Shown here: positions 1 to 64,000 of the stretch, piece by piece
Position numbering within the stretch: the first letter of the stretch is position 1
Layout of the letters: each line of letters opens with the position of its first letter
Assembly (NCBI GenBank): GCA_036676495.1
Contig: JAKFCT010000001.1
Coordinates: 1-64,000, forward strand
Source: Candidatus Sericytochromatia bacterium
Lineage (GTDB): Bacteria; Cyanobacteriota; Sericytochromatia; S15B-MN24; UBA4093
Length of the DNA stretch: 64,000 nucleotides
Reading direction: 5' to 3'
Position numbers and translations under genes: made by a program
The notes under the pieces: generated by a model
The model's database searches: none
Told to the model about the DNA's origin: nothing
What the model saw: only the letters and a program-made list of their open reading frames with translations

Positions 1-123
1 GTCCTGTAGCAACGAGAGGCTAGTGAACGCGGCTGTTGCGAAAGGCAGCGTAGCTGTCCTGTAGCAACGAGAGGCTAGTGAACGCGGCTGTTGCGAAAGG
101 CAGCGTAGCTGTCCTGTAGCAAC
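1..123. repeat. Perfect 55-bp tandem repeat, about 2.2 copies visible, running off the window start
   Basis: The unit gtcctgtagcaacgagaggctagtgaacgcggctgttgcgaaaggcagcgtagct occurs at 1-55 and 56-110, with a partial copy at 111-123. There are no unique spacers. Confidence 0.95.
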
Positions 124-139
124 ATTTTTCGCGCCAGGA

Positions 140-2068
140 TCAGTCCTCGTTGCGGCGATCCTGAATCCACTGCTCGAACCAGACGCCCGGGCCCTTCGGG
201 AGCGCCGACTCGTCGATGCGCTTGACGTTGAGGTCGATCTCGTTCGAGAGATGCTCGCGCAAGCGTTCGCTCTGGAGCGGGTCGTGACCGGTGCCGATGT
301 AGGCGGTGGTGAACGGGTGAATCTTGAAGTACTCGGGCAAGACCTCGAGCAGGTTGCCGGGAAGGATCTTGACCGTCAGGATGAAGTCCTTCTGGGTGAA
401 GAGCGGGAACTCCTCGAGTTGCTGGGAGATCAAGCGCTGGACCTCCTCGAAGACCGCCAGCGGCTCGTCCTTGGTCTGCGCGTGGAAGATCACGATCTCG
501 ATGGGCCCGGAAGGCGCATGCTTCTTGAGCATGTAGCTGAGCAAGTTGACCAGGCGAACGGGGTCGACATGGGCCACGCAGACGACCAGACGAGGCAGAT
601 CCTCGGGCAAGTCGCGCAGCCCCCGGAGCGTGCCCATGCCGAGCCTGAGGTCGGGAAGCTGGACCATCCGCCCTTCCACCTGAGCCAGGCGGTAGAACGC
701 CATGATCAGCAAGACCGCCAAGAAGAGCTGGGCACCCAGGTCACGGCCCTCGTGGGAGGTCGCGAGCAGCACGATCTCGGCCACGATCAGGAAGCTGCCT
801 CCGATCACCGGAGCCCAGGGGATCTGGCGATCGCGCCATGGAAAGGTCCAGCTGCTCAGATACGGTGAGCGGGCCACCTTGGTCGGGTGATGCAGGCGGG
901 TCAGGATGACCCCGGCGCAGTAGGAGATCATGACTCCGAGGAAGGCCATGCCGTAGATCTCGCCGAGATGATTGACGCTGCCCGGGAAGATCGCCAGCAT
1001 CACGAGGCAGACGAGCATGAAGGGAAGCGCCACGAACGGGTAGCCCTTCAGCTTGGGGTTCTTGTCCACCCAGCGTGTGAGCACGGCACCCGGCAGGTTG
1101 CCCTGCTGGCCCATGGTGGTCATCAAGCCGGTGGCCCCCGCGAAGGCCGTGTTCACGGCCGCGAACAGGGTCAAGGTGGCGGTCAGCACCAGCACGATCA
1201 GCCAGGGCTCACCACCCTGGTGAAGGGCGAGGCCGGAGAGGATGTTGTTCTGGAAGGCCACGACTTGTTCCGGGGACATCAGGACCAGCGCAAGGGCCGG
1301 GGTCAACGGAGCGGTCACGCTGACCAGCAGGATGATGCTGAGGTAGATCTTGCGGATCGACTGGGAGACAGGTTGCTCCAGCTCTTCGACGATCTGGGCG
1401 GCCGATTCGAAGCCGGTGATGCCGAGGAAGGCCGCGGCGAAGCCCATCAGCAGGGCATGAGGCCCCAGGCTTCCGAACCCCGACCAGAGGCGAGACCAGT
1501 CCGCCCCCTGAGTGAACGCCAGGTAGAGGCCCCAGACATCCATCACCAGCAGCATCGTGAAGACCGCGGCCGAGATCACGAAGACCAGGCGGGCGGATTC
1601 CCTCAGGCCCCAGAGGTTGAGGATGGCGAAGCCGACGATGGGAATGGCCGCGACCAGGGCGACCAGCCAGATGGGCCAGGTCACCCCCCAGAGCCCGGAC
1701 CAGAGGGAGGAGAGGTAATAGGCGCCCGAGAGCGCGCTCACGACGGCCGTCGCCAGGTAGGACAGAATGGTCAGGGATCCGATGGCGAGACCTGCCTGGC
1801 GTCCCACCGTGGTGAGGACCATGGCGTAGGCGCCGCCGTTGATGGGGTTGACCGAGCAGCCCTCCTGGTAGGTGGTCTTGAAGAGCCACATGCAGACGAC
1901 GACGATCAAGACGAAGAATGGCGCCGCGAAGCCGACATGGGGGAAAAGAATGCCGGTGCTGTAGAAGACGGAGGTCCCGATATCGGCGCCGACCAACCCG
2001 GCAGCGAGCCACCAGGTCAGGACGGAATGCGGGGGGACCTGTTGCGAGGGATGTGGGGTTTCAGGCAT
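140..2068 (-). CDS. APC-superfamily permease (KimA/Rv2690c-like putative K+ or amino-acid transporter) with a soluble C-terminal domain
   Basis: About 12 hydrophobic segments, TM1 GADIGTSVFY and TM6 GITGFESAAQ motifs; co-oriented 3 bp downstream of a TrkA gene. Confidence 0.85.
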   Translation of the reverse strand: MPETPHPSQQVPPHSVLTWWLAAGLVGADIGTSVFYSTGILFPHVGFAAPFFVLIVVVCMWLFKTTYQEGCSVNPINGGAYAMVLTTVGRQAGLAIGSLTILSYLATAVVSALSGAYYLSSLWSGLWGVTWPIWLVALVAAIPIVGFAILNLWGLRESARLVFVISAAVFTMLLVMDVWGLYLAFTQGADWSRLWSGFGSLGPHALLMGFAAAFLGITGFESAAQIVEELEQPVSQSIRKIYLSIILLVSVTAPLTPALALVLMSPEQVVAFQNNILSGLALHQGGEPWLIVLVLTATLTLFAAVNTAFAGATGLMTTMGQQGNLPGAVLTRWVDKNPKLKGYPFVALPFMLVCLVMLAIFPGSVNHLGEIYGMAFLGVMISYCAGVILTRLHHPTKVARSPYLSSWTFPWRDRQIPWAPVIGGSFLIVAEIVLLATSHEGRDLGAQLFLAVLLIMAFYRLAQVEGRMVQLPDLRLGMGTLRGLRDLPEDLPRLVVCVAHVDPVRLVNLLSYMLKKHAPSGPIEIVIFHAQTKDEPLAVFEEVQRLISQQLEEFPLFTQKDFILTVKILPGNLLEVLPEYFKIHPFTTAYIGTGHDPLQSERLREHLSNEIDLNVKRIDESALPKGPGVWFEQWIQDRRNED

Positions 2069-2071
2069 GGC

Positions 2072-2728
2072 CTAGCCGATGAGCGTGCGCTTGAGCAGCT
2101 CCTCGTTTCCTTTCAAGGTGATGGCGAAAAGCTCGTCTCCGGGCTGAAGCACCGTGTTGCCATCCGGGATGATGGGTTCCCCGCCGCGCCAGATGGCCGC
2201 CAGGAGCGAGTCCGAGGGGAAATCCAGCTTGCGGATCGGCATGCCCACGACGGGAGCGTCGGGTGGAAGGTCGACCTCGACCATGGACATGCGCTTGTGC
2301 CAGGTGAAGAGCGTCTTGATGTCATGCGGCACGATCTCGTACTCGATGGCCCGGGAGACCATGGAGGTCACGGAGATGATGTAATCGACCTCTTCGATGC
2401 GGAAGAGGTCCTCGTTGCGGGGGTCGTTGACGCGTGCGACCGAGCGCTTGACGTTGAAGAGGCGCCGAGCCATCTTGCAGATGACGTAGTTGTCCTGGTC
2501 CCGGCCGGCCACCGCGATCACGGCGTCGGCCCGCGTGGCCCCCGCCCGGGCCAGCAGCTCGGGACGGGTGGCATCGCCGGCGATCACGATCGCCTCGTTG
2601 AACTCCTCGACCACCTGCGCGCAGACGCGCTTGTCGCGCTCCACCAAGGCCACTTCATGCCCCAGGGCGAGCAGGCTGCGGATCAGGTGAAGGCCGACCT
2701 TGCCGCCTCCGGCAATCAGCACGAACAT
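2072..2728 (-). CDS. trkA: TrkA/Ktr family RCK protein (TrkA-N + TrkA-C)
   Basis: GGGKVG Rossmann motif, GDAT, DQDN, and C-terminal IWRGGEPIIPDGNTVLQPGD. Confidence 0.9.
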   Translation of the reverse strand: MFVLIAGGGKVGLHLIRSLLALGHEVALVERDKRVCAQVVEEFNEAIVIAGDATRPELLARAGATRADAVIAVAGRDQDNYVICKMARRLFNVKRSVARVNDPRNEDLFRIEEVDYIISVTSMVSRAIEYEIVPHDIKTLFTWHKRMSMVEVDLPPDAPVVGMPIRKLDFPSDSLLAAIWRGGEPIIPDGNTVLQPGDELFAITLKGNEELLKRTLIG

Positions 2729-3138
2729 CAGGCGTCTCCCTTCACGCTCAGCTGGCGCTCGAGCAGGTCGGTGGCCTCGGCAATCGGGCTGAGGACCTCA
2801 AAGCCCTGGGAGCGATAGAGTTCCAAGAGCTGGGGCTGGTCGATTCGAACGATGATGCGGTCGATGCCGAAGACATGGCGGGCGACGTCCGCCACCATCA
2901 TGTTGGTATTCTCGTCGCGCGAGACGATCACCACGGCGCGCGCCTCCTCGATACCGGCCCGGCGCAGCACGTCGGTGTCGATTTCCATGCCGGCGACCAG
3001 ACGCCCCTTGAAATCCCGGGGCAGGTGCGTGGCGAAGTTCTGACGGTCGTAATCCAGGACGGTGACCTCACCGCCCCGTTCGACGATACGCTGGGCAAAG
3101 CTTGCTCCCAGACGGCCGCAGCCGACAACCAAGATCAT
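2728..3138 (-). CDS. TrkA-N-only RCK protein
   Basis: GCGRLG motif, LRRAGIEEA, DENTN; its stop overlaps the start of the next trkA gene. Confidence 0.85.
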   Translation of the reverse strand: MILVVGCGRLGASFAQRIVERGGEVTVLDYDRQNFATHLPRDFKGRLVAGMEIDTDVLRRAGIEEARAVVIVSRDENTNMMVADVARHVFGIDRIIVRIDQPQLLELYRSQGFEVLSPIAEATDLLERQLSVKGDA

Positions 3139-3216
3139 TTTCGCAAGCTCCCATCCTCATCGGTCGACGCAAAGACCCGTCAGCGGCATTTCAAACCCGC
3201 CTTCAGCCAAGGTGCC

Positions 3217-3245
3217 ACTATACCCCTTTGCCAGGAGGCGATCAA
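3217..3245 (-). promoter_or_regulatory. Sigma70-type promoter of the trkA-trkA-APC operon
   Basis: TTGATC-N17-TATAGT on the minus strand, about 80 nt upstream of the ATG. Confidence 0.55.
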
Positions 3246-3336
3246 GGGTTATGCGAAAGGCCGCATGAGAGCGGCCGGCAGGGGATTTCCTGCCGGCCTG
3301 AAACTGGATTTCGAGCGTCGGATCCGAGGCGTTCGG

Positions 3337-3822
3337 CTAGGCGATCAGCCAGCGCTCCGGATGCGCATCATCGCCCTGGGCATTCAATGCCTCCAGGCGC
3401 TCCTTCATCGCCCGCGGCATCACGCGATAGACCAGGTTCCGGAAGGCTTGAAAGCGCTCGCGTCGGATGGCTTGCTGCGCGAGGGCATGATCCAGCTCGT
3501 CGAGCCGGATGGCTCCCATGCGCACGAGGATCTGGCCGATCTTTCCGCCCTCGCGCTCTTGGGCCAGCAAGGCCTCATCCAGGGTGGACTGCGTGATCTT
3601 ACGCCGCTTGACCAAGGCATCGCCCAGCTTGAGGTCGGGATGGATCTCGTAGAGCACGGCGCGAAGCTGGCGGAAGGTGACGCAGCCCAGGGTCAACAGG
3701 GCATCGGTGAGCAGCAAGGTGGGGCACTCCTTGCGCACGGCGAACGCGGACCGGATCTGCTCGGGGGTCACCACTCCGCGCTCGAGCAAGCAACGGGCCG
3801 CATAATGTTGGGACTCGACCAT
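3337..3822 (-). CDS. Stand-alone MshEN-like (c-di-GMP-binding) repeat protein
   Basis: ATG at 3822 after AAAGGA. Motifs KLGDALVKRRKITQSTLDEAL and KIGQILVRMGAIRLDELDHAL match RLGxxLxxxGxIxxxxLxxAL. The longer track ORF start overlaps eda. Confidence 0.7.
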   Translation of the reverse strand: MVESQHYAARCLLERGVVTPEQIRSAFAVRKECPTLLLTDALLTLGCVTFRQLRAVLYEIHPDLKLGDALVKRRKITQSTLDEALLAQEREGGKIGQILVRMGAIRLDELDHALAQQAIRRERFQAFRNLVYRVMPRAMKERLEALNAQGDDAHPERWLIA

Positions 3823-3996
3823 TCCTTTCGTACTCCTTTCCTTCCGGGCTCCTAAGCACACGTACCCCGCGGGTGTTACGTGAATTTTGCGTGAGGACGT
3901 TCCCCAGGTAAACGAGCAGGAGGCTATGATGGACGGGATACCGCCGAAGCGCCTGCCGCCGGAATTCGCTTCTGCCGCAGGAAATAAGGAGTTTTC

Positions 3997-4656
3997 ATGA
4001 CCGCCGACCCACGTCAAGCCGCCATCGACGCGATCGCCCGTCACCGCGTGATCGGAGTCATCCGGGCCAAGGACGCTCCGGAGGCCGTCTGGGCCGCCGA
4101 GACCACCGTGGAGGGTGGCCTGCCGTTGGTCGAGATCACGCTGACGACGCCCGGAGCGTACGAGGCGATCGCCCGCCTGCGCGAGAACCCCGACGTCACC
4201 ATCGGAGCCGGCACGGTCCTCGACGAGGCCATGGCCCGCCAGGCCATCAAGGCCGGAGCGCAGTTCCTGGTCTCCCCGCATACGGATCCCGCGATCATCC
4301 ACCTCTGCCGCGACTGGGGAGTCCTGGTCGCCGCCGGCGCCGCCACTCCCACCGAGGCCCTTCACGCCAGCCGCCTGGGCGCCGACCTCGTCAAGATCTT
4401 TCCCGCCGAGACCCTGGGAGGTCCCCGCTTCCTGAAGCTCCTGCTGGACCCCTTGCCCTGGCTCAAACTCATGCCGACCGGGGGAGTGACGATCGAGACC
4501 CTGGGAGCGTACTTCGACGCCGGAGCCCATGCGGCCGGAGTCGCCAGCGTCCTCTATGATAAGGAGCTCATGCGTCGCCGCGACGAGGACGCCCTCGTCG
4601 AGCGGGTCCATCGCCTGCTCGCGCAGATTCCCGCCCCGACCGGCCAGCCTTCCTGA
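3997..4656 (+). CDS. eda: KDPG/KHG aldolase
   Basis: VEITLTTP, IGAGTVL, FLVSP, catalytic VKIFPA, MPTGGV. Confidence 0.92.
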   Translation: MTADPRQAAIDAIARHRVIGVIRAKDAPEAVWAAETTVEGGLPLVEITLTTPGAYEAIARLRENPDVTIGAGTVLDEAMARQAIKAGAQFLVSPHTDPAIIHLCRDWGVLVAAGAATPTEALHASRLGADLVKIFPAETLGGPRFLKLLLDPLPWLKLMPTGGVTIETLGAYFDAGAHAAGVASVLYDKELMRRRDEDALVERVHRLLAQIPAPTGQPS

Positions 4657-4705
4657 CGGAAGCCGCCCCGAAGCCCGTTTGACCCTTTGATACGAGGAGG
4701 CCCCC

Positions 4706-5560
4706 ATGCAACTCGGTGAGTTCACCCTCCGCTGGTTCAGCGACGGAGACTACAAACTCGACGGAGGCGCCATGTTCGGCGTCGTCCCCAAGGTCGTCTG
4801 GACCCGAAAGTACCCCGTCGACGAGAACAACTTCATCCCCCTGGCCCTCAACTCCGTGCTCATCGAAACCCCCGAGGCCAAGGTCCTCATCGACACGGGC
4901 TACGGCACCAAGCTCACCCCCAAGCAAGTCACCATGTTCCATCTCGAGCAACCTCCCACCCTGCTGGGCTCGCTCGCCGAGGGAGGCGTCCGCCCCGAAG
5001 AGATCGACTACGTGGTCTACAGCCACATGCATCACGATCATGCCTCCGGCGCCACCTACCGGGACGAGGCAGGCAACTTGCGCGCCACCTTCCCCCGCGC
5101 CAAGCACGTCATGCAGCGCCTCGAATGGGAGGAGGCCAAGAACCCCAACATCCGTTCCGCCCACGCCTACTGGGAAGAAAACTGGGCCGTCCTCGAAGCG
5201 GAAGGCCTCATCATGCCAGTCGACGGTGAGGTGGAGCTGACGCCGGGCGTCCGGCTCATCCCGACCGGGGGGCATACGCGGGGACATCAGGCGGTACTCA
5301 TCACCTCCCAGGGCCAAACCGCCTTGCACCTGGGCGACCTGCTCCCCACCCGCGCCCACATCAACCCCCTCTGGGTGATGGCCTACGACGACTACCCCAT
5401 GGACTCGATCGCCGCCAAGGAGAAATGGATCGGCCGCGCCAAGGCCGAAGGCTGGTGGCTCACGCTCTACCATGACCCGGAAGTCCATGCCGGCATCTGG
5501 GATGCCGAAGGCAAGCTGGTTCAATCCGTCCGAGCAGACGGTCTCAAGGCTGAAAGGTAA
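4706..5560 (+). CDS. MBL-fold hydrolase, YtnP-like lactonase
   Basis: LDGGAMFGVVPK N-terminus, SHMHHDH, GGHTRGH, GDLLPT, MAYDDYP. Confidence 0.85.
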   Translation: MQLGEFTLRWFSDGDYKLDGGAMFGVVPKVVWTRKYPVDENNFIPLALNSVLIETPEAKVLIDTGYGTKLTPKQVTMFHLEQPPTLLGSLAEGGVRPEEIDYVVYSHMHHDHASGATYRDEAGNLRATFPRAKHVMQRLEWEEAKNPNIRSAHAYWEENWAVLEAEGLIMPVDGEVELTPGVRLIPTGGHTRGHQAVLITSQGQTALHLGDLLPTRAHINPLWVMAYDDYPMDSIAAKEKWIGRAKAEGWWLTLYHDPEVHAGIWDAEGKLVQSVRADGLKAER

Positions 5561-5565
5561 TCGCG

Positions 5566-6315
5566 ATGCGCTTCGTACGTTTCGAAGTCCAGGGCCACGT
5601 CCAGTACGGCCAGCTGAAAGACGACCGGGTCTTCCCGCTGCAGGGAGATCTCTTCGGGCGCTGGCAGACCACCGACGAGTCGTACCCCCTGGCCGGAGTG
5701 CGCTTGCTCGCCCCTTGCCAGCCCGGCAAGATCCTGGCGGTCGGCCTCAACTACCGCTCCCACCTGCAGGGCCGAGCCGAGCCCCAGAAGCCCGAGATGT
5801 TCTGGAAGCCGGCTTCCGCCGTGATCGGTCCCGATGAAGCCATCGTGCTGCCGACCGACGCGACGAACACCCACCCCGAAGGAGAGCTCGTCGTGATCAT
5901 CGGGCAGCGCGCGAGCCACGTCTCGGTTCAAGACGCGGCGCGCTGTATCCTGGGTTATACGTGCGGAAACGACGTGAGCGAGCGGAGCTGGCAAGAGGGC
6001 GATCGCCAATGGTGGCGCGCCAAGGGCTGTGACACCTTTGCCCCGATGGGCCCCTGGATCGAAACCGAGCTGGACCTCGACGCGGCCGTCCTCACGACCC
6101 GACTCAACGACGCGGTGATCCAGGAAGGAAAGCTCAGCGAGCTGATCTTCGGCATTCCCGAAGTCATCTCCTTCGCCAGCCGCTACGTCACCCTGGAGCC
6201 CGGGGACGCCATCTACACCGGCACCCCCGGCCATACCCGGGCCATGAGCCCGGGCGATCGCGTCACGGTCGAGGTGACGGGCCTGGGATCGCTCGCCAAC
6301 TCGGTGATGGGGTAA
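5566..6315 (+). CDS. Fumarylacetoacetate hydrolase family protein
   Basis: KILAVGLNYRSH, EGEL, NDVSER, AKGCDTF, TGTP. Confidence 0.9.
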   Translation: MRFVRFEVQGHVQYGQLKDDRVFPLQGDLFGRWQTTDESYPLAGVRLLAPCQPGKILAVGLNYRSHLQGRAEPQKPEMFWKPASAVIGPDEAIVLPTDATNTHPEGELVVIIGQRASHVSVQDAARCILGYTCGNDVSERSWQEGDRQWWRAKGCDTFAPMGPWIETELDLDAAVLTTRLNDAVIQEGKLSELIFGIPEVISFASRYVTLEPGDAIYTGTPGHTRAMSPGDRVTVEVTGLGSLANSVMG

Positions 6316-6317
6316 GG

Positions 6318-7292
6318 CTAGTGCCCCTCGCCGACCTGAGCGGTGGGGGGCTCGGCATCCTTCTTGGACCAGTAGCTTTCGTCAAAGGGCTTGGCCTGCC
6401 CCACGCCCTTTCCACCGGGCGTGTAGAGGGCGAGGTAGCCCTTGGCGAGCTCGACCGACGACTTTACCAGGCTCCGATGCATCAGGAGATACCCACCCGC
6501 CTGCTCCACGCTGGGCAGCGCATCCGCCTGCGCCTGGCGCGTCACGATCTGGCCGACCGGGACGTAGCGTCCCGCCGGAACGGAAACCCCGATGACCGCC
6601 GCCCGTGGCGCGACCACCGTGCCCTTCCCGATCCGGGAATGCTGAACCAGGGCCTGCATGCCGACGTAGACGTCCTCCTCGAGCGCCGAGGGGCCATGCA
6701 CTTGCGCCTGCGCATCGACGGAAACCCGCCGACCGAGGTAGACCGAGAAGGACTGTCCCTTCACCACCACCTGATTCTGGAGCGAGGGCTTGCCGTTCTG
6801 CTCGGTGGGCTCCCCCTGGATCACGACTCCCGGCTGGATGTTGGACTCCTCCTCGATCCGGATGTTCTGACCGACGTCGGCCCGGATGGTCGCGTTGGGA
6901 GCCACGAAGACCTTGGGATCCACCGTCACGAAGCCCATGACGGCAGCTTGAGGGTGAACGTAGGCGCTCTCCGCCACCATCGGACGTTCGATGGTCAGGT
7001 TGAACGACGTGGGGACGTTGGGGCCCGTCGTGAAATTCTCCAGCCCCGCAGGATTGAAGGCCTTGCCATGTTCCTGGCCCTCGGTGGAAGGAACCTGAAC
7101 CACCACGCGCTGCGGCACCGCGAAGCGAATCCCCAGGTAGGCAGTAAGCGCCGAGCCGCCCACGATGATGGCAAGCATCACGAAGGCCGTGGGATCCACC
7201 TTGGGTACCCGGATCTTGGGGAGGGGCAGCTTCGATTTCGACGGTGGGGTCGGCTGCTCTTCGGAGGCGGGAGTCAACTCATCAACGGCCAT
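6318..7292 (-). CDS. Membrane-anchored gamma-carbonic-anhydrase-like (Cam/CcmM-N-like) left-handed beta-helix protein with degenerate metal site
   Basis: N-terminal TM segment, hexapeptide repeats, ATIRAD, SNIQPGVVIQG, AQVHGP, QAQADALP. Confidence 0.75.
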   Translation of the reverse strand: MAVDELTPASEEQPTPPSKSKLPLPKIRVPKVDPTAFVMLAIIVGGSALTAYLGIRFAVPQRVVVQVPSTEGQEHGKAFNPAGLENFTTGPNVPTSFNLTIERPMVAESAYVHPQAAVMGFVTVDPKVFVAPNATIRADVGQNIRIEEESNIQPGVVIQGEPTEQNGKPSLQNQVVVKGQSFSVYLGRRVSVDAQAQVHGPSALEEDVYVGMQALVQHSRIGKGTVVAPRAAVIGVSVPAGRYVPVGQIVTRQAQADALPSVEQAGGYLLMHRSLVKSSVELAKGYLALYTPGGKGVGQAKPFDESYWSKKDAEPPTAQVGEGH

Positions 7293-7480
7293 GTCCTCAA
7301 TCCTTCGTCTAGTGTCCAGGCATTCGCCTTCTGTATTTTCCCCTCAACCGCGAGGTTCTACACCTCGGGGCGAATCTATCCTCCCTTGGATCGGGCTTTT
7401 CTTCGCTCCGCATGGACGCTCCGCGCGCGCAGGTGGCATAATGGGGGGCGTTCCCGCTGATCCGAGAGGAGATACCCCGC

Positions 7481-8044
7481 ATGAAGGCAATGCCCCTCCT
7501 GCTGACGCTCGCCACCCTCACGTTCTCGCCCCTCGCCATGCAGGCCCCCGTGCTCGCCTCGCAGACGACCATCCTCAAGCAGGTCGAAAAAGCGGCCGGA
7601 CACAAGGTCGTGGTCGGGTCGACGGTGAACTTCACCACGACCAAGGGCAAGTTCAGCGTTGTGCTCTTCCCCAAGGAAGCGCCCAAGACGGTGGAGAACT
7701 TCGAGAAGCTCGTGAAGTCCAAGTTCTACGATGGCCTGGCCTTCCACCGCGTCATCCCGGGCTTTGTGGCCCAGGGTGGGGATCCCAAGGGAGATGGCAC
7801 CGGCGGGCCCGGGTGGAGCATTCCCGATGAGCTGGACAGCTCGCTCAAGCACCTGGACGGCAGCCTCGCCATGGCCAAGTCTTCGGCCCCCAACAGCGCC
7901 GGCAGCCAGTTCTACCTCTGCCTCGGCGCTCAGCCGCACCTCGACGGCAATTACACCGTCTTCGGGCAGGTCGTCAGCGGCCTGGACGTCATCTCCAAGC
8001 TGACCGTGGGCGACAAGATGCTCAAGGTTCAGCTCGCGAAGTAA
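7481..8044 (+). CDS. Exported cyclophilin-type peptidyl-prolyl isomerase
   Basis: Signal peptide, FHRVIPGFVAQGGDP, AGSQFY, HLDGNYTVFGQV. Confidence 0.93.
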   Translation: MKAMPLLLTLATLTFSPLAMQAPVLASQTTILKQVEKAAGHKVVVGSTVNFTTTKGKFSVVLFPKEAPKTVENFEKLVKSKFYDGLAFHRVIPGFVAQGGDPKGDGTGGPGWSIPDELDSSLKHLDGSLAMAKSSAPNSAGSQFYLCLGAQPHLDGNYTVFGQVVSGLDVISKLTVGDKMLKVQLAK

Positions 8045-8053
8045 GCAGAGTCC

Positions 8054-8096
8054 AAAAACGCGAGGTCCCGGCCGATGGCCGGGACCTCGCGCGTTG
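8054..8096. terminator. Bidirectional terminator hairpin between convergent genes
   Basis: 15-bp perfect stem cgcgaggtcccggcc-gat-ggccgggacctcgcg flanked by an A-run. Confidence 0.8.
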
Positions 8097-8109
8097 AAAT
8101 CGCTTTGAA

Positions 8110-8307
8110 TTAGGCCTTGAAGAAACCCTTGACCTTGACGAGGGCTTCCTGCAGGGGGCTCGCCTTGCGCGAGGGGGCCGTCGCGGTCGCGGCCATGAGG
8201 CGCCCCGTCATCCCGGAAACATCGGCCGCCGTCAGCGGACGGGTGTAAGCGAACGTGATCGGACGGACGCGGACGACTTGGTGGCGGCTTGGAAGGCGCT
8301 CAATCAC
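8110..8307 (-). CDS. Small hypothetical protein (65 aa)
   Basis: GTG start after GGGGGAA, ends at a terminator, AT-rich promoter region upstream. Confidence 0.55.
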   Translation of the reverse strand: MIERLPSRHQVVRVRPITFAYTRPLTAADVSGMTGRLMAATATAPSRKASPLQEALVKVKGFFKA

Positions 8308-8344
8308 GACTGTTCCCCCGGGGTTAACCCCAAACTCCTGAACC

Positions 8345-8359
8345 TTAACCGTAGCTTAA
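8345..8359. promoter_or_regulatory. TTAA-N7-TTAA box
   Basis: ttaa-ccgtagc-ttaa; an additional TTAA at 8324. Confidence 0.6.
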
Positions 8360-8481
8360 TTATAGCGCGTCCATGCGAAACCTTGCGTGGCTAGCGGAAA
8401 AAACTTTCGCCAGTCAGGCAAGCGGGTATAATCCTGACGGAACTTGCCCCTGCTCCCTTCCCCGATCATGAGGAGACCTCC

Positions 8482-9321
8482 GTGTACCAGAAGCTCATCG
8501 CCTCCGTGCTCGCCGCCTCCTGCCTGGTTCTCGCCCCCGCAGCCGCGTGGGCGGCGCTACCGATCGCGCCTCCCCTCGCGCTGGGCCAGTCTCAGACGGC
8601 CAAGCCGTTCCAGTGCGAGCTCGTGACCACGCATGAATACCAGGCCGAGGGGGAGGCCCCGAGCAAGGAAGAGTCCCGCTCGCGCTACTATTCGTCCGGC
8701 TCGCGCCTGCGGATCGACAACCTCGACGATCACTCGGTCTTCATCATGCATGCGGATAAGAACGTCCTTTTCACTTACGAGGGAGAAGGGGATACCTGGT
8801 TCCGCGTTCCCTTGGCAGCCTATACGCAGGTCGCGCGTCAGCAGGCCTACAGCACGCCGGCCAACCGTCAGGCTTACCAGCAAGGCGCGAAGGCCAAGAA
8901 GCCGACCACCGTCACGATGCAAGGTGAGGACGGGAAGCCTCGCAAGATCACGTTCAAACCCGGGGCGCCCGAAACCCTCGACGGGAAGGTTTGCGACGTG
9001 ATGACCCTCGTGGATGACGCGGACAAATCGGAGCTGACCACCTGGACCTGGCGCGAGAAGGGGCTGGTGCTCAAGACCCGAAGCAAGGACGCAAACACCA
9101 CCAGCACGCTCGTCTACCGCAACTACCAGGAAGTCGAGACTCCCGGCGAGATGTTCCTGCCTCCGCCCGAGGCGCGCGTGAAGGAGCTCTCGGTCAAGGC
9201 CGCCAAGGAAGAGCTTCAGCGCGCCGTCATCGACGGCATCCGCGACGGCGCCAAAGAGGCGGTCACCGATGCGGTGAGCGATACGATCCGCAACGCCGTT
9301 CCCATCCGCCTGCCCTGGTAA
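8482..9321 (+). CDS. Secreted protein, DUF4412/LolA-like beta fold
   Basis: Signal peptide ending AAAWA, ETLDGKVCDV, TWTWREKGLVLK, MFLPP. Confidence 0.65.
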   Translation: MYQKLIASVLAASCLVLAPAAAWAALPIAPPLALGQSQTAKPFQCELVTTHEYQAEGEAPSKEESRSRYYSSGSRLRIDNLDDHSVFIMHADKNVLFTYEGEGDTWFRVPLAAYTQVARQQAYSTPANRQAYQQGAKAKKPTTVTMQGEDGKPRKITFKPGAPETLDGKVCDVMTLVDDADKSELTTWTWREKGLVLKTRSKDANTTSTLVYRNYQEVETPGEMFLPPPEARVKELSVKAAKEELQRAVIDGIRDGAKEAVTDAVSDTIRNAVPIRLPW

Positions 9322-9325
9322 ACCC

Positions 9326-10246
9326 TTGGAGGCTTTTCTCGTCGTCAATCCCCGGTCCGCCGACGGCACGACCGAGGCGCAATGGCCGCGCTTCGCCCGC
9401 ATGCTGGATGAAGCGGGCGTGGTGGGCCAGCCCCATTTCACCGAAGGCCCAGGCCATGCCACGGAGTTGGTTCGAGAAGGGCTCGCCGCCGGCCACCGTC
9501 TCATCGTGGTGGTTGGCGGGGACGGAACGCTCAACGAGGCCGTGAACGGCTTCTTCGATGCCGATGGGACGCCGCTCAATCCCAACGCCGAGCTGGGGGT
9601 CATCTGCCGCGGCACCGGGTGCGATTTCATCAAGAGCCTGGGCATCCCCAAGCGTGAGGATCGAGCCCTGCAGCGGATCCTGACCGGATCGAGCCGGGCC
9701 ATCGATGTGGGGCGCGTGCGTTTCCACGACGCTACCGGCCAAGAGCGCGTGCGCTACTTCCTCAACATTGCCGAAGCGGGACTCGGCGGGGCCGTGGTCG
9801 AGCGGGTCAACCGCAGCTCCAAGCGCCTCGGAGGTTTCGCCTCTTTCCTCTTGAACACGCTCGCCACGTTCGCGACCTACCGCAACGGCCTCATGACCGT
9901 GCAGTTCGACGGGGCCCCTCCCGAATCCCTTCGGGCGGCCAACCTGGTGGTGGGAAACGGGCGCTACTTCGGCGGGGGCATGTGCATCCTGCCGGAGGCA
10001 GAGCTCGACGACGGGATCTTCGACGTCCTGATCATGGGGGATCTCAACCGTCTCGAACTCTTCACCAACATCGCCAGGGTCTACCGCGGCAGCCACTTGA
10101 CTCATCCAAAGATTCGGCACCTGAGGGCTCGCGAGATCCGGGTCGAGGGGAAGGCGCCGTTGCTGCTGGATGTCGACGGGGAACAACCCGGCCTCGCGCC
10201 GGCCACGTTCACGATCTTGCCTGGCGCCCTGAGGGTTCGCTGTTAG
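9326..10246 (+). CDS. Diacylglycerol kinase family lipid kinase (YegS/BmrU-like)
   Basis: VVNPRS, GGDGTLNE, GTGCDF, GNGRYFGGG, DVDGE. Confidence 0.9.
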   Translation: MEAFLVVNPRSADGTTEAQWPRFARMLDEAGVVGQPHFTEGPGHATELVREGLAAGHRLIVVVGGDGTLNEAVNGFFDADGTPLNPNAELGVICRGTGCDFIKSLGIPKREDRALQRILTGSSRAIDVGRVRFHDATGQERVRYFLNIAEAGLGGAVVERVNRSSKRLGGFASFLLNTLATFATYRNGLMTVQFDGAPPESLRAANLVVGNGRYFGGGMCILPEAELDDGIFDVLIMGDLNRLELFTNIARVYRGSHLTHPKIRHLRAREIRVEGKAPLLLDVDGEQPGLAPATFTILPGALRVRC

Positions 10247-10331
10247 GCTAATAACGAGCCATCACCGGCCATTCGCCTTGGCATACCGGGCCAAGCGGGC
10301 TAGAATCAGGGGATTCTCAGTTCAGGAGGCC

Positions 10332-10955
10332 ATGATGTCGTTTAACGGCTTTACTCCCGCGGATTTCGCGGTTTTTTCCCTGCCGGGGTTCGAAGAGCGC
10401 ATGGCCGCTCTCAAGCAGGTCGTCCGCCCGAAGCTCGAAGCGCTCGGCAGCTTGCTGGCTCCAAGGCTCAGCGAGACGGTCGGCATGCCCATGTACGCCC
10501 ATGTGGCCAAGCATGCGCGCCGGACGGTGAATCCTCCCAAGGATACCTGGGTGGCGTGGTCGGCGAATGCCCGGGGCTACAAGGCGCATCCGCACTTTCA
10601 GGTCGGCCTCTGGGGAAGCCATGTCTTCGCGCAGTTCGCGTTGATCTACGAGGCGCCGCAGAAGGCGGCGTTCGCGCGCCTGCTAAGCGAGAACCTTCAC
10701 GAGCTGACGCTTCCCGCGCAATTCGTCTGGTCCGGGGATCATACGCAGCCGGCGGGCATGCGCCATGGAGACATGGACGCCGCGGCCTTCGCGACCTTCC
10801 TCGATCGGCTCGAGAAGGTCCAGAAGGCCGAGGCGCTTTGCGGCATCCACGTCATGGCGGAGGATCCGCTCCTCGGCGATGGCGCCGCGCTGGTCGCCCG
10901 GATCGAGGAAGCCTTCCAGGCGACCCTGCCGCTGTATCGCTTGGCGCAAGTCTAG
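10332..10955 (+). CDS. DUF1054 (YktB-like) protein
   Basis: HVAKHARRTVNPPKDTWVA, RGYKAHPHFQVGLW; RBS AGGAGG precedes ATG 10332. Confidence 0.85.
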   Translation: MMSFNGFTPADFAVFSLPGFEERMAALKQVVRPKLEALGSLLAPRLSETVGMPMYAHVAKHARRTVNPPKDTWVAWSANARGYKAHPHFQVGLWGSHVFAQFALIYEAPQKAAFARLLSENLHELTLPAQFVWSGDHTQPAGMRHGDMDAAAFATFLDRLEKVQKAEALCGIHVMAEDPLLGDGAALVARIEEAFQATLPLYRLAQV

Positions 10956-10958
10956 CCG

Positions 10959-11774
10959 TCAGTCCAGCTTCTCCACCTCGAGATCGTCGAAGTTCACCTC
11001 GTTGCCGATGGAGCGCAGGGCCATGAAGTGGGGCCGTGACGGATCGAGATCCGGCACCTGCAACGTGGCCTCGGGCTTGCCGTCGTAGAGCAGCACGAAG
11101 GACTTGTTGGCGACGTCCACGATCCCGCCGACCCGCCGCACGTCTCCCGGCTGGGTGGTGACCGGTCGGTTGTAGAGGCGCTTCCAGCCGCGCCCGTTCA
11201 TGGGTTTGCCGCCGTCGCAGTACCAGACCTGCAGGTCGCGCGGGGTGTTGACGACCTCGAGGTAGTGATCGGCGTCGAGGTAGTAGGGCTGGACCCCTTG
11301 ATCTCCGGTGGGGGGAAGGTTGTACGGGCTCGCGATGGGCTGTTGCGAGACCTCGAAGCGGTAGCGCATGGGCATCTGACCGTTTGGGCCGAAGTGCTTG
11401 CCGCGATAGCGCACGAACGAAACCCAGGGCTCGGGTTGCTTCTCGGTCTGGCGCAGCACCTTGCCGCGAAGCGGCGGCCGATTGACGGTTGCTACCTCCC
11501 AGGTCCCGTCATAGAGCCAGCTGGGCACGGTCTTGCCCTGGGCCGCCATCTCGGCCCGGACTCCGATCCAGTCCGCCGGCAGGGTGCCGACGGCGTCCTT
11601 TTCGAAGTCGAGGCGCAGCAGGCGGGTCGCCGGGGTCTGATTGACCCCGGATTCGGGCGACTCTCCGGTGCCTCCCCCGCCTCCGGGAGCTCCGGGCGGA
11701 CTCGAGCAGGCCACCAGCAAGCCGATCGCCAACCCCAGCCCCAGTCGCGTTCCTCTTGCGGCTCCGCGTCGCAT
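10959..11774 (-). CDS. Lipoprotein with a concanavalin-A/LamG-like beta-sandwich
   Basis: Lipobox LVAC, Gly/Pro linker, DFEKDAVGTLPADW, terminal NFDDLEV. Confidence 0.6.
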   Translation of the reverse strand: MRRGAARGTRLGLGLAIGLLVACSSPPGAPGGGGGTGESPESGVNQTPATRLLRLDFEKDAVGTLPADWIGVRAEMAAQGKTVPSWLYDGTWEVATVNRPPLRGKVLRQTEKQPEPWVSFVRYRGKHFGPNGQMPMRYRFEVSQQPIASPYNLPPTGDQGVQPYYLDADHYLEVVNTPRDLQVWYCDGGKPMNGRGWKRLYNRPVTTQPGDVRRVGGIVDVANKSFVLLYDGKPEATLQVPDLDPSRPHFMALRSIGNEVNFDDLEVEKLD

Positions 11775-11918
11775 GCGGCCCTCCTTCCCCGATCGCGATC
11801 CCAGCCTAGCCCGGCGGGGAGCTTCTTTCGCTTGCTGGAAGATCCAGGGCGCTTCGTGCGAAACGCCGAACGGGAGGCCTTCAGGCCTCCCGTTCGCGGG
11901 GTGTTGCGGGGCGAGCCC

Positions 11919-12848
11919 CTAGACCGGAGGTTGTCCTGGCCGCTTGAGCGTCTCGTCCAAGGCGGCTTCCGGGGAGGCCTCGGTCTCCATGCGGGCGAAG
12001 GTCACGCGCTGGGCCTTGCCCGCGCCGCCCACGGTGGCCATGCGATCCAGGAACATGCGGTTGGGGACGAGCACCACGCCCGCATCCGTGGCGAGCTGGG
12101 TCGAGAGCCAACCGATCCGCTGGATGGTCCCGCTGAGGGTCTTGCCTTCCGCGGTCATGCTCACGGCGTCCCCGCGATCGACCACGCGCTTCAGCTCGGT
12201 CGCGGCCATGAGGTCCGCGGCCTCCGTGCGCAGGCCCAGCCCGAAGGCCAGGGCCGCGGCGAGCGCCACCGCTCCGATCACCGCGGTAAAGAGGATCTGC
12301 ACCAGCTCGGGGGCGATGTTCAGCTGGGTCAGGGCGGCCAGGGCCGCGAAGATCATGATCGCCCAGTACGCCACCTGCCCCAAAAGGTCCGAGGCTTCCA
12401 GGGGAGTGGTCTTGACCAGGTTGCCGATGAACGACGCCAAGAGCGCCCCCAGGGTCACGATCAAGAGGGCCGCGATGACGTTGGGGATGTAGCCGATGAT
12501 GGCCATGAGGGCCGCCGTAACTTGCGGCAGGTTCAGGGCGTCCGCCGCCACCACCAGGGTCACCAGGACCACCAGCCACTTCACCAATTGGGCGACCATG
12601 TTGCTGGGTTCGAGCTTGAGGCCGGTCCGGGCGATCGCCCGATCCACCCCGGCCTTCGCCATCCAGCGATCGAAGCGGAGCGCGTCCAGCCCCTTATCGA
12701 CCAGGGCCGCCAGCACGTTGGCGATCGCCCAGCCCACCAAGAGGATGATAATGGCGCCGATCAGGTTGGGCAGGAACCCGAGGATCCCGCTCAATGCGGC
12801 TCCGACGGCGGCCCAGAGCGCCGCTCCCCATCCAGTCACGGTTTCCAT
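11919..12848 (-). CDS. CmpX/TM_helix-type small-conductance mechanosensitive channel family protein
   Basis: Repeated LPNLIGA/IPNVIAA TM_helix motifs, ALAFGLG, MscS beta domain (GDAV...VPN); RBS GAGGAGG. Confidence 0.8.
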   Translation of the reverse strand: METVTGWGAALWAAVGAALSGILGFLPNLIGAIIILLVGWAIANVLAALVDKGLDALRFDRWMAKAGVDRAIARTGLKLEPSNMVAQLVKWLVVLVTLVVAADALNLPQVTAALMAIIGYIPNVIAALLIVTLGALLASFIGNLVKTTPLEASDLLGQVAYWAIMIFAALAALTQLNIAPELVQILFTAVIGAVALAAALAFGLGLRTEAADLMAATELKRVVDRGDAVSMTAEGKTLSGTIQRIGWLSTQLATDAGVVLVPNRMFLDRMATVGGAGKAQRVTFARMETEASPEAALDETLKRPGQPPV

Positions 12849-12925
12849 TGGCCCTCCTCTCCGGGGGTCTCTGCCGAGGCCCCGTCTTCGGCCCGACCCG
12901 GCGCCCCCTGGCCCGAGTCCGCGCG

Positions 12926-12957
12926 AACCCGGTCCCCTCGCCGACGGGGACCGGGTT
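12926..12957. terminator. Stem-loop downstream of the YtxH gene
   Basis: 12-bp stem aacccggtcccc/ggggaccgggtt. Confidence 0.5.
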
Positions 12958-12966
12958 ACACCGCTG

Positions 12967-13320
12967 CTAGAGGCCCTCCTCGCGGCGCTCCAGGGTGGTG
13001 TCCAGGCGCTCGGCCCCCTCATCCACCCGGCGCTGGGCGCGCTCGGCCGCCTCGTCGACGCTTTGGCGCGTGCGCGAGAGCGCCTCGGGCACCTGCTGCT
13101 GGCCCCGATCGATCAGATCCTGGGCGCGCTCCTGGGTGGAGCGGATCAGCTCGGTGGCGCGCATGCGCCCTTCCACCAGGCGCCCCTGGGCGTCCGTCCG
13201 GAGCGAGTCCGCCTGATCGCGCAAGCGGCGACGCGTCTCCGGGCCCGAGCGCGGAGCCAGCAGGATCGCCGCCCCCGCCCCGATCACCGCTCCGAGGAGC
13301 GTCGCACCTATGCGGTTCAT
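12967..13320 (-). CDS. YtxH-domain general stress protein
   Basis: LLGAVIGAGAAILLAPRSGPETRRRL followed by a helical tail; RBS AAGGAGGT. Confidence 0.85.
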   Translation of the reverse strand: MNRIGATLLGAVIGAGAAILLAPRSGPETRRRLRDQADSLRTDAQGRLVEGRMRATELIRSTQERAQDLIDRGQQQVPEALSRTRQSVDEAAERAQRRVDEGAERLDTTLERREEGL

Positions 13321-13379
13321 CCAGACCTCCTTTCCTGCTTTCCTGACGGGCGTCCCGGCGGGATCGGTCGCCACGCGAC

Positions 13380-13649
13380 TCAGTACCCCCGCGAGCGCTG
13401 CCCGGTGACCAGACTGAAAAGCCAGACGACGAGCGCAGCCCCGATGATCGAGGGGATGATCGCCAGCCCCCCCACCTCCGGCCCGCCCGGAAGGTTCAAG
13501 AGTCCGAAGAGGTAGCCGCCCAGCGCCGAGCCGACCAAGCCTGCGATGATCGCTCCGACCCATCCGCCCGGCAGCGTCCCGGGTGCCAGGGCGTCGCCGA
13601 TGAAGCCGACGATCGCCGCCACCAAGAGCATCACGAGAAACCCTAACAC
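13380..13649 (-). CDS. GlsB/YeaQ/YmgE family stress membrane protein
   Basis: GGWVGAIIAGLVGSALGGYLF, IIPSIIGA; GTG start after AAGGAGGT. Confidence 0.85.
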   Translation of the reverse strand: MLGFLVMLLVAAIVGFIGDALAPGTLPGGWVGAIIAGLVGSALGGYLFGLLNLPGGPEVGGLAIIPSIIGAALVVWLFSLVTGQRSRGY

Positions 13650-13773
13650 GTCCCCACCTCCTTGCTGTCCCCGGTCTCTGGAGGCTCGCTCGGCTAGCGG
13701 CTCGCAGCGCCTCCCCGAATCGTCCCGAACCGTAACACAAGCCCTCTGCCCCTGCAACGCTCCGCTTGAGGGC

Positions 13774-14829
13774 CTAGCGCCCTTGCGAAACCACCCGGGA
13801 CGCGCCCTCCAAGAGGCGTTCGTAGAGCGCGAGGTAGCCCGCGACCATGGCCGCCGTCCCGAAGCGCTCCTGCACCTGGCGGCGGCATGCATGGGGATCG
13901 ATCCGCGGGGCGTGACGGATGCCCTCGAGCAGGCCCTCGAAGTCGTCGGCAATCCACCCGCTGACTCCCGGGGCGACCACCTCGGGAACCGAGCCCCAGC
14001 GCGTCGCCACCACCGGGGTGCCGCAGGCCATGGCCTCGATCATCACCAGCCCGAACGGCTCCGGCCAGGCGATCGGGAAGAGCAGGCAACGCGCTCCCGC
14101 CAGCAGTTCCCATTTCCGGAGGCCCGTGACCTCTCCGACGTAGCGGATGCGCTCCCCGTCGACATGCGGGCTCACGCGCGTCCGGACGTACTCCGCGTCC
14201 ACCGGGTCGACCTTGCCCGCGAGCACGAGGGGCATGTCCAGGGCTTGCGCGGCGGCGATCGCGGTATGGGTGCCCTTGGCCTCGCAGAGCCTGCCGAGGA
14301 AGAGCAGGTAGTCCTCTTTCTCGGTGCGGAAAAGCGGTTGCTCGAGGTCCAGCCCGTTGTAGACCACTCCCAGGAAGTCCAGCTCGGGGCAGCGCCGGGC
14401 ATGGGCCTGCGAGAGGGCCACGTAGGCGTGGTCGCGATGGCGCAGGTAGAGGCTGCGGCGCTCGGGAGTGAAGTCGTTGTGGACGGTCGTCAGGACCGGC
14501 ACGGGAGACGTCGGCGCCAGCATGACCCCGAGGGCCTTGGTATGGTCGTGGATCAGGTCGAAGTCGGCGGCCTGGGAGAAGGCCCAGGAGACATGGGCCC
14601 GTTCGAAGGGCAAGCTGAGGGCGTTCGTGTCGAATCCCAAGGGGGTGAGGGCGCGGGGCAGGATCGCGCGCAGGTCGGCCCGGGACGCGGAGTCTCCCGA
14701 GGCGAAGAGGGTGACGGCATGGCCGGCCGCGACCAGCCCCTCGGCCAGCTGGTGGACGACGAGCTCGGTGCCTCCGTAGCCCTGAGGGGGCACGGGCAGG
14801 GAGACCGGGGCCAGGATCGCAATTCTCAC
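13774..14829 (-). CDS. Glycosyltransferase family 4
   Basis: VPPQGYGGTE, EPFGLVMIEAMACGTPVV. Confidence 0.92.
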   Translation of the reverse strand: MRIAILAPVSLPVPPQGYGGTELVVHQLAEGLVAAGHAVTLFASGDSASRADLRAILPRALTPLGFDTNALSLPFERAHVSWAFSQAADFDLIHDHTKALGVMLAPTSPVPVLTTVHNDFTPERRSLYLRHRDHAYVALSQAHARRCPELDFLGVVYNGLDLEQPLFRTEKEDYLLFLGRLCEAKGTHTAIAAAQALDMPLVLAGKVDPVDAEYVRTRVSPHVDGERIRYVGEVTGLRKWELLAGARCLLFPIAWPEPFGLVMIEAMACGTPVVATRWGSVPEVVAPGVSGWIADDFEGLLEGIRHAPRIDPHACRRQVQERFGTAAMVAGYLALYERLLEGASRVVSQGR

Positions 14830-15067
14830 GGATGGCCTCCTCCGGGGCTGGGCCCCCTGTCCCTCCCTTTGGGTGGGGCGGGCGGACGGGTCTACCCTAC
14901 GCCTCGCGTGACGAAATGTAAAGTGACCAAAAACTCGTCACAAGCAAGAGTTGTGGCTGCTCGGGGGCTATGCTATGGTGGGTCCCGCCTTACCTTAACA
15001 TTTCTTCACGCTTCATGGCGCCCCGGCAAGCAATGGCGCTTCCGGGGCCTGCGGAAGGGAGGCGGGA

Positions 15068-16645
15068 TTGAGATCAAACGCTCAGGGATGGGGTTCAGCC
15101 GATTACCGAGACGCCATCCAGGCGCTATGCCAGACGGGCTTGGGGGACGTCAACCTGATCTTGGCGTCGAACCGGGGCCCGGTCGAGTTCCGGAAGGACG
15201 CGACCGGAAGGGTCCGCAGCCAGCGGGGCCAAGGAGGGCTGGTCACGGCGCTGAGTTCGATGGTCGAGTGCCTGGACACGACCTGGGTGGCGGCTCCCTT
15301 CACCGAGACCGACGCCGCGCTGGGATCGGCGGAACTGCCCATGGGCGATCGGCGGCTCTCGCTGGCGTTCGTGGACCTGGATCCGGAGGACTACCACCGC
15401 TACTACAACGAGGTCTCCAACTCGCTGCTGTGGTTCCTGCAGCACGGCATCACCCATGCCCCGGAGCACCCGGAGTTCGACGGGGACGCCTGGAGCGCCT
15501 GGGAGGCGTACCGGCGGGTGAACCGGCGCTTCGCCGAGGCGATCGCCAAGCAGGCCATGGCCTCCTCCAAGCGCCCGCTGGTGATGGTCCACGACTACCA
15601 CCTCTACCTGGTGCCCTTGTACCTGCGCGCGCTGCTGCCGGAGGCGCTGATCCAGCACTTCACGCATATCTGCTGGCCGGGACCGGATCTCTGGTGGCAG
15701 GTGCCCACGGCCATGCGCCGGGAGATCATGCAGAGCCTGACCTCCTGCGACGTGGTGGGCTTCCACACGCCGCGCTACGTGCGCAACTTCCTGCATACCG
15801 TCGACGCGGTGCTCGAGGTTCCGATCGATCTGGCCGGCGGGCTGATCGAGACCGAGGAGCGGAGGGTCTGGGTGCGGGACTACCCCATCTCGATCGACCC
15901 GGACGGGATCCAGCGGCTCGCCGAGTCTCCCGCCGTCCGCGCGGTGGAGGCCGAGCTGGGCCTGGGGCAGTCGGGGATCAACCTGGTCCAGGTGGCGCGC
16001 ACGGACCCCAGCAAGAACCTCCTGCGCAGCCTGAAGGCCATGGACCTCTTCCTGCAGCAGCACCCGCGCTACCGGGGCCAGATCCGGTTCTGGGGGATCC
16101 TGCCGGCCTCGCGCCAGGGCTCCGAGCATTACCGCAGCTACCTGGACCGGCTCTGGGAAAGCGTGCAGGCCGTCAACCGGCGCCATGGGCGCGCGGGCTG
16201 GGAGCCGGTGACGGTCTTTCTCGACAACTCCTACCCGCGAGCGATCGCCGTCATGAAGCATTACGATCTCCTGCTGGTCAACTCCCTGGCCGACGGCATG
16301 AACCTGGTCGCCAAGGAAGGCCCCATGGTCAACCAGCGCGACGGAGTCTTGCTCTTGAGCGAGACCATCGGGGCGGCCGACGAGCTGATGGACGGCGCTC
16401 TCTGCATCAACCCGTACGACCTGACGGGCATGGCCAAGGCCTTCGAGCAAGGGCTCACCATGGCGCGCAGCGAGCGCAAGCGGAAGCTGGCCTTCCTGCG
16501 CAGCCGCATCCAGGCCAATCCGATTCATCGCTGGGTCTACGATCAGCTGCTCGACCTGGAGGGCTTGCTGCGGCCGCGCCTGCGGGTCTCGCCCTTCTAT
16601 CCCGAAGTGCACCCGACGGACCCGGACGTCATGACAAGGGGGTGA
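15068..16645 (+). CDS. otsA: Trehalose-6-phosphate synthase family (GT20)
   Basis: SNRGPV, GGLVTAL, VHDYHL, RTDPSKN, DGMNLVAKEG. Confidence 0.85.
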   Translation: MRSNAQGWGSADYRDAIQALCQTGLGDVNLILASNRGPVEFRKDATGRVRSQRGQGGLVTALSSMVECLDTTWVAAPFTETDAALGSAELPMGDRRLSLAFVDLDPEDYHRYYNEVSNSLLWFLQHGITHAPEHPEFDGDAWSAWEAYRRVNRRFAEAIAKQAMASSKRPLVMVHDYHLYLVPLYLRALLPEALIQHFTHICWPGPDLWWQVPTAMRREIMQSLTSCDVVGFHTPRYVRNFLHTVDAVLEVPIDLAGGLIETEERRVWVRDYPISIDPDGIQRLAESPAVRAVEAELGLGQSGINLVQVARTDPSKNLLRSLKAMDLFLQQHPRYRGQIRFWGILPASRQGSEHYRSYLDRLWESVQAVNRRHGRAGWEPVTVFLDNSYPRAIAVMKHYDLLLVNSLADGMNLVAKEGPMVNQRDGVLLLSETIGAADELMDGALCINPYDLTGMAKAFEQGLTMARSERKRKLAFLRSRIQANPIHRWVYDQLLDLEGLLRPRLRVSPFYPEVHPTDPDVMTRG

Positions 16646-16651
16646 AGACCC

Positions 16652-17542
16652 ATGGGAAAACGTGACCCCGATCGCCAAACCCTCGAGCGCCGGCTCCTCG
16701 AGCTGGGCCTCGCCGGGGAGACTCCCAACACGCCCGACGCCAACCTGAGGGCCATCCGCCAGATGCGCGACGGCAACGTCTTCTATACCTTCGGCATCGA
16801 CGCCGTCCGGCGCGCGATGGCCACCGGCAAGCTGGGTGAGGAGGCGATCCTCGACCTGATGGCCCGCCACTGCGGGCAGGCCAACGGCCGGGAGTTCCTG
16901 GCCGGAAACGGCACGATCGCTCCCGACCGGGTCGTAGAAGGGCTCGAGCGCGCCGCGGAGCGGATCCGGGACGTGATCGCCCGCCGGGGGACGGTGGCCT
17001 TCGGCACCGGGCACCCGGGCTCGCTTCTCAATGCCTACAACCGCATGGCGGATTACCTGGATCGCCGTGGCTGCCGCATCGCGCGCGTCGCCCCCGGGGC
17101 GGAGGTCGGAGTGGACTGGGTCCTGGACTTCGTGGGCCGGGTGGCGGTCACCAGCGACACCTGCGGCGTGCTGCATGGGCACTCGACCCGTCCCATGGAG
17201 CAGCTCATCGCCGGCTACGGCGCTCCCATCGACCTGGTGATCGGGGATCACGGCCACGCCGGAGCGGCCATCAACGCCGGGATCGCGACCATCGGCTTCA
17301 TGGACACGAACGATCCGGCGCTGGCCATGGCCTCCCACCTGGAAATCGACAACCTGGTGGCCGTGCCGCTCTTCGACAACCGCCCCAACGCCGTTTCCGA
17401 AGCGCTCGCGGACCTCTGGATCCCGCTGATCGAGGCGGTGGGAGCGCCGGAGACGCTCCCGCGGGTGACCTTCGATCGCGCGGGGCGACTCCCTGAGGTT
17501 GCCGAAGGCGGTCGCGAACGGTATGATGGCGGCGTTCCCTAG
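16652..17542 (+). CDS. Putative phosphatase of the actinobacterial 'Phosphatase' family (non-HAD)
   Basis: GTGHPG, HGHSTRPM, DLVIGDHGHAGAA, DTNDPAL, PLFDN; starts 6 bp after otsA. Confidence 0.6.
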   Translation: MGKRDPDRQTLERRLLELGLAGETPNTPDANLRAIRQMRDGNVFYTFGIDAVRRAMATGKLGEEAILDLMARHCGQANGREFLAGNGTIAPDRVVEGLERAAERIRDVIARRGTVAFGTGHPGSLLNAYNRMADYLDRRGCRIARVAPGAEVGVDWVLDFVGRVAVTSDTCGVLHGHSTRPMEQLIAGYGAPIDLVIGDHGHAGAAINAGIATIGFMDTNDPALAMASHLEIDNLVAVPLFDNRPNAVSEALADLWIPLIEAVGAPETLPRVTFDRAGRLPEVAEGGRERYDGGVP

Positions 17543-17627
17543 CGCCTGCGGCTGGGCGAGCACCTGCGGCTGGGAAAGGGAACGCGAAGCGGTCCAGCAG
17601 CAACGACGATCACTCCAAGGAGGCCCC

Positions 17628-17765
17628 ATGACGGCATCGACCCCCCCGAGCGATTACGAGAAGGCCCGCGACGAGGGCACGATCACCCGGACCATCTGGA
17701 CGGCCACGCTGGCGGCCTGCGCCTTTGCCGCGGCCGTGGGCTACGTCTTCACCCTGGTCGATTGA
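17628..17765 (+). CDS. Small single-TM protein (45 aa)
   Basis: Strong RBS AAGGAGG, C-terminal hydrophobic helix. Confidence 0.6.
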   Translation: MTASTPPSDYEKARDEGTITRTIWTATLAACAFAAAVGYVFTLVD

Positions 17766-17775
17766 CCCGTTCGGA

Positions 17776-17803
17776 TTGACAACCGGGCTCAACACGCTAC
17801 GAT
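17776..17803 (+). promoter_or_regulatory. Sigma70 promoter of tRNA-Val
   Basis: TTGACA-N16-TACGAT, 10 nt before the tRNA. Confidence 0.75.
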
Positions 17804-17812
17804 AGAGCTCTG

Positions 17813-17885
17813 GGGCGGTTAGCTCAGCTGGTAGAGCGTCTCGTTTACACCGAGATGGTCGCGGGTTCGAGTCCCCCACCGCCCA
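17813..17885 (+). tRNA. tRNA-Val(TAC), CCA not encoded
   Basis: Acceptor stem GGGCGGT/ACCGCCC, D-arm, anticodon arm TCTCG-TTTACAC-CGAGA, GGTTCGAGT T-loop; followed by CCT. Confidence 0.95.
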
Positions 17886-17889
17886 CCTG

Positions 17890-17917
17890 GCCCCGCCGTT
17901 CCGGCGGGGCTTTTTTT
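17890..17917 (+). terminator. Rho-independent terminator
   Basis: gccccgccg-ttc-cggcggggc followed by T7. Confidence 0.9.
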
Positions 17918-18003
17918 GGCTCCGCGCCACCCACCGAGAGACGATTGCGACCCCGGATCCCCGGAGGTAGGGTGGGGGCGTCCGGATTCACAGGGAGGGC
18001 GCC

Positions 18004-18444
18004 ATGACTCTGAAAGGCTTACTGGATCTTCCCGACTACCATGTGGCCGAAGGCAGCATCGACGCGCGAGGCTGGGCCTTGCTCGACGCATCCGGCGAGG
18101 CCGTGGGGCGGGTCGTCGACTTCATCGTCGACACCGAGGCGCTGGAAGCGCGTTACCTGCTGGTGGCCCTGGACGGGCTCTTCCGCGAGGTCGTCCTCTC
18201 GGTCAAGGAGGTGGACTTCGATCCGCGGAGCCGCCAGGTCCGTTGCCGGCAAGCAACCAAGCAACAGATTCAGCAGCTTCCCTACTTCGGGGGGACCTCC
18301 CTCCGGCCGGAGGACGAGGAGAAGCTCTACGCCACCTTCATCCCCCTGGCCAGCGCCGAGGAAGCGGGCCCCGAAGCCGTGCGGGGCGGCCCCGCGCGCC
18401 TCATGGTGCTGAGCATTCGGAGGCGGGAAAGCGAGGACGTATGA
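18004..18444 (+). CDS. PRC-barrel domain protein
   Basis: DARGWALLDASGEAVGRVVDFIVD...RYL, KQQIQQLP. Confidence 0.8.
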   Translation: MTLKGLLDLPDYHVAEGSIDARGWALLDASGEAVGRVVDFIVDTEALEARYLLVALDGLFREVVLSVKEVDFDPRSRQVRCRQATKQQIQQLPYFGGTSLRPEDEEKLYATFIPLASAEEAGPEAVRGGPARLMVLSIRRRESEDV

Positions 18445-18788
18445 ACGTGGTCTTCCAGCTCGATCAGCGACCGAAACTGACGGACGCGCAGCGGCTCTCC
18501 GAGGCGCTCGACCGGCAGCAGGGCGTGGTGTCGGCCCTCGTCGACCCCCAGCTCGCCAAGGTCTTCGTGACCTTCGACCCCGACATGACCGGCGACCTCA
18601 CGCTCCAGCGCGTCGTCGAGGGCATGGGCTACCGCGTGAGCAGCGAAGGCGAGCCGCTGGACTTCGATACCGAAACGTCCGGCTACCTTCATGCCATGGG
18701 GGATGAGGAGATCCAGGAGAGCCAGGCGACCGCGCTGCTGCGGGATGCGGAGTTCACCTTGCCCGACGCGGAGGGGCGCGGGATCTGA
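18441..18788 (+). CDS. HMA-fold protein lacking CxxC, with acidic tail
   Basis: LDRQQGVVSALVD...VFVTFDP...VEGMGY pattern; ATGA overlap with the upstream gene. Confidence 0.6.
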   Translation: MNVVFQLDQRPKLTDAQRLSEALDRQQGVVSALVDPQLAKVFVTFDPDMTGDLTLQRVVEGMGYRVSSEGEPLDFDTETSGYLHAMGDEEIQESQATALLRDAEFTLPDAEGRGI

Positions 18789-19402
18789 TGCGGGCCATCC
18801 TGCTCGTCGGCCTTCCGGGCTGCGGGAAGAGCACGCTGGCCGCGGAGCATCCCGACCTGACCGAGATCAACCGCGACCGGATCCGCGAGCGCCTCTTCGG
18901 CAGCCGGAGGCACCATGCCGGCGAGGGCGCGGTGAGCCGCGAGCACGGCCGGCTCATCCTCCACCATGCCGCTCGCGGCGACGACCTGCTGATCTCGGAT
19001 ACCCATACCCAGCGAAGAAGCCGGCGGGATCTCATCCGCCGGCTCAAGGATCTGGGCTACCAGGTGGAAGTTTGGGTCTTCGACGTGGGAGAAGAGACCT
19101 GCCAGGCCCGTAACGCCCGACGTCCGGAGCCGGTGCCGCCGGAGGTGATCTCTCGGATGAGCCGGAGGCTGCGCGGCTCCCCTCCCGGTCTCGAAGAGGG
19201 GATGGACGCGCTTCGGGTGATCCGTCAGGGGGCATGCGCCCCGCTGTTCAGTCCAGCGGAAAGCGGGCAAGCGGAGTATGAATCGCCCCTTGGGGTTTCA
19301 GCGCGGAGTGGAAGAGCACGAGTTCGGACGCCTGCCAGGCGAGAGGACGGGGAAGCTGCTCGGGGACCCGGACCGCTTCGCGGGGATCGCGCGCCAGGGT
19401 GA
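18788..19402 (+). CDS. AAA_33 P-loop kinase (polynucleotide-kinase-like)
   Basis: GLPGCGKST, NRDRIR, CQARNARR..VP..VI, EEGMD. Confidence 0.8.
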   Translation: MRAILLVGLPGCGKSTLAAEHPDLTEINRDRIRERLFGSRRHHAGEGAVSREHGRLILHHAARGDDLLISDTHTQRRSRRDLIRRLKDLGYQVEVWVFDVGEETCQARNARRPEPVPPEVISRMSRRLRGSPPGLEEGMDALRVIRQGACAPLFSPAESGQAEYESPLGVSARSGRARVRTPARREDGEAARGPGPLRGDRAPG

Positions 19403-19781
19403 TATGCGGCGCGTACCTCCGGACCTCCAGGGGGATGCCCAGCGCGATCACGCGGGGGCGCAGGGCGCTTTCGAGGGCGTCCAGGCGATCGCGCTGGCCC
19501 GCGAGGCCCAGCCAGAGGGTGCGCGGGTGGCGGAGATTGGGGAAAGCGCCAAGTCGGTCGAGTTGTAGGCGAAACGAACCGAAGCCGCGGCAGGCCTCCC
19601 GCAGCTCCGGCTCGAGGCGAGGCAGCAGGGCGGGATCGACCTCTCCCAGGAAGTGCAGGGTGAGGTGAAGGGTCGTCGCGGGTTGCCAGCGGCGGAACGG
19701 GAGATCGTGCAGCTCCGTCTGCAGGCGAACGACCTCGTTCTTGACGTCGGGGGGCAACTCGAACGCGGTGAAGAGCCTCAT
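19248..19781 (-). CDS. thpR: RNA 2',3'-cyclic phosphodiesterase (2H phosphoesterase)
   Basis: MRLFTA, HLTLHFLG and PHITLAR 2H motifs. Confidence 0.9.
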   Translation of the reverse strand: MRLFTAFELPPDVKNEVVRLQTELHDLPFRRWQPATTLHLTLHFLGEVDPALLPRLEPELREACRGFGSFRLQLDRLGAFPNLRHPRTLWLGLAGQRDRLDALESALRPRVIALGIPLEVRRYAPHITLARDPREAVRVPEQLPRPLAWQASELVLFHSALKPQGAIHTPLARFPLD

Positions 19782-19901
19782 GAATACCCTCCTCTCAACC
19801 AGGTGCTTCTCCGATTCCGCCGTAGCCGAAGGGGAAGCGATTCCGGATCATGGGCGCGAGACGGAACGGGTTTACGGGATCGCAAGGGGGTCGATGACGC
19901 C

Positions 19902-20906
19902 ATGACGATACGCATGGGGGGGACGGTCGAGACCGACTGGGACGTGGGACACCCGCGCTGGAGGGAGGTCCTGCGCCGGAGCGCTGGGGCGACCTTCTTC
20001 CATACCCCAGGATGGTACCAGACGCATGCGGAGATCGGGGGCGCGGCGGTTCGCGCGTTGGGATTTCGCTGGCCGGACGGGCAAGAGGCCTTGCTGCCGC
20101 TGGCGCTGCGCTCCCGGTATCGCGGCTGGGTCACGGAGGCGCAGGCGGGGGTGGAGAATGGCTACGGCGGGCTATTGAGTCCTCAGCCGCTGCCTCCGCA
20201 CCGGATCGAGGAGGCCTATGCCCAGGTGCGGGAGCGCTATCCGAATCTCAGGGTGCTGGGCAATCCACTGGGTCGGCAGAGCGTGCCGGCGCAGGGCCGG
20301 GTCCTGGAGAGCTTCACGCAGGCCGTGCCGATCCTGGAGCCGGCGGCCCAGGTGGCCCGGATGAGCGGGCTGCGGCAGCGCAATCTCCGCCGGGCGGAGA
20401 AGGCGGCTTTCTCGCTGGAGCGGATTCATCCGGTCGTTCCCTCGGACACGCGGGACCTCTACCCCGTTTACCAGGAGCATAGCGCCCGCTGGCAGTACCG
20501 GCGCTGGGTGCGCGACGAGGCGTACTTCCGGGCGCTGTTCCGGCACGCCGGCCATGACCTGACAATCTTCGTGGCGCGCCATGGGGGCGAGATGGCGGGT
20601 TTCATCCTCCTGGGGGGCTGGGGGGAGACGATCGTCGAGTTGCACCTGGCCACGCGGGCCGCCAAGGATCCACTGCAAGTCGGGAGCTACCTGGTAGCCA
20701 AGTCCCTCGAATGGGGCTACGAGGCCGGCTACCGGGTTTTCGACTTTCTGCCGAGTGGAACGCTCGAGGGCATCATCGCGTTCAAGGAGTCCTTCGGAGC
20801 GGAGCAGCTCCGCCAGGTCGAGGTGGTCCAGGACAGCCTCTGGAGCCGGGGGCTCTCGATCCTGCGCGGCGCCCTGTCCCGCGAGACGCTCGCCTCCAGC
20901 CACTAG
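19902..20906 (+). CDS. FemAB/BcsL-like GNAT acyltransferase
   Basis: ATFFHTPGW, YGGLL, RRAEKA, FDF...GIIAFKESFGA. Confidence 0.75.
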   Translation: MTIRMGGTVETDWDVGHPRWREVLRRSAGATFFHTPGWYQTHAEIGGAAVRALGFRWPDGQEALLPLALRSRYRGWVTEAQAGVENGYGGLLSPQPLPPHRIEEAYAQVRERYPNLRVLGNPLGRQSVPAQGRVLESFTQAVPILEPAAQVARMSGLRQRNLRRAEKAAFSLERIHPVVPSDTRDLYPVYQEHSARWQYRRWVRDEAYFRALFRHAGHDLTIFVARHGGEMAGFILLGGWGETIVELHLATRAAKDPLQVGSYLVAKSLEWGYEAGYRVFDFLPSGTLEGIIAFKESFGAEQLRQVEVVQDSLWSRGLSILRGALSRETLASSH

Positions 20907-21036
20907 GTCACCTTCGGCGGGCCCCAGGACGGCGGGCGCGCCAAAATCCGGCCCGCAGCTTGGGGCATGCTGGCCGATGTCGCCTCTGAACTTCCCGGAT
21001 AGGGTCGAAAGGGAGAAGAAGTTCAGAGGAGGCGCC

Positions 21037-21681
21037 ATGCGCATGATCGTCGCTCCCTTGCGCTCCGTCATCGGATTCAAGCGCTGTTACCTGGGCGGCT
21101 GGGAGTTGGATCCGCCTCCGGCGTTTCCAACCTTGCCCGCCGGCTGTCACATCGCCCCCTTCCGGGCCCCCGACCTGCAAGTCCTGGGACCGCGCGCGAT
21201 GGATCCCGCGATGACCGAGCAGCGGCTCGCCTGCGGGGACCGGCCTTGGGGGCTCTGGCGGGACCGCGAGCTGCTCTGCTACGGCTGGAGCAGCACCCGG
21301 CCGACGAGCATCCTGACGCTGACCACGGTGGTTCCCGGCCCGCACGAGGCTTATCTCTACGGGTTCTACACCCCACCTCCGCATCGCGGCCAGGGCTATT
21401 ACCCGCTCTTGCTGCGGCAGATCGGGGCGCAATTGGCCCAGGAAGGGAGTCTTAGGGCATGGATTGCCGTCTTCGACCACAATGCCGCCTCGTGGAGGGG
21501 GGTGCTGAAGGCGGGCTTCCGCAAGACGACGACCCAGATCTCGCTCTACGGCCGCTTGTCCTGGACGCGGGCGGAGCGCGTCGAGCCTCAGCCGAGGCTG
21601 CGTCCTCGCCTCCGCGGGCTACACCTGGGCACGCTCCCGAGGCGGGAGGGCGCTCGACCCGCCCCGGCCCGCCCGCGCTAA
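21037..21681 (+). CDS. GNAT N-acetyltransferase
   Basis: TPPPHRGQG, NAASWRGVLKAGF; RBS GAGGAGG. Confidence 0.75.
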   Translation: MRMIVAPLRSVIGFKRCYLGGWELDPPPAFPTLPAGCHIAPFRAPDLQVLGPRAMDPAMTEQRLACGDRPWGLWRDRELLCYGWSSTRPTSILTLTTVVPGPHEAYLYGFYTPPPHRGQGYYPLLLRQIGAQLAQEGSLRAWIAVFDHNAASWRGVLKAGFRKTTTQISLYGRLSWTRAERVEPQPRLRPRLRGLHLGTLPRREGARPAPARPR

Positions 21682-21968
21682 TCGCCGTTCTGGTAGCGCA
21701 CGACGCGAAAGCCATGCTGCTCGATGGTCTCGCAAATCTTCTTGGGCGCCACGAAATCCGGGTTGAACTTGACGGTGGCCGTGCCGCAAATGGGCTCGTC
21801 CGGGGGCTCGTCGATGGCGGGAGGAGAGGTGATCCGGGCGGCGACCACGCCGTCCACGGCCCGCAGCTCGTCGAGAAGGTTGCGGATACAGTGCTTGCAC
21901 GTGAGGTCCTCGACCACCAGGGAGGTTTCCTTCAGGTGCTCGATACGATCCATCAAGCGGTCTTTCAT
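21678..21968 (-). CDS. Heavy-metal-associated (CopZ-like) chaperone
   Basis: DLTCKHC, VDGV, IEQHGF. Confidence 0.8.
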   Translation of the reverse strand: MKDRLMDRIEHLKETSLVVEDLTCKHCIRNLLDELRAVDGVVAARITSPPAIDEPPDEPICGTATVKFNPDFVAPKKICETIEQHGFRVVRYQNGD

Positions 21969-22141
21969 GGCGTCCTCCTTTCACCGCCACCCTACGCGGG
22001 CGCCTTCCGCTTTACAAGGCACGATCGGGGCTCATTCCCAGCGATCGTCATCGCGGCGTTCCGGGAGGAGCGTTTCGAAGCGGGCGTCCGAATCTCCAAG
22101 CGAAACGAGCTCCGGGCCAGGCCCGGAGCTCGTCGTGTCGC

Positions 22142-22489
22142 CTAGCGATTCTCGCCGGAAATCCCTTCGTCGCGGGCCTCTTCGCTCACGAAGTGGACCA
22201 CCCCCGCCATGCTTTCGAACTCGTCGCGGTCCATCCGGTTGAAGATGGTCCGGAGGTTGATGGTCTTCTCCTTGGTCCAGTGGACTTCCTCGTGGCCCCG
22301 CACCTTGTCGAGAAGCGCCTGTTTGCTCGCCGGAAAATCCACGCCCTCGAGGGCCTGGGTCACGGCCGCCATGCCGTACCCTTCCCCCTTGGGCGGGCCG
22401 GGCTTCTCGTAGGGCACCTTCCACTCGCCCTCGCGCGTCCCATGCTCGCCCTTGAATTCATGTTTCGGCTCAAACTTCTTCTCCGCCAT
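22142..22489 (-). CDS. DUF2795-like protein
   Basis: ALEGVDFPASKQAL motif; RBS AAAGGAGG. Confidence 0.7.
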   Translation of the reverse strand: MAEKKFEPKHEFKGEHGTREGEWKVPYEKPGPPKGEGYGMAAVTQALEGVDFPASKQALLDKVRGHEEVHWTKEKTINLRTIFNRMDRDEFESMAGVVHFVSEEARDEGISGENR

Positions 22490-22596
22490 CGGATCCTCCT
22501 TTCGGAAAGACGCCGAACCGCGCCCTCATTATAGAAGGCCGGATGAGGGGATCCAACACTCGGGGAGCGGATGGATTTCGCGCGGAGGGCCCGCAA

Positions 22597-22615
22597 TTAA
22601 CGCACTCTTAACGCA
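22597..22615. promoter_or_regulatory. TTAA-N7-TTAA box (direct repeat ttaacgca x2) over the -35 position of a CATAAT promoter
   Basis: ttaacgcactc-ttaacgca; CATAAT at 22626-22631. Confidence 0.65.
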
Positions 22616-22673
22616 AACTTTGCGCCATAATGGCAGATAACTTGCTAGGTCCCACGTTGAAAGGAGAGTCCGC

Positions 22674-23864
22674 ATGCTTCGCTCGTCGCGTCTGGTCGCC
22701 GGCACCGTCATGCTGGCCGTCGCCGCCATCGTGGGATGTGGCCCCTCGCCCTTCGCCGCCCCCGTCGGCAGTCAGATCGACGGCAGCTTGAGCCTTCGCT
22801 CCACCGGCTACAAGGCCTTCTTCGGCATCCAACACACCCACGTCGCCGAGAACGGCGATGATGGCCAAGGCACCCTCGCGGAAGCCTATACCTACGCCCG
22901 CGACAAAGGCAAGCTCGACTTCCTGGGGATTTCCTCCCACTCGCACATGATCAGCGACGCCGGCTACGCCACGATGAAGCAGGCGGCCAAGGACTTCACC
23001 CAGTCGGGCAAGTTCGTGGCCTTGCTGGCCCAGGAGTGGAGCTCGATCTCGAAGGGCGGCCACATCAACATCTTCGAAGCCGACGAGCGCTGCCCGGTTC
23101 CGAACGGCGACTGGGCGACCTTCTACACCAAGTGGCTGCCGGCCCACCCCGAGGTGGCCTGGGCCCAGTTCAACCATCCTCACCCCTCCAACCAGCTGGA
23201 GTTCGGCGGCGCGTCCTTCTCCCCCGTCGCCCCCGGCCCCGCCGCCGTCTCGGCCCTTCACAAGTTCGCGGGCATGGCCCTCCTGAACGGTCCCGGGAAG
23301 TACGAAGGCGAGGACATGAAGGGGCAACCCGACGACTGGGACCGCGGGGTCAACGGCCTCAATTACGAAGAGGAGTACAAGGAGTTCCTCAACCGCGGCT
23401 GGCGCATCGGTGCCGTGGGGGACCAGGACAACCACGTGAAGAACTGGGGGCTCGCCTCCCCGACCCGCACGGGCATCTGGGCTCCGTCGCTGACCAAGCA
23501 GAACGTGCTGGAGGCCTTCCAGGCGCGCCGGACCTACGCGACCTACGACCCGAACTTGCAGTTCTGGTTCAGCCTCGACGGCAAGCCGATGGGCTCCGAG
23601 ATCCGGGCCGGCAAGGAGATCACCGTCGAGATTCAGGCGGCCGACCCGGATACGGCCTTCGAGCGCATCGAGCTCTACGGAGACACCGACGGCGTCGGCG
23701 GGCGGCCCGCCACCGTGATCAGCAAGGTCGCCGTGGGCAAGAAGGCCGCCAAGTGGACCTTCAAGATTCCCGCCCCGCAGGCGGAAGGCTATTACTTCGC
23801 CAAGCTCGTCTATGGCGATCGCACCGCCTGGGCCTGGACCAGCCCGGTCTGGGTCAGCCGTTAA
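22674..23864 (+). CDS. PHP-domain (CehA/McbA-like) metallohydrolase lipoprotein with Ig-like C-terminus
   Basis: Lipobox IVGC, HTH, QEWS, GGHIN, FNHP, DQDNH, AWTSPVWV. Confidence 0.8.
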   Translation: MLRSSRLVAGTVMLAVAAIVGCGPSPFAAPVGSQIDGSLSLRSTGYKAFFGIQHTHVAENGDDGQGTLAEAYTYARDKGKLDFLGISSHSHMISDAGYATMKQAAKDFTQSGKFVALLAQEWSSISKGGHINIFEADERCPVPNGDWATFYTKWLPAHPEVAWAQFNHPHPSNQLEFGGASFSPVAPGPAAVSALHKFAGMALLNGPGKYEGEDMKGQPDDWDRGVNGLNYEEEYKEFLNRGWRIGAVGDQDNHVKNWGLASPTRTGIWAPSLTKQNVLEAFQARRTYATYDPNLQFWFSLDGKPMGSEIRAGKEITVEIQAADPDTAFERIELYGDTDGVGGRPATVISKVAVGKKAAKWTFKIPAPQAEGYYFAKLVYGDRTAWAWTSPVWVSR

Positions 23865-23933
23865 CCCGGCGACGACGCCATCGGTCTGGTATAATCGGCG
23901 GGTTGCTCGTTTTCGATCACCCCCGAGGAGCCC

Positions 23934-24371
23934 ATGATGGATGCCACTCCCCCGATTCACCATGAACCGCCTCCCCGCCCGACCTTCGCCGTGGTCGCGG
24001 GGATTGGCAACTCCGACTGGGTCCACGCCGGCCTCGACGGCAAGCTCGAGCGCTTCGGGGCCAAGCTCACCGTCGGCACCCTCGGCATGGCCCAAACCCT
24101 GAACCTCAGCGGCCGCTTCCATCCCTGGAACGACGGCGCCTTCGTCGAGGCCGGCGGATCCTGGATCCGGCTCTCCGCCCAATCCGATCGAACCCCTTCG
24201 ACCTCCGACCTCCTGGCCTTCGTGGGGGTGGGCTGGCGTTTCGACGTGGGCCCATTCATGTCGATGCTCGCGATCGGCCCGAACCCCGTGGCTGCCAGCA
24301 CCGGCACCCTCTTCAGCCAGACCTCGGCCTCCTTGCCCCGGGTCTCCGCTGAAGTCGGCTACACGTTCTAG
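23934..24371 (+). CDS. Small outer-membrane-beta-barrel-like protein, no obvious signal peptide
   Basis: Alternating beta strands, GVGWRF, C-terminal VGYTF. Confidence 0.5.
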   Translation: MMDATPPIHHEPPPRPTFAVVAGIGNSDWVHAGLDGKLERFGAKLTVGTLGMAQTLNLSGRFHPWNDGAFVEAGGSWIRLSAQSDRTPSTSDLLAFVGVGWRFDVGPFMSMLAIGPNPVAASTGTLFSQTSASLPRVSAEVGYTF

Positions 24372-24380
24372 GAGGTTCGC

Positions 24381-25277
24381 ATGCGCCGCATCATCCTGAG
24401 TCTCGCCTTCCTCCTCTCGGGCTGCAGCACCGGGTACGTCATCAACGCCGGAGACCTTGACGACGGGAAGATCGCCAAGCAATCCGTGCTGGCCTCCGTC
24501 GACTTCGCCGGCCTCACCGCGGATCAGAAAGCCTCCGCCAAGGTCGCGGTCCTGGCGCACGGCTACTCTGCCAGCACCTACGAGATGCAGGCCCTCGAGG
24601 ATCACCTGGAGAGCAAGGGCTTCCTGGTGTCGAACGTCCTGCTGGGAGGCCATGGCACCAACGTCGACGCGTTCGCCAAGACGACCTGGAAGGACTGGGG
24701 AAGTCCGCTCGTCAAGGAGTACAAGGCCCTCCACGATCAGGGGTTCCAGAACGTCTCGGTGGTCGGCGCCTCGACCGGAGGCTCGCTCTTCCTCGAGCTG
24801 CTGGCCTCCCAGCAACTGACCCCGGCCCCCAAGCGGGTGGTGCTGGTGGCGCCGCTGGTCATGTTCAAGGAGAAGGCGATCGCCTTCTCGGGACTCCTCG
24901 AATGGTTCGGCGCCAAGAGCTCTCCCAACAACCTGGGACAGAACGCGGTCGGAAACTGGTACCGAAACCGCCCCGTCTCGACCCTGAAGTCGCTGGTGGA
25001 CCTGACGGAGGTGGTGAAGGGCCAGCTCCGCAGCGGCGTTACCTTGGATGCGTCCAGCAAGGCGCTCGTCATCCAGTCGGATCAGGATCCCACGGTGGAT
25101 CCCGAGAGCGCGAAGCTGGTGCTCTCGGGCCTCAAGGGAAGCGCCGTGCTGCGGATGATCCACTCGACGCTGCATGTTCCCATCCGCCTGCCCCACGTCG
25201 ACCGTCAATGGACGGATCAGGAAATCGCCCAGCAGCAGGAGTTGCTCGCCGAGATCGAGCGCTTCATCTCCAACTAG
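24381..25277 (+). CDS. Alpha/beta hydrolase (carboxylesterase) lipoprotein
   Basis: Lipobox LSGC, HGY, GHGT, GASTGG, DPTV, His in STLHV. Confidence 0.85.
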   Translation: MRRIILSLAFLLSGCSTGYVINAGDLDDGKIAKQSVLASVDFAGLTADQKASAKVAVLAHGYSASTYEMQALEDHLESKGFLVSNVLLGGHGTNVDAFAKTTWKDWGSPLVKEYKALHDQGFQNVSVVGASTGGSLFLELLASQQLTPAPKRVVLVAPLVMFKEKAIAFSGLLEWFGAKSSPNNLGQNAVGNWYRNRPVSTLKSLVDLTEVVKGQLRSGVTLDASSKALVIQSDQDPTVDPESAKLVLSGLKGSAVLRMIHSTLHVPIRLPHVDRQWTDQEIAQQQELLAEIERFISN

Positions 25278-25287
25278 AGGAGGACGG

Positions 25288-25746
25288 ATGATTCCACGCC
25301 GCATCGCACTCGCCCTCGGGACCGTCCTCGTGCTGGGGGCGGGCTTCGCCCTGGCGTACTCGTTCCCGCAGGTCTTCGCTCCCCCCGCGCCGGTCGACGC
25401 GGCCTCCCATGCCGACTACGAACCGCTCGCCCTGACCCCCCAAGAGGTCAAGGCCAAGCAGGCGAGCGGAGTGAAAGTGCTCCTCGCGGATGTCCGCGCG
25501 AAAAGCTCCTTCGAGCAAAAGCACATCACCGGCGCGCGCTACATGCCGGCCTCCGAGAGCAGCAGCTGGGGCCCTCGCCTCGACGCCGGAGAGCTGGTGG
25601 TCTTCTACTGCAGCTGCCCGGACGAGGGTGCGAGCATCGCGACGGCGCGGGTCGCCGAGACCGAGCACGGGTTCAAGAACGTGGCCGTGCTCAAAGGCGG
25701 CTTGAAGGCCTGGGAAGCCGCCGGCTTCGCCGTCACGAAGCCCTAG
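25288..25746 (+). CDS. Exported/membrane rhodanese-domain protein
   Basis: DVR...HITGA, FYCSCPDE, LKGGLKAW. Confidence 0.85.
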   Translation: MIPRRIALALGTVLVLGAGFALAYSFPQVFAPPAPVDAASHADYEPLALTPQEVKAKQASGVKVLLADVRAKSSFEQKHITGARYMPASESSSWGPRLDAGELVVFYCSCPDEGASIATARVAETEHGFKNVAVLKGGLKAWEAAGFAVTKP

Positions 25747-25775
25747 CCGGCGATCGCCCCGCGGCGAGAAAGTCC

Positions 25776-25806
25776 AAGCGCCCCCGCCAATGGCGGGGGC
25801 GCTTTT
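25776..25806. terminator. Bidirectional terminator
   Basis: aagcgcccccgcc-aat-ggcgggggcgctttt. Confidence 0.85.
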
Positions 25807-25819
25807 CGGTACGGAGGCC

Positions 25820-27001
25820 TTACGAGGCGAGGATGTCCAGGGTGGCCTGGACCATGACCTGCACGCCGATAGGCAGGGCCTCCTCATCGATATCGAAGGC
25901 GGGGTGATGGTGGGGGTTCGTGAGGCCCTTCGCGGCGTTGGCGGATCCGACGAAGAAGTAGCAGCCGGGGACCTTCTGGAGGAAGTAGGCCATGTCCTCG
26001 CCCCCCATGGAGGCCTCGGCTTCGACGACGTTCTCGAGTCCGACCGCCTTGGCGGCCGCATCCCGCACGAAGTCCGTGATGGTGGGATCGTTGATGGTGG
26101 CAGGGTAAACCCGATGGTACTCGAGCTGATAGTCGGCTCCCAGGGCGGTGGTGACGCCGCGAACGATTCGCTCGATCATGCCGGGGACGGCCTCCCCGAT
26201 TTCCGGGTTGAACGTCCGCACGGTCCCGGTCATGGTGACCTCGTGGGCGATGATGTTGTGGCGCTCGCCGCCGTGGATGGTGCCGATGGTGACCACCGCG
26301 GACTCCAGGGGGGAGACCTGGCGGGCGACGACGTTTTGAAGGGCGGAGATCACCTGGCCAGCCACCGTGATGGCGTCCACCGAGAGATGGGGCATCGCGC
26401 CGTGGCCGCCGCGCCCCCGCAGGGTCAGGGTGAACTCGTCGGTGTTGGCCATGACGGGGCCGGATCGCACGCCGACCTGCCCGACCTCGAGCAGGTTCCA
26501 GACATGCAGGCCCAAGGCGGCGTCGACCTTGGGGTTGAGGAGCACTCCCTCCTCGATCATCGGCAGCGCGCCGCCGGGGCCTTCCTCTGCCGGCTGGAAG
26601 ACCAGTTTCACGACGCCGTCGAACTCCGCGCGGCGGGAGTGAAGGACCCGGGCCGTCGCCAGGAGCATGGCGGCATGGGCGTCATGGCCGCATGCGTGCA
26701 TCTTGCCGTCATGGCGGGAGCGGTAGGGGACGTCGTTGAGTTCGGTCACCGGCAAGGCGTCGATATCGGCGCGCAAGAGCACGGTCTTACCGGGAAGCCG
26801 CCCACGGATGAGGGCCACGACGCCCGTCTTGGCGACGCCGGTTTGGATCTCGTCGATGCCGACCGCCCGGAGGGCCTCGACGATGCGACTGGCCGTCCGC
26901 TGCTCCTCGAAGCCGAGCTCGGGAAACATGTGAAAGTCGCGACGTTCCTGGCTCATCTGGCCAGCGAGCGCCTTGACGTCATGGTCGAAAGCAAGAGCCA
27001 T
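25820..27001 (-). CDS. M20D amidohydrolase
   Basis: RRDFHMFPELGFEE, LRADIDALP, MHACGHD, FQPAEEG, GGED, HHHPAF. Confidence 0.92.
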   Translation of the reverse strand: MALAFDHDVKALAGQMSQERRDFHMFPELGFEEQRTASRIVEALRAVGIDEIQTGVAKTGVVALIRGRLPGKTVLLRADIDALPVTELNDVPYRSRHDGKMHACGHDAHAAMLLATARVLHSRRAEFDGVVKLVFQPAEEGPGGALPMIEEGVLLNPKVDAALGLHVWNLLEVGQVGVRSGPVMANTDEFTLTLRGRGGHGAMPHLSVDAITVAGQVISALQNVVARQVSPLESAVVTIGTIHGGERHNIIAHEVTMTGTVRTFNPEIGEAVPGMIERIVRGVTTALGADYQLEYHRVYPATINDPTITDFVRDAAAKAVGLENVVEAEASMGGEDMAYFLQKVPGCYFFVGSANAAKGLTNPHHHPAFDIDEEALPIGVQVMVQATLDILAS

Positions 27002-27101
27002 CCGCATCTCCTTTTCGAAGGGGGGGACAATCCAGTTTACCATTCGTCCTGTTTCCAGGCAGCCTTGCAGCCGCACGCGCGGCAGGAACTGCGAGATTCG
27101 C

Positions 27102-27130
27102 TTGAATGGGCGGGGGGGTTGGCGTAGAAT
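27102..27130 (+). promoter_or_regulatory. Sigma70 promoter of the ferredoxin gene
   Basis: TTGAAT-N17-TAGAAT. Confidence 0.65.
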
Positions 27131-27188
27131 TCTCATGTTCCCCCCTGTGGGAACCCAGCAATCAATTCAGCAAGGGGTTCGATTCACC

Positions 27189-27425
27189 ATGGCCGACAAA
27201 TCATCAGCATTTCCCGATAACGTTCCCGGCAAGTACTACGTCGACGACACCTGCATCGTCTGCGGCGCCTGCGAAGCGGCCGCTCCCGATAACTTCAAGC
27301 TCTCCGACGACGGCAGCCACGACGTCGTTTACCAGCAGCCCCAGAACGAGGCCGAAGAAGAAGCCTGCCGCGAGGCCATGGAAGGCTGTCCGGTCGGCGC
27401 CATCGGCGACGACGGCGACGCGTAG
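27189..27425 (+). CDS. Single-cluster 4Fe-4S ferredoxin
   Basis: CIVCGAC...CPVGAI. Confidence 0.92.
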   Translation: MADKSSAFPDNVPGKYYVDDTCIVCGACEAAAPDNFKLSDDGSHDVVYQQPQNEAEEEACREAMEGCPVGAIGDDGDA

Positions 27426-27495
27426 CGCGACGTTCCTTTCCCATCCAGCCGGGACGGCCGTCCCAGCGACACGCGGGGGCGATGCCCCCGCGTTC

Positions 27496-27807
27496 TCACT
27501 CCGTGGAGTAAACCAGCTTCCCCAGGTCCCCGATCGACAGGCCGAACTTGCGGGCCGCCAGTTCCTTGGCCTCCCGCTGACTGAGCTCGAGCTGATCCGA
27601 GATGAACAAGAAGGGCCTGCGCATCAAGGGGTCGCCCTCCTCGCAGACGCAGGCCTCCAGGATGCGCCGGTTCGCCTCCGTGAAATGACCCGAGTTGCGG
27701 AAGAGGTCGCCGGTGAGCACGTTGAGGTAGTAGCCCTTGCGATCCCGGATCTCGGGGAAACTCAGGAAGTCCCCCTCCCCCACCATCTTGACGTTCAAGC
27801 GTGCCAT
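27496..27807 (-). CDS. Hypothetical protein (103 aa)
   Basis: RBS AGGAGG, GC3-biased codons. Confidence 0.6.
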   Translation of the reverse strand: MARLNVKMVGEGDFLSFPEIRDRKGYYLNVLTGDLFRNSGHFTEANRRILEACVCEEGDPLMRRPFLFISDQLELSQREAKELAARKFGLSIGDLGKLVYSTE

Positions 27808-27951
27808 AGGCCCCTCCTGTCTCCCATTCCCTCGATGATAGGCGATGCGGCTTCCCCTACCAACAGACGAGGCATGGTCTCCGTGGCGGCCCGCGGAGAG
27901 GCTTGGTAGAATGGCGGGCACGCTCCCCCCCGTTACCGCAAAGGAGGCCGC

Positions 27952-28686
27952 ATGACCCGCGACGGCATGGCGCAATTGACCTGGCTCGGTCACTCCGCCT
28001 TCAAGTTAACGACCCCCACCGGGAAAACCCTGCTCATCGACCCGTGGGTCATGGGCAACCCGGCATGCCCCGAGCCCCTCAAAACGGTGGACGCTCTCGA
28101 CGCGATGCTCATCACGCACGGCCACTTCGACCATATCGGAGACGCCGTGGATCTGGGCAAGCGAACGGGCTGCGCCACAGTCGCCATCTTCGAGACGGCG
28201 CACTGGCTGGAAAAGAAGGGCCTCACCGAGACCCGCGGCATGAACAAGGGCGGCACCCAGGAGGTGGCCGACGTCAAAGTCACCATGGTCTCGGCCGACC
28301 ATTCCTGCGGCATCCTGGACGGAGACCAGATCGTCTACGGCGGCGAGGCCGCGGGCTACGTCATCGAGCTTCCCGACGGCTTCACGATCTACCATGCCGG
28401 CGATACCAACGTTTTCGGAGACATGGCCCTGATTGGCGAGCTCTACCGCCCGGACGTCGCGCTCATTCCCATCGGGGGCCACTTCACGATGGGTCCCCGG
28501 GAAGCCGCCAAGGCCATCGAGCTGCTGGGAGTCAAGCAGGTCATCCCCATGCATCACGGCACCTTCCCGGCCCTCCGGGGAACCCCGAAAGCCCTGGCGG
28601 AGCTGACGCGCGAGCGCGGAGTGGCGGTCCATGGCCTCATGCCGGGCGAAACGTTCGTCGCCTCCCGCGCCAAAGCCACGCGCTAG
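27952..28686 (+). CDS. UPF0173-like MBL-fold metal-dependent hydrolase
   Basis: WLGHS, THGHFDH, YHAGDT, PIGGHFTM, IPMH. Confidence 0.9.
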   Translation: MTRDGMAQLTWLGHSAFKLTTPTGKTLLIDPWVMGNPACPEPLKTVDALDAMLITHGHFDHIGDAVDLGKRTGCATVAIFETAHWLEKKGLTETRGMNKGGTQEVADVKVTMVSADHSCGILDGDQIVYGGEAAGYVIELPDGFTIYHAGDTNVFGDMALIGELYRPDVALIPIGGHFTMGPREAAKAIELLGVKQVIPMHHGTFPALRGTPKALAELTRERGVAVHGLMPGETFVASRAKATR

Positions 28687-28771
28687 GCGAGCCTACCGCC
28701 TTGCGGTAAGATCGGCTCAAGGACACGACGCGGCCCCGAGGTTCTCCTCGGGGCCCTTTAAGGGAGGCTCC

Positions 28772-29134
28772 ATGACCGTCACCGTGTACACCAAGAAGGG
28801 ATGCAGCACGTGCACCCAGGCCCGGCGCTGGCTCCAGCAGAAGGGCGTCTCCTTCACCGAGCGGGAACTCTTCGAAGCCCCCCTCAGCGCCGATGAGATC
28901 CAGGCCATGCTAGGCGAACGTCCCGCGTCGGAGTTGCTGTCGACCAAAAGCCCCCGCTTCAAGGCGTTGGGCTTGGCAGGAAAAGCCCTGACGGACGCGG
29001 AGCGCATCCAGTGGATGGCGCAAGAGCTTTACTTGATTCGACGCCCCACGTTTCGGGTCGGCACGGATCTCATCATCGGGCTGGACAAAACGCGGCTGGA
29101 GGCCGCGATCCCATCCCCCCGGACCCCGCGCTGA
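28772..29134 (+). CDS. ArsC/Spx family thioredoxin-fold protein
   Basis: CSTC, LIRRP; RBS GGAGG. Confidence 0.85.
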   Translation: MTVTVYTKKGCSTCTQARRWLQQKGVSFTERELFEAPLSADEIQAMLGERPASELLSTKSPRFKALGLAGKALTDAERIQWMAQELYLIRRPTFRVGTDLIIGLDKTRLEAAIPSPRTPR

Positions 29135-29176
29135 CGGCGTTGCGACCGGCAGTCTTCGCTGCCGGTCGCAACCGTC
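29133..29176 (+). terminator. Strong stem-loop after the ArsC/Spx gene
   Basis: gttgcgaccggcag-tcttcg-ctgccggtcgcaac; no U-tract. Confidence 0.55.
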
Positions 29177-29398
29177 GCGGGGGCTCCCCCGCCGACCCCG
29201 CTCAAAGGCGCCAAGGAAGCGGATTCTGCCGCGGCTTTGGCGCCTTTGCACATGGGCAAACTAACCAAGTTTTCTCCCGAATTAGACTGAATACCGATCG
29301 AACGGCAGCAGGTTAAATTGAGAACACCAACCAAGCTAGGGGTTGGTCCAGCACCGCCGCATCGCTCTAGTACAGCTGTAGAAGAGAAGGAGAAAGCT

Positions 29399-30151
29399 AT
29401 GTCCCGCATCTCGTTCCTCGTCGCCGCCATCGCCGGAACCCTCGCCATCCAAGCCTGCGCCGTCCAGTCTCCCAGCGCCTCCAGCAGCAATCTCAGCTTG
29501 CCCGGCATCGAGCCGGTGGCCGCTTCGGCCACCCAGACGGGCACCGACGTCACGGTCAGCCTCGCGGGCACCAGTTACGCCACGCAGTACGTCAGCGGTG
29601 ACATCGAGGAGATCCTGATCGGCCTCTATGACACGAACCCCGGCAACCCGGTCAACCCCGACTCGGCCGCCAACTTCGCCTTCTCGATCGGGGGTTGGCT
29701 CAAGACGGACAACGCCGCCGCCCATCGGTTCACCGGCGTGGAGTACCCCGTGCCGTACTTCGATGACGTCCGCTACCTCTGTGGCCAAGACATCGACGAT
29801 CCGACTTACCAGCTCCAGAACGGCCGCTACATGATCCGGCGCTTGACCAAGGCGGGTGGAGGCTTCACGTCGCCCACCGTCCACCAGGCCGTGACCTTCT
29901 ACAACATTCCCGACGGCAACTACAAGGTCTTCGCGGTCGCTGCCAAGAGCGGCGTCCTGATCGGCCGCGACGTCAAGCCTCTCGACTTCGACGCCTCGGA
30001 TCGCGTGTTCTATTCCGGCAACTCGGGCCGCAGCTACGTCCGCACCAACCTCGTGCCCGTGCTCAACCTCGTGCTCGATCCCAATCCGGATGTCGAATCG
30101 CACGTCGGCATCGAGGACGATGGCGCGAAGCCCAACTTCGGCAATCCTTAG
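29399..30151 (+). CDS. Hypothetical lipoprotein
   Basis: Lipobox IQAC, RBS AAGGAG, strong codon bias. Confidence 0.75.
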   Translation: MSRISFLVAAIAGTLAIQACAVQSPSASSSNLSLPGIEPVAASATQTGTDVTVSLAGTSYATQYVSGDIEEILIGLYDTNPGNPVNPDSAANFAFSIGGWLKTDNAAAHRFTGVEYPVPYFDDVRYLCGQDIDDPTYQLQNGRYMIRRLTKAGGGFTSPTVHQAVTFYNIPDGNYKVFAVAAKSGVLIGRDVKPLDFDASDRVFYSGNSGRSYVRTNLVPVLNLVLDPNPDVESHVGIEDDGAKPNFGNP

Positions 30152-30198
30152 TCGGCACTCCCCTGACGCCCCAAGCGGGCCAGAAGCGAAACGCCCAC

Positions 30199-30231
30199 TT
30201 CCCCCCGTTCCCGGCATGGGAACGGGGGGAA
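30199..30231. terminator. Terminator hairpin between convergent genes
   Basis: ttccccccgttccc-ggcat-gggaacggggggaa. Confidence 0.75.
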
Positions 30232-30272
30232 ACCGTATGACTGGGGCGGTGCGTCGGAGCGCGCGATTTTTA

Positions 30273-30800
30273 CTAGCGGGTGATCTCGACCTGCAAGGCG
30301 TCGTTGACGCGGTTGAAGTAGTTGAACAAGCCGATGACGGAGACCAACTCCACGATCTCGGAGTCGGTGAAATGGGAGGCGAGCTCGGCCCAAAGCGTGT
30401 CGTCGACCCGCTTCGCGTCCCGCGTCATCTGCTCGGCCAAGGCGAGCGCGGCCTTTTCGGCCGGGGTGAATGCGCCCGAAGCCTCCCAGGCCTCCAGCTC
30501 GGCGATGGTCTCATCGGTGGCGCCCAGCTGCTTCAGCAAGGCCGTATGGGAGGCCAGGCAGTAGGCACAGGCGTTGACCTGGCTGACCCGGACGGTGAGC
30601 ATCTCCTTGAGCCGGACAGGAACCGTCCCGGAGGTGAAGACCGCGCGCATGTGAGCGGCGGCCGTGGTCATGATCGCAGGCACCATGGCCAGCGTGCGAA
30701 ACATGTTGGGGACGTTGCCGCGCTGTGCCTGGAAGGCATCGAAGACGGCCCGGGAGTCGGGATCGACTTCCGCGACCTCGAGGGGGCGAATACGGGGCAT
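30273..30800 (-). CDS. AhpD/CMD-family peroxidase-related protein
   Basis: KEMLTVRVSQVNACAYCLASH, FNYFNR. Confidence 0.88.
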   Translation of the reverse strand: MPRIRPLEVAEVDPDSRAVFDAFQAQRGNVPNMFRTLAMVPAIMTTAAAHMRAVFTSGTVPVRLKEMLTVRVSQVNACAYCLASHTALLKQLGATDETIAELEAWEASGAFTPAEKAALALAEQMTRDAKRVDDTLWAELASHFTDSEIVELVSVIGLFNYFNRVNDALQVEITR

Positions 30801-30810
30801 GGGGGCTCCT

Positions 30811-31743
30811 TTACTTGAGGGGGATTCCGGCGGCCTGCGCCGCGTTCTTCAGTTGTTCCAACCCGTCGGCGGGCCGCAGGATCGTGATCGCTTCCGCGGT
30901 CTTGCGCGGATCGATGCCGCCGTAGACGATGCCCTCGATCAGCTTGCTGGACTCCTTGGGGCCGATGTTCTCCTTGACGATCCGGTTGACCGTGAGGTGA
31001 GGAAGATCGAAGTAGGTGACGCGCGACTCCTTGAACGCCTCGCGAGCATTCAGGCGCTTGGCGAAGAAGTTGTGGTTGCCGTCCGAGAAGAGGACCCGGC
31101 CCGCCAGTTCGGCCTCCTTGTACTGGACCGTGAGGTTTCCGTACTTGGCGATGTCCTGGGCGTACTTCTTGTTGCCGCCCACCGTGACATAGAGCGGATT
31201 GTGCTCGCGTAGTCCCAGGCGGATATCCGCCAGGTTGCGGCCCGCGACGTAGGAGACGCCCTTGCTGTCGATCTGGGTTTTCAAGGGCAGATCGTAGAGC
31301 GAGCGAATCTTCCCTTCGTTGAGCGCGTTGCTGAAGGAGAGGTTGGTGTAATTGGCCGCGATGACCTGCTGCTTCTTGAAATGCGTGATGAGGGCGTCGT
31401 ACTTCGCCTCGGCCTTGACGCGACTGCCGAATTTCTCGGTAAGGATGCCGAGGGTCTCTTCCTTGTAGCGCGCGGCGTTGGCCTTGCTCTGCTTCCAGGC
31501 GGCGGCGACCTCGGGGTGGAGCTCGATGCGCGTGGCCTTCACGGGGCGGAACTCGGTCTTGACGAGCTTGAGCTTCTTGCCTTCGATGAGCTGGCGGGCA
31601 GACTCGGAGACGAAGAGGGAGTCCTTGGCGACCTTGCCCGCGATTTCGCGCGTTGCCGTCTTGGCCGCATCGTCGCTCACCGAGCTGAACGACTGGCGCA
31701 TCCAGGTCCGAAGGCCTTCCATCCCCTGACGCACGACGCTCAT
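30811..31743 (-). CDS. Hypothetical effector-like protein; C-terminal half resembles DUF3626/ADP-ribosyltransferase fold
   Basis: RBS AGGAGGT; P-x-Y, YG, R-x-x-F and IEGIVYGGI motifs; low-complexity N-terminus. Confidence 0.6.
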   Translation of the reverse strand: MSVVRQGMEGLRTWMRQSFSSVSDDAAKTATREIAGKVAKDSLFVSESARQLIEGKKLKLVKTEFRPVKATRIELHPEVAAAWKQSKANAARYKEETLGILTEKFGSRVKAEAKYDALITHFKKQQVIAANYTNLSFSNALNEGKIRSLYDLPLKTQIDSKGVSYVAGRNLADIRLGLREHNPLYVTVGGNKKYAQDIAKYGNLTVQYKEAELAGRVLFSDGNHNFFAKRLNAREAFKESRVTYFDLPHLTVNRIVKENIGPKESSKLIEGIVYGGIDPRKTAEAITILRPADGLEQLKNAAQAAGIPLK

Positions 31744-31782
31744 CGTCACCTCCTGCAAACAGCTTCTTAACGATCTCTGTAC

Positions 31783-31809
31783 CTATCGACCGAGGAGGGG
31801 AGAACTTTC
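31783..31809 (-). promoter_or_regulatory. Sigma28 (FliA)-like promoter
   Basis: GAAA-N15-GTCGATAG versus consensus TAAA-N15-GCCGATAA. Confidence 0.6.
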
Positions 31810-32121
31810 TTGTCGACGCTCTAAGAATGCTTTAAGGCTCCGAGCCGAAGGACGGACAGTGAGCGACGGAGCGGGTTGACCCTGGAACGAAACCCGATCA
31901 ATAGCTTAAAGATGCGCTAAGTAGTTTTCTCTGTTATCCTCTACACAGGCAACGGCGCCATCCTCCGGTGGGACTCAGAGGGCTCGAGAGGTTCAGGACC
32001 TCCGGGCTTGCGCTTTGCCGAACTTCATCAAAGCGTGTTACGATCCACCGGCAGGCTGGTATCGTCGCAAGGTACGTAAAACGGGGCCTTCAGGCCTCAT
32101 GTCGTCAAAGGAGCTTTCCCC

Positions 32122-33141
32122 ATGGTGGATAAGCAGACCGCCCTGGATTGGTACCGCCAGATGGTGCTGATCCGGCGCTTCGAGGAGAAGTGCGCCGAGG
32201 GATACGCCTACGCGAAGATTGGCGGCTTCCTTCACCTCTACATCGGTCAGGAAGCCGTCGCGGTGGGTGCGATCAACGCGCTCAACGACGATGATGACAT
32301 CGTCACCCACTACCGCGATCACGGGCATGCGATCGCCCGGGGCCTCGACAGCAACGGCCTGATGGCCGAGCTTTACGGCAAGGAAACCGGATGCAGCAAG
32401 GGCCGCGGCGGCTCGATGCACCTCGCCGATGCCTCCAAGCACATGTGGGGAGGCTACGCCCTGGTTGGCGCCCACCTGCCCCTGGCCGTGGGCATGGCCA
32501 TGCGGCACCAGTACACCGGTAGCAAGCAGGTCGCCATCGCCTTCTTCGGCGACGGCAGCACCAACAACGGTGGCTTCCACGAGTCGCTCAACATGGCGGC
32601 CGTCTACAAGCTCCCCGTGATCTTCATGATCGAGAACAACCTCTACTCGATGGGCGTGGCCATCCACCGCGACTCGGCAATCGAGGATCTCCACAAGCGC
32701 TCCGTCGCTTACGGCATCCACGGCGAGGCCGTCGACGGCATGGATCCCCTGGCGATGTACGAGGCCACCCAGCGGGCGGCCGAGCGCTGCCGCAACGGCG
32801 AAGGCCCGGTGCTGCTGGAGGCCAAGACCTACCGCTTCCGCGGGCACTCCATGGCCGACCCCGAGTACTACCGCAACAAGGAAGAAGTCGAGTTCTGGCG
32901 CCAGCGCGACCCGATCGCCAACTGGAAGAAGAAGCTTCTCGACGACGGCATCGCCACCGAGGACGAGCTCAAGGCCCTCGACGAGTCCGTGGAGCGGGAA
33001 ATGGACGAGGCGGTGCGCTTCGCGGACGAGAGCCCCGATCCGGCGCTGTCCACGCTCTGCGATTACCTGTACGCGACCCCCGTGGAGAACGGCGACCTCT
33101 GCCGTCAACAGCAGGCTGACAAGCCTGACTACGCCCAATAG
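32122..33141 (+). CDS. pdhA: Pyruvate dehydrogenase E1 alpha
   Basis: GFLHLYIGQEA, GRGGSMH, GDG...ENN, YRFRGHSMADP. Confidence 0.96.
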   Translation: MVDKQTALDWYRQMVLIRRFEEKCAEGYAYAKIGGFLHLYIGQEAVAVGAINALNDDDDIVTHYRDHGHAIARGLDSNGLMAELYGKETGCSKGRGGSMHLADASKHMWGGYALVGAHLPLAVGMAMRHQYTGSKQVAIAFFGDGSTNNGGFHESLNMAAVYKLPVIFMIENNLYSMGVAIHRDSAIEDLHKRSVAYGIHGEAVDGMDPLAMYEATQRAAERCRNGEGPVLLEAKTYRFRGHSMADPEYYRNKEEVEFWRQRDPIANWKKKLLDDGIATEDELKALDESVEREMDEAVRFADESPDPALSTLCDYLYATPVENGDLCRQQQADKPDYAQ

Positions 33142-33153
33142 GAGAGCCTCGCC

Positions 33154-34125
33154 ATGCCCGTCATTACTTACCGTGAAGCCCTGCGCCAGGCCCTGCGCGA
33201 GGAAATGCTCCGCGACGACTCCGTCTTCATCCTGGGCGAGGACATCGCCTACTACGGCGGATCTTACGGCGTGACCAAGGGATTCGTCGAAGAGTTCGGC
33301 GAGAAGCGGATCAAGGACACCCCGATCTCGGAGACCGCGATCATCGGTGCCGCCACCGGCGCCGCCATGACCGGCCTGCGCCCGATCGCCGAGATCATGA
33401 GCTTCAACTTCATCCTCCAGGCGATGGATCAGATCGTCAACCACTCGGCGAAGATCCACTACATGTTCGGCGGCCAGATGCAGGTGCCCATGGTCATCCG
33501 CACCCCGGCCGGCTGGAGCCAGCTGTCTGCGACCCACTCCCAGACGCTCGAGCCCCTGTTCGCCTACATCCCCGGCCTCAAGGTCGTCATGCCCAGCACC
33601 CCCTATGATGCGAAGGGCCTCCTGAAGGCCGCCATCCGGGACAACGACCCGGTGCTCTTCATCGAGCACGCGCTGATCTACGCCACCAAGGGCGAGGTCC
33701 CCGAAGAGGAGTACGTCATTCCCATCGGCAAGTCGGTCGTGCGCCGGCCCGGCAAGGACGTCACCATCGTCTCCTTCTCGCGCATGGCGCTGGAATCGGT
33801 GGCGGCGGCCGAGGAGCTGGCCAAAGAAGGCATCGACTGCGAGATCATCGACCTTCGCTCCCTGCGTCCGCTGGACATGGGTCCGGTGCTCGAGTCGCTG
33901 AAGAAGACCAACCGGGTGGTCGTGGCCGAAGAGGGCTGGAAGTCCCACGGCATCGGCGCCGAGGTCTCCGCGCGCATCATGGAAGAGGGCTTCGACTTCC
34001 TCGACGCTCCGGTCAAGCGCGTGGCGGGCATCGAGATTCCCGATCCCTACAACAAGCACCTCGAGTACCAGGCTTTCCCCCACAAGGCGGACGTCATCAA
34101 GGCCGTGCGGGAAGTTCTCAAGTAG
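33154..34125 (+). CDS. pdhB: Pyruvate dehydrogenase E1 beta
   Basis: DTPISE, ATHSQ, DLRSLRPLD, FDFLDAP. Confidence 0.96.
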   Translation: MPVITYREALRQALREEMLRDDSVFILGEDIAYYGGSYGVTKGFVEEFGEKRIKDTPISETAIIGAATGAAMTGLRPIAEIMSFNFILQAMDQIVNHSAKIHYMFGGQMQVPMVIRTPAGWSQLSATHSQTLEPLFAYIPGLKVVMPSTPYDAKGLLKAAIRDNDPVLFIEHALIYATKGEVPEEEYVIPIGKSVVRRPGKDVTIVSFSRMALESVAAAEELAKEGIDCEIIDLRSLRPLDMGPVLESLKKTNRVVVAEEGWKSHGIGAEVSARIMEEGFDFLDAPVKRVAGIEIPDPYNKHLEYQAFPHKADVIKAVREVLK

Positions 34126-34151
34126 CCCAAGTCAACATAAAGAGGTAAATC

Positions 34152-35489
34152 ATGGCCACGAACGTGCTCATGCCCAAGATGGGCTACGACATGACCGAGG
34201 GGAAGATTCTCCGCTGGCTCAAGCAGGAAGGCGATGCCGTCAACAAGGGCGAGCCGATCGCCGAAATCCAGACCGACAAGGTGAACATCGAAATCGAAGC
34301 GTTCGCCGGGGGCGTGCTCGCCAAGATCCTTCACGGGGCTGACGAGGACGTGGCGGTCGGCGAGGTCATCGGCATCATCGCCGCGCCGGGCGAGAAGGTG
34401 GAAGCTCCCAGCAAGGCCCCCAGCGCGGGGCAGGCGCTCGCCAACAACGGCTCGGGCCTCGACATGGCCCAGTCCGGCGAAGGCGGCGAGGCCGTCGGCC
34501 TTGGAGTCGGCGCCGGAACGGGCGCCAAGGCCAACGCGACCGTCGCCCCCTCGGCGGCGATCGAAGAGCCCAGCCGGGTCAAGCAGGCCAACGCCGACGC
34601 CCAGCGGGCAGCCGAGGGAGCTCATGCTCCGGCTCGCCGCGAGGGCGAGCGCGTGAAGGCTTCGCCCCTGGCCAAGAAGATGGCCGCCGCTCAGGGCGTC
34701 GAACTGGCAGAAGTGCCGGGGACGGGCCCTGGAGGCCGGATCGTCAAGCGGGACGTCGAGGGCTACAAGCCGGTCCAGAAGCCCGCGGCGTTCGTGCCCC
34801 AGGCCGCGGTCACCGAGGTGCCCCTCACCCGGATGCGTCAGGCGATCGCCCGCAGGCTCTCCGAGAGCAAGCAGACCGCCCCGCACTTCTACGTCACCAA
34901 GGCCATCGACATGACGGAGGCCGTCGCCTTCCGCGCCCAGGTCAACCAGACCTTGACCGGCGCCCAGAAGGTCTCCTTCAACGACATGGTCATCAAGGCC
35001 GTCGCCAAGGCCCTCAAGGCGTTCCCCAACGTCAACGCCTCCTGGGCCGAGGACCGGATCGTCCAGCATGAGGTCATCAACGTCGGCATGGCCGTCGCGC
35101 TGCCCGAAGGCCTGGTCGTTCCCGTCATCACCGATGCCTACGGCAAGACCCTGTCGCAGATCGCCGAGTCCGCCAAGGACCTGGCGGCTCGCGCCAAGGA
35201 GAACCGCCTGCGTCCCGACGAGTTCTCGGGCGGCACCTGCACCATCAGCAACCTCGGCATGTTCGACGTCGAGTCCTTCACCGCCATCATCAACCCGCCG
35301 GAGTCGGCGATCCTGGCGGTCGGCTCCATCGTCAAGGAGCCCGTGGTCATCAACGACGAAGTGGTCGTGCGCTCGATGATGCGCATCACCATCTCCAGCG
35401 ATCACCGGGTGATCGACGGGGCGCTCGCGGCTCAGTTCCTCGGTGAGGTCAAGCGCCTCCTCGAGACTCCGCTGCTCTTGGTGGTGTAG
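34152..35489 (+). CDS. pdhC: Dihydrolipoamide acetyltransferase E2
   Basis: Lipoyl motif TDKV, E3-binding ASPLA...GTGPGGRI, catalytic DHRVIDG. Confidence 0.95.
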   Translation: MATNVLMPKMGYDMTEGKILRWLKQEGDAVNKGEPIAEIQTDKVNIEIEAFAGGVLAKILHGADEDVAVGEVIGIIAAPGEKVEAPSKAPSAGQALANNGSGLDMAQSGEGGEAVGLGVGAGTGAKANATVAPSAAIEEPSRVKQANADAQRAAEGAHAPARREGERVKASPLAKKMAAAQGVELAEVPGTGPGGRIVKRDVEGYKPVQKPAAFVPQAAVTEVPLTRMRQAIARRLSESKQTAPHFYVTKAIDMTEAVAFRAQVNQTLTGAQKVSFNDMVIKAVAKALKAFPNVNASWAEDRIVQHEVINVGMAVALPEGLVVPVITDAYGKTLSQIAESAKDLAARAKENRLRPDEFSGGTCTISNLGMFDVESFTAIINPPESAILAVGSIVKEPVVINDEVVVRSMMRITISSDHRVIDGALAAQFLGEVKRLLETPLLLVV

Positions 35490-35491
35490 TC

Positions 35492-36889
35492 ATGAGCCAG
35501 TACGACGTCGTCGTGATCGGCGCGGGCCCCGGCGGATACGTTTCCGCCATCCGCGCCGCCCAGCTGGGTCTCAAGACCGCGGTGATCGAGGACTCCAAGA
35601 TCGCCGGCCTCGGAGGCGTCTGCAACCAGTGGGGTTGCATTCCCTCCAAGGCGGTCCTCAAGAACGCCACCGTCCTCCACACCATCAAGCACGCCGAGGC
35701 CTTCGGGATCACGGTGGAGGGCGTGAAGGCGGATTACTCCAAGGCCATCGATCGCTCCAAGAAGATCGTCGACACCCAGGCCAAGGGCGTCGGCTTCCTC
35801 TTCCGCAAGAACAAGATCGACCTAATCGAGGAGCGCGGCCGCCTTGCCGGCAAGGGCAAGATCAAGCTCGAGCCCTCCGGCAAGGAGATCACGGCCAAGC
35901 ACATCATCCTGGCGACCGGTTCGCGCCCGCGGGTCTTCTTCGACATGAAGCCCGACGGCAAGGTGGTCTTCACCGCCAAGGAGTTCCTGTCGATGCGGGA
36001 CGTCCCCTCCAGCATGATCGTGCTGGGGGCCGGCGCCATCGGCATGGAGTTCGCCTACGTGCTCCAGAACTACGGCTGTCAGGTCACCATCCTCGAGATG
36101 GCCGATCGCCTGCTGCCCAAGGAAGACCCCGAGATCTCGCAGGAGATTGAAAAGGCCTTCAAGAAGCTGGGCGTGAAGTTCCACACCAAGTGCAAGGTCG
36201 ACAAGGTCGAGCAGAAGGCCGACGGCGTCACGGTGCATGTCACCGCGGCCGACGGTTCGAAGCAGACGTTCGAGGCCCCCCGCTTGCTCTCGGCCACGGG
36301 CATCATCCCCAACTCCCAGAACCTCGGTCTCGAGGAAACGGGGGTCAAGACGAATGCCCAGGGCTTCGTCGAGGTCGACGCGTCGATGCGGACCAACGTC
36401 GCGGGCGTCTACGCCATCGGCGATCTCACGGGCAAGTATCCGCTCGCCCATGTCGCGTCCGCGCAGGGCATCGTCTGCGTCGAGAAGATTGCGGGCCACC
36501 ACCCGCAGCCGCTCGACTACAACAAGATGCCTTCGGCGACCTACTGCGAGCCGCAGGTGGCCTCGATCGGCCTCACCGAGCCCGACGCCAAGGCCAAGGG
36601 ATATGACGTGAAGGTCGGCAAGTTCCCCTTCCGTCCCAACGGCAAGGCGCAGGGAATCGGGGAGATCGACGGTTTCATCAAGTTCGTGGTCGACGCCAAG
36701 TACGGCGAGATCCTGGGCATCCATATGGTGGGGCCCGAGGTCACGGAGATCCTGGGCGAAGCGAGCCTCGCGATGAACCTCGAGGCCACGGCCGAAGAGG
36801 TGGATATCACGGTGCACGCGCACCCGACCCTCTCCGAGGTGTTCAAGGAGGCGGCCTTGGCCGCCGTCGGTCAACCGATCCACATGTAG
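35492..36889 (+). CDS. lpdA: Dihydrolipoamide dehydrogenase E3
   Basis: GAGPGG, GGVCNQWGCIPSK, HAHPTLSE. Confidence 0.96.
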   Translation: MSQYDVVVIGAGPGGYVSAIRAAQLGLKTAVIEDSKIAGLGGVCNQWGCIPSKAVLKNATVLHTIKHAEAFGITVEGVKADYSKAIDRSKKIVDTQAKGVGFLFRKNKIDLIEERGRLAGKGKIKLEPSGKEITAKHIILATGSRPRVFFDMKPDGKVVFTAKEFLSMRDVPSSMIVLGAGAIGMEFAYVLQNYGCQVTILEMADRLLPKEDPEISQEIEKAFKKLGVKFHTKCKVDKVEQKADGVTVHVTAADGSKQTFEAPRLLSATGIIPNSQNLGLEETGVKTNAQGFVEVDASMRTNVAGVYAIGDLTGKYPLAHVASAQGIVCVEKIAGHHPQPLDYNKMPSATYCEPQVASIGLTEPDAKAKGYDVKVGKFPFRPNGKAQGIGEIDGFIKFVVDAKYGEILGIHMVGPEVTEILGEASLAMNLEATAEEVDITVHAHPTLSEVFKEAALAAVGQPIHM

Positions 36890-37009
36890 CCCTCAGGAGC
36901 TGCCGGGAGGCGGCCTTGGCCGCCGTCGGTCAACCGATCCACATGTAGCCCTCAGAAGCTACCGGGAGGCAGCGCTAGCTGCCGTCGGTCAACCGATCCC
37001 CATGTAGCC
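36847..37009 (+). repeat. 59-bp tandem repeat (about 2.8 copies) made of the lpdA 3' end plus 16 nt downstream
   Basis: Copies start at 36847, 36906 and 36965; each contains gtcggtcaaccgatcc..atgtagcc. Confidence 0.95.
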
Positions 37010-37034
37010 GCGGCTCACCGGAGCGCGATTCCGC

Positions 37035-37067
37035 GAGAAGGTCCCCCCGTTTCGGGGGGACCTTCTC
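37035..37067. terminator. Bidirectional terminator hairpin
   Basis: gagaaggtccccccg-ttt-cggggggaccttctc, a 15-bp perfect stem. Confidence 0.8.
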
Positions 37068-37520
37068 TCAGCTCCAGGGCAACTGCGCGGGCTGTGATTC
37101 ACCTGGCGTCGATTGGCGACGCTCCCGCTGCTCTCTCAGCAGCGCCAGTTCGGTCTCGATGGCGTCGAGCCTCGCCGCGAACTCGTCCTGCCGGCGGTTC
37201 GCCCGCACGGCCAGGATGGTCGAGACCGTCGTCAGCCCGACCACCACTGCGGCGGGAATCACCGGAATGGCCGGAAAGAAGGGAATCACCGATTCGAGCT
37301 TCCGGCTCTTCTTCCATTCCCGGCTCGCGGTTTTCCGCAAGGGCTTGGCGGTATGCCGGGCCTCACGAACGCCGCGCGACCAGCTCGTACGCAGCCAGTG
37401 CTGCGCCCGATCCATGCCCCGGGTAATCAGCTGGTCTCCGACCATGGAGACCAGCAACGCAGGAACGGCGGTAGTCAAACGATCCGTCGGGCTGCGCCGA
37501 CGGTTCAAGATCGTGGCCAT
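37068..37520 (-). CDS. Hypothetical membrane protein with C-terminal coiled coil
   Basis: RBS AAAGGAGGT; one hydrophobic segment. Confidence 0.65.
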   Translation of the reverse strand: MATILNRRRSPTDRLTTAVPALLVSMVGDQLITRGMDRAQHWLRTSWSRGVREARHTAKPLRKTASREWKKSRKLESVIPFFPAIPVIPAAVVVGLTTVSTILAVRANRRQDEFAARLDAIETELALLREQRERRQSTPGESQPAQLPWS

Positions 37521-37533
37521 CGGCCACCTCCTT

Positions 37534-38064
37534 TCAGCGGCGGATCAGGGTCTGAACCAGACGGAGGGTGCGGCTGGCCAGATCTCCGAGCGAATGCGAC
37601 ACGCCCTCAGCGGTTTCCTCGATGCGCTCCCGGGCCTCTCCGACGATGCTCTCCTCCGACTCCGATTCCTGGGCCTTCGCTTGGGGCTGCGCTTGTCCGC
37701 GCTCTTTCAGCTCCGCGGCATGCGTGGGAAGCCGACGCTCTTGCCGGGGCTCGGTGGGGAAACCCGAATCCAGCCAGGCGTTCCAGCCGCCTTGGAGCGC
37801 TTCGGCGCAATAGCCCGCCGCCTGAAGGGCGTCCGCGACCTTGAGGGTGGCATCATCCTGTTCCTGGTTGCCGTAGACCACGATCTCGACGTCATGCCCC
37901 AGGTTGAAGAGATGCGGGTTGATGTCGCGGGCATCGAGGTGAATGGCCCCGGGAATCATGCGATCGCTGTCGCAGAACCCTCCTCGCACGTCGATGAGCA
38001 GTAACGCCTGTCCCGCGTCCATCTTGCGCTTCAGGTCCCTGACCGAGAGGCGGTGCGTGATCAT
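37534..38064 (-). CDS. Rhodanese-like protein lacking the catalytic Cys, with a helical tail
   Basis: IDVR, IPGA, VVYG in place of VYC, LQGGWNAW; RBS AAGGAGGT. Confidence 0.7.
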   Translation of the reverse strand: MITHRLSVRDLKRKMDAGQALLLIDVRGGFCDSDRMIPGAIHLDARDINPHLFNLGHDVEIVVYGNQEQDDATLKVADALQAAGYCAEALQGGWNAWLDSGFPTEPRQERRLPTHAAELKERGQAQPQAKAQESESEESIVGEARERIEETAEGVSHSLGDLASRTLRLVQTLIRR

Positions 38065-38243
38065 CCAACACCTCCTTAGAGCCGTAAAAGTCACTCGAAC
38101 GGCATGGCCCGAGCGCTCTGCGGTTCATCCTAGCCCAAGTCCGGCACGGATTCGAGCGTCGAGGAGGGGTTTATTGGCGCCGCTCGTTCGTTGCGATGGC
38201 AATAAACCCCTCCTATGATGGGGCGGAGTAGAAAGGAGCGCCC

Positions 38244-39155
38244 ATGCAGACGCTCGTGATCGGATCCGCCGGTTTCATCGGCAAGAGCCTGGTCCAGCGG
38301 CTCTCGGAAAACGGAATCCCGACGCGCTGGATGGTCGCTTCCCGGGCCAAGGTCCCGGACCTTCCCGGCGTGGAGGTCGTCGAGGGGGATCTCTACCAGG
38401 CCCGGGATCTGGCCCGCGCCATGCGGGGGGTGACCCACGTGGTCCCGCTGGTCAGCATTCTGCGCGAGCGCCCCGGCCAGGACTTCACGCGCGTGCACGT
38501 CGAGAGCACCCGCCGGATCGTCGACGAGGCCCGGCGCCACGCCATCTCGAAGATCGTCCTGACCAGCGCCCTCGGGGCGAGCCTTCGGGCGCGCAGCCGC
38601 TACTTGAGCAGCAAGGGCGAGGCGGAACAGCTCGTGAAGGCTTCGGGATTGCCCTACGTGATCCTGCGACCGGCCGTGATCTTCGGGCGGGGCGACGAGT
38701 TCACGCGCATGCTCACGGATCTGATCCTCTCGACCCCGGTGACCCCGGTGGTCGGGGCCGGCCGCAACCTCTACCAGCCCCTCTATGTCGAGGACTTCAC
38801 CGAAAGCCTCTATCAAGCCGTCGTCCGGGACGACGTGGTCAACGACATGATCTGCCTGGCGGGCAGCGATCGCCTCTCGTTCGACGACATGCTCAGGGCC
38901 TTGACCCAGGCGCTGGGGACCGATCGGTTCATTCTTCATTTTCCCGCGCAGGCCGTCGAGTGGCTGCTGCCTTGGGTCTCGCGCGCCATCCCCGATCTTC
39001 CCGTCACCCCGGATCAGCTCTTCCTGCTCACGCACGACCAGACCTGCGACACCACCGAGATGCGGCGCCGCTTCGGCGTCGCGCCCCGGGGCTTTCGCGA
39101 GCTGATCGGCAGCTTGATCCGCCCCCTGCGCGAACCCAGCCTGCCGCGCCGCTGA
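38244..39155 (+). CDS. NDUFA9-like atypical SDR (NAD(P)-binding)
   Basis: GSAGFIG, SALGA, YLSSK, LRPAVIFG. Confidence 0.85.
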   Translation: MQTLVIGSAGFIGKSLVQRLSENGIPTRWMVASRAKVPDLPGVEVVEGDLYQARDLARAMRGVTHVVPLVSILRERPGQDFTRVHVESTRRIVDEARRHAISKIVLTSALGASLRARSRYLSSKGEAEQLVKASGLPYVILRPAVIFGRGDEFTRMLTDLILSTPVTPVVGAGRNLYQPLYVEDFTESLYQAVVRDDVVNDMICLAGSDRLSFDDMLRALTQALGTDRFILHFPAQAVEWLLPWVSRAIPDLPVTPDQLFLLTHDQTCDTTEMRRRFGVAPRGFRELIGSLIRPLREPSLPRR

Positions 39156-39199
39156 GGGACGCTTGGCGGCGCCCCTCCCGCGCTTCCGCAACCCCCTTG

Positions 39200-39214
39200 C
39201 GAGAATGATTCTCA
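39200..39214. promoter_or_regulatory. Fur/PerR-like inverted repeat
   Basis: GAGAAT-G-ATTCTC palindrome just upstream of the -10 TAGAAT (39223-39228). Confidence 0.55.
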
Positions 39215-39257
39215 AAATAGGGTAGAATGGGGCTGGATGCGAAAAGGAGGAACGGAC

Positions 39258-39356
39258 ATGACCATCTGCACCCGTTGCCGCCAGGCGATTCTGGCGACGC
39301 AGAAATCCACGAAGGGAATCGAGGGGAACGCGCACCTCGGCTGTCTCCGCAAGTAA
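39258..39356 (+). CDS. 32-aa zinc-finger microprotein (CxxC-x18-HxxC)
   Basis: RBS AAAAGGAGG; MTICTRCRQAILATQKSTKGIEGNAHLGCLRK; below the ORF-track cutoff. Confidence 0.7.
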   Translation: MTICTRCRQAILATQKSTKGIEGNAHLGCLRK

Positions 39357-39485
39357 ATGGATCAGCTGCTCACCGTCCTCATCGGGCTCACCTACGTCAT
39401 CGGCCCCCTTTCCTTCGCGGCCATGGTCGTCGTCGGATGGCGCCTGGTCCAGGATTACCAGAAGAACCGGCGTGAACGCCCCTAG
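39357..39485 (+). CDS. 42-aa single-TM microprotein
   Basis: ATG abuts the previous TAA; MDQLLTVLIGLTYVIGPLSFAAMVVVGWRLVQDYQKNRRERP; overlaps the glcD start. Confidence 0.6.
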   Translation: MDQLLTVLIGLTYVIGPLSFAAMVVVGWRLVQDYQKNRRERP

Positions 39486-40902
39486 CCTACTCGACGACCT
39501 CCGCGACCTCCTCGGCGCCGACGGCGTCCTCTCCAAGCCGCACGAGCGGCTGGTCTACGACACGGATGCCTTCACCATCGCCCGGGGACGCCCGGACGTC
39601 GTGGTCCTTCCTCGGACCCCCGACGAGGTCGCCGCCGTCGTCCGTCTCGCCAGCAAATACGACCTCCCCCTCATCCCGCGCGGCGCGGGCACCGGCCTCT
39701 CGGGCGGCTGTATGGCTCCCCAGGGCGGCATCATGATTGCCCTCACCCGCATGACGCGCATCCTCGCCCTCGATCCCCTCAACCGCTCCGCCCTGGTCGA
39801 AGCCGGCGTCGTCAACCTCACGCTCAGTCAAGCCGCCAGCCCCCACGCGCTTCACTTCGCCCCCGACCCCTCCAGCCAATCCGCCTGCACCCTCGGAGGC
39901 AACGTCGCCGAGAACGCCGGAGGCCCCCATACCCTCAAGTATGGCGTCACCACCAACCATGTGCTCGGTCTCGAGGTCGTCACCCCCGACGGAGACCTCG
40001 TCTGGCTGGGCGGCCCCGCGGAAGACGCCCCCGGCTACGACCTCCTGGGCCTCTTCGTCGGCTCGGAGGGCACGCTGGGCATCGTGACCCGCATGCTCCT
40101 GCGGCTCACCCCCAACCCTCCCGCGGTCCGGACCATGCTCGCGGCGTTCGCGACCGTCGAGGACGCCTCCAACGCCGTCTCGAGCTTGATCGCCTCGGGC
40201 ATCATCCCCGCCGCGCTCGAGATGATGGACCAGACCATCGTCGAGGCCGTCGAGGCCGCCTTCGCCTTCGGCTTTCCCCAGGACGCGGGAGCCGTGCTCA
40301 TCCTCGAGCTCGACGGGCTGGAAGCCGGCCTCGATACCCAGGCCCAGCGGGCGATCGCCCTCTGCCGCGACGCCGGAGCCCGCGATGTCCGCATCGCCCA
40401 GGACGCCGCCGAGCGCGAGCGGCTCTGGCTCGCCCGCAAGAAAGCCATCGGCGCCGTCGGCCGCCTCGCCCCCTCCAAGGTCACCCAGGACGGCGTGATT
40501 CCCCGCACCCAGCTTCCCCGCGTCCTCTCAAGGATCTCCGAGATCGGCGCGCGCCACGGCCTGCGCATCGCCAACGTCTTCCACGCGGGCGACGGCAACC
40601 TCCACCCCGTCGTCCTCTTCGACGAGCGAGATCCCGAGCAAGTCCAGCGCGTGCTGAAGGCCGGAGGCGAGATCCTCGACGTCTGTCTGGAAGCCGGAGG
40701 CTCGCTGAGCGGGGAACATGGCATCGGCATCGAGAAGCTCGATCACATGGCCCGGATGTTCGCCCCCGAGGACCTCGCGGCCATGCGCCGCGTCCGGGAC
40801 GCCCTCGACCCCCGGCAGCGGATGAACCCCGGCAAGCTCGTCCCGACGCCGGGGGCCTGCTCCGAAAGCCCGCGCCTGGGAGTGCTGGGAGGATCACAGT
40901 GA
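39472..40902 (+). CDS. glcD: Glycolate oxidase FAD-linked subunit
   Basis: PRGAGTGLSGG, PDPSS, KYGVT, HAGDGNLHP, GEHGIG. Confidence 0.92.
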   Translation: MNAPSLLDDLRDLLGADGVLSKPHERLVYDTDAFTIARGRPDVVVLPRTPDEVAAVVRLASKYDLPLIPRGAGTGLSGGCMAPQGGIMIALTRMTRILALDPLNRSALVEAGVVNLTLSQAASPHALHFAPDPSSQSACTLGGNVAENAGGPHTLKYGVTTNHVLGLEVVTPDGDLVWLGGPAEDAPGYDLLGLFVGSEGTLGIVTRMLLRLTPNPPAVRTMLAAFATVEDASNAVSSLIASGIIPAALEMMDQTIVEAVEAAFAFGFPQDAGAVLILELDGLEAGLDTQAQRAIALCRDAGARDVRIAQDAAERERLWLARKKAIGAVGRLAPSKVTQDGVIPRTQLPRVLSRISEIGARHGLRIANVFHAGDGNLHPVVLFDERDPEQVQRVLKAGGEILDVCLEAGGSLSGEHGIGIEKLDHMARMFAPEDLAAMRRVRDALDPRQRMNPGKLVPTPGACSESPRLGVLGGSQ

Positions 40903-42089
40903 CGCGCCCCACCCTATCGAACGGGATTCCCCAGGCTCACGTCCTCCCCGAAACCCCCGCCGAGCTCGCCGAAGCGCTCCATGCCGCGGAAAAGGCCGGC
41001 GAGAGGCTGATCGTGGCGGGTAAGGGCCTGCGCCTGGATCAGGGCAACCCGGTCGTGGCCGACCGCATGGTGCTGACCACCCGGCTCGACCGGCTCATCG
41101 ACTATCAGCCCGACGACATGACCATCACCGTCGAGGCCGGCATGACGCTGGCCCAGCTTCAGAGCATCCTGGAAGCGCATGGCCAGAGGCTTGCGCTCGA
41201 CCCCGCCCATGCCGATCGCACGACCATCGGGGGTCTGGTGGCCGCCAACCCGGATGGGCCTTGGCGGGCGGCCTTTGGCACCGTTCGCGACCAGCTCTTG
41301 GGCATGACCGTGGCCACCGCGGACGGGACGCTCTTCAAATCGGGGAGCCGCGTGGTCAAGAGCGTCGCGGGCTACGACCTGCCCAAGCTGTTCACGGGCT
41401 CCTACGGCACCCTCGGGGCGATCGCCCAGGTGTCGTTGCGGGTTCGACCGTTGCCGACGGCGACCGGGGGCGTGCTAGCGCGTTTCGAGGACGTCGCCTC
41501 CCTGGAATCCGCGTGGCAGGGGCTGCGCCAGGCTCCCCTGGAGCCCTGTTTCTTCGAGGTCGGGGCGGATGCCCGCGGGGCCTTTCTCGCGATGGGCTTC
41601 GAGGGGGAGCCCGAGGCAGTGAGTTGGCAGCAAGCGGCCTTCGAGCGGATCGTGCATGCTCCCTGCGAGCGTTCCGACGACTCCCTACGGCACGAGCTCG
41701 CCGCGCGCGCGCATGCCGAGCATGCGCCGCTGCTGGTCAAGGTGGGCCTGCCGCCTGCCGAGGCGATGGGCTTCCTTTGCGACGCCCTCGGGGGCGTGGG
41801 GCGAGGCGGCAGCTGGAGCGGACATGCGGCCAACGGCATCCTTTACGGCAGTTTCCCGGCTGCCGAGGGCTGGGAAATCCCCGGGGGGCGCGCCATGATT
41901 GCCACCTTGAGGGATCTGGCCGCCGAGCGAAAAGGGTACCTGGTCGTCCTCCGCGCTCCGGACGCCTGGAAGGAAGGTTGGGATGTCTGGGGACCGACGC
42001 GGTCGGACTTCCCCTTGATGAAAGCCTTGAAGCGGGCCTTCGATCCGCAGGGCACCCTCTCGCCAGGCCGCTTCGTCGGAGGGCTCTAG
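40899..42089 (+). CDS. glcE: Glycolate oxidase FAD-binding subunit
   Basis: VVKSVAGYDLPKLFTGSYGTLG, FDPQGTLSPGRF; GTGA overlap. Confidence 0.9.
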   Translation: MTRPTLSNGIPQAHVLPETPAELAEALHAAEKAGERLIVAGKGLRLDQGNPVVADRMVLTTRLDRLIDYQPDDMTITVEAGMTLAQLQSILEAHGQRLALDPAHADRTTIGGLVAANPDGPWRAAFGTVRDQLLGMTVATADGTLFKSGSRVVKSVAGYDLPKLFTGSYGTLGAIAQVSLRVRPLPTATGGVLARFEDVASLESAWQGLRQAPLEPCFFEVGADARGAFLAMGFEGEPEAVSWQQAAFERIVHAPCERSDDSLRHELAARAHAEHAPLLVKVGLPPAEAMGFLCDALGGVGRGGSWSGHAANGILYGSFPAAEGWEIPGGRAMIATLRDLAAERKGYLVVLRAPDAWKEGWDVWGPTRSDFPLMKALKRAFDPQGTLSPGRFVGGL

Positions 42090-42090
42090 C

Positions 42091-43359
42091 ATGATCGACA
42101 CCCGCGACTGCATCCATTGCGGGCTCTGCCTCCCGGCATGCCCCACGTACGCCCTGACCGGCTCGGAGGTGGACTCCCCTCGCGGCCGGATCTACCTGAT
42201 GCGCCACCTGCTCGAAGAGGGGCTTTCCTCGGAGCCCGACGCTTCACGGGCCGAGCTTTCGGCTCCCCTCGATCGCTGCCTGGGTTGCCGGGCATGCGAA
42301 ACCGCCTGTCCGTCGGCTGTTCCCTATGGGCGCCTGCTCGAGCATGTCCGCTCCGAGGTGCTCCCGCCTCAGGGGAAGCGGGGCTGGAAGGCGCTGCTGG
42401 ATCATGTGCTGACCCATCCCCGCCGCCTCCAGGTCGCCACGGCTCCATTGCGGCTGATGCGCCGGGTGGCGCCGGGTCTCGAGCGCGCCTTGCCCGCCGG
42501 TCTGCGGCGCCTCGCCGAGCTCACGCCGGACGCTCCGGCCCTTCCTCCGCTTCCCGAGAGGATTCCAGCCCAGGGGACGCGCAAGGGGGCGATCGCGTTA
42601 TTGACCGGCTGCGCGATGGAGGCCCTCTACGGCGAGGTGAACCGCGCCACGGTGCGGGTGCTTACGCGCTCGGGTTACGACGTCCTGGTGCCGCGCTCCC
42701 AGGGCTGCTGCGGAGCGCTGCATGCCCATGACGGGGATGCGGCGCATGCGCGCGCCTTGATGCTGCGAAACGTCGCGGCCTTCCCGGTGGACGAGGTCCT
42801 GGCGATCGCCGTCACCTCCGCCGGCTGCGGGGCCGCCATGAAGGACTACCCGCATCTCTTGCCCTCCGAGCACCCGGACCATGCCCGGGTTGCGGCCTTC
42901 TCCGCCAAGGTGAAGGACGTCTCGGAGGTGCTCGCCATGATCGAGCTGCCGCCCATGACCCATGCGCTCTCCGGCAAGGCCACGTACCACGATGCCTGCC
43001 ACCTGGCGCATGGCCAGAAGGTTCGCCGCGAGCCCCGCGACGTCTTGAAACAGGTGCCGGGACTCGACTGGGTCGACCTTCGCCAATCGGACTGGTGCTG
43101 CGGCGGCGCCGGCTCTTACGCGCTCTTGCAGCCCGACATGTCGAAGGCGCTGCTGGAGCGGAAGCTCGAGGCGATCGCCGAGACGGAGGCGCGCATCATC
43201 GTGACGGGCAACCCCTCTTGCCTGATGCAGATCGGCTCGGGGCTCGCGAGGTTGCCCGGATCCCCCGAACTGCTTCACACCGTCCAGGTCATCGACCGCG
43301 CCCTCAACGGCGATCCGCAAAGCGGCGCACCGCAAAGCAGCAAACCGCGTGGCGACTAA
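42091..43359 (+). CDS. glcF: Glycolate oxidase Fe-S subunit
   Basis: CIHCGLCLPACPTY, CLGCRACETACPS, two CCG domains. Confidence 0.92.
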   Translation: MIDTRDCIHCGLCLPACPTYALTGSEVDSPRGRIYLMRHLLEEGLSSEPDASRAELSAPLDRCLGCRACETACPSAVPYGRLLEHVRSEVLPPQGKRGWKALLDHVLTHPRRLQVATAPLRLMRRVAPGLERALPAGLRRLAELTPDAPALPPLPERIPAQGTRKGAIALLTGCAMEALYGEVNRATVRVLTRSGYDVLVPRSQGCCGALHAHDGDAAHARALMLRNVAAFPVDEVLAIAVTSAGCGAAMKDYPHLLPSEHPDHARVAAFSAKVKDVSEVLAMIELPPMTHALSGKATYHDACHLAHGQKVRREPRDVLKQVPGLDWVDLRQSDWCCGGAGSYALLQPDMSKALLERKLEAIAETEARIIVTGNPSCLMQIGSGLARLPGSPELLHTVQVIDRALNGDPQSGAPQSSKPRGD

Positions 43360-43399
43360 CCGCCACGCGGCGTCCCCACCGCCCGGCGGGTAAAGGGAT

Positions 43400-43474
43400 G
43401 TAAGCTTCGGTTAAGCTTCCTGGAAAAACGCAAGGCGGGACGCGAAGACTCCGATACCGTTAATGGGTCGTTAA
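43400..43474 (+). promoter_or_regulatory. Sigma28-like promoter flanked by two TTAA-N7-TTAA-type boxes
   Basis: GTAA-N7-TTAA at 43400-43414; CAAG-N15-TCCGATAC at 43431-43457; TTAA-N7-TTAA at 43460-43474. Confidence 0.6.
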
Positions 43475-43494
43475 TTGGAGTCCAGGAGGTCCCG

Positions 43495-44286
43495 ATGGCC
43501 ATCTCGAACGCAACTTATGCCTCGGCCGGCCAGGTGCAGCGCCTCCGCTCCAACCGCCCGCTCGACACGGTCTCTCGGGCGATGGGCATCCACGTCCCCA
43601 CGAGCCTTTCGCCCGCGAAGCTGGCGAAGGACGTCAAGACCGACGTGGTCGCCTCGATTCCTTTCGACGCCCTCTTCACCAGCCAGGAATACCGCCGTGG
43701 CGAGCTCACGGCGAAGGAGTACGTGGCCAAGACCCTCAGCACCTCGGTCAGCTCGGTCGCCTGGACCGTCGGCGGCGCGATGATGGGTGCGCTCTTGGCA
43801 CCGGCCGGACTTCCCGCCCTCATGGTCGGCATCGCCGGGTTCGCCACCGGGCTGGTCGCCACCACGATCTGGGATAGGACGGTCGGCAAGCAAGTCACCG
43901 AAGCCATTGAGACGGTCATTCCGGAAGCTCTGGCCGAGCCGGTGGCCGAGGTCTTCACCAAGGCGATCGCCAACCCCCTTTACGACGCCGTCTGGAAGCC
44001 GCTCACCGAAGTCGTGACCCCCGCCTTCCGCTGGGCCATGCAGAACAAGGTCACGGCAGGAGCCGCTTTGGGCGGTCTGGCACTGCTCTTCCCCAATGCC
44101 GCCAAGGCGATCGCCCCCGAGGTCCTGACGATGGCCGGCGGCATGGCGGCGGGAATCGCGTTCACCGGCAAGGTGATCGACCCCATCCTGCCTCCCGTCG
44201 AGGAGCAGGCCGAAGCGCCCGCGAAGGCCGCCAAGGCCAGCGGCGCCGGCCAGGCCGCAGGCATCCACTTCGCCCGCATCCGCTAA
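43495..44286 (+). CDS. Hypothetical protein with Gly/Ala-rich hydrophobic hairpins, no Sec signal
   Basis: RBS AGGAGGT; hydrophobic segments AWTVGGAMMGALLAPAGLPALMVGIAGFATG and AGAALGGLALLF. Confidence 0.7.
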   Translation: MAISNATYASAGQVQRLRSNRPLDTVSRAMGIHVPTSLSPAKLAKDVKTDVVASIPFDALFTSQEYRRGELTAKEYVAKTLSTSVSSVAWTVGGAMMGALLAPAGLPALMVGIAGFATGLVATTIWDRTVGKQVTEAIETVIPEALAEPVAEVFTKAIANPLYDAVWKPLTEVVTPAFRWAMQNKVTAGAALGGLALLFPNAAKAIAPEVLTMAGGMAAGIAFTGKVIDPILPPVEEQAEAPAKAAKASGAGQAAGIHFARIR

Positions 44287-44343
44287 GTATTAAGCAAGGG
44301 CATTCCCGGATGCCGAAGCGCGATGCTTCTCCCCGGGTTTGAA

Positions 44344-44871
44344 TCAGCTACGCTGCCGGTTCGCGTAGGGCAAGACCACCGACGACACCCAGTCCAAGAC
44401 ATCCTGACCAATCTCGGCCGGAGCATCCGTCGGGGCCGCGTTGATGCGCAACAGCGGCAAGCCGGCATCCGCGATGGCGGCGCCCTTGAGGTCGGTATTT
44501 TCCTTGTCGAGGTAGTCCGTGGGCCGATCCCCTTCGATGAGGAGCAGGGCCATCGGGACCAGGAAGTCCTGGTCAACGATGACGAAATCGGCCTGCGAGC
44601 GGCTCAGGCGGTGCCAACCGGTGGGGGTAAGGCGGCCGCGCTCGAAGACGTCGGCGAGCCGCATCTTGGGGAAGATCAAGAGGCCCTGTGCGGCCAGAGG
44701 TCCGCGGAGGAGCTGGAAGAGCGCAAAGGGCAGGGGCTCGAGGAACTCGGCCTTGACTTGAAGTTGCGGGTCGAGGTCCGTGACGAAGCCCGCTTCGGGA
44801 TCCCGGGTCACCAGGAAGCCGAGCAGCAGGGCCCCCAAGAGGACGATTCCCGCGACGATCCACATCACCAT
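44344..44871 (-). CDS. DUF2726-like membrane-anchored protein
   Basis: N-terminal TM, FPKMRLADV, DFVIVD, AGLPLLRI. Confidence 0.7.
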   Translation of the reverse strand: MVMWIVAGIVLLGALLLGFLVTRDPEAGFVTDLDPQLQVKAEFLEPLPFALFQLLRGPLAAQGLLIFPKMRLADVFERGRLTPTGWHRLSRSQADFVIVDQDFLVPMALLLIEGDRPTDYLDKENTDLKGAAIADAGLPLLRINAAPTDAPAEIGQDVLDWVSSVVLPYANRQRS

Positions 44872-45042
44872 TGAGCTAACGTCGTTTCTACAGGACAGCG
44901 AGAGTGAACTTTCACCCTAATATGGTCGGTTTCACGGCTATCTCTCGCTGCCTTTCGAAACAGCCGCGGGCGCTAGGGGACAGTATAGCGCGAGCAGCCG
45001 ATCCCCGACAGGGCCTGCCGGGGATCTCGGCTCATGACGCGC

Positions 45043-46449
45043 TTACTCCAGGGCGCGGATGAAGTCGATCAGGGAGTCGAAGCGGTCGGGCGGGATATTG
45101 GGATAGGGCGGCATCGCCACGCCGGGTTTGATGGCCTGAGGGTTGCGGATCCAGCGCCTCAAGTAGTCCTCGTCCCTTCGGGCGGAGATGCCTGCGAGGT
45201 CCGGGCCGAGCTGGCCGCCGGCTCCCTTGATGGCATGGCAGCTGACGCAGCCTTGTTCCTGGTAGACCGTCCAGCCTGCCTGCTGGGACGGGGTCAGGTT
45301 CTCGTAGCCCTTCGGCACGGAGGTCATGGCTGTCGGATCCAGGCCTGCCGTGTTGGGTGCATTGGCGCCCTGCACGTTCAGCCAGACGAGGATGGCGAGG
45401 AAGACGGTGGCCGGGATGACCGTGTAGGGGCGGGACAAGGGATGGCGCCGGGGGTTGTGATCGACGAAGGGTAGGATCAACAGCAAGACCCCGATGAGCA
45501 GCGGAATGCCTACCACCCCGACAAGTTCCCAGCTCCCCGGAAAGTACCAGAGGGCCTGGAAGAGCCAGAAGAAGTACCATTCGGGCCGCGGCACGAAGCC
45601 GGTGCTGACCGGATCCGCCGGGTCCCCGAGCTTGGCCGGAAAGAGGATGGCCATCACGACCAGCACGACCACCACGACCAGGCTGACGATGGCATCCTCC
45701 ATGACGTTATGGTAGAAGGGCTGGCCCTTCTTCTTGAGGTCCTCGTAGTACTCGAGGTAGGCGCGCTGGGGATCGGGCGCCGTCGCATAGGGCTCCTCGC
45801 GGCCGGGCGGGTTGGAGATCCCTTGCCGGACCACCAGGGCGATGTGAAACGCGATCAACGCGAAGGTCGCCAGCGGCAGCAAGATCACGTGAAACGCGTA
45901 CCAGCGCGTCAGCGTGTACGATCCGACGTCGCGCCCGCCCAGGATCAGCTCGCGGACCTGCTCGCCGATGACCGGCACGACCGCCGACATCTGGCCGAAG
46001 AGGACGGTGGTCCAGTAGGCGGTTTGATCCCAGGGCAGGAGGTAGCCCGTGAAGGCGAACGCCAGGACCAAGAGCAAGAGGAAGGCGCCGGAAAGCCACG
46101 TGAGCTCCCGGGGGAACTTGTAGGCCCCCCAGTAGAAGGTCCGTAGCATGTGCAGCACGACCAGGATCACCATGGCAGAGGCGGCCCAGTGGTGGAGGTT
46201 GCGCACGAAGCCGCCGAGGAAGACCTGGTTCTGGATGTAGGCGACGGACTCGTAGGCCACCTGGGGCGAGGGCTGGTAGTAGATCATCAGCAGCATGCCG
46301 GTGACGACCATGAGGATGAAGGTCACGGTCGTGGCGCTGCCGAGCGTGTAGGCCCAGTTCACGCCGGGCGGGATGTGCCGGTCGAGGAAGTTATGCGCCA
46401 TCGTCCGGATGTTGGCCCGGGAGTCGAGCCAATCGATCAGGTTGCGCAT
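45043..46449 (-). CDS. Cytochrome b (N+C domains) fused to a monoheme cytochrome c
   Basis: Heme-b His in RNLHHW/LHMLR and FHV/FHI, GYLLPWDQ, PEWY, CVSCH, AMP. Confidence 0.92.
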   Translation of the reverse strand: MRNLIDWLDSRANIRTMAHNFLDRHIPPGVNWAYTLGSATTVTFILMVVTGMLLMIYYQPSPQVAYESVAYIQNQVFLGGFVRNLHHWAASAMVILVVLHMLRTFYWGAYKFPRELTWLSGAFLLLLVLAFAFTGYLLPWDQTAYWTTVLFGQMSAVVPVIGEQVRELILGGRDVGSYTLTRWYAFHVILLPLATFALIAFHIALVVRQGISNPPGREEPYATAPDPQRAYLEYYEDLKKKGQPFYHNVMEDAIVSLVVVVVLVVMAILFPAKLGDPADPVSTGFVPRPEWYFFWLFQALWYFPGSWELVGVVGIPLLIGVLLLILPFVDHNPRRHPLSRPYTVIPATVFLAILVWLNVQGANAPNTAGLDPTAMTSVPKGYENLTPSQQAGWTVYQEQGCVSCHAIKGAGGQLGPDLAGISARRDEDYLRRWIRNPQAIKPGVAMPPYPNIPPDRFDSLIDFIRALE

Positions 46450-46451
46450 GG

Positions 46452-46991
46452 CTAGGCCCCCCGGCCTTGCGCGTCATCTTCCCGATGGCTGGTCGGGCCT
46501 TTCCCGGGAGCATGGCCGCCCGGTGACTGGCCGATGTAAAGCGTGCCGTTCTCGATCCGCACGGCGTACGTATCGAGACCATGCGGGGGAGGCCCCCCGA
46601 CCACCGTGCCCTCCTTGGTGAAGGCGCCGCCATGGCATGGGCAGAGAAAGAGCTCCGCATTGGCGTTCCAGTCGTAGGGGCAGGCCAGGTGGGTGCAGTT
46701 CGAATCGTAGACGGAGAATCGGCCGTCTCCCCAGTTCACGACCCAGGCGCCCTGGCGATAGGGAGGCTCTCCACGGACCGGAATCTCGAAGCCCTCCAGG
46801 GTCGGCTTCCCCACCGGGTAGCGACTCACCGGGCCCAGCGCGATCCACGGCGGGGTCTGGGGACGCCGGATGAGCGGGGAAAAGAGATACCCGATGATCG
46901 GAAGGCCCAGCAGCATGGCGATGAAGGCACCGATCGCCCCGATGATCCGGTAGATGAAGCTGCGGCGCGAAACAGCGTCCGAATTCGCCAC
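46452..46991 (-). CDS. Rieske Fe-S protein (QcrA/PetC-like)
   Basis: Tat motif SRRSF, TM, CTHLAC, CPCHGG. Confidence 0.93.
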   Translation of the reverse strand: MANSDAVSRRSFIYRIIGAIGAFIAMLLGLPIIGYLFSPLIRRPQTPPWIALGPVSRYPVGKPTLEGFEIPVRGEPPYRQGAWVVNWGDGRFSVYDSNCTHLACPYDWNANAELFLCPCHGGAFTKEGTVVGGPPPHGLDTYAVRIENGTLYIGQSPGGHAPGKGPTSHREDDAQGRGA

Positions 46992-47106
46992 GACGACGCT
47001 CCCTTCTGCATGCCGAACACGGCACGACCCTAGCGCCTTTCGGGACGAGAGCCTAGTGGGTCGCCACGGGAGAATTCGTCAGAATGGACCGCTAGTAGGT
47101 CACGCG

Positions 47107-47856
47107 CTAGCAGGTCACCCGCCCGCCGTCGACCAAGAGCGTCTGCCCGGTCACGTAGGAGGCCTGCTCGGACGCCAGGAAGAGCACCGCCGCGGCGATG
47201 TCCGCGTCCGTCCCGAAGCGGCCCATGGGAGTGCCTTCCTCGACCGCCTGCCGCTGCTCGGGACTCAAGCCCGCCTGAATCCGGGTCTCGACGTAGCCCG
47301 GCGCCACCCCCACTGCGCGCACCTGCGGAGCCAGCTCCTTGGCGAGACTCTTGGTCAACGCGATCACGCCCGCCTTGGCCGCCGCGTAATGCATCGACGA
47401 GGCGGCCCCTTCCACCCCGCGCATGGACGCGATGTTGACGATCACCCCGCTCCCGCGCGCGACCATGCCCTGGGCTGCCGCCTGCGCGCAGAGGAACGTT
47501 CCCTTCAGGTTCACGTCCACCACGTCGTCCCACATCTCCTCGGTGATGGCGAAGAGTCCGCCACGCCGCACGACCCCGGCATTGTTGACCAGGATGTCGA
47601 GCGGCCCCAGCTCCGCTTCGACCCGCTCGACCATGGCCCGGACCTCGGCCGGCCGCGCGACATCGGCCCGGACGGCGAGCGCGCGCGCCCCCCTCTCCCG
47701 GATCGACGCGACGACCGCGTCGGCTGCCGCCTCGTCATGGGCATAGTTGACGGCCACATGGGCCCCCTCGTTTCCGAAGGCCTGGGCGATTCCCCGGCCG
47801 ATGCCATGGCTCGCGCCCGTCACCAAGACGACCTTGCCCTTGTAACCCAGGTCCAT
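47107..47856 (-). CDS. Classical SDR oxidoreductase (FabG-like)
   Basis: TGASHGIG, NNAG, YAAAK. Confidence 0.9.
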   Translation of the reverse strand: MDLGYKGKVVLVTGASHGIGRGIAQAFGNEGAHVAVNYAHDEAAADAVVASIRERGARALAVRADVARPAEVRAMVERVEAELGPLDILVNNAGVVRRGGLFAITEEMWDDVVDVNLKGTFLCAQAAAQGMVARGSGVIVNIASMRGVEGAASSMHYAAAKAGVIALTKSLAKELAPQVRAVGVAPGYVETRIQAGLSPEQRQAVEEGTPMGRFGTDADIAAAVLFLASEQASYVTGQTLLVDGGRVTC

Positions 47857-48029
47857 GCTCCGTCCTTTCCACGTTTCAGCGTCGACTCCCCCCATGTTAC
47901 CTCAGGGCAGGCTGGTCGGTAGCGCGCTCAGCGAAAGGCAAGGAGCGGTGACGCCCCCCTCGAGTCAAGAGGAGGGGCATCACCGCTCGTGATCCTGCTG
48001 CGACGCTCCGCGTCGAGAAGGAAGGAGGC

Positions 48030-49145
48030 CTAGAGGCCGAAGATCGCCTCGAAGGGATCGACCGCTCCGTGGCCGTAGGTGTCGTCCCGACCGCGATCGC
48101 CCAGGTCATCGGCGGTCTTGTAGAGGCGCTCGCGGATCTGGGCGGGCGTCCAGTCGGGATTCTTGGCGACCAGCAGCGCGGCGACGCCGGCGACGTAGGG
48201 AGCCGCCATCGAGGTGCCGGTGTAGTTGGCGAAGGAATCGTCGGGAACCGAGGAGCGAATCGCGGTTCCGGGAGCCGAGAGGTCGACGGCGGGGCCGCGG
48301 CTGGAGCTGGGATGGGTCTTGAGCGGGCGGGAATGGTCGTCCAGGTTGGCCACGGAGATGACGTTCGGCGAGTTGCCGGGGTAGCCGACGGTATCGGCCT
48401 TGTCCGTGCCGTTGTTGCCCGCGGCCACCACCACGACGACCCCCTTGGACTCGGCGTAGCGAATGGCTTCCTCGACCTGCTTGACCTTGCGGCCGTGAAC
48501 GAACTTCATCAGCCAGCCGTCCATCTGGATCCCGAGGCTGATGTTGATGACCTTGGCGCCATGGTCGGCCGCGTAGCGGATGCCGTCGGCGAGCTGCGGC
48601 ATGAACTTGGTGTTGGAGGTGGAGAGGTTGGGAATCTTGATCGGCAGAATCGACGCGCCCTGGGCCACCCCTTCGAGCCCCTCGGAGGGGAAGGACCCGG
48701 CGATGATGCCGGCGACATGGGTGCCGTGCCCCATGGTGTCCTCGACGTCCCGGCCCTTGGTCTCGACGTTGTAGCCGGGAAGCAAGCGGCCCTTGAGGGC
48801 GGGGTGATCGGTGTCGACCCCCGAGTCGATGACCGCGACCACCACCTGGCCCTGCGGGATCTCGCCGAAGCCGTCGTCGGTGAAGAGCACGGAGGCCTCC
48901 GCGCCGTCAAGGGAGAGGCGATCGCCCCGGCTCACGCTGGCGTCGGCGCCAAGACGGGCGACGCGGCTCTCGGTGCGGGCCGCGCCGCTCAAGAGCAGCA
49001 CGTCCTGGCCCTGGCGGGCGATCACGCTGGGAAGGCCGTCCTTGGCCGCTTCGGCCTGCAGCAGAGCCCGATTGGCCGCCGTGTCGCGAAGACGCTTGGC
49101 CGTGGCGAGGGTCTGGAGCTGGGACGAGCGGGTCTGAACAGCCAT
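48030..49145 (-). CDS. S8 subtilisin-family serine peptidase without Sec signal peptide
   Basis: IDSG, HGTHVAG, AAGN, GTSMAAP; RBS AGGAGG. Confidence 0.92.
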   Translation of the reverse strand: MAVQTRSSQLQTLATAKRLRDTAANRALLQAEAAKDGLPSVIARQGQDVLLLSGAARTESRVARLGADASVSRGDRLSLDGAEASVLFTDDGFGEIPQGQVVVAVIDSGVDTDHPALKGRLLPGYNVETKGRDVEDTMGHGTHVAGIIAGSFPSEGLEGVAQGASILPIKIPNLSTSNTKFMPQLADGIRYAADHGAKVINISLGIQMDGWLMKFVHGRKVKQVEEAIRYAESKGVVVVVAAGNNGTDKADTVGYPGNSPNVISVANLDDHSRPLKTHPSSSRGPAVDLSAPGTAIRSSVPDDSFANYTGTSMAAPYVAGVAALLVAKNPDWTPAQIRERLYKTADDLGDRGRDDTYGHGAVDPFEAIFGL

Positions 49146-49192
49146 TCTGCCTCCTGGATGCATCGGGGAACATGACCGACGAGGGGTGCTGC

Positions 49193-49240
49193 TTAACGTT
49201 ATCGCCCCTTTGATTTAAATCTTTCTTAGAATTTTCTTAA
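49193..49240 (-). promoter_or_regulatory. Sigma28-like promoter overlapped by 11-bp-phased TTAA repeats
   Basis: GAAA-N15-GGCGATAA (49225-49199); TTAA 49193, TTAA 49215, TTAG 49226, TTAA 49237. Confidence 0.65.
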
Positions 49241-49290
49241 TACCCGGGCGAATTCGCCTCCCATGCGCCTCCCGGTGGTAGGATCAGGGC

Positions 49291-50412
49291 ATGACGACGG
49301 CAACAGGCTTGTGGAACCGCTTATTCGAGACGGCGCAGGAGCTGGGCTTCGGCGCCATGGGGGCAGTCGCGGCCCATCCGGACCCGAAAAGGCCCGTCCT
49401 CGAGCGCTGGCTGGACCAGGGCATGCACGGAGACATGGCCTGGATGGCCAAGGATCCCGCCCGACGCACGGACCCGCGCATGGTCCTGCCCGAGGCCCGC
49501 ACCGTCCTCGCGCTCTACCACTCCTATCATCCGGGCCTGCTGGAGGCCCCGCCGCAGGACAGCCCGCGCGGCCGGATCGCCCGCTACGCGCTGGGGGACG
49601 ACTATCACGACCTCCTGGTCAGCAAGCTCCGCGTCCTCTCCCAGGAGCTGGAAGACCCCACGGCCCGCGTCTACACCGATACGGGCCCCTTCCTCGAGCG
49701 CTCCGTGGCGAGCCGCGCCCAGCTGGGCTGGACCGGGAAGTCGGGCCTGCTGATTCACCCCAAGCTCGGGACGTACGGCTTCCTGGCCGAGATCGTCACG
49801 GCCCAGGACCTGCCGGTGGCGGAAACGCCGCATCCGGATCGCTGCGGCACCTGCACGCGTTGCCTGGACGTCTGCCCCACCGGAGCCCTGGTGGCCCCCG
49901 GGATCGTCGACTCCCGCCGCTGCATCTCCTACCTGACCATCGAGCACCGGGGCCCCATCCCCCACGAGCTGAGGCCCCTCATGGGAGACTGGGTCTACGG
50001 CTGCGACCTCTGCCAGGAAGTCTGCCCCTGGAACCGCAAGGCTCCCGTCGCGACCGAGCCCGCCTTCCAGCCCAAGCCAGACCGGGTCTTCCCCCGGCTC
50101 GTCGACCTCCTGCTGATGACCCAGGAGCAATTCTCCCAAACCTTCAAGGGATCGGCCATCAAGCGGACCAAACGCCGCGGCCTCGCCCGCAACGCCGCCA
50201 TCGCGCTGGGCAACGCCAAAGACCCCGCCACGGTCCCCGCGTTGAAGCAGGCCTTAGAAAGCGATCCCGAGCCCCTCGTCCGGGGGGCCGTGGCCTGGGC
50301 GCTCGGCCAGATCGGGACGGGCGAGGCCAGGGGAGCCTTGGAAGCCGCCAGGGACCGTGAAAGCGACCCGGAGGTGAGCGAGGAGATCCAGCGGGCGCTC
50401 GCGGGGGAGTGA
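49291..50412 (+). CDS. queG: Epoxyqueuosine reductase
   Basis: IARYALGDDYH, DTGP, CGTCTRCLDVCPT, CISYLTIE, GCDLCQEVCPWN, HEAT-repeat tail. Confidence 0.95.
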   Translation: MTTATGLWNRLFETAQELGFGAMGAVAAHPDPKRPVLERWLDQGMHGDMAWMAKDPARRTDPRMVLPEARTVLALYHSYHPGLLEAPPQDSPRGRIARYALGDDYHDLLVSKLRVLSQELEDPTARVYTDTGPFLERSVASRAQLGWTGKSGLLIHPKLGTYGFLAEIVTAQDLPVAETPHPDRCGTCTRCLDVCPTGALVAPGIVDSRRCISYLTIEHRGPIPHELRPLMGDWVYGCDLCQEVCPWNRKAPVATEPAFQPKPDRVFPRLVDLLLMTQEQFSQTFKGSAIKRTKRRGLARNAAIALGNAKDPATVPALKQALESDPEPLVRGAVAWALGQIGTGEARGALEAARDRESDPEVSEEIQRALAGE

Positions 50413-50476
50413 GCGTTTACCTCTGCTTGCTCCGGGTATGATCCGAGCGGCCCCCCGTTTCGCGTGAGGAACCCGC

Positions 50477-51505
50477 GTGACCGCCACCGCTCCTACCGTT
50501 CATGATGCCTCGAGTGCCCTGGCCCTGCTCAGGAGGCTCGCCTCCGAGGCCGCCCGCGAGAGTCTGCCTCAGGATCGGACGAAAAAGCTGCTGGAACAAG
50601 CCGCTAGACTGGTGGGTTCGACCCGCGGGGCGCTCATGATCGGCAACACCCTGGATCAGACGGCGGTCTTCGGCTCGGAAGGCCCCCTGGATCTGCCACG
50701 GGACTTGCTGGCGGAAGCCATGCTGGAGCGCCGTCCCGCGTCCCGCCGCCTGGAGTCAGGGTGCTGGGGCCTGGCCTTGCCGCTTCAAGTTGGCCCCGAT
50801 CCGATCGCCCAGCTCTACCTCGAAGCCCCCGAGCCGCCCACTGAGTTGGCCCAAGAATTGCTTGAGACCTATACGCCGTTCGTGGCGCAGCTTTTATACG
50901 AAGTCAACGCCCGAAAGGTGTTGAAGCGGACGCGTGAGGCCTTCGAAGAAAAGCTGGACATGGCGCTGGGGCTTTACGATCTCTACCATGCGGCCGTGGG
51001 CGAGGCGATGACCGATCGCCTGACGGGGGTGGGGTCGCGCGCGTACTTCGACCAGCGGCTCTCCGAGCAGCTCGATCATGCGCGCCGGTACCGGCACCCG
51101 TTGACGCTGGTGATGATGGACGTGGATCACTTCAAGGCCATCAACGACCACTACGGCCATCCGGCCGGAGATCAGGTGCTCGCGGGCGTCGGCGCCCTCT
51201 TGCGGGGGAGCGTGAGGCTGTCGGACGTGGCGGCCCGTTACGGCGGCGAGGAGTTCGCGCTGATCCTGCCCTTCACCGACACGGAGGGCGCGTGGATCCT
51301 GGCCGATCGCTTGCGGCAAGCGTTGCAGGAATGGACGCTGATCCTGAGCGAGGGGCTCGTCCAGGTGACGGCCAGTTTCGGCCTGGCCGAGCTGAAGGAG
51401 GACATGGACGTCGCGGCGCTCGTCGCAGCGGCCGATCGGGCGCTGTATCGCGCCAAGCATGGTGGCCGGAACCAGGTTCAGGCGGCCGAGAGGATCGAAG
51501 GATGA
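50477..51505 (+). CDS. Diguanylate cyclase with degenerate GAF-like N-terminus
   Basis: DRLTG, DVDHFKAIND, I-site RLSD, RYGGEEF. Confidence 0.9.
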   Translation: MTATAPTVHDASSALALLRRLASEAARESLPQDRTKKLLEQAARLVGSTRGALMIGNTLDQTAVFGSEGPLDLPRDLLAEAMLERRPASRRLESGCWGLALPLQVGPDPIAQLYLEAPEPPTELAQELLETYTPFVAQLLYEVNARKVLKRTREAFEEKLDMALGLYDLYHAAVGEAMTDRLTGVGSRAYFDQRLSEQLDHARRYRHPLTLVMMDVDHFKAINDHYGHPAGDQVLAGVGALLRGSVRLSDVAARYGGEEFALILPFTDTEGAWILADRLRQALQEWTLILSEGLVQVTASFGLAELKEDMDVAALVAAADRALYRAKHGGRNQVQAAERIEG

Positions 51506-51867
51506 GGGTAGACCTGTTTTCCGGGCGTGACGAGCGCGTGACCTTCTCCCAGGGTCCGGACGGCTTGATCGTAGCCATGCGGGGAAAGGCCGACCTGGAG
51601 GTCATGGCGCGGGCGCTGGAGTCGCTGCACCAGGAGGCGCTCGCGCGCCGGCATCCGGGAGTCACCCTGGACCTGAGCCAGCTGGAGCCCTTGGAGCCGG
51701 CGGCGGTGAAGACCTTGATCAAGTGGGCCATGCGCCAGGCGGAGCTGGATGAAGCCGAGCGCTACGGGATCGTCTTGAGGTACTCGGAGAGCGTGTCCTG
51801 GCAGAAGGTGAGCCTCGCAGCGGTCGCTCACCTTTGCCCGTACGTCAGGCTCGGGCCTATCGCGTGA
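51502..51867 (+). CDS. STAS/SiaC-like small protein
   Basis: VTLDLSQLE...W, WQKVSL; ATGA overlap with the DGC gene. Confidence 0.55.
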   Translation: MRVDLFSGRDERVTFSQGPDGLIVAMRGKADLEVMARALESLHQEALARRHPGVTLDLSQLEPLEPAAVKTLIKWAMRQAELDEAERYGIVLRYSESVSWQKVSLAAVAHLCPYVRLGPIA

Positions 51868-52750
51868 GGGACGCGGCGGAGATCACGTCCACGTCGGTCG
51901 GAATCACCGGGGGAATGGTCTCGCCGTCGAGGGCCTTGACCAGCGTCTGAACCCCGAGTTTCCCCATTTGTTCGGGCTTCTGGGCGATCACCGCCTGGAC
52001 CGTCCCGTTGCGGACCAGTTTCAACATGGCAGGGGTCGCATCGAAGGCCACCACGGCGACCTTGCGGCCGCTGCGCCGGATGACGTCTCCGACGGCGGGA
52101 CCCGCGATGGCGTTGTCGGTGAAGAAGGCGCTGAGATCGGGATGCGCGTCCAAGGTCTCGCGCGCGATGCGCCGCGCGTTGTCGCGGCTCCCCATATCCG
52201 CTTGATCGCTCAAGAGGCGAATCCGGGTGCCCAGCATGGCGCGTCGGAAGCCTTCGACGCGCTGCCGGAGATTTTGGGCCGTGGGCACGCCGGTCACGAT
52301 GGCGACTTTGCCTTTGGAGGTGAGGCCGAGCATGGCCTCACCGGCCTTTCGACCCGCCAGGAGGTTATCGGTGCCGATATAGGCGAGCCGATCCTTGTCG
52401 ACGGTATCGGTATCGAAGGTGACGACCTTGATGCCCGCGCGGACCGCCTTGCGGACGACCGGTCCCAGGGCCTTTGAGTCGACGGGAGCAATGGCGATGC
52501 CGTCGACTCCCTGCGCGATGAGTTGCTCGACGTGGCGAATCTGCGTGGCCGTATCGGTTTCGCGCTCCGGGGCCTTCAAAAGGAGGCGCACGTGCTGCCG
52601 CTTGGCCTCACGCTTGGCGGATCGGGTCACGGATCCCCAGTACTCTCCTTGAAGGCTCTTGCAGACCAGGCCCAAGCGGTACGTCTTGGCCTCCGCAGGC
52701 GCAGCGGTCGCCATGCACAGGGCCAGGATCAAGAAAAAGCGTCGCATCAT
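51857..52750 (-). CDS. Periplasmic sugar-binding protein (RbsB-like), orphan
   Basis: Signal peptide, VDGIAIAP, YIGTDN, AFD, QKP..MG. Confidence 0.88.
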   Translation of the reverse strand: MMRRFFLILALCMATAAPAEAKTYRLGLVCKSLQGEYWGSVTRSAKREAKRQHVRLLLKAPERETDTATQIRHVEQLIAQGVDGIAIAPVDSKALGPVVRKAVRAGIKVVTFDTDTVDKDRLAYIGTDNLLAGRKAGEAMLGLTSKGKVAIVTGVPTAQNLRQRVEGFRRAMLGTRIRLLSDQADMGSRDNARRIARETLDAHPDLSAFFTDNAIAGPAVGDVIRRSGRKVAVVAFDATPAMLKLVRNGTVQAVIAQKPEQMGKLGVQTLVKALDGETIPPVIPTDVDVISAASLTR

Positions 52751-52939
52751 GGGGCCATCCTGTCCGGGATCGTGAACGCGTGACGTGATGGCACCAGTCT
52801 AGCATAAGCAGGCGCTCGTCTGGCATTCATGCGGGCGGAGGCTTTCTTTAAACCTCCGTGAAAGGTTGATTGAATCGGGCAAGTTTGCATGGGGACGGCG
52901 TATAATTTTCGAAGCAAGTTTCCGAAAGGAGGCCTCCGC

Positions 52940-53554
52940 ATGCTCGACTCGATAGGCAAGCTCGCGTCCCGCGCCCTCACGGCCCCCTTCCGGGCGACGC
53001 CGCCGGTCGCCGAGTCCCCCGCCGCGCCGCCCTCCCCAGGCAAGCCGTCTGCTGCCGCGGATCGGGCCATCGGCCTCGCGGGACGCGAGCAGATCGCGGC
53101 GTTCGCCCAGCCGCTCACTCCGCTCGAGGAGTTTCGCGAGCAGGCGCAGGCCATGATGGCCGGGATGGACGTCCTCACTCGGGTCGAGGCCGAGCGGATG
53201 CTGGCGGCGTTGACGCGCGACCTCAATCCCGGCGAGTCGCTGGGCGAGTTCCGCGCCCAGCTCAAGACGATGTTCAACAAGTTCAAGCAGTTCGTGGACG
53301 GCAAGCAGGACGAGCAGCGCCACGTCAGGGCCGAGGCCGACGCGCAGTGGCTGCTGTTCTACCAGTCTCTCGAGCGCTACCTCTTGCAGCTCGCGACGCT
53401 CGCGAAGGTGGAAGCCGACGTGCTGGACCGCCGCCAGAAGGAGTCGAAGAGCGAGGCCGTGTATAGCGAGCGCCTGCTGGTCGCCGCCGCGGCGACCCAG
53501 GCTCCGGAGCAGCGGGTCACGTTGTTGAGCGCGCAGCTGAGCCGGAAGTCTTAA
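52940..53554 (+). CDS. Hypothetical helical protein with Pro/Ala-rich N-terminus
   Basis: RBS AAAGGAGG, GC3 bias. Confidence 0.7.
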   Translation: MLDSIGKLASRALTAPFRATPPVAESPAAPPSPGKPSAAADRAIGLAGREQIAAFAQPLTPLEEFREQAQAMMAGMDVLTRVEAERMLAALTRDLNPGESLGEFRAQLKTMFNKFKQFVDGKQDEQRHVRAEADAQWLLFYQSLERYLLQLATLAKVEADVLDRRQKESKSEAVYSERLLVAAAATQAPEQRVTLLSAQLSRKS

Positions 53555-53693
53555 GCCGGGGGGCTCGCGGCCAAAGGCTCGCATGCCGTCGATGAGGCAT
53601 GCGAGCCAGGCCGCTTAGCGGGCCTCCGGCCCTTGTCTTCCCGGCGGCTCCCTCCTAAGATCGCGAGCGTACGGTTGAGCAAGGGAGATCGCC

Positions 53694-55343
53694 TTGGGCT
53701 TCCCATTCGGCCTTCCACCGATCACGCGCTATCGGCAGATTTTTTCCGTCATGGCGCGCTATGGCTTCGCGGATCTGGCCGAGGAGCTGGGCTACGAGGG
53801 CCTGATTCCTCGCACGTGGCGCCGCCCGCGCCCGGAGGCGGATCCCGACGAAACGCGCGCGCTCAACCTTCGCCTGGCCCTTCAGGAGCTGGGGCCCACC
53901 TACATCAAGCTGGGGCAGGTGCTCTCCACCCGCCCCGATCTCCTCCCGGCCCCCTACATCCGCGAACTGGAAAACCTTCAGGACCGCATCCCCCCCTTTC
54001 CGGGCGAGATCGCCAAGGCCCTGATCGAAGCCGAGCTGGGAGCTCCCATCAGCGAGCTCTTCATGGTCTTCTACGACACGCCGCTCGCTTCGGCCTCCCT
54101 CTCCCAGGCCCATGAAGCCATCCTTCCCGACGGCACCCAGGTGATCGTCAAGGTCCAGCGGCCGGAGGCCGCCGATCGGGTGAAACGGGACATCCCCGCG
54201 CTGCGCAGCCTCGCGAAGCTCTTCGAGTCCCGCACCGAATGGGGGAAGCTCTACGACCTGACCGGAGTGGTCAACGAGCTCGAGCGCAACCTCCTCATGG
54301 AGCTGAACTTCCTGCGCGAGCGCTTCAACCTCGAGACCCTGGCCGAAAACCTCGCGCCCTTTCCGCGGATCAAAGTTCCCAAGGTCTATCCCGGCTACTC
54401 CAGCCCGCGGGTGCTGGTCATGGAGCGCGTCTTCGGCAAGAAGCCCAATGGCGGCAGGCGGGAACCGGAGCTCGCCATCGAGTTCCTGCGCGCGTTCCTC
54501 AAGCAGTTCGCCGAAGACGGCTTCTTCCATGCCGATCCCCACCCGGGAAACGTCCTGCTGACCGAGGACGGCGACCTCTACCTGATCGACCTGGGCATGG
54601 TGGGCTACCTGGACTCCCGGACGCGCCGCGGAGTGACCAAGTTCCTGCTGGCCATGATGGGGCATCGCGGCGACACCGCGGCCGAGGTGCTGGTCGAGCT
54701 GGGGGATCCCTTGCGGGACTTCCAGATGAACGTCTACCGGCTGGAAATCGGGCGGTTGGTCTCGCGGTTCCACAACACCCCGCTCTCCGAGCTGAACGTC
54801 GGCGAGGTCATGACCGAGGCGGTCCGGATCGGCTCTCAGAGCCGGCTGCGATTCCAGTCCCAGCTCTTGCTGCTGGTGAAGGCCTTGACCCAGATCGACG
54901 GCATCGCCCGCGCGCTGGATCCGGAGGCGGATCTGCTCGACATCCTCCAGCCCTACTTGCCATCGGTGGTGGCCGATCAGGTCGGGGAGCTGACCAGCCC
55001 CATGAACCTCCTGCACACCGGCATCGAAGCCACCGAAGTCGCCCTCGACCTGCCGCGCAAGATGAGCATCCTGCTGGACAAGATCAACGCCGACAACCGG
55101 ATCCGCATCCAGTTCGAGCATGTCGCGCTGGCGGAGGCCTTCGAGCCCTTCGGCAAGTGGATCAACCGGATCGTGCTGGGGATCGTCTTCGCGGCCCTGG
55201 CGATCGCCTCGGCCATGATCATCTCCACCGGGGCAGGCCCCCAGTGGTTCGGTCACCCGGCGCTGGGGGTGCTGGGCTTTTTCTTGTCGATGCTGCTCGG
55301 CATCTACCTGGTCGTGACGATCCTCCGCACCCGCCTGCTCTGA
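53694..55343 (+). CDS. ABC1/UbiB/AarF family atypical kinase
   Basis: LGPTYIKLGQ, ASAS, VKVQRP, HADPHPGN, DLGMVG, two C-terminal TMs. Confidence 0.92.
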   Translation: MGFPFGLPPITRYRQIFSVMARYGFADLAEELGYEGLIPRTWRRPRPEADPDETRALNLRLALQELGPTYIKLGQVLSTRPDLLPAPYIRELENLQDRIPPFPGEIAKALIEAELGAPISELFMVFYDTPLASASLSQAHEAILPDGTQVIVKVQRPEAADRVKRDIPALRSLAKLFESRTEWGKLYDLTGVVNELERNLLMELNFLRERFNLETLAENLAPFPRIKVPKVYPGYSSPRVLVMERVFGKKPNGGRREPELAIEFLRAFLKQFAEDGFFHADPHPGNVLLTEDGDLYLIDLGMVGYLDSRTRRGVTKFLLAMMGHRGDTAAEVLVELGDPLRDFQMNVYRLEIGRLVSRFHNTPLSELNVGEVMTEAVRIGSQSRLRFQSQLLLLVKALTQIDGIARALDPEADLLDILQPYLPSVVADQVGELTSPMNLLHTGIEATEVALDLPRKMSILLDKINADNRIRIQFEHVALAEAFEPFGKWINRIVLGIVFAALAIASAMIISTGAGPQWFGHPALGVLGFFLSMLLGIYLVVTILRTRLL

Positions 55344-55464
55344 GGCGGAGCGTCACTCCCGCAAGGACGATGGGGGATCCCGGCAAGACGACCCTTGACC
55401 AAGCGCCCGGAACGCGCGTAAACTTTCTTAACACTCCTGACATGGAGGGGAGAGGGGATGCGTC

Positions 55465-56094
55465 ATGAACCTGGAAATCGGCGCGGAGGTGCTGGGCCCT
55501 GACGGGAAACTCGGGACGCTGACTCAGATCGTGATCGAGCCGCTGGGAGAGCGGGTCACCCATGTGATCGTGGAGCGGGGCGGGCTTCACCCCTGGGAGA
55601 AGGTGGTCCCCACCGACACCCTCACGCACACGGAAAACGCGCGGGTCTGGACGACGCTCAGCCTCAGCGAGATGGAAGCCCTTCCCGATTTCCTCTCGCT
55701 CAGCCACTCGGAGACGGCGCCGGCGATGCCCACGGAGGTTCCGCTGGCGGACTTGCAGCCGGTCGGCCTCCTCTGGCCGTCCAACGTGCTCGGCTGGTAC
55801 TTGCCCTCTCATCAGAGCCGCACCCCGGCTCCTCCCCAGGCCAACCTGCCTCCCGGCTCGCACGGCCTCAAATCCGGCACCGAGGTGCATTGCCGGGACG
55901 GGATGGTGGGGCACCTCGACGAGGTCGTCTACGACCAAGCGTCGGGCCGTGCCACGGGGATGATCATCCGGAAGGGCTTCTTCTTCGCGCGGGAGCTGGA
56001 GGCCCCCATCGACTGGGTGGAGGCCATCAACGACACGATCCGGTTGCGGGTCAGCTGCGACGAGGTCCCGCCGCGGCGCCGGCGGCGTCGCTAG
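55465..56094 (+). CDS. Tandem PRC-barrel protein
   Basis: Two G.EV...DG..G....VV repeats; polyArg tail. Confidence 0.75.
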   Translation: MNLEIGAEVLGPDGKLGTLTQIVIEPLGERVTHVIVERGGLHPWEKVVPTDTLTHTENARVWTTLSLSEMEALPDFLSLSHSETAPAMPTEVPLADLQPVGLLWPSNVLGWYLPSHQSRTPAPPQANLPPGSHGLKSGTEVHCRDGMVGHLDEVVYDQASGRATGMIIRKGFFFARELEAPIDWVEAINDTIRLRVSCDEVPPRRRRRR

Positions 56095-56095
56095 C

Positions 56096-57121
56096 TTACT
56101 CGTTCGCCCAGAGGGTGGCGGTGTCCAGGCCGATCGCCCCGATCCGGACGAGGTTGGCCGGATTGAAACGGTCCCCGGGAGCCTTCGCGATCCGATCGCG
56201 CTCGGGCAGGGTGTCGTCAGGCGTGTGCAGGTACTTGCTGAAAACCGGCTCCGCGTAGTAGCAGATGGCCCGCACTCCGGCCTTGCGGAACGCCGCGTGA
56301 TCGCTGGATGCTCCCGGGGGCAGGGCCTCGTGGGCATGGCCGCGCTCCCCATGAGGCACCTTGAATTCGCCGTAAAGCGGCTGCATGCCGCGGCGGCGGG
56401 CGATCGCCTCGATCGGATCCACCGACTTCGCCCCGGTCCGGATCCAGTCCGTCCCCAGCGTATCCGTCTGACCCACCGCGATGCAGTCCAGGTTGACCAT
56501 GCCCGCGATCTGCTTCAGGGCGATGGGCTGAGCGCCCGACGCGGTCGGCACAACCGGGTTACGGGTGTAATAGGTGGACCCGATCAGGCCCAGTTCCTCC
56601 CCCGAGAAGGCCATGAACATCACGCTGGACTTGGGCCCCTTGCCCGCCTTGGCGCGCTCGGCCATGACCCGGGCGATCTCCAGCACCGCCGCGGTGCCTC
56701 CGGCATTGTCATTGGCCCCAAAGTAAATCGTGTTGCCGCGTTTGCCCAGGTGATCCTTGTGGGCGCCGACGACGACGAAGCGATCGGGGCGCTCCGAGCC
56801 CTTCAAGACGGCGATGACGTTGTAGGCCGTCCCGCTGAAGCGGCGATCGGTGAAGGGCTGGAGGGTGACTTCGAGGCCCAGCTTGCGGAACTGCTCGACC
56901 AGGTAGGTGTCAGCGAGGGCGTCTCCCTCGGACGCGGTCATGCGGCCGGCCAGGGCGGGCTCGGTGAGGTAGGCGACGTGCGCGACCGCGCGGGCGGCAT
57001 CGAGGGGGTTGCTCTCGGACGATGCCGACAGCGGAGAGCCCACCTGGTGCTGAAGGGACGGAGACGGTCCCCCACAGGCGGCTAGCAGAACGATCACGCC
57101 AAGGCTTGCAAGCTTTCTCAT
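56096..57121 (-). CDS. M28 family peptidase lipoprotein
   Basis: Lipobox LAAC, GAHKDH, GANDNAGG, GEELGLIGS, SDH, HTPDD. Confidence 0.9.
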   Translation of the reverse strand: MRKLASLGVIVLLAACGGPSPSLQHQVGSPLSASSESNPLDAARAVAHVAYLTEPALAGRMTASEGDALADTYLVEQFRKLGLEVTLQPFTDRRFSGTAYNVIAVLKGSERPDRFVVVGAHKDHLGKRGNTIYFGANDNAGGTAAVLEIARVMAERAKAGKGPKSSVMFMAFSGEELGLIGSTYYTRNPVVPTASGAQPIALKQIAGMVNLDCIAVGQTDTLGTDWIRTGAKSVDPIEAIARRRGMQPLYGEFKVPHGERGHAHEALPPGASSDHAAFRKAGVRAICYYAEPVFSKYLHTPDDTLPERDRIAKAPGDRFNPANLVRIGAIGLDTATLWANE

Positions 57122-57176
57122 CCGACCCTCCCTCGTTTCCGTGTCAGGAAAAGCATAAGGGATAATCGAATTTTAA

Positions 57177-58604
57177 TCAATCCTTTACCAAGCCACCGGT
57201 CGCCTCCCCGAATTCAGGGGCGAGGGACGGCGAGGACGCAGCAGATAAGGGCGAGGGTTGACCAGAGAAGGGCGAGGGTTGACCGGAGAAGAGCGACGAG
57301 AGGCGGAAGTCCACGAACTGCTGGGGGTCGTCGACCTGTTCGCGTCCCATGGAGACCCAGAGGCGATCGCCCTGGAGCTGGGAGACCATGGCCGTGACGG
57401 ACGTGAGACGCCCCCAGTCTCCCAATACCACGGGGCCCAGGGCCATGCGGACCGGGACGGAGCGCGAGATCGACTGGGCCGTGGGGCCGCGCGTCCCGGA
57501 AACCGGATCGATGAGGTCCGCGAGCACGGCCTTCGCGCGTTCGGGATCGAGCTGGCCGTACTGGGCGGCCAGAAGCTTTCCGAAGCGCTCGTCCCGTGCG
57601 CCCGGCTTCGCCTGCGAGAGGCCTTGGGCTTTGAAGGTCCCCATGCTCTGGGCGAGATCCGCGAGCGAACCGCCCGAGCCATAGGATCTCGCGGCGACCT
57701 GGCCGCCGGAGGCCTCGACGTAGCGGGCGCCTTCGCCTTGGGCCAGGGTCGCGACGAAGGCCTGGCTGGTCGCGCCGGCGGCACGGCGCAGCTCGGCCTC
57801 GGCGGCATCCGGGCCTTCGGCGTTCATCACGCGCAGCGTGAGCCAGCGCGGGGGCAGGCCCGCCGTCTTCGAAGCACCTGCCACCGGGTCGATGGCGGCG
57901 AAGAGGCCGTTCTCGCTCCATGCGGCCTCGGCGGCCAAAGAGCCGACCCGGGTCAAGGCGACCCAAGCGGGGCCCGATTCCGGGTGATGCACCCAGAGCA
58001 TGGTGAAGCGCTGGCGCGTCCCGAAGGTGAGATCATCCGAGATGCGGCCGAGGAGGGGCCTTCCGTCGAGGCTGGCCTTCCCGCGGGCGATGAAGCCGCC
58101 GCCGCCCGGCAGCAGGGCGGGCAGGTTCTTGGAGAGCGCGGCGTAAGGGGGATCGGTGGAAAGCAGCAGGATATCCGCCATGGCGAGCCCGGAGCCCGTG
58201 GCGAGGCCTCTCAGGAAGTCCCGCTCGTCCTGGGTGAGGTGCCGATCCTGCTGGCGCGCGTAGAAGCGGTGGACGAAGCCCGGCGTCAGGACGAAGGCCG
58301 GAAAGGCGCGTCGCTCATGGTAATCGCGGACCTGATCGCGGATGCGCTCGCGCATGAGGGTGCCCTGCTGCATCCCGGCCTGGAAAAGCGTTCCACGGGT
58401 CTCCATGATCAGGACTCCCCGGTCCCGGATGACCCGCCCCTGGGTATCGACGCTCTTGGCGATGACCTGGCGCTCGGGCATCGCGGGGCCATTGGGGACG
58501 TTGGGAATGGCCTCTCCACAAGCGACCAGGAGAGACGCCCCCAGCAAAAGGGCAGGAAGAGCGAACTTGGGACGGACGATCTGGGGCAACGGTCTATGCT
58601 CCAC
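57177..58604 (-). CDS. C45/Ntn-hydrolase-like lipoprotein, nucleophile Cys apparently absent
   Basis: Lipobox LVAC, G.QQG..MRE.I, GLATGSGL, ASLDGRPLLGR, SENGL. Confidence 0.55.
   Translation of the reverse strand: MEHRPLPQIVRPKFALPALLLGASLLVACGEAIPNVPNGPAMPERQVIAKSVDTQGRVIRDRGVLIMETRGTLFQAGMQQGTLMRERIRDQVRDYHERRAFPAFVLTPGFVHRFYARQQDRHLTQDERDFLRGLATGSGLAMADILLLSTDPPYAALSKNLPALLPGGGGFIARGKASLDGRPLLGRISDDLTFGTRQRFTMLWVHHPESGPAWVALTRVGSLAAEAAWSENGLFAAIDPVAGASKTAGLPPRWLTLRVMNAEGPDAAEAELRRAAGATSQAFVATLAQGEGARYVEASGGQVAARSYGSGGSLADLAQSMGTFKAQGLSQAKPGARDERFGKLLAAQYGQLDPERAKAVLADLIDPVSGTRGPTAQSISRSVPVRMALGPVVLGDWGRLTSVTAMVSQLQGDRLWVSMGREQVDDPQQFVDFRLSSLFSGQPSPFSGQPSPLSAASSPSLAPEFGEATGGLVKD
57243..57291. 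repeat. 21-bp in-frame tandem duplication in the gene 3' end (FSGQPSP x2)
   Basis: aagggcgagggttgacc at 57247 and 57268. Confidence 0.85.
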
Positions 58605-58733
58605 GGAGGCGGCTTCCCGTCGGGGGCCTCCGGCTTGGGACGCTCGGAAGCACCCGAACGGCGGTTACCCGCTGATCATACACGATCGCGCCGCCTTCCC
58701 GCAGCCCCCGGAAGCAGTCCGTCACTCGGCGGG

Positions 58734-60569
58734 CTAAGGGTTATCCACCACGGTGGCCTCGGCGAGCCGCTCCATGCGGGTGGTCTTCACGGTCTCCGCT
58801 CCGTAGCGCCCGAGGTAGAGGTGGATATTCTCCCGGTTCCTCAGGTACATCCAGAGCCCGTATTCGTAGGCCTCGAGGCATTGCCGCGTGCATCGCTTCA
58901 AGGCGTCCCTGAGCTCGTTCTCGTCCATGCCGCTGATCGCCTTGTAGGTGAGCGTGGTCGAGAGCTCCTCGACGTCCTCGATCACCTCGAGGATGCCGTG
59001 CTTCTCGGCCTCATGGTAGAGCGGGCTCTGCTTGTTCAGCGAGAATACCGAGCGCCCGTAGGCATGAATGATATCCGTGTTCTGACAGATCGAGTCGATG
59101 GTCATCTGGGCCTCGTCCCGGGTTTCGGTCGGATACCCGAAGAAGAGGTAGTTGAAGTTGAAGATGCCCGCGTCGGAGGAGGCCCTCAGGATGTCGAAGC
59201 GCTGCTGGTAGCCGACTCCCTTGTTGATGAGCTCGAGGATCCGGGGGGATCCGGTCTCGTAGCCCCAGAGGACCATCCGGAGGCCCGCCGCGTAGAGCAG
59301 TTCGAAGAGGTCGGGTGTGAAGGCCTTCTCGATGCGCCCGTTGCAGAACCAGGTGATGTCGAGTTCCTCGTCGATGAACCGCTGGGCCAGCTTGCGCATG
59401 TAGGCGGGGCGCATCGACTCGTCGATGAACTGGAAGTTCCGGATGCCGTAGCGGTCCTTCAGGTAGCGGATCTCCGCAACCAGCCGGTCGAGGCTCTTGA
59501 CGTCGTTCTCGACCCCGTAGAAGGAGTCGCAGAAGGTGCACTGCCCCCAGTAACAGCCCTTGCTGGCTCGGATCGTGAGGATCAGCTCGGGAGAGAGGTA
59601 CTTGTCGAGTGGGAAGCCCTCGAGGTCCTGGAAGCCGATCACGTCCATCGCGAGGGGCTTGCGGGCAGAAGTCATCCGCACGGCGTCGCCGTCCAGGTAA
59701 AGCAGACTGGGGACGTGCTCGAGGCTCTCGCCGCGTTCGAGGGCTTGCACCAGGGAAAGCAGTTGATCCTCTCCTTCACCGAAGCAGAGGCTGTGCGCGA
59801 AGGCCTTGAAGAACTCGGGACGCTGGGAGAGGGCCTCGGTGACGCGCGTGAAGAAGTTGCCGCCGATGCCGATATGCATGCCCGCGGGGGCCGCCTGGCG
59901 CAGCATGTAGGCGAGCGTCAGGCCCGGCACCACCTGGGAGAAGCAGTTGATGGAGATGCCCACGTAATCCGCATCCGAGGCCAGCAGTTCCGGCAGGACC
60001 TCCTCGTAGTACGGGATGAACATGTTGCTCTTGCGGTCCTGGGCCTGAGCGATGAGGCTATTGGTGTTCATCATGAGGCCCGGCTGCTCGAAGTAGTTGA
60101 AGCTGAGCTGCGAGGGGAAGTAAGGAGTCGAGGCCGCCTTGAGGGCCAGGTCGATGACGTGGAGGGCCTCCAGCAGCATGTCCGGGTTGTAGAAGCGCCG
60201 CGGGTCCTTGAGGGTCTCCTTGGCGTCCATGATCAGGTGGGGCAGGTGATCGAGCATTTCCCCGTGCTCGTCCACGAAGCGGCGGATCGCCCGGAGCCGG
60301 ACCCGGTCGAGCTGGGCGTCGAGCGAATTCGGTTCGAGCATGAGCTTGAAGCTGCTCTGCGGGCCCAGGTACTCGAGGTCGAGGTGCAGGCGGTCCCGGA
60401 CGCGCTGGAGGTGCTGCGGGCTCAGCACATGATCGTAGTACTCGATGTTGAGGTCACGGACGTCGACCTCGACGCCGTGGTGGCGGAGGTGACCCGCCAG
60501 CGCCCGCAGCGCGAAGTGGGGGTGCTGCGGGCTCCACTGGGGGGGAAAGATCAGGAGCGCCTTCGCCAT
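58734..60569 (-). CDS. B12-binding-domain radical SAM protein (class B methyltransferase-like)
   Basis: N-terminal IFPPQW..P, VGISI...SQ, IGIGGN, GEGE, CYWGQCTFC, FIDE, GYETG, FFGYPTET. Confidence 0.9.
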   Translation of the reverse strand: MAKALLIFPPQWSPQHPHFALRALAGHLRHHGVEVDVRDLNIEYYDHVLSPQHLQRVRDRLHLDLEYLGPQSSFKLMLEPNSLDAQLDRVRLRAIRRFVDEHGEMLDHLPHLIMDAKETLKDPRRFYNPDMLLEALHVIDLALKAASTPYFPSQLSFNYFEQPGLMMNTNSLIAQAQDRKSNMFIPYYEEVLPELLASDADYVGISINCFSQVVPGLTLAYMLRQAAPAGMHIGIGGNFFTRVTEALSQRPEFFKAFAHSLCFGEGEDQLLSLVQALERGESLEHVPSLLYLDGDAVRMTSARKPLAMDVIGFQDLEGFPLDKYLSPELILTIRASKGCYWGQCTFCDSFYGVENDVKSLDRLVAEIRYLKDRYGIRNFQFIDESMRPAYMRKLAQRFIDEELDITWFCNGRIEKAFTPDLFELLYAAGLRMVLWGYETGSPRILELINKGVGYQQRFDILRASSDAGIFNFNYLFFGYPTETRDEAQMTIDSICQNTDIIHAYGRSVFSLNKQSPLYHEAEKHGILEVIEDVEELSTTLTYKAISGMDENELRDALKRCTRQCLEAYEYGLWMYLRNRENIHLYLGRYGAETVKTTRMERLAEATVVDNP

Positions 60570-60847
60570 CAGGCCTCTCCCAGGATGGCCTTGGCGGCCC
60601 GCGTGAACTCATGCAGCTCTTTGATCAGGGGCAGCATGACCTGCATGCGGTTGTGCTCGATCTCGGCGATCGCCTCGTCGTGCCGTTGCTTCTTGGCAGC
60701 GATGTCCTCGCTGCGTCCGGTCATCTTGAGCTCGAGGAGCATCTCCTTGAGGGCGCGCTCGCGTGTGATGAGCTGGTCGAGTCGCTGGACGCGCTCCACG
60801 ACCTCGGCCTTGCTGAGTAACGGGGCAGCGTGATGTTGCATGGCCAT
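60569..60847 (-). CDS. Small charged helical/coiled-coil protein
   Basis: TGATG coupling to the rSAM gene; 6 bp from the upstream stop. Confidence 0.75.
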   Translation of the reverse strand: MAMQHHAAPLLSKAEVVERVQRLDQLITRERALKEMLLELKMTGRSEDIAAKKQRHDEAIAEIEHNRMQVMLPLIKELHEFTRAAKAILGEA

Positions 60848-60853
60848 CCTCGG

Positions 60854-61888
60854 CTAGACGGTGGGAGTCTTGGTGGACGGGGTCGACGCGCTTCCGGAGG
60901 CCGGAGTGGTGGGAGTGCTGGCCGCCGGGGCATCTCCGGTGGGCGCCGTGCCGGGAGTCGAGCCTTGTCCCGAGGGGGGCCCCGCGGTCACCGTCCGTGC
61001 CGCGGCCGCTTCGATCCCGCGTGACGCCTCGATGTCGGCCTTACGGCGCTGCTCCATCTTCTCGACGGTATCGAGCGCGTCCTTGGCCACCTGGGCGGCC
61101 AGTGCCAGACCGTCGTTTCGATTTCCCCCGCCCTGGATGCTGGCCGGATCGATGCCCAGGTCCGTGAGCGCCTGCTCGAAGCCCATGTCATGCGTGGTGA
61201 GCATGCCGTCGCCGTTGGAGTCCATGGCGATGACGTTCCCGGTCTCCCGGTTGACGACGGCCAGCATGCCCCCTTCGCGCTTGACCTCGGCGTCGATCCC
61301 GTACTCTTCCTTGAGGATCTTGGCCAGCTCCTCGAATCCCACCATGCCTTCCTTTTGCTTGAGCACGGAATAGACCGCGATCAGCTCGTCCTCGGTCATG
61401 GTGAGGGTCTTGCTGGCCGGAGCCCCCATGCCGCTGCCGCCGACGGAGACGCTGGCCATCCGGATCGGGGGAGGGGCGGCTTCCATGGCGGGCGCGCTAG
61501 GAGGCGGCTCGATCGAGGCCGGCACCGGCGGAGGGGAGGCGAGCGTGATCTCCTCTCCCGGAGGCGAGGAGGGGATCTCGATCTCGGTCTGCGGGGTCAG
61601 GACCGTCTCGGCCCACTGGGCCGTATTCTCGGTGGCCTGCGGGGGAAGCTCGAGATCGGTCTTGGGGGTCCAGACGAGTTCCGCCCACTGCGAGGTGGTG
61701 CCATTCAAGCCGAGTTCCGAGGTGGTACCAGCAGCGCCGAGTGCGACCGCGTCTCCGCCGGGAGCGGCGGTCGATTGCACGGATCCGGGCTCGACTGGCC
61801 CCGCCGGCGCTTCCGGCGCGGGGCCGGCAGCGCCCGGAGTGACCAGGGGGCGTGGGTTCAACGGGTTGTTCGAAAGCGGGCTCGTCAT
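60854..61888 (-). CDS. Pro/Ala/Thr-rich protein with a 24-aa repeat and an EF-hand-like loop
   Basis: RBS AAGGAGG; QWAE.V.TP.T..E.P x2; DSNGDGMLTTHD. Confidence 0.75.
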   Translation of the reverse strand: MTSPLSNNPLNPRPLVTPGAAGPAPEAPAGPVEPGSVQSTAAPGGDAVALGAAGTTSELGLNGTTSQWAELVWTPKTDLELPPQATENTAQWAETVLTPQTEIEIPSSPPGEEITLASPPPVPASIEPPPSAPAMEAAPPPIRMASVSVGGSGMGAPASKTLTMTEDELIAVYSVLKQKEGMVGFEELAKILKEEYGIDAEVKREGGMLAVVNRETGNVIAMDSNGDGMLTTHDMGFEQALTDLGIDPASIQGGGNRNDGLALAAQVAKDALDTVEKMEQRRKADIEASRGIEAAAARTVTAGPPSGQGSTPGTAPTGDAPAASTPTTPASGSASTPSTKTPTV

Positions 61889-61925
61889 CGTTGCCTCCTT
61901 GATTGGGGGAGCGGCATGGCCTCCG

Positions 61926-62735
61926 CTAGAACCGGAGATCCTTGATCAGGCGGTTCTCTCGGTCGAACCAGCGCTCGCGCGTCACGTTGCCGATCGCGTC
62001 ATGGTCGAATTCCTTGCGGAGGCTCACCTTGCCGGCCTCGTTTAGCGCTTCGATCTTGGTGACGCGGTCCTTGGGGCCGTAGGTGTAGGAGTAGCCCCCG
62101 CGCGGAGTTCCGTCCGGCGAGTGCCAGCGACGCGATAGGACGTTGCCCTTGGCGTCATGCCGGTAGGTGTGAAAGCCTTCAAGCTGGTTTCGCGGCCCGT
62201 AGAGGTGCTGGCTCACCACCTCGCCGCGATCGTCGTAAGCGTAGGCGAAGCGCCGGATCATGCGGTGCTGCTCGTCGTACCAGGTTTCGTCCGCGACCTG
62301 GGCACGGTAGTTGTAATCCGACTTGATGGTGTAGAAGAGGGAGCCGTCCTGGCGATACTCCGCGCGCCATGCCATCAAGCCTGTCCACTCGTCGAAGACG
62401 TAGCGGTGGTAGTTGTCGAAGCGGCCGTAGCGATCGACCCAGATGGAATCGACGAGCCCTTCTCCCTCGTAGCGGTAGTAGCGCTTGCTGGGCTTCGAGA
62501 ACTCCCGGGTGTGCTTCTCGAAGTAGATCACCCGGCCCTCGGGATCATAGTGAAACGCCTGGTGATCCGTGGGCACCTGGCCGGCAGGGAATTCACCGTA
62601 GCCGATCACGCGACCGAACTCATCAATCCGGCCAATCGTGAAGTACCGGACGGAGACGATGCGCGCCCGGATCTCGGCATCGAGATCCGCGAGGCTCGGC
62701 AGCCGAACCGCCCTGTCCTGGATAGCTCCCCCCAT
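61926..62735 (-). CDS. YD/RHS-like beta-hairpin repeat protein
   Basis: Repeated Y-x-Y-D-x-x-G units (YAYDDRGE, YRHDAKGN, FDHDAIGN); RBS GAAGGAGG; no signal peptide. Confidence 0.75.
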   Translation of the reverse strand: MGGAIQDRAVRLPSLADLDAEIRARIVSVRYFTIGRIDEFGRVIGYGEFPAGQVPTDHQAFHYDPEGRVIYFEKHTREFSKPSKRYYRYEGEGLVDSIWVDRYGRFDNYHRYVFDEWTGLMAWRAEYRQDGSLFYTIKSDYNYRAQVADETWYDEQHRMIRRFAYAYDDRGEVVSQHLYGPRNQLEGFHTYRHDAKGNVLSRRWHSPDGTPRGGYSYTYGPKDRVTKIEALNEAGKVSLRKEFDHDAIGNVTRERWFDRENRLIKDLRF

Positions 62736-63189
62736 GTGCCCTCCTTCGACTGACCACCAAACCCGTGACCTTCGCACGATCACGCGATCTACCGAGGTCT
62801 TACCCGCACTCCGGCGGGGTGCTACTAAGTAGTTTGCACGGATTTACATCACATCCATGCCGCCTCCCCGTCGAGCTTCTTCCCGTCTCCTTGCTGGACT
62901 GACGCGGCCGGAGGGGCCTCAGTCGCGCCCTATTCCGCGCGAACTCCCCCCATGCAACCGAGGGCGCCGAAGAAATCCCGCAGGCAGAGGGTATAGTAGA
63001 CGTGGCGCTCGATCGGTTTCGATCGCGCATGCGTTTTGCAGATTTAACAGAATCCAAAAATAGGTTTGACACTTCGATAAGCAACTGAAAGCCAAAATCG
63101 AACGATATGTCCTTCAGCGAGATGCAAGCTCACTCAAGGGCTTACGAAAGGTACTAGCGGCTCACGGGCCGGAAGAAAGGGGACCTCAG

Positions 63190-64000
63190 ATGGTTCACAC
63201 GGTAGATGGCGGGGGATCCGTTCGGCGGAACTTCCATCCCGCGGATTTGAACAAAGATGGCAAGGTGACCCGTTCCGAGGCCCAGCAGTACGTCGATAAG
63301 AAAGTTCCCGCTGCCAAGCCCGAGGGAGAGTTCAAGACGCCCGTTGCCAAGCCCAAGGGAGAGTACAAGACCCCCGTTGCCGACCCCAAGGGAGAGTTCA
63401 AGACGCCCGTCGCGAAACCCAAGGAGGACGTCAACGCCACCCGCTACCCGACGGTGGGCGAGCACATCGAGAATACGCTGACCGAGGCCAAGAACGAGTT
63501 CTTCGAGAGCGCCAAGATCGCCGGCGTCATGGCGATTCCCGGCGTCAACGTCGCCGCTGGCGTGGTCTATGCCCGCCACATGAGCGAAGCCCGCAAGGAG
63601 ATCGCCCAGCTGCCCATGGATCCCGAGGGCAAGTGGAAGGACAAGGCGCGCGACATCATCAGCCGGCACCACGAGGCGGCGGAGGATGAGATCATCGCCC
63701 TGCCCGGCAAGGTGGTCGATGGGGCGGTGGATGCCGTGGACAAGGTCGTCGACGGGGCGGTGGACACCGCCGAGGCCGTCTGGGGCGGCGTCACCGACGC
63801 GGCCGAGGCCGCCTGGGACTTCGCCAAGACCGAAGTCCCCCGCGCCGCCAAGGAACTCGGCCGGGACGCCGCGGTGCTCGCCATCATGGCCAACCCGCTG
63901 GGCGCCGTCCCGAGCGGCGTGATCATCAGCAACCACATGGCCCAGGCCAACAAGCGCATCATGGACCTGCCCATGGATCCCGAAGGCAAGTGGAAGAGCG
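63190..64000 (+). CDS. Repeat-rich protein with N-terminal EF-hand, truncated by the window end (absent from ORF track)
   Basis: RBS AAAGGGG; open to the window end: MVHTVDGGG...DLNKDGKVTRSE; LPMDPEGKWK occurs twice. Confidence 0.8.
   Translation, partial: MVHTVDGGGSVRRNFHPADLNKDGKVTRSEAQQYVDKKVPAAKPEGEFKTPVAKPKGEYKTPVADPKGEFKTPVAKPKEDVNATRYPTVGEHIENTLTEAKNEFFESAKIAGVMAIPGVNVAAGVVYARHMSEARKEIAQLPMDPEGKWKDKARDIISRHHEAAEDEIIALPGKVVDGAVDAVDKVVDGAVDTAEAVWGGVTDAAEAAWDFAKTEVPRAAKELGRDAAVLAIMANPLGAVPSGVIISNHMAQANKRIMDLPMDPEGKWKS
63308..63424 (+). repeat. 33-bp coding tandem repeat, about 3.5 copies (PVAKPKGEFKT)
   Basis: agggagagt(t/a)caagac(g/c)cccgt repeated at 33-bp period. Confidence 0.9.

Follow-up and report, generated by a model that had tools for sequence, protein, structure and literature searches.

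A genome-wide TTAA-N7-TTAA signal in an uncultured cyanobacterial relative, and a candidate SphR/PhoB-type regulator of lipoproteins and secreted hydrolases

Two described systems come closest to the DNA signal reported here. The cyanobacterial regulator SphR is described as binding CTTAACCT repeats with 3-bp linkers (available part of PMC1906773), and gel shifts are reported to show that every TTAA core of the Pho box matters (available part of PMC11126600). The latter source also describes a Synechocystis PhoB regulon that already reaches past phosphate. In turn, TTAA-N7-TTAA is given as the core of the CtrA consensus (available part of PMC11264516), and it was as a CtrA-box-like operator that this pair was presented in the initial annotation of a 64-kb stretch of DNA (hereafter, the window, meaning the whole stretch) from Candidatus Sericytochromatia bacterium (genome G000; GCA_036676495.1).

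In this uncultured, non-photosynthetic relative of the cyanobacteria, the recurring TTAA pair is a genuine signal that extends over the whole genome. Perfect TTAA-N7-TTAA sites number 90 in the whole genome, compared with 2-16 at each other spacer from 3 to 12, which bears out the peak at spacer 7 that the initial annotation had anticipated. The intergenic count is 85, relative to a mean of 2.55 in dinucleotide shuffles (maximum 6, n=20) and of 9.96 in position permutations (maximum 16, n=200). A 22-bp echo is present at spacer 18 (31 intergenic pairs; permutation maximum 18), and the 33-bp echo at spacer 29 (17 intergenic pairs) lies within the same control (maximum 19). Convergent gene gaps, which make up 13% of intergenic bases, hold 2 of the 89 non-coding perfect sites. 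The perfect sites are spread over 49 of 106 contigs and are therefore neither one island nor the product of a contaminating contig. The assembly itself is 92% complete and 6.7% contaminated, and no 16S rRNA was found in it; judged from related proteins, the closest named relatives of the genome are Ca. Sericytochromatia.

Other readings of the signal were set aside. Phased DNA bending was rejected, as other A/T tetramers lack a spacer-7 peak (AATT 7, TATA 1, ATAT 1, TAAT 11 and TTTA 19 pairs, versus 90 for TTAA), and a restriction or methylation site was rejected by reasoning, because the sites are over-represented and lie between genes, the opposite of depletion. Outside the TTAA cores there is little information, whether the sites are oriented by expectation-maximisation or by the downstream gene.

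Within the window, the three perfect boxes of the initial annotation (8345, 22597 and 43460) all stand where it had placed them, and none arose in 100 window shuffles. Its one-mismatch copies were recovered at 31821, 31906, 43400, 49215, 49226, 52848 and 57162, but the second pair of its triple at 52848/52859/52870 carries two mismatches. The one-mismatch scan of the window gave 11 matches (shuffle mean, 0.75), with an additional pair at 57173. A further TTAA at 8324 precedes the 8345 box by 21 bp, not 22 bp. The boxes, predicted promoters and neighboring genes are as follows.

8345..8359, no strand assigned: perfect TTAA-N7-TTAA box, 122 bp before the exported-protein gene at 8482
8482..9321, plus strand: 279-aa protein with a predicted signal peptide and without a Pfam family; likely target
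22597..22611, plus strand: perfect box; its last core begins 5 bp before the predicted -35 element
22613..22640, plus strand: sigma-28-like promoter predicted from sequence, with -35 GCAAA at 22613 and -10 AGATAA at 22635
22674..23864, plus strand: 396-aa predicted lipoprotein, putative metal-dependent phosphoesterase (family unconfirmed)
30811..31743, minus strand: 310-aa protein, no signal peptide; weak SopF/OspC-like (ADP-ribosylating-fold) lead only
31783..31809, minus strand: putative sigma-28-like promoter for the 30811 gene, GAAAG ... CGATAG, seen by eye and below the scan threshold
31821..31835, minus strand: one-mismatch box whose cores lie at -26 and -15 relative to the -35-like element of 31783..31809
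31906..31920, no strand assigned: another one-mismatch box, in the stretch from which the 30811 gene and an E1 dehydrogenase operon diverge
43400..43414, plus strand: one-mismatch box 5' of the -35; its last core lies at -19, which is half a turn out of the main phase
43430..43457, plus strand: sigma-28-like promoter predicted as GCAAG-N17-CGATAC; orthologous promoters retain it
43460..43474, plus strand: perfect box just 3' of the -10, over the predicted start site (repressor-type position)
43495..44286, plus strand: 263-aa protein without a Pfam family
48030..49145, minus strand: subtilase (Peptidase_S8), likely target of the 49215 triple array
49215..49240, minus strand: triple array TTAA/TTAG/TTAA with an 11-bp period; a CGATAA -10-like element (49204-49199, minus strand) follows 10 bp after its end
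52848..52873, plus strand: weak triple TTAA/TGAA/TTGA in the gap separating two divergent genes, 51857-52750 and 52940-53554; possibly there by chance
56096..57121, minus strand: M28 peptidase lipoprotein, with a lipobox if the start is 57121
57162..57187, minus strand: ATAA/TTAA/TTTA triple array; the M28 lipoprotein starts about 40 bp further downstream

Two of these sites can be followed into relatives. Promoters orthologous to that at 22597 keep the cores and change the spacer; a pair with at most one mismatch is present at 9 of 13 loci (G000 included), six of them perfect. Relatives of the 43495 protein occur in 17 of 31 genomes, and such a pair lies upstream at 13 of 18 loci. As for the genes, the subtilisin and M28 labels of the initial annotation hold, whereas its PHP lipoprotein has no more than a weak DUF3604 match (E 9.5e-5) and its ART-like protein only sub-threshold SopF/OspC-like leads (0.87-0.88).

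The box had also been linked to exported proteins, and this association proved to be strong. Predicted lipoproteins, which were called, like the gene starts, by the analysis's own heuristics, make up 21 of the 41 genes that follow a perfect box, compared with 34 of 904 in the background, 1 of 16 where the TTAA pair is unphased and 21 of 348 among AT-matched promoters lacking a box. Among genes with their own upstream region, the box is carried by 66 of 131 lipoprotein genes, relative to 282 of 2035 genes, as well as by 11 of 19 subtilases, 6 of 10 phospholipase-D-like genes, all four clostripain-like genes and both M28 genes. In four other genomes, a lipoprotein adjoins the box at 10 of 21 loci. 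Half of the predicted lipoproteins, many of them without a family, are thereby marked as one likely co-regulated set.

Many boxes are positioned relative to a bipartite element, GCAAG-N17-CGATAA, which is read here as sigma-28-like. The element occurs in 77 upstream regions, with 50 sense versus 5 antisense copies in the non-divergent ones; of the FliA/WhiG-type sigma factors of G000, one scores above the cut-off and one below, but the -35 here reads GCAAG, and the flagellin gene is without the element. TTAA cores upstream of this -35 fall in 11-bp phase in 45 of 67 cases (21% expected), for a phase set that was picked after viewing the distance histogram. Boxes occur at several phased distances, also downstream of the -10, and 25 of 45 non-divergent perfect-box promoters fit none of three simple promoter patterns. 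A fixed distance from the box to a sigma-70 -10 element was looked for and not found.

Such an arrangement could conceivably reflect recognition of phased A/T cores by something other than an OmpR-family protein, such as a nucleoid-associated or other helix-turn-helix protein, or an alternative sigma factor acting via an upstream element. The low flank information would suit this explanation, and half-site orientation within a pair is uncoupled (r 0.06, p 0.29), where a strict head-to-tail dimer would predict shared orientation. Moreover, one class of TTAA core directly abuts the -35 element, and in about 21 upstream regions GTTAA serves as the -35-like half of a SigB/SigF-like promoter pattern. 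It is nonetheless improbable: the other A/T tetramers show no comparable peak, boxes at several phased distances and 3' of the -10 are out of a sigma domain's reach, and lipoproteins are found behind none of 13 sigma-28-like promoters that lack a box.

The CtrA framing of the initial annotation did not survive. A CtrA-like cell-cycle master regulator, or RpaB, could be invoked on the strength of the shared core, of an RpaB orthologue encoded in G000 (338.8 bits; cut-off, 330), and of boxes before one flagellar rod gene and one Flp pilin gene. However, the best OmpR-family candidates reach 166.8 and 156.2 bits on a CtrA model with a cut-off of 350, in an NCBIfam scan that covered three of ten winged-helix proteins (the third outside the top 25; the rest were judged by inspection or from a tree that had no CtrA reference). 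ChpT (PF10090) gave no matches in G000, with a positive Caulobacter control, the flagellin gene has no box, and GANTC is not depleted. RpaB sites, for their part, have a 10-bp period according to the available part of 10.1101/443713, and spacer 6 gives only 16 intergenic sites, within the permutation maximum of 19, versus 85 at spacer 7. Both versions are thus already largely refuted and are exceedingly improbable as readers of the box; the likeness to the CtrA box most plausibly reflects convergence among OmpR/PhoB-family regulators. Outside the Alphaproteobacteria, a TTAA-N7-TTAA pair ought not to be labelled a CtrA box.

A better candidate is the SphR/PhoB orthologue of G000, G000:C31:49063-49752, which was assigned by tree, reciprocal best hit and synteny. 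C31 and cyanobacterial proteins named PhoB are mutual best matches (269 bits, versus 213 for the next paralogue), share an identical recognition-helix segment and form one clade (SH-aLRT 98), both trees behind this orthology being quick ones; on the generic model TIGR02154, C31 scores 275, below the cut-off of 296.2. The SphS orthologue is G000:C41:5392-6450, the best match of two cyanobacterial kinases (by a narrow margin for one), and an orthologue of this SphS best-match kinase is present in 31 of 31 genomes of the class. In the order of G000 the regulator and kinase genes are apart, and they are adjacent in four genomes of other orders, with the kinase directly 3' of the C31 orthologue in G027, G028 and G029, and by coordinates in G030, as in cyanobacteria. 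A perfect triple box is found at kinase C23:46478, a protein that did not come out as the best match to SphS, and a kinase tie to an anti-sigma (RsbV/RsbW-like) module was dropped, since the link is present in only 2 of 30 loci. Autoregulation of the regulator through a full box is unsupported, with a pair of at most one mismatch in only 6 of 28 regions upstream of its gene.

Judging from these comparisons, we lean towards the view that the TTAA cores, one helical turn apart, are sites of C31, and that this protein has global control over lipoproteins and secreted hydrolases here, rather than over a phosphate-uptake regulon. The claim of a global OmpR-type operator (11-bp period) in a non-alphaproteobacterium stands, and that of an undescribed regulator is weakened, since the likely reader is an orthologue of SphR/PhoB, for which TTAA-core repeats of 11 bp have already been described. 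The new part appears to be the regulon, rather than the regulator.

The box might instead be read, alone or together with the SphR orthologue, by a paralogous OmpR-family regulator, C34:23404-24123, and its adjacent membrane kinase. The recognition helix of C34 is a few residues from the SphR type, the protein is 76-91% conserved in the close relatives listed, its own upstream region has a one-mismatch pair and several TTAA cores, and a perfect box lies in the nearby C34:20141 promoter. A second, C34-type match occurs in 28 of 31 genomes (identity checked for one), so that co-occurrence cannot separate C31 from C34. Grouping C34 with cyanobacterial PhoB in place of C31 was rejected, however (p-AU 0.006); C34 is not the SphR orthologue, and hence none of the relatives tested connects it with TTAA repeats. 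We regard this reading as unlikely.

The signal and the regulator can be traced beyond G000. A spacer-7 excess is present in 27 of 27 genomes searched from the same order, at least 4.8-fold over spacer 9, and in G027 the two spacers give 43 versus 5 pairs. The excess drops to about 2.3-fold in G028 and G029, though both carry the regulator, and the AT-rich G030 has none (902 versus 1115), though the regulator is present there as well. Strict Pho-type pairs, counted against a +2 spacing control, number 28 versus 0 in G000, and 5/3, 2/1 and 28/14 in three genomes from other classes of the phylum. The flanks of the box match the CTTAACCT-type consensus at 4.03 of 8 positions, relative to 3.36 in shuffled sequence (maximum 3.79, n=1000), a weak signal.

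With the regulator and kinase both orthologous to SphR and SphS, this could still be a phosphate-starvation regulon, in which the SphR orthologue reads the box and turns on enzymes that free phosphate from organic matter or prey, with sensing that dispenses with PhoU. Several of the targets encode enzymes that hydrolyse phosphoesters (a 5'-nucleotidase, a glycerophosphodiesterase, several phospholipase-D-like enzymes and a tyrosine/dual-specificity phosphatase), which fits a phosphate meaning and counts against rewiring; an H+-pyrophosphatase is also among the targets, and the Synechocystis regulon cited above is likewise wider than phosphate. On the other hand, the targets include proteases and cell-wall enzymes as often as phosphoesterases, and no array precedes phoA, the Na/Pi symporter or the phosphonate-binding protein of G000. 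PhoU was found in none of the 31 genomes of the class (TIGR02135, E <= 1e-25; 12 of 14 controls positive), the PhoU domains of G000 lying solely within the Na/Pi symporter. A full PstS was found in just 3 of the 31, with a one-mismatch pair at only 1 of 3 PstS-family loci, and PstS, PhoX and PhoD were not found in G000. A phosphate-starvation regulon thus seems rather unlikely.

Returning to C31 as a global regulator, a working scheme can be proposed. The SphS-type kinase C41 would phosphorylate C31, in response to an input that is probably not the Pst/PhoU route. C31 would then line up on two to three cores, either adjoining the -35 or one to three turns upstream of it, and the bound protein would help RNA polymerase with a FliA/WhiG-type or other sigma factor; boxes over the start site, such as that at 43460 in the window, may repress or cap output. 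The output would be a digest-and-scavenge, possibly predatory, programme. It is tempting to go further and to suggest, as a tentative and somewhat doubtful extension, that in Sericytochromatia SphS-SphR without a Pst/PhoU sensor has become a CtrA-like master switch that works with a sigma-28-like factor at some 200-300 promoters of a predatory or necrotrophic secretome.

If true, this would be the first regulatory evidence on the feeding mode of these uncultured cyanobacterial relatives, and it would raise the question of whether the part SphR plays in phosphate control is an ancestral trait or a derived one. It would also offer a clear example in which a conserved two-component system keeps its DNA motif and changes its input and targets. 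What comes out of the analysis is a set of sites open to testing, about 90 of them perfect and roughly 200 more in excess, together with a named candidate for the regulator and one for the kinase.

Finally, the system can be set beside its known counterparts. With the CtrA regulon, as described in the available part of PMC11264516, it shares an identical consensus, a size on the order of 100 promoters, and sites at or near the -35 and over the start site; it differs in its targets, and neither a CtrA orthologue nor ChpT was found here. Global use of a sigma-28-like promoter for a lifestyle programme recalls the attack-phase FliA (sigma-28) regulon of Bdellovibrio bacteriovorus (PMC3627812), although the available part of that report names no Pho-type activator, and the likeness is an analogy only, predation being hypothetical for the Sericytochromatia organism. 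The closest match is the Pho box with SphS-SphR: common to both are the TTAA core, the 11-bp period, the two to three repeats, a weak CTTAACCT flank preference, and an orthologous regulator and kinase that are adjacent in other orders of the class. In contrast to SphS-SphR, PhoU was not found in the class genomes and PstS only rarely, phoA and the phosphate transport genes are without an array, and the regulator and kinase genes are split in the order of G000, while the targets are mainly lipoproteins and hydrolases and many boxes are phased to a sigma-28-like promoter.

Two TTAA cores separated by 7 bp, and hence repeated with an 11-bp period, form a real operator that occurs across the order and belongs to a known class. 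In the Ca. Sericytochromatia assembly (4.14 Mb, 66% GC), spacer 7 yields 90 perfect TTAA pairs, spacer 18 yields 33 and spacer 29 yields 19, with 1-16 at each remaining spacer of 0-40. Based on in-house gene calls (3831 genes), 85 of the perfect spacer-7 sites are intergenic, against means of 2.55 in dinucleotide shuffles (n=20) and 9.96 in position permutations (n=200), and the spacing-7 enrichment that the initial annotation had set as a test is thus apparent over an intergenic background. Roughly 200 further one-mismatch pairs lie above background, and convergent-gene gaps hold only 2 of the 89 non-coding perfect sites. Within the window, re-scanning placed all three perfect pairs, and likewise the one-mismatch pairs, where they had first been read; the triple at 52848 is present, although weaker than originally stated.

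The operator is also conserved in relatives. Spacer 7 exceeds spacer 9 by at least 4.8-fold in all 27 searched genomes of the order, which, since these genomes are kin, demonstrates conservation and not independent replication. Among the class genomes outside the order, the counts are 43 versus 5 in G027, the excess is approximately 2.3-fold in G028 and G029, and the same comparison gave no excess in G030. The box is retained while its spacer changes before orthologues of window genes 22674-23864 (9/13 loci) and 43495-44286 (13/18 loci). Finally, a predicted lipoprotein adjoins the box at 10 of 21 loci in four genomes from three other families, from a search of six genomes, two of which lacked any strict-pattern match.

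The box is identical to the CtrA consensus (according to PMC11264516), and a CtrA-like master regulon had accordingly been proposed. This framing does not hold, and CtrA was rejected as the reader: two of three scanned candidates scored 166.8 and 156.2 bits with the CtrA model, against a cut-off of 350, and the model was not among the best 25 matches of the third; ChpT was not found in the genome, with a positive Caulobacter control; and no box precedes the flagellin gene.

In cyanobacteria, SphR is described as recognizing 8-bp CTTAACCT repeats with 3-bp linkers (PMC1906773), and binding by Synechocystis PhoB as depending on each TTAA core (PMC11126600); with TTAA cores, such repeats equal TTAA-N7-TTAA. 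Phylum-level matches are named cyanobacterial proteins, and the named records nearest to one of the assembly's regulators, at 76-100% identity, belong to Ca. Sericytochromatia or to unclassified 'bacterium' assemblies. Judged from sequence comparison, the reader is most likely the SphR orthologue. Among ten winged-helix matches, C31:49063-49752 is the best match of cyanobacterial proteins named PhoB by some sources, has those same proteins as its own best phylum-level matches, and forms one group with them in two quick trees of 59 and 23 rows (SH-aLRT 98). Of 26 relatives within the order, 23 carry an orthologue of it (85-99% identity) and three, whose assemblies are 64-86% complete, gave none; all four other class members have one (77-79%). 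The best match of cyanobacterial SphS is a kinase, C41:5392-6450, with orthologues in 31/31 genomes; it follows an M20 hydrolase gene at 24 of 27 loci of the order and lies directly behind the regulator in G027, G028, G029 and, by coordinates, G030, which points to an inherited regulator-kinase pair whose members became separated in this order. Flanks of 89 sites matched the Pho consensus at 4.03 of 8 positions (shuffles, 3.36). The two half-sites of each pair, however, show no common orientation (p 0.29), such that we infer binding by the C31 regulator, and C34, a paralogous OmpR-family regulator, stays a real rival as the protein reading the box; against it, forcing C34 to group with the cyanobacterial PhoB proteins was rejected (p-AU 0.006).

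Other regulatory genes were observed as well. In this non-photosynthetic genome, an RpaB orthologue scores above cut-off, and two further, divergent regulators look RpaA-like by eye (C27:57535, C91:6456, C36:12546). A perfect triple box (C23:46449-46474) immediately precedes a histidine kinase gene, and anti-anti-sigma and anti-sigma-like genes (C41:4526-5337) follow the SphS-type kinase in this genus only.

The suggested link to exported proteins was substantiated. Using a simple lipobox rule on non-divergent upstream regions, predicted lipoproteins make up 21/41 genes behind perfect boxes, 4/7 behind 22/33-bp pairs, 14/73 behind one-mismatch boxes, 1/16 behind unphased pairs and 11/134 behind a single TTAA, versus 22/767 without TTAA. 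Family scans covered 208 of 223 listed motif-linked and regulator-neighbour proteins in two halves, 104 by NCBIfam (within a set of 110, the rest being added sigma factors) and the others by Pfam; at E <= 1e-12, no family was assigned to 58 of the 110, a figure without a background set. Targets include peptidases (subtilases, clostripain-like, M28, M23), other hydrolases (phospholipase-D-like, amylases, 5'-nucleotidase, glycerophosphodiesterase), LysM and peptidoglycan-binding proteins, Flp pilin, a flagellar rod gene, kinases and an RpoD-like sigma factor; on the far side of divergent box regions, housekeeping genes also turn up. Hydrolase families are enlarged in the proteome, where local searches gave 24 subtilase-like, 11 phospholipase-D-like and 18 LysM-related matches. 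The window product at 30811-31743 (-) lacks a signal peptide, and its nearest Atlas clusters, below the 0.9 threshold, include SopF- and OspC-named families. Boxes also lie upstream of RpoD-like and SigF-like sigma factor genes (C44:9814-10836 and C88:41547-42299), such that the regulon may extend to the control of further sigma factors.

The box regulon appears not to be the phosphate regulon. Searches of the genome gave no PstS, PhoX or PhoD, and its PhoA, Na/Pi symporter and phosphonate-binding protein genes have no array upstream. Across the class, PstS is full-length in 3/31 genomes, with weak partial matches in four more, and PhoU was found in 0/31. In Synechocystis, SphU is described as a negative regulator of SphS (PMC7760821).

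Box-bearing promoters are enriched in CGATA (45/126 versus 75/858). CGATA forms the -10 part of a bipartite GCAAG-N17-CGATAA element, which occurs with strong strand bias in 77 upstream regions. Those in the window are:
22613-22640, GCAAG-N17-CGATAA-type element
43430-43457, GCAAG-N17-CGATAA-type element
We take this element to resemble sigma-28 promoters; two FliA/WhiG-type sigma factors are encoded, and none of these elements precedes flagellin. TTAA cores upstream of the -35 cluster at -4/-5, -14/-15, -25/-26, -36/-37 and -47 (45 of 67 in phase versus 21% expected, the phase set having been picked after data inspection), with a minor class half a turn off at -9 and -19/-20. The phased cores are arranged as would be expected for an array of activator sites, and boxes just downstream of the -10, e.g., at window 43460, would fit repression. 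Upstream of the C31 gene (C31:49752; L216-L239) lies a GGTTAA ... GGTAA element, conserved across the order and with some 21 similar upstream regions in the genome, that resembles a SigB/SigF promoter and hints at a regulatory cascade.

A global sigma-28 lifestyle regulon is described in Bdellovibrio (PMC3627812), which serves as an analogy and does not show predation here. Sericytochromatia went unmentioned in the best 15 of 889 and the best 10 of 56 papers matched, other best-ranked literature matches, judged by titles and abstract openings, included none on Sericytochromatia gene regulation, and there may be earlier print. The operator is of a familiar kind, most likely read by the SphR orthologue, and what appears new is its apparently rewired regulon.

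Follow-up and report, generated by a model that had tools for sequence, protein, structure and literature searches.

Sigma28-like promoters with phased TTAA boxes upstream of hydrolase and lipoprotein genes in a Sericytochromatia genome

Results

The window, by which we mean the whole 64,000-nucleotide stretch of DNA that was analysed, belongs to a genome of the Sericytochromatia, uncultured relatives of the cyanobacteria that are mostly known through genomes. The source genome is a MAG (92% complete, 6.7% contamination), and the organism is flagellated and probably a non-photosynthetic relative of the cyanobacteria. Four genes, before which an earlier note on this DNA had placed sigma28-like promoters, encode proteins without an N-terminal hydrophobic signal (0/4), just as that note had stated, and three of them (A, B and D) belong to no Pfam family. 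Gene A (30811..31743, minus strand; 310 aa) consists of a conserved leader of ~55 aa, which includes the string KDSLFVSESAR, and a C-terminal domain of ~240 aa of unknown function, and only five other homologues were found among 5.8 billion proteins. Long forms of 582-589 aa in two related genomes (G003, G008) share the leader and the C-terminal domain and carry an extra middle domain. The C-terminal part gave no Pfam match at E<=10 and no PDB sequence match at E<=1; an Atlas feature search returned DUF3626 (0.92) and OspC (0.89), which are leads only, and the AF2 model (pLDDT 45.7) was too poor for a fold search.

Gene B (43495..44286, plus strand; 263 aa; N-terminus MAISNATY) contains glycine-zipper-like hydrophobic segments. 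It shows a weak similarity (E 2.5e-4) to C57_51679, which belongs to a glycine-rich family of paralogues; several genes of that family have strong promoters of the class described below. Gene C (48030..49145, minus strand; 371 aa) encodes an S8 subtilase (PF00082, 5e-62), in which the D/H/S triad motifs VIDSGVD, HGTHVAG and GTSMAAP can be read directly. In the predicted structure (AF2, mean pLDDT 76), the catalytic domain matches subtilisin 1c9j with a Z of 27.6 and an rmsd of 2.6 over 239 residues, and the string QDVLLLSGAAR falls into a predicted folded N-terminal domain of ~95 aa (residues 15-95 at 70-96 per block). Gene D (63190..64000, plus strand, continuing to C1:64347; 385 aa) shows an EF-hand-like N-terminus and KPxGE[FY]KTPVA repeats; its paralogues C30_1020 and C5_310 have strong class promoters (17.6 and 23.1), whereas gene D itself scores 7.2.

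The core of the promoters in question, CGATA, is by itself frequent: genome-wide, 424 intergenic copies are directed towards a gene and 245 are antisense (669 in total). An unsupervised mixture model fitted to all CGATA sites assigned 64.1 of the 424 sense sites, compared with 6.4 of the 245 antisense sites, to a motif class whose -10 reads (G/C)CGATAAC. The CGA core of the sigma28 -10 GCCGATAA is present, and CG directly precedes ATA in 14/32, 9/12 and 7/11 cases. The -35 of the class is degenerate and stands at a fixed distance, namely as TAAGAA-N18 (TAAGAA-N18-CGATAA 7 times in the whole genome vs 0-1 at other spacings), GCAAG-N17 (22 vs 2-9) or TTTACC-N19 (7 vs 0-1). Start codons lie a median of 55 nt downstream of class sites, with 35/49 within 30-90 nt, compared with 144.5 nt for the rest. 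Since the tRNA promoters of this genome are canonical (TTGACA-N17-TAnAAT), the class is not the housekeeping one, although its ~64 promoters are as numerous as the 63 housekeeping promoters of strict consensus.

Upstream of the -10, CTTAA boxes occur on an 11-bp lattice at positions -25, -36, -47, -58 and -69. The TTAA-N7 boxes that had been noticed at three promoters of the window are hence real and general: a TTAA on this lattice is found in 28/49 high-posterior sites, as opposed to 7/346 low-posterior and 8/245 antisense sites, and none of the 49 high-posterior sites fits when the lattice is moved by 5 bp. Two or more lattice boxes occur in 11/49 high-posterior sites and in none of the other two sets. 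The box reads aaGCTTAAcc, with one to four copies per site in over half of the sites. The lattice lies outside the columns modelled by the mixture model. Sense/antisense asymmetry, strict spacing, start-codon distance and the TTAA lattice together establish that the promoter class is real.

All four promoter strings were located where the earlier note had put them; in sites 1 to 3 the element behind the N15 spacer is the -10 string. They were scored with a PWM made from five flagellar promoters of the genome itself, which at >=14 bits yields 16 sense and 1 antisense intergenic matches (3.7 in shuffles, both strands). Site 1 (31783..31809, minus strand; GAAA-N15-GTCGATAG, or CAAGAA-N18-CGATAG), ~40 nt before gene A, reaches 15.9 bits, which is rank 12 of all genome positions in the genome-wide scan that had been proposed as a check, together with a mixture posterior of 0.997 and a TTAA box at -47, counted from the C of CGATA. 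The orthologue of gene A in G003 keeps TAAGAA-N18-CGATAT with a different spacer (score 16.6), whereas the orthologue in G008 does not keep the promoter. Site 3 (49199..49225, minus strand; GAAA-N15-GGCGATAA, or TAAGAA-N18-CGATAA), 54 nt before the subtilase gene, scores 14.6 (rank ~20; posterior 0.90), has a second TTAAGAA box upstream and TTAA at -36, -14 and +8. An exact TAAGAA-N18-CGATAA also precedes subtilase homologues in five other genomes (G001, G002, G005, G006, G008), where the spacers are unrelated.

Site 2 (about 43430..43457, plus strand; CAAG-N15-TCCGATAC) reads exactly GCAAG-N17-CGATA(C), 36-43 nt before gene B. It fails both PWM-type models (flagellar PWM 2.1-5.6, i.e. noise; posterior ~0) and has TTAA boxes at +8 and +19. 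Among intergenic sense occurrences of GCAAG-CGATA 20-120 nt before a start, however, 14 have N17, while the other seven spacings give 0, 0, 2, 1, 0, 2 and 1, so that site 2 is probably a class promoter, accepted on this one exact-pattern test alone. Site 4 (63054..63080, plus strand; CCAA-N15-TTCGATAA), before gene D, was rejected as a class promoter: its PWM score (9.4-11.5, noise) and posterior (0.001, rank 161/424) are at background, and the TTAA at -31 does not fit the lattice. A class-type promoter that had not been among the four lies at 22614..22640 (plus strand; -10 CAGATAAC; TTAA at -37 and -26; flagellar PWM 14.4, 17.7 in another scan). It precedes a lipoprotein-like gene (22674-23864) whose product has an N-terminal hydrophobic stretch followed by GCG and a faint DUF3604 match.

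Judged by sequence, sites 1 and 3 are thus clearly functional promoters and site 2 probably is one, while the fourth of the promoters postulated earlier is at chance level. One could argue that all four resemble such promoters by chance, lying in intergenic DNA that is richer in AT, and have no meaning, given how common CGATA is and that site 4, and by PWM also site 2, are at background. We regard this as very improbable for the set as a whole. It is refuted for sites 1 and 3 by the sense/antisense asymmetry, the strict spacing, the start distance, the independent TTAA lattice and the conservation in other genera; for site 4 it holds.

The class comprises at least 60 promoters over 31 contigs. 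When 62 downstream proteins were scanned with profiles, at least 16 hydrolases were found, among them peptidases (S8 x2, C11 x2, C1, C39-like, M14, C92), a LysM-amidase, a LysM-deacetylase, a glucosaminidase, GH1, PLD, GDPD and a lipase; the regulon also drives Ca-binding and glycine-zipper proteins. As such, the dispersed, co-regulated hydrolase set with sigma28-like promoters that the earlier note had proposed does exist and is far larger than could be seen there. By gene and signal-peptide calls from simple custom scripts, about a third of the regulon consists of lipoproteins (19/55) and about half lacks any signal peptide. Lipoproteins are enriched in the regulon (19/280 vs 36/3453, p 6e-9). 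Among LysM proteins, a promoter score of >=13 was read off the table for 5 of ~19 signal-less and 0 of 4 signal-bearing ones.

All four genes that a flagellar interpretation calls for, fliA, flgM, flhA and flagellin, are found in the genome. FliA (C38:21607-22275) matches TIGR02479 with 268.3 bits (cut-off 189.6), FlgM on C23 matches PF04316 with 1.5e-11, and the flagellar export gates are present as two full sets (FlhA x2, FliP x2, FlhB x2). Such dual flagellar type III export systems are conserved across the taxonomic class. In total, ten sigma-family genes were counted.

The late flagellar genes flgG, flgM, flaG, fliC and fliK have promoters of the form CTAAAG-N-CCGAT[AG], a sister motif of the hydrolase class. 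A T at -21 occurs in 7/7 flagellar promoters and has a frequency of 0.08 in the class, and the TTAA lattice was not found in the two flagellar promoters checked (flgG and flgM). None of 17 chemoreceptor (MCP) genes has either promoter type, and no flagellar or chemoreceptor gene among those examined is driven by the hydrolase class. Since the class and the flagellar promoters of this genome differ in the T at -21 and in the TTAA boxes, the postulated co-expression with the flagellar apparatus is not supported.

Discussion

Class-3 flagellar promoters have the consensus TAAA-N15-GCCGATAA. The hydrolase class resembles them in its CGATAA -10 core and overall spacing, and fliA and flgM are in the genome; it differs from them in lacking the T of TAAA and in its extra TTAA boxes. 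TAAA was not found 15 nt upstream of the -10 octamer, where the frame is right and the variants GAAAG, GCAAG and ACCGA stand. The same consensus is also cited in a study of Bdellovibrio bacteriovorus (Karunker et al., 2013; PMC3627812, in excerpt), in which TTAAG-N16-CCGATA was found in 92/140 promoters of the attack phase. This FliA-type attack-phase regulon is the nearest parallel to the present one, as far as promoter comparison can tell. The frame is the same (GCAAG-N16-(G/C)CGATA here), and in both flagellated organisms dozens to >100 promoters serve not only flagellar genes but also genes for proteases and surface proteins and many that are unknown (PMC3627812, in excerpt). In contrast, the -35 is more degenerate here and accompanied by the 11-bp CTTAA lattice, and the flagellar promoters form a separable subclass, while they are pooled in the Bdellovibrio data as excerpted (PMC3627812). 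The phylum is also unrelated, the present one being a cyanobacterial sister lineage, and the promoters here are known from sequence alone.

From our point of view, it is likely that sites 1 and 3 belong to one large alternative-sigma regulon, probably together with site 2. The class -10 would be read there by the FliA encoded on C38 or by one of its close paralogues. An activator on one face of the helix, or the alpha subunit of the polymerase, would bind the phased TTAA boxes, and the sigma factor and the TTAA-bound factor together could turn on a hydrolytic programme of attack or antagonism, in analogy with Bdellovibrio, whose attack phase is driven by FliA. That dozens of protease, cell-wall hydrolase, lipase and lipoprotein genes share one promoter suggests such a coordinated programme and turns an antagonistic or predatory lifestyle into a testable hypothesis. 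In the literature on Sericytochromatia and flagella, gene regulation appears in no title or abstract among the matches listed.

It is, however, quite possible that the class depends on a different sigma factor or a different condition. One could speculate that another sigma reads it with the help of an activator dedicated to the TTAA lattice, and that it has no functional tie to the flagellum, its likeness to sigma28 promoters being a family resemblance only. Candidates would be a 223-aa sigma in the second flagellar cluster (C45), group-3 paralogues on C30, C88 and C102, or an ECF sigma. Layouts of the GAAAC-N16-CG type are usual for ECF sigmas as well. The -35 variants (GCAAG, TAAGAA, TTTACC), the non-T at -21, the lattice missing from flgG and flgM, the chemoreceptor genes outside the class and the ten sigma-family genes available as candidates speak for this explanation. 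We nevertheless consider it somewhat unlikely, as the CGATAA core is characteristic of -10 elements of the FliA type and recurs in the Bdellovibrio promoters that were attributed to FliA (PMC3627812, in excerpt), and as the class motif lies upstream of none of the ten sigma-family genes, so that no candidate sigma is autoregulated by it. The latter finding counts against the preferred FliA reading, too. Across genomes, and in line with a link to FliA, GCAAG-N17 compared with an N20 control was counted 155 vs 37 times in the family and 87 vs 105 times in 14 cyanobacterial genomes, these counts being small, raw for base composition and from mutually related genomes. With the same reservations, its scarcity (12 vs 4) in six genomes of the taxonomic class that lack a true FliA, and in which the second flagellar system with its sigma is the one retained, argues against a C45-type sigma.

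Under the preferred reading, i.e. a FliA-type regulon, the question arises how the signal-less members leave the cell. The earlier note had proposed that they are exported by the flagellar apparatus. The unusually many signal-less LysM and hydrolase proteins point to an unrecognised export route, for which the conserved dual flagellar systems are an obvious candidate; the flagellar type III system is, however, one candidate only. If the signal-less members (A, B, C, D, LysM hydrolases and others) were type III substrates co-expressed with the apparatus, extracytoplasmic domains without Sec signals would be accounted for, including those of ~19 of 24 LysM proteins (read off the table), a signal-less PG_binding+glucosaminidase protein and the subtilase with its pro-like domain and no pre-sequence. 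In addition to the two export-gate sets, the N-termini are consistent with this: in 39 regulon proteins without a signal, residues 2-25 are rich in Q (1.67x), N (1.48x) and S (1.43x) and poor in E (0.54x) and L (0.68x), although disordered segments of any kind typically show this bias, which is not specific to T3SS signals. Ile stands at position 3 in 8 of these 39 proteins (background 5%), and 5 of 25 proteins starting with MAI have the promoter (p 2e-5). A search of the genome for TssC, a contractile sheath and VirB4 found none of them; as the genome is incomplete, other export systems may be missing from the assembly. Precedents are the Cia and FspA proteins of Campylobacter, non-flagellar proteins exported by the flagellar T3SS (PMC2764114, in excerpt), and a protease and a glucanase of Lysobacter enzymogenes (PMC7688988, in excerpt). 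The present case shares with them signal-less hydrolases, flagellar export gates and a possibly antagonistic organism; as excerpted, however, the evidence there comes from export mutants examined in secretion assays (PMC2764114, PMC7688988), whereas here the genes alone were read.

Against flagellar export stand the promoter class, which is distinct from the flagellar one, and the lipoprotein signals on a third of the regulon: as these are ordinary lipoproteins, regulon membership does not imply flagellar export. We thus consider flagellar export of the signal-less members speculative and, on balance, unlikely. The combined scenario of a Bdellovibrio-like attack programme, driven by a FliA-type sigma and a helix-face activator on the phased CTTAA boxes, with a signal-less arsenal of LysM hydrolases, the pro-subtilase and glycine-zipper proteins for which one of the flagellar type III systems is the way out, would be quite unlikely in its entirety. 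If true, one flagellar system would be a general secretion machine in a cyanobacterial sister lineage.

The earlier note had pointed to a FlgM-like motif, D-x-L-x-[LV]-S-x-x-A, in two of the proteins. KDSLFVSESAR and QDVLLLSGAAR are both present in A and C, respectively, but Pfam lends no support, as PF04316 matches neither A and its six relatives (E<=10) nor C (E<=0.01). In the subtilase, the motif forms beta strand E48-53 of the confidently folded N-terminal domain (AF2), which speaks against flagellar export. Nor is the motif significantly enriched among promoter hits beyond these two proteins: its relaxed form occurs in 18/3733 proteins, of which, besides A and C, 1/16 has a promoter score of >=14 (~0.3 expected; not significant). 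The FlgM of this genome, read from upstream sequence, has TDAAQFSLTS and not the motif of the earlier note.

The TTAA lattice has an analogue in the HLR1 motif of the cyanobacterial regulator RpaB, which consists of two octamer repeats 2 nt apart (10.1101/443713, in excerpt). Both are short AT-rich repeats on one helix face, directly upstream of and overlapping the -35, while the present boxes differ in their 11-bp period, their number (up to four or five) and their sequence aaGCTTAAcc. Together with CGATAAC, the CTTAA lattice provides a rule by which the regulon can be predicted from sequence in related genomes. The UP elements of Bacillus sigmaD promoters are a second analogue of such phased upstream boxes.

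Results

The genome under study (assembly G000; 4.14 Mb in 106 contigs, 92% complete with 6.7% contamination, ~66% G+C) is that of a flagellated organism. All three genes presupposed by the flagellar reading of the earlier note were found, namely fliA (268 bits in the profile match, with a cut-off of 190), flgM and flhA, the latter in two copies, and the remaining components of the export gate, FliP and FlhB, are likewise doubled. The genes are distributed over a fla/che-type operon running from flgB through fliA and cheW (contig C38), a group comprising flgM, flgN, flgK, flgL, fliW, csrA, flhF and flhG (C23), a flagellin locus with flaG, fliD, fliS and fliT (C29), and a second flagellar cluster with its own sigma factor of 223 aa (C45) that includes flgA, flgH, flgI and a FliF bearing a FliG_M part. 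A contrast with non-flagellated relatives is ruled out, since FlhA was matched in 45 of 47 genomes of the taxonomic class, the two without a match being each 87% complete. In most of the 47 genomes, FlhA is present as two full-length genes; at most one copy, of the second type, occurs in each of the six family f7 genomes, which also lack a true FliA, and none was found in G043. Two flagellar type III systems appear ancestral in the taxonomic class (C38, C45, C34 and C42 of G000; G001-G046). Two short ORFs that match the N- and C-terminal flagellin domains only (C29:36649-37172; minus strand at 9649-10172 of locus L022) look like the remains of a second flagellin gene that is broken; a flagellar-type promoter match of moderate score lies upstream.

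Genes were called with a simple codon-usage script (3733 genes, 86% coding), and all statements on what is intergenic, sense or equipped with a signal peptide depend on these calls and on our own hydrophobicity/lipobox rule. The four sigma28-like promoter strings quoted in the earlier note are each in place, i.e., site 1 at 31783-31809 (minus strand), site 2 at 43431-43457 (plus), site 3 at 49199-49225 (minus) and site 4 at 63054-63080 (plus), assigned to genes A to D, respectively. When the whole genome was scanned, as had been proposed, with a position weight matrix (PWM) trained on five of its own promoters of late or rod flagellar genes (flgG, flgM, fliC, flaG and flgB), sites 1 and 3 reached 15.9 bits (12th in rank among all positions) and 14.6 bits (about 20th), with the fliK promoter from outside the training set reaching 18.1, whereas sites 2 (2.1-5.6) and 4 (9.4-11.5) both fell into the noise. 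At 14 bits or more, 16 intergenic matches were directed towards a gene and 1 was antisense (binomial p 0.002), and shuffled intergenic DNA gave 3.7 such matches on both strands together. One high match (TAAAGTCAAC...GTCGAAAC; C33:27364-27483) lies directly before a tRNA-Ser gene, overlaps the sigma70-type promoter of this tRNA and, as far as the next gene downstream is concerned, is probably spurious.

The non-flagellar top matches carry G or C in place of the T of flagellar TAAA, and an unsupervised two-component mixture model that is blind to orientation was therefore run on all 669 intergenic CGATA sites. A single motif class emerged, accounting for 64.1 of 424 sense versus 6.4 of 245 antisense sites. 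Its -10 element is (G/C)CGATAAC, and its -35 region comes in three variants with one sharply favoured spacing each: TAAGAA-N18-CGATAA (7 copies versus 0-1 at other spacings), TTTACC-N19-CGATA (also 7 versus 0-1) and GCAAG-N17-CGATA (22 versus 2-9), the dinucleotide preceding ATA being mostly CG in all three. High-posterior sites are located at a median of 55 nt from the start codon (35 of 49 within 30-90 nt), compared to 144.5 nt for the remaining sites. That the class represents the housekeeping promoter is ruled out by the tRNA genes, which have plain TTGACA-N17-TAnAAT promoters; the strict housekeeping pattern TTGACN-N17-TANNNT is found at 63 sense intergenic positions, so that the class (~64) is about equally numerous.

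The mixture model gave site 1 a posterior probability of class membership of 0.997 and site 3 one of 0.90, and sites 2 and 4 both came out at ~0. Site 2 is an exact GCAAG-N17-CGATA, and because this combination, counted in intergenic sense DNA 20-120 nt before a start, occurs 14 times at N17 versus 0, 0, 2, 1, 0, 2 and 1 times at other spacings, we regard the site, on the strength of this single test, as probably a real promoter of the class. From the original promoter claim, sites 1 and 3 and probably site 2 can thus be retained, but not site 4. A further promoter of this type, beyond the range covered previously, is found at 22614-22640 of the window (plus strand; -10 CAGATAAC, TTAA boxes at -37 and -26), upstream of a gene (22674-23864, plus) whose product is lipoprotein-like and matches DUF3604 faintly.

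The TTAA-N7 boxes proved to be real and the most informative detail of the earlier note. At the 49 sites with a posterior of at least 0.9, TTAA starts at -47 (11 sites), -36 (12), -25/-26 (7), -58/-59 (5) and -69 (4) relative to the C of CGATA, and these positions form an 11-bp lattice with a box consensus of about aaGCTTAAcc. Since the mixture model was confined to columns -28 to +8, the boxes from -36 upstream represent independent evidence. At least one on-lattice box was present at 28 of 49 high-posterior sites versus 7 of 346 low-posterior and 8 of 245 antisense sites, at least two were present at 11 of the 49 versus none in either of the other groups, and no high-posterior site fitted a lattice moved by 5 bp. 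Of the four sites, site 1 carries such a box at -47, site 3 carries them at -36, -14 and +8, and site 2 has them at +8 and +19, in addition to an off-lattice one at -41; the sole box of site 4 (-31) is off-lattice. At several class promoters, TTAA pairs at +8 and +19 extend the lattice into the transcribed leader (e.g., window 43460-43474; the site at C82:52883). Two different roles can be imagined for such repeats on one face of the DNA that overlap the -35 region, namely that they are bound by an activator with tandem subunits, or that they provide UP-type contacts for the alpha subunit of the polymerase.

Conservation was followed for genes C and A. An exact TAAGAA-N18-CGATAA precedes the homologues of the subtilase gene C in two genomes of the same genus (G001, G002), two of another (G005, G008) and one of a third genus (G006), with 18-nt spacers that are unrelated among them, and the second TTAAGAA box is also kept in the same-genus copies; at the paralogues on C9 of G000 and C102 of G002 the promoter is not kept. 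The gene A orthologue of G003 has TAAGAA-N18-CGATAT (PWM 16.6), and nothing similar to the site 1 promoter is found upstream of that of G008.

Judged computationally from these promoters, a large sigma28-like hydrolase regulon is real in G000, and in this respect the postulated dispersed set is upheld for hydrolases, with a good parallel in Bdellovibrio; site 4, before gene D, is not supported as a member of the class. A Pfam scan of 62 downstream proteins (4 genes of the earlier note, 20 from the first scan and, of the 47 that the mixture model added, 40, with 7 left out) revealed two S8 and two C11 peptidases, C1, C39-like, M14 and C92 peptidases, a LysM-amidase, a LysM-polysaccharide deacetylase, a PG_binding+glucosaminidase protein, GH1, PLD, GDPD and, likewise among the hydrolases, an EF-hand protein whose fold is lipase-like. 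Further EF-hand proteins, NHL propellers, a Flp pilin, a prepilin peptidase, a TolC-like protein and two MFS transporters also occur, as do many proteins without any family. At a promoter score of at least 16, the regulon comprises 55 genes, 19 for lipoproteins, 5 with other hydrophobic N-termini and 31 with neither, which corresponds to an enrichment of lipoproteins (19/280 versus 36/3453, p 6e-9). The family (G000-G009) is protease-rich overall, each genome giving 13-18 matches to S8 subtilases, 17 in the case of G000.

Discussion

In terms of sequence, the promoters of the hydrolase regulon form a class that is sister, but not identical, to the flagellar one. This follows from the T at -21, which is present in 7 of 7 flagellar promoters found in G000 versus a frequency of 0.08 in the class, from the flgG and flgM promoters being free of lattice boxes, and from the class motif being located upstream of 0 of 10 sigma genes and a class or flagellar-type promoter upstream of 0 of 17 chemoreceptor (MCP) genes in G000. 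The flagellin promoters of G000, G001, G004 and G009 read CTAAAG-N-CCGATG or TCGAATA. As such, the proposed co-expression with flagella was not supported, and both a flagellar tie through chemoreceptors and a sigma assignment by autoregulation were dropped.

With respect to the sigma factor itself, we lean somewhat towards FliA as the one that reads the -10 element. The CGATAA core is that of sigma28, and in Bdellovibrio, attack-phase promoters show TTAAG-N16-CCGATA in 92 of 140 cases and are ascribed to FliA by the authors, in a frame identical to that of the class in G000 (PMC3627812). The distribution of the pattern also speaks for FliA. Relative to an N20 control, GCAAG-N17-CGATA occurs 155 versus 37 times in ten genomes of the family, 12 versus 4 times in six genomes of the taxonomic class that lack a true FliA and have only the second flagellar system, and 87 versus 105 times in fourteen cyanobacterial genomes; these counts are small and the genomes mutually related. 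Another sigma factor may serve these promoters instead, which we consider less likely.

For regulon members without a signal peptide, exit through the flagellar export apparatus had been predicted, and this candidate route appears improbable to us. The four proteins A to D lack an N-terminal hydrophobic signal, in agreement with the claimed absence of Sec/Tat signals. Several further observations favour the route. In G000, proteins with extracytoplasmic domains are very often devoid of a signal peptide, e.g., by our reading, ~19 of 24 gene calls with LysM, 5 of which have a class promoter versus 0 of 4 signal-bearing ones. Several of these signal-less LysM proteins begin directly at the LysM domain. 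Among 39 signal-less regulon proteins, the stretch of residues 2-25 has an excess of Q, N and S and little E and L, with Ile as the third residue in 8 of them, and 5 of 25 proteins with an MAI-type N-terminus have the promoter, which is an enrichment. Two flagellar export gates are available, and searches of the incomplete genome revealed neither TssC nor a contractile sheath nor VirB4. However, one third of the regulon consists of lipoproteins, and co-regulation is consequently uninformative on the export route. A phmmer search with six N-terminal segments found no likeness between different proteins that could represent a shared leader, but only paralogues of C.

The D-x-L-x-[LV]-S motif of A (KDSLFVSESAR) and C (QDVLLLSGAAR), read as FlgM-like before, also speaks against this route, as it has no profile support in either protein. 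In its relaxed form it occurs in 18 of 3733 proteins, only one of which, besides A and C, has a promoter score of at least 14, and its enrichment among promoter-bearing genes is not significant without these two. In gene C, it forms a beta strand (residues 48-53) of the N-terminal domain, predicted with a pLDDT of 70-96, a setting that in the model is more in keeping with a pro-domain than with a linear signal for export. Its position is not conserved in the homologues of G005 and G008, where a similar QDALKLS is found in an added low-complexity leader. Both long forms of gene A keep the motif, as do 4 of its 5 short-form homologues.

Gene A (30811-31743, minus) is without a Pfam family and is one of a very small group, 5 further members of which turned up among 5.8 billion proteins. 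Its conserved leader is joined to a C-terminal domain, and these two parts in G008 (locus L047, 451-2220, plus; 589 aa) and G003 (L048, 1495-3243, minus; 582 aa) enclose an extra middle domain of ~270 aa. The HDGKVENFLV...IDLGQ of this domain recalls, by eye, a kinase catalytic loop and gives the impression of a kinase-like domain; neither long form matched a Pfam family. The AF2 model of gene A from 7 sequences had a pLDDT of 45.7, and the Atlas leads DUF3626 and OspC gained no support from Pfam at E<=10 or from a PDB sequence profile at E<=1.

Gene B (43495-44286) has no Pfam family, contains glycine-rich hydrophobic segments and is weakly similar to a paralogous glycine-zipper family, several members of which have strong class promoters and some of which bear LysM or amidase parts. 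Gene C (48030-49145, minus) is an S8 subtilase whose model shows the subtilisin fold (Z 27.6) and a folded N-terminal domain; the fold search was filled with subtilisin catalytic domains. Gene D (63190 to 64347 of C1, past the window end) has an EF-hand-like N-terminus and repeats; neither the mixture model nor the lattice positions gave it a convincing class site, and two of its paralogues have strong class promoters (17.6 and 23.1).

Within a run of minus-strand genes at 57177-62783, the 285-aa product of 61926-62783 shows a faint RHS-repeat match, 58734-60569 encodes a B12-binding/radical-SAM protein, and the products of 60854-61888 and 57177-58604 are without a family. Lastly, a respiratory bc-type complex is encoded at 45043-46991 on the minus strand, with a Rieske protein and a cytochrome b to which a cytochrome c domain is fused at the C-terminus.

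Follow-up and report, generated by a model that had tools for sequence, protein, structure and literature searches.

Integrase-driven elements that carry a replacement gene end leave displaced gene fragments behind (PMC10111431, PMC4383910). In the icd/icdC pair of prophage e14, and likewise in displaced fragments of tRNA and tmRNA genes, the gene end is found again downstream, oriented like the gene itself, and each of the two ends has its own hairpin behind it. In homology-facilitated illegitimate recombination (HFIR), junctions contain microhomologies of 3-10 bp, and one study of E. coli frequently found ends duplicated through a single crossover (PMC3240628). Correction of inverted-repeat arms by template switching has also been described in bacteria (PMC5941160). 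Here we describe an array of three copies of the lpdA 3′ end that resembles icd/icdC in the placement, orientation and hairpins of its copies, but holds no element or integrase between them and has differences that are clustered and fall in rare codons. In icdC, the only control that was used (from E. coli), 165 nt contain 12 differences, ten of them silent and two Asp/Glu exchanges, and these are evenly spread (clustering P 0.29).

The array occupies positions 36847-37009 of the window, by which we mean the whole 64,000-nt stretch of DNA that was analysed. In the assembled sequence it is a tandem repeat with a period of 59 nt and 2.8 copies (TRF score 270), and a self-BLAST aligns 104 nt at 92.3% identity (E 4e-37), in agreement with the original prediction of a triplicated lpdA end. 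The unit is made up of the last 13 lpdA codons, the stop codon, two further nucleotides and a 14-nt spacer. Its 18-nt core occurs three times in the 64-kb window with at most three mismatches, each time within the array, against 0.14 occurrences expected. A longer protein made by read-through is ruled out, because the 59-nt period shifts the frame. For comparison we used two loci, here called L001 and L002, from the 119 candidate stretches of one genome-contig search; both belong to Candidatus Sericytochromatia and both come from metagenome-assembled genomes. The features of the locus are as follows.

32122-35489, plus strand: pdhA-pdhB-pdhC, the upstream genes of the pyruvate dehydrogenase operon (TIGR03182 and NF006667 above cutoff)
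34755-37163, no strand: candidate exchanged tract, with a share of L001-shared synonymous sites of 0.55 against 0.40; the signal is weak (16/400 permutations) and the ends are imprecise
35492-36889, plus strand: lpdA, intact, 465 aa, the last gene of the operon and of equal length in both relatives
36847-36891, plus strand: copy 1, the last 13 codons, stop and 2 nt, holding the coding hairpin at 36850-36865
36848-36855, plus strand: lpdA microhomology and putative junction, sharing 7/8 nt with the right arm of the terminator behind lpdA in L001 (L001:11438-11445)
36892-36905, plus strand: spacer U1, probable left-arm remnant of an L001-type terminator (12/13 nt), ancestral at both variable spacer sites
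36906-36950, plus strand: copy 2, the same as copy 1 and untranslated
36951-36964, plus strand: spacer U2, decayed, with two G>A changes (36956, 36961)
36965-37009, plus strand: copy 3, in which the 8 nt after the initial G equal the L001 terminator right arm and 36977-36984 equal U1 36898-36905, with two loop changes and His>Pro at 37000
37010-37034, plus strand: tail with a weak hairpin; its similarity to the spacers is not significant
37035-37067, no strand: final hairpin, a perfect 15-bp, terminator-like structure (-32.7 kcal/mol), unlike the spacer type in sequence and lacking a canonical U tract
37068-37520, minus strand: convergent hypothetical gene, syntenic in both relatives, with about 50% amino acid identity to each

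The lpdA product matches TIGR01350 at 559 bits (cutoff 409). The protein is unchanged, and the operon is still closed by a strong hairpin. The terminator scan did not call the structure at 37035-37067. For pdhABC, which were scanned in NCBIfam only, a third family, TIGR01349, was a best match below its cutoff. Just upstream of the operon, a gene of 315 aa at 30811-31758 has no Pfam or NCBIfam match and is missing from the relatives' aligned blocks. The convergent gene at 37068-37520 shows a four-fold divergence of 0.57 from both relatives, against 0.35 between the relatives (40 sites).

The 45-nt coding parts of copies 1 and 2 are identical. Copy 3 differs from copy 1 at five silent sites (36971 G>A, 36974 C>G, 36975 T>C, 36977 G>A and 36980 C>T) and at a single non-silent one (37000 A>C, His>Pro), the same count of six substitutions as in the original prediction. 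Its hairpin is kept, as was also claimed there, at -12.6 against -12.4 kcal/mol and with one compensatory change from G-C to A-U. Two differences that the prediction did not include separate the spacers U1 and U2, which are identical at 12/14 nt: G>A at 36956 and G>A at 36961. Seven of the eight differences in the array lie within 25 nt (P 0.003).

No array is present at the lpdA end of either relative. LpdA of L001, the closest relative found, is 94% identical to that of the window and LpdA of L002 88%; at four-fold sites the two relatives diverge from the window by 20% and 34%, so both are distant. At the six diagnostic sites L001 equals copy 1 throughout, the uncommon TTG included, while L002 equals copy 1 at three, copy 3 at one (the C of the Leu codon, that is, the T>C at 36975) and neither copy at two. 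Relative to L001, seven of the eight differences are derived changes in the distal unit and none falls in the proximal unit. All three copies have CCG at 36874-36876, where both relatives have CCC, and the CCG completes a second small hairpin of the gene end. Synteny downstream is preserved, and the slot before the stop of the convergent gene (37035-37067, L001:11416-11452 and L002:11436-11471) holds three different strong hairpins.

The comparison with L001 points to an old terminator as the source of the spacer. Nine matches to U1 at 11/13 nt or better were found in 213,580 strand positions; two of them are the array itself and another two are the arms of the terminator behind lpdA in L001, among them the best match outside the array (12/13). 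The likeness of U1 to the L001 UTR has a P of 0.018 by shuffling and of 0.006 against genomic windows, and among 53 strong hairpins the L001 lpdA terminator is the best match (score 21, next 16). The right arm of that terminator in turn equals the Glu-Ala-Ala codons of lpdA at 7/8 nt, and copy 3 opens with its exact 8-mer. Further along, positions 36977-36984 of copy 3 repeat without mismatch the 8 nt at U1 36898-36905, which belong to the old left arm, and they cover two of the silent changes; this match is partly forced in that gene and spacer are already identical at 6/8 nt. In total, at three of the five silent sites copy 3 has the base of a terminator arm. These observations make it likely that the array was joined where an old terminator and the gene end share a microhomology, as judged from one relative that is 20% diverged at four-fold sites. 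The silent difference at 36971, the first of the five, would most simply be terminator sequence. Within the 64 kb alone, spacer matches were at chance level (5 against 4.3 expected). A recurrence of the spacer behind copy 3 was looked for in the tail (P 0.16-0.75), and the tail was rejected as a decayed fourth spacer, its similarity not being significant. We also gave little weight to the idea that the final terminator is specifically L002-like: its P was 0.009 by shuffling, but the match is unspecific among real hairpins (22 against 21, 20 and 20).

We consider it fairly probable that the array is a non-functional duplication scar that was joined at microhomology between terminator and gene and was then reshaped by hairpin-templated changes. 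The scar is probably neutral, and it resembles what an ordinary duplication leaves behind more than the product of a new mechanism. First, DNA carrying lpdA and an L001-type terminator would have been joined, inside the right arm, to the Glu-Ala-Ala codons 59 nt upstream, which would place a second gene end behind half a terminator; the site of the junction comes from the comparison, and the event is our reconstruction. The junction would have left the terminator-derived A at 36971, and the partner arm (36977, 36980) could then have been turned into terminator-arm sequence as the nested repeats, inverted as well as direct, misaligned or allowed template switches, with ordinary decay accounting for the remaining changes of copy 3. 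Minisatellite-type slippage turnover can refresh a repeat copy from its neighbour. Slippage in the 59-nt repeat may thus have added copy 2, or refreshed it from the gene, and so produced the polarity of the array. With copy 2 refreshed in this way, only two against zero spacer changes are left for the polarity to explain, which is unremarkable.

The second of these steps has a counterpart in quasi-palindrome template switching: copy 3 shares with it the complementary changes in both arms (36971/36980), but no single switch covers all five clustered changes (PMC5941160). No single template for the whole copy 3 cluster was found in a search of 36300-37600. An intragenomic donor near 20090-20120 was considered for the patch from spacer to copy 3 as a short-patch replacement (score 31, reached by 2/150 shuffles) and was dropped: several queries had gone into the search, the likeness is imperfect, and unit A also reaches 28 with that stretch.

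For the first junction we tentatively favour allele exchange over slippage, as a possibility that falls short of probable. The preference exists because a different UTR and a different terminator stand behind the last copy. Exchange would achieve this in one step: the incoming piece would bring lpdA with one half of its terminator and be connected to the gene end already present, which has a terminator of its own. Among informative synonymous sites, 68/122 in lpdA group the window with L001, against 371/904 in 13 other genes (Fisher p 0.0024), and the L001-like tract over pdhC-lpdA suggests an exchange at the first junction, weak as the signal is. Against exchange, the gene at 29399-30151 is equally L001-like (35/61 sites), the CCG common to all three copies has no counterpart in either relative, and the likeness of the final terminator to that of L002 is unspecific. 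The lipoprotein-like hypothetical gene at 29399-30151 could itself be a second exchanged tract. HFIR shares with the array the short junction microhomology (7/8 nt here) and the possible foreign ancestry on the upstream side; it usually deletes recipient DNA, however, which also counts against exchange, whereas here 45 nt are duplicated and the foreign tract is weakly supported (PMC3240628). Slippage on one chromosome with a later change of the UTR is possible but rather doubtful. Tandem duplication by slippage with minisatellite-type turnover would give the head-to-tail period, the microhomology at the junction and the decayed terminal unit. Slippage alone, however, predicts the spacer and the rest of the terminator after the last copy; neither recurs there, which we count against it, and one more event would be needed.

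The changes in copy 3 were originally taken as the record of a translated allele displaced by serial replacement of the 3′ end, a reading that we now consider unlikely. In its favour, the silent excess has a P of 0.0014, 0.0031 or 0.0062 under three mutation spectra if substitutions are independent, the derived changes are polarised, copy 3 shares the T>C at 36975 with L002, the L001-like tract has a P of 0.04, and icd/icdC offers a precedent with 10/12 differences silent. The check that had been proposed, a comparison of lpdA ends in relatives, nevertheless found the L001 allele equal to copy 1 at 6/6 sites and L002 equal to copy 3 at one site only. The four changed codons of copy 3 are about 3400 times less likely than those of copy 1 by window codon usage and about 860 times less likely by that of the pdh operon, where GCA accounts for 1.6% of its codon family, CTA for 0.9% and GCT for 6.8%. 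Five of the six differences fall within 10 nt (P 0.019), and the last nine codons contain no silent difference; a coding-only model gave such clustering in 31-53/20000 trials and kept both hairpins in 539-887/20000. Because Pro occurs at position 464 in 0/150 homologues (8 with a gap there), the His>Pro change would have arisen outside a working gene. The claim that the silent changes record former translation is thus not supported, in view of the L001 allele, the rare codons, the clustering and the three of five silent states that equal a terminator arm.

A structure-only null gives at least five silent changes in 0.5-7.2% of cases, and neither a pure coding nor a pure structure null fits copy 3 well. 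The coding hairpin pairs position i with 21-i, so that positions 3/18, 6/15 and 9/12 are paired, third codon positions with third. Changes that affect both arms symmetrically will therefore often be silent. When the three terminator-matching sites are set aside, two of the remaining three changes are silent (P 0.08-0.14) and the bias left is unremarkable, although this accounting is post hoc; with only two sites set aside, P is 0.017-0.046. Three of the four loop bases have changed and the changes are silent all the same, a point against the duplication scar that we prefer. At most two changes of copy 3 (36974, 36975) could be allelic. If the duplication scar is the correct reading, an excess of silent changes in a copy that does not code is no sure sign that it was once translated, since a hairpin in frame with the codons makes arm-symmetric changes silent and terminator sequence can enter at the junction; a terminator arm as the junction of a gene-end duplication would moreover be countable across genomes.

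Part of the original interpretation of copy 3 as a displaced former gene end holds up. Copy 3 is the older, more decayed unit, as its sequence indicates, and under exchange at the first junction it would once have been translated. Displacement by an incoming allele is plausible because copy 3 is older, is followed by an unlike UTR and terminator, and lies behind a modestly L001-like pdhC-lpdA; the silent changes are not supported as a record of that translation. A stronger version is just as unlikely as the translated-allele reading: terminator arms would serve repeatedly as junctions, each incoming lpdA allele would add a 59-nt unit with the newest next to the gene, and the oldest unit might have been kept as a folded 3′-UTR element. 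This version fits the ancestral proximal spacer and the derived changes, none in the proximal and seven in the distal unit. If true, the array would record allele sweeps in order of time and without an integrase, and arrays of this kind would date and order the exchange of core-gene alleles in uncultured lineages.

It is distinctly unlikely that selection keeps unit B (36951-37009) as a folded 3′-UTR element, for example as a decay barrier or a processed small RNA. Unit B is predicted to fold into a three-way junction with a z score of -3.25, against -0.84 for unit A; all eight differences, His>Pro included, are unpaired, compensatory or pair-improving, and eight random changes reached the energy of unit B in 56 and 10 of 1500 trials. 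Unit B is missing from both relatives, however, has no Rfam match near gathering score and is followed 25 nt downstream by a strong hairpin, and its closing stem follows from the repetition of a local inverted repeat. Palindrome correction also improves pairing without selection (PMC5941160), and from one genome the two cannot be told apart. Over the whole window, only a tRNA-Val reached Rfam gathering scores, with three sub-threshold matches at the final hairpin.

That the copy number is a product of assembly, with two strains of different spacers merged via an identical 45-nt repeat, is very unlikely. In its favour, the 45 nt of copies 1 and 2 show no difference while the spacers do, both relatives are metagenome-assembled genomes, and an exact 55-nt repeat stands at the left edge of the window. 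Both junctions from spacer to copy are nevertheless novel sequence and, by our reasoning, must stem from real molecules; strains 13% apart in the repeat and yet identical in the gene end are improbable; and the spacer has an independent homologue in L001.

It is highly improbable that an integrase-driven element once used the lpdA end as its target, brought a replacement end with it and left this scar on its later deletion between att-like sites: a gene followed by its displaced 3′ fragment is the layout of such elements (PMC4383910, PMC10111431), but only 14 nt separate the copies, L001 has the spacer-type hairpin as a plain terminator and no element, no integrase, transposase, reverse transcriptase or cas match was found among the 63 Pfam-scanned proteins (18 with no match at all; the right-edge ORF was excluded from the scan), and a phage or plasmid origin was rejected as the replacement end had no match in 50,697 phages and four chance-level matches (E 0.7) in 72,556 plasmids.

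Other repeat systems differ from the array in simple ways. Its spacers are 12/14 identical and no cas match was found, in contrast to CRISPR, and its core occurs only in the array within 64 kb, in contrast to REP/BIME. Diversity-generating retroelements produce differences only at template adenines. Here an A stands at 2/6 sites in copy 3 and at 1/6 in copy 1, and there is no reverse transcriptase match. SPDIR was among the known systems considered, from the part of its description available (10.1101/2023.11.22.568220). In the literature searched, with most subscription papers outside it, no description of terminator-mediated gene-end duplication was found, and we make no claim of novelty.

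Among the 105 genes predicted in the window, L001 and L002, two are followed by a repeat of their own end, lpdA and an SDR gene (47107-47856, minus strand). The last four codons of the SDR gene are repeated as a 12-nt copy with a period of 15 at 47089-47122, a score reached in 1/3000 null pairs. Its one change is non-silent (n=1), so the check for synonymous bias in other gene-end arrays, also proposed originally, lends no support to a general bias. L002 has a single copy at the SDR end, and the repeat lies at the edge of a segment that L002 lacks. In a scan of the 65 window genes with a high threshold, a match at the pdhB gene end was gapped and was rejected as chance.

Several further observations were made in the window. 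Positions 44872-47098 encode a Rieske protein and a cytochrome b fused to a cytochrome c domain, and this segment is missing at the syntenic place in L002. An exact 55-nt tandem repeat at 1-123, cut by the window edge, lies downstream of a permease gene and two TrkA-domain genes. Kinship of the copy 3 hairpin with that array was rejected as chance (97/150 shuffles). The motif of the 1-123 repeat recurs at 44890-44976, with a longer insert in one hairpin, upstream of a DUF2726 gene and in the opposite orientation relative to its neighbour; having no Rfam match near gathering score, it is possibly an undescribed repeat or RNA motif. In-frame tandem repeats with periods of 21 and 33 lie in predicted coding sequence at 57229-57296 and 63307-63424, and a 30-nt repeat is found at 63610 and 63967.
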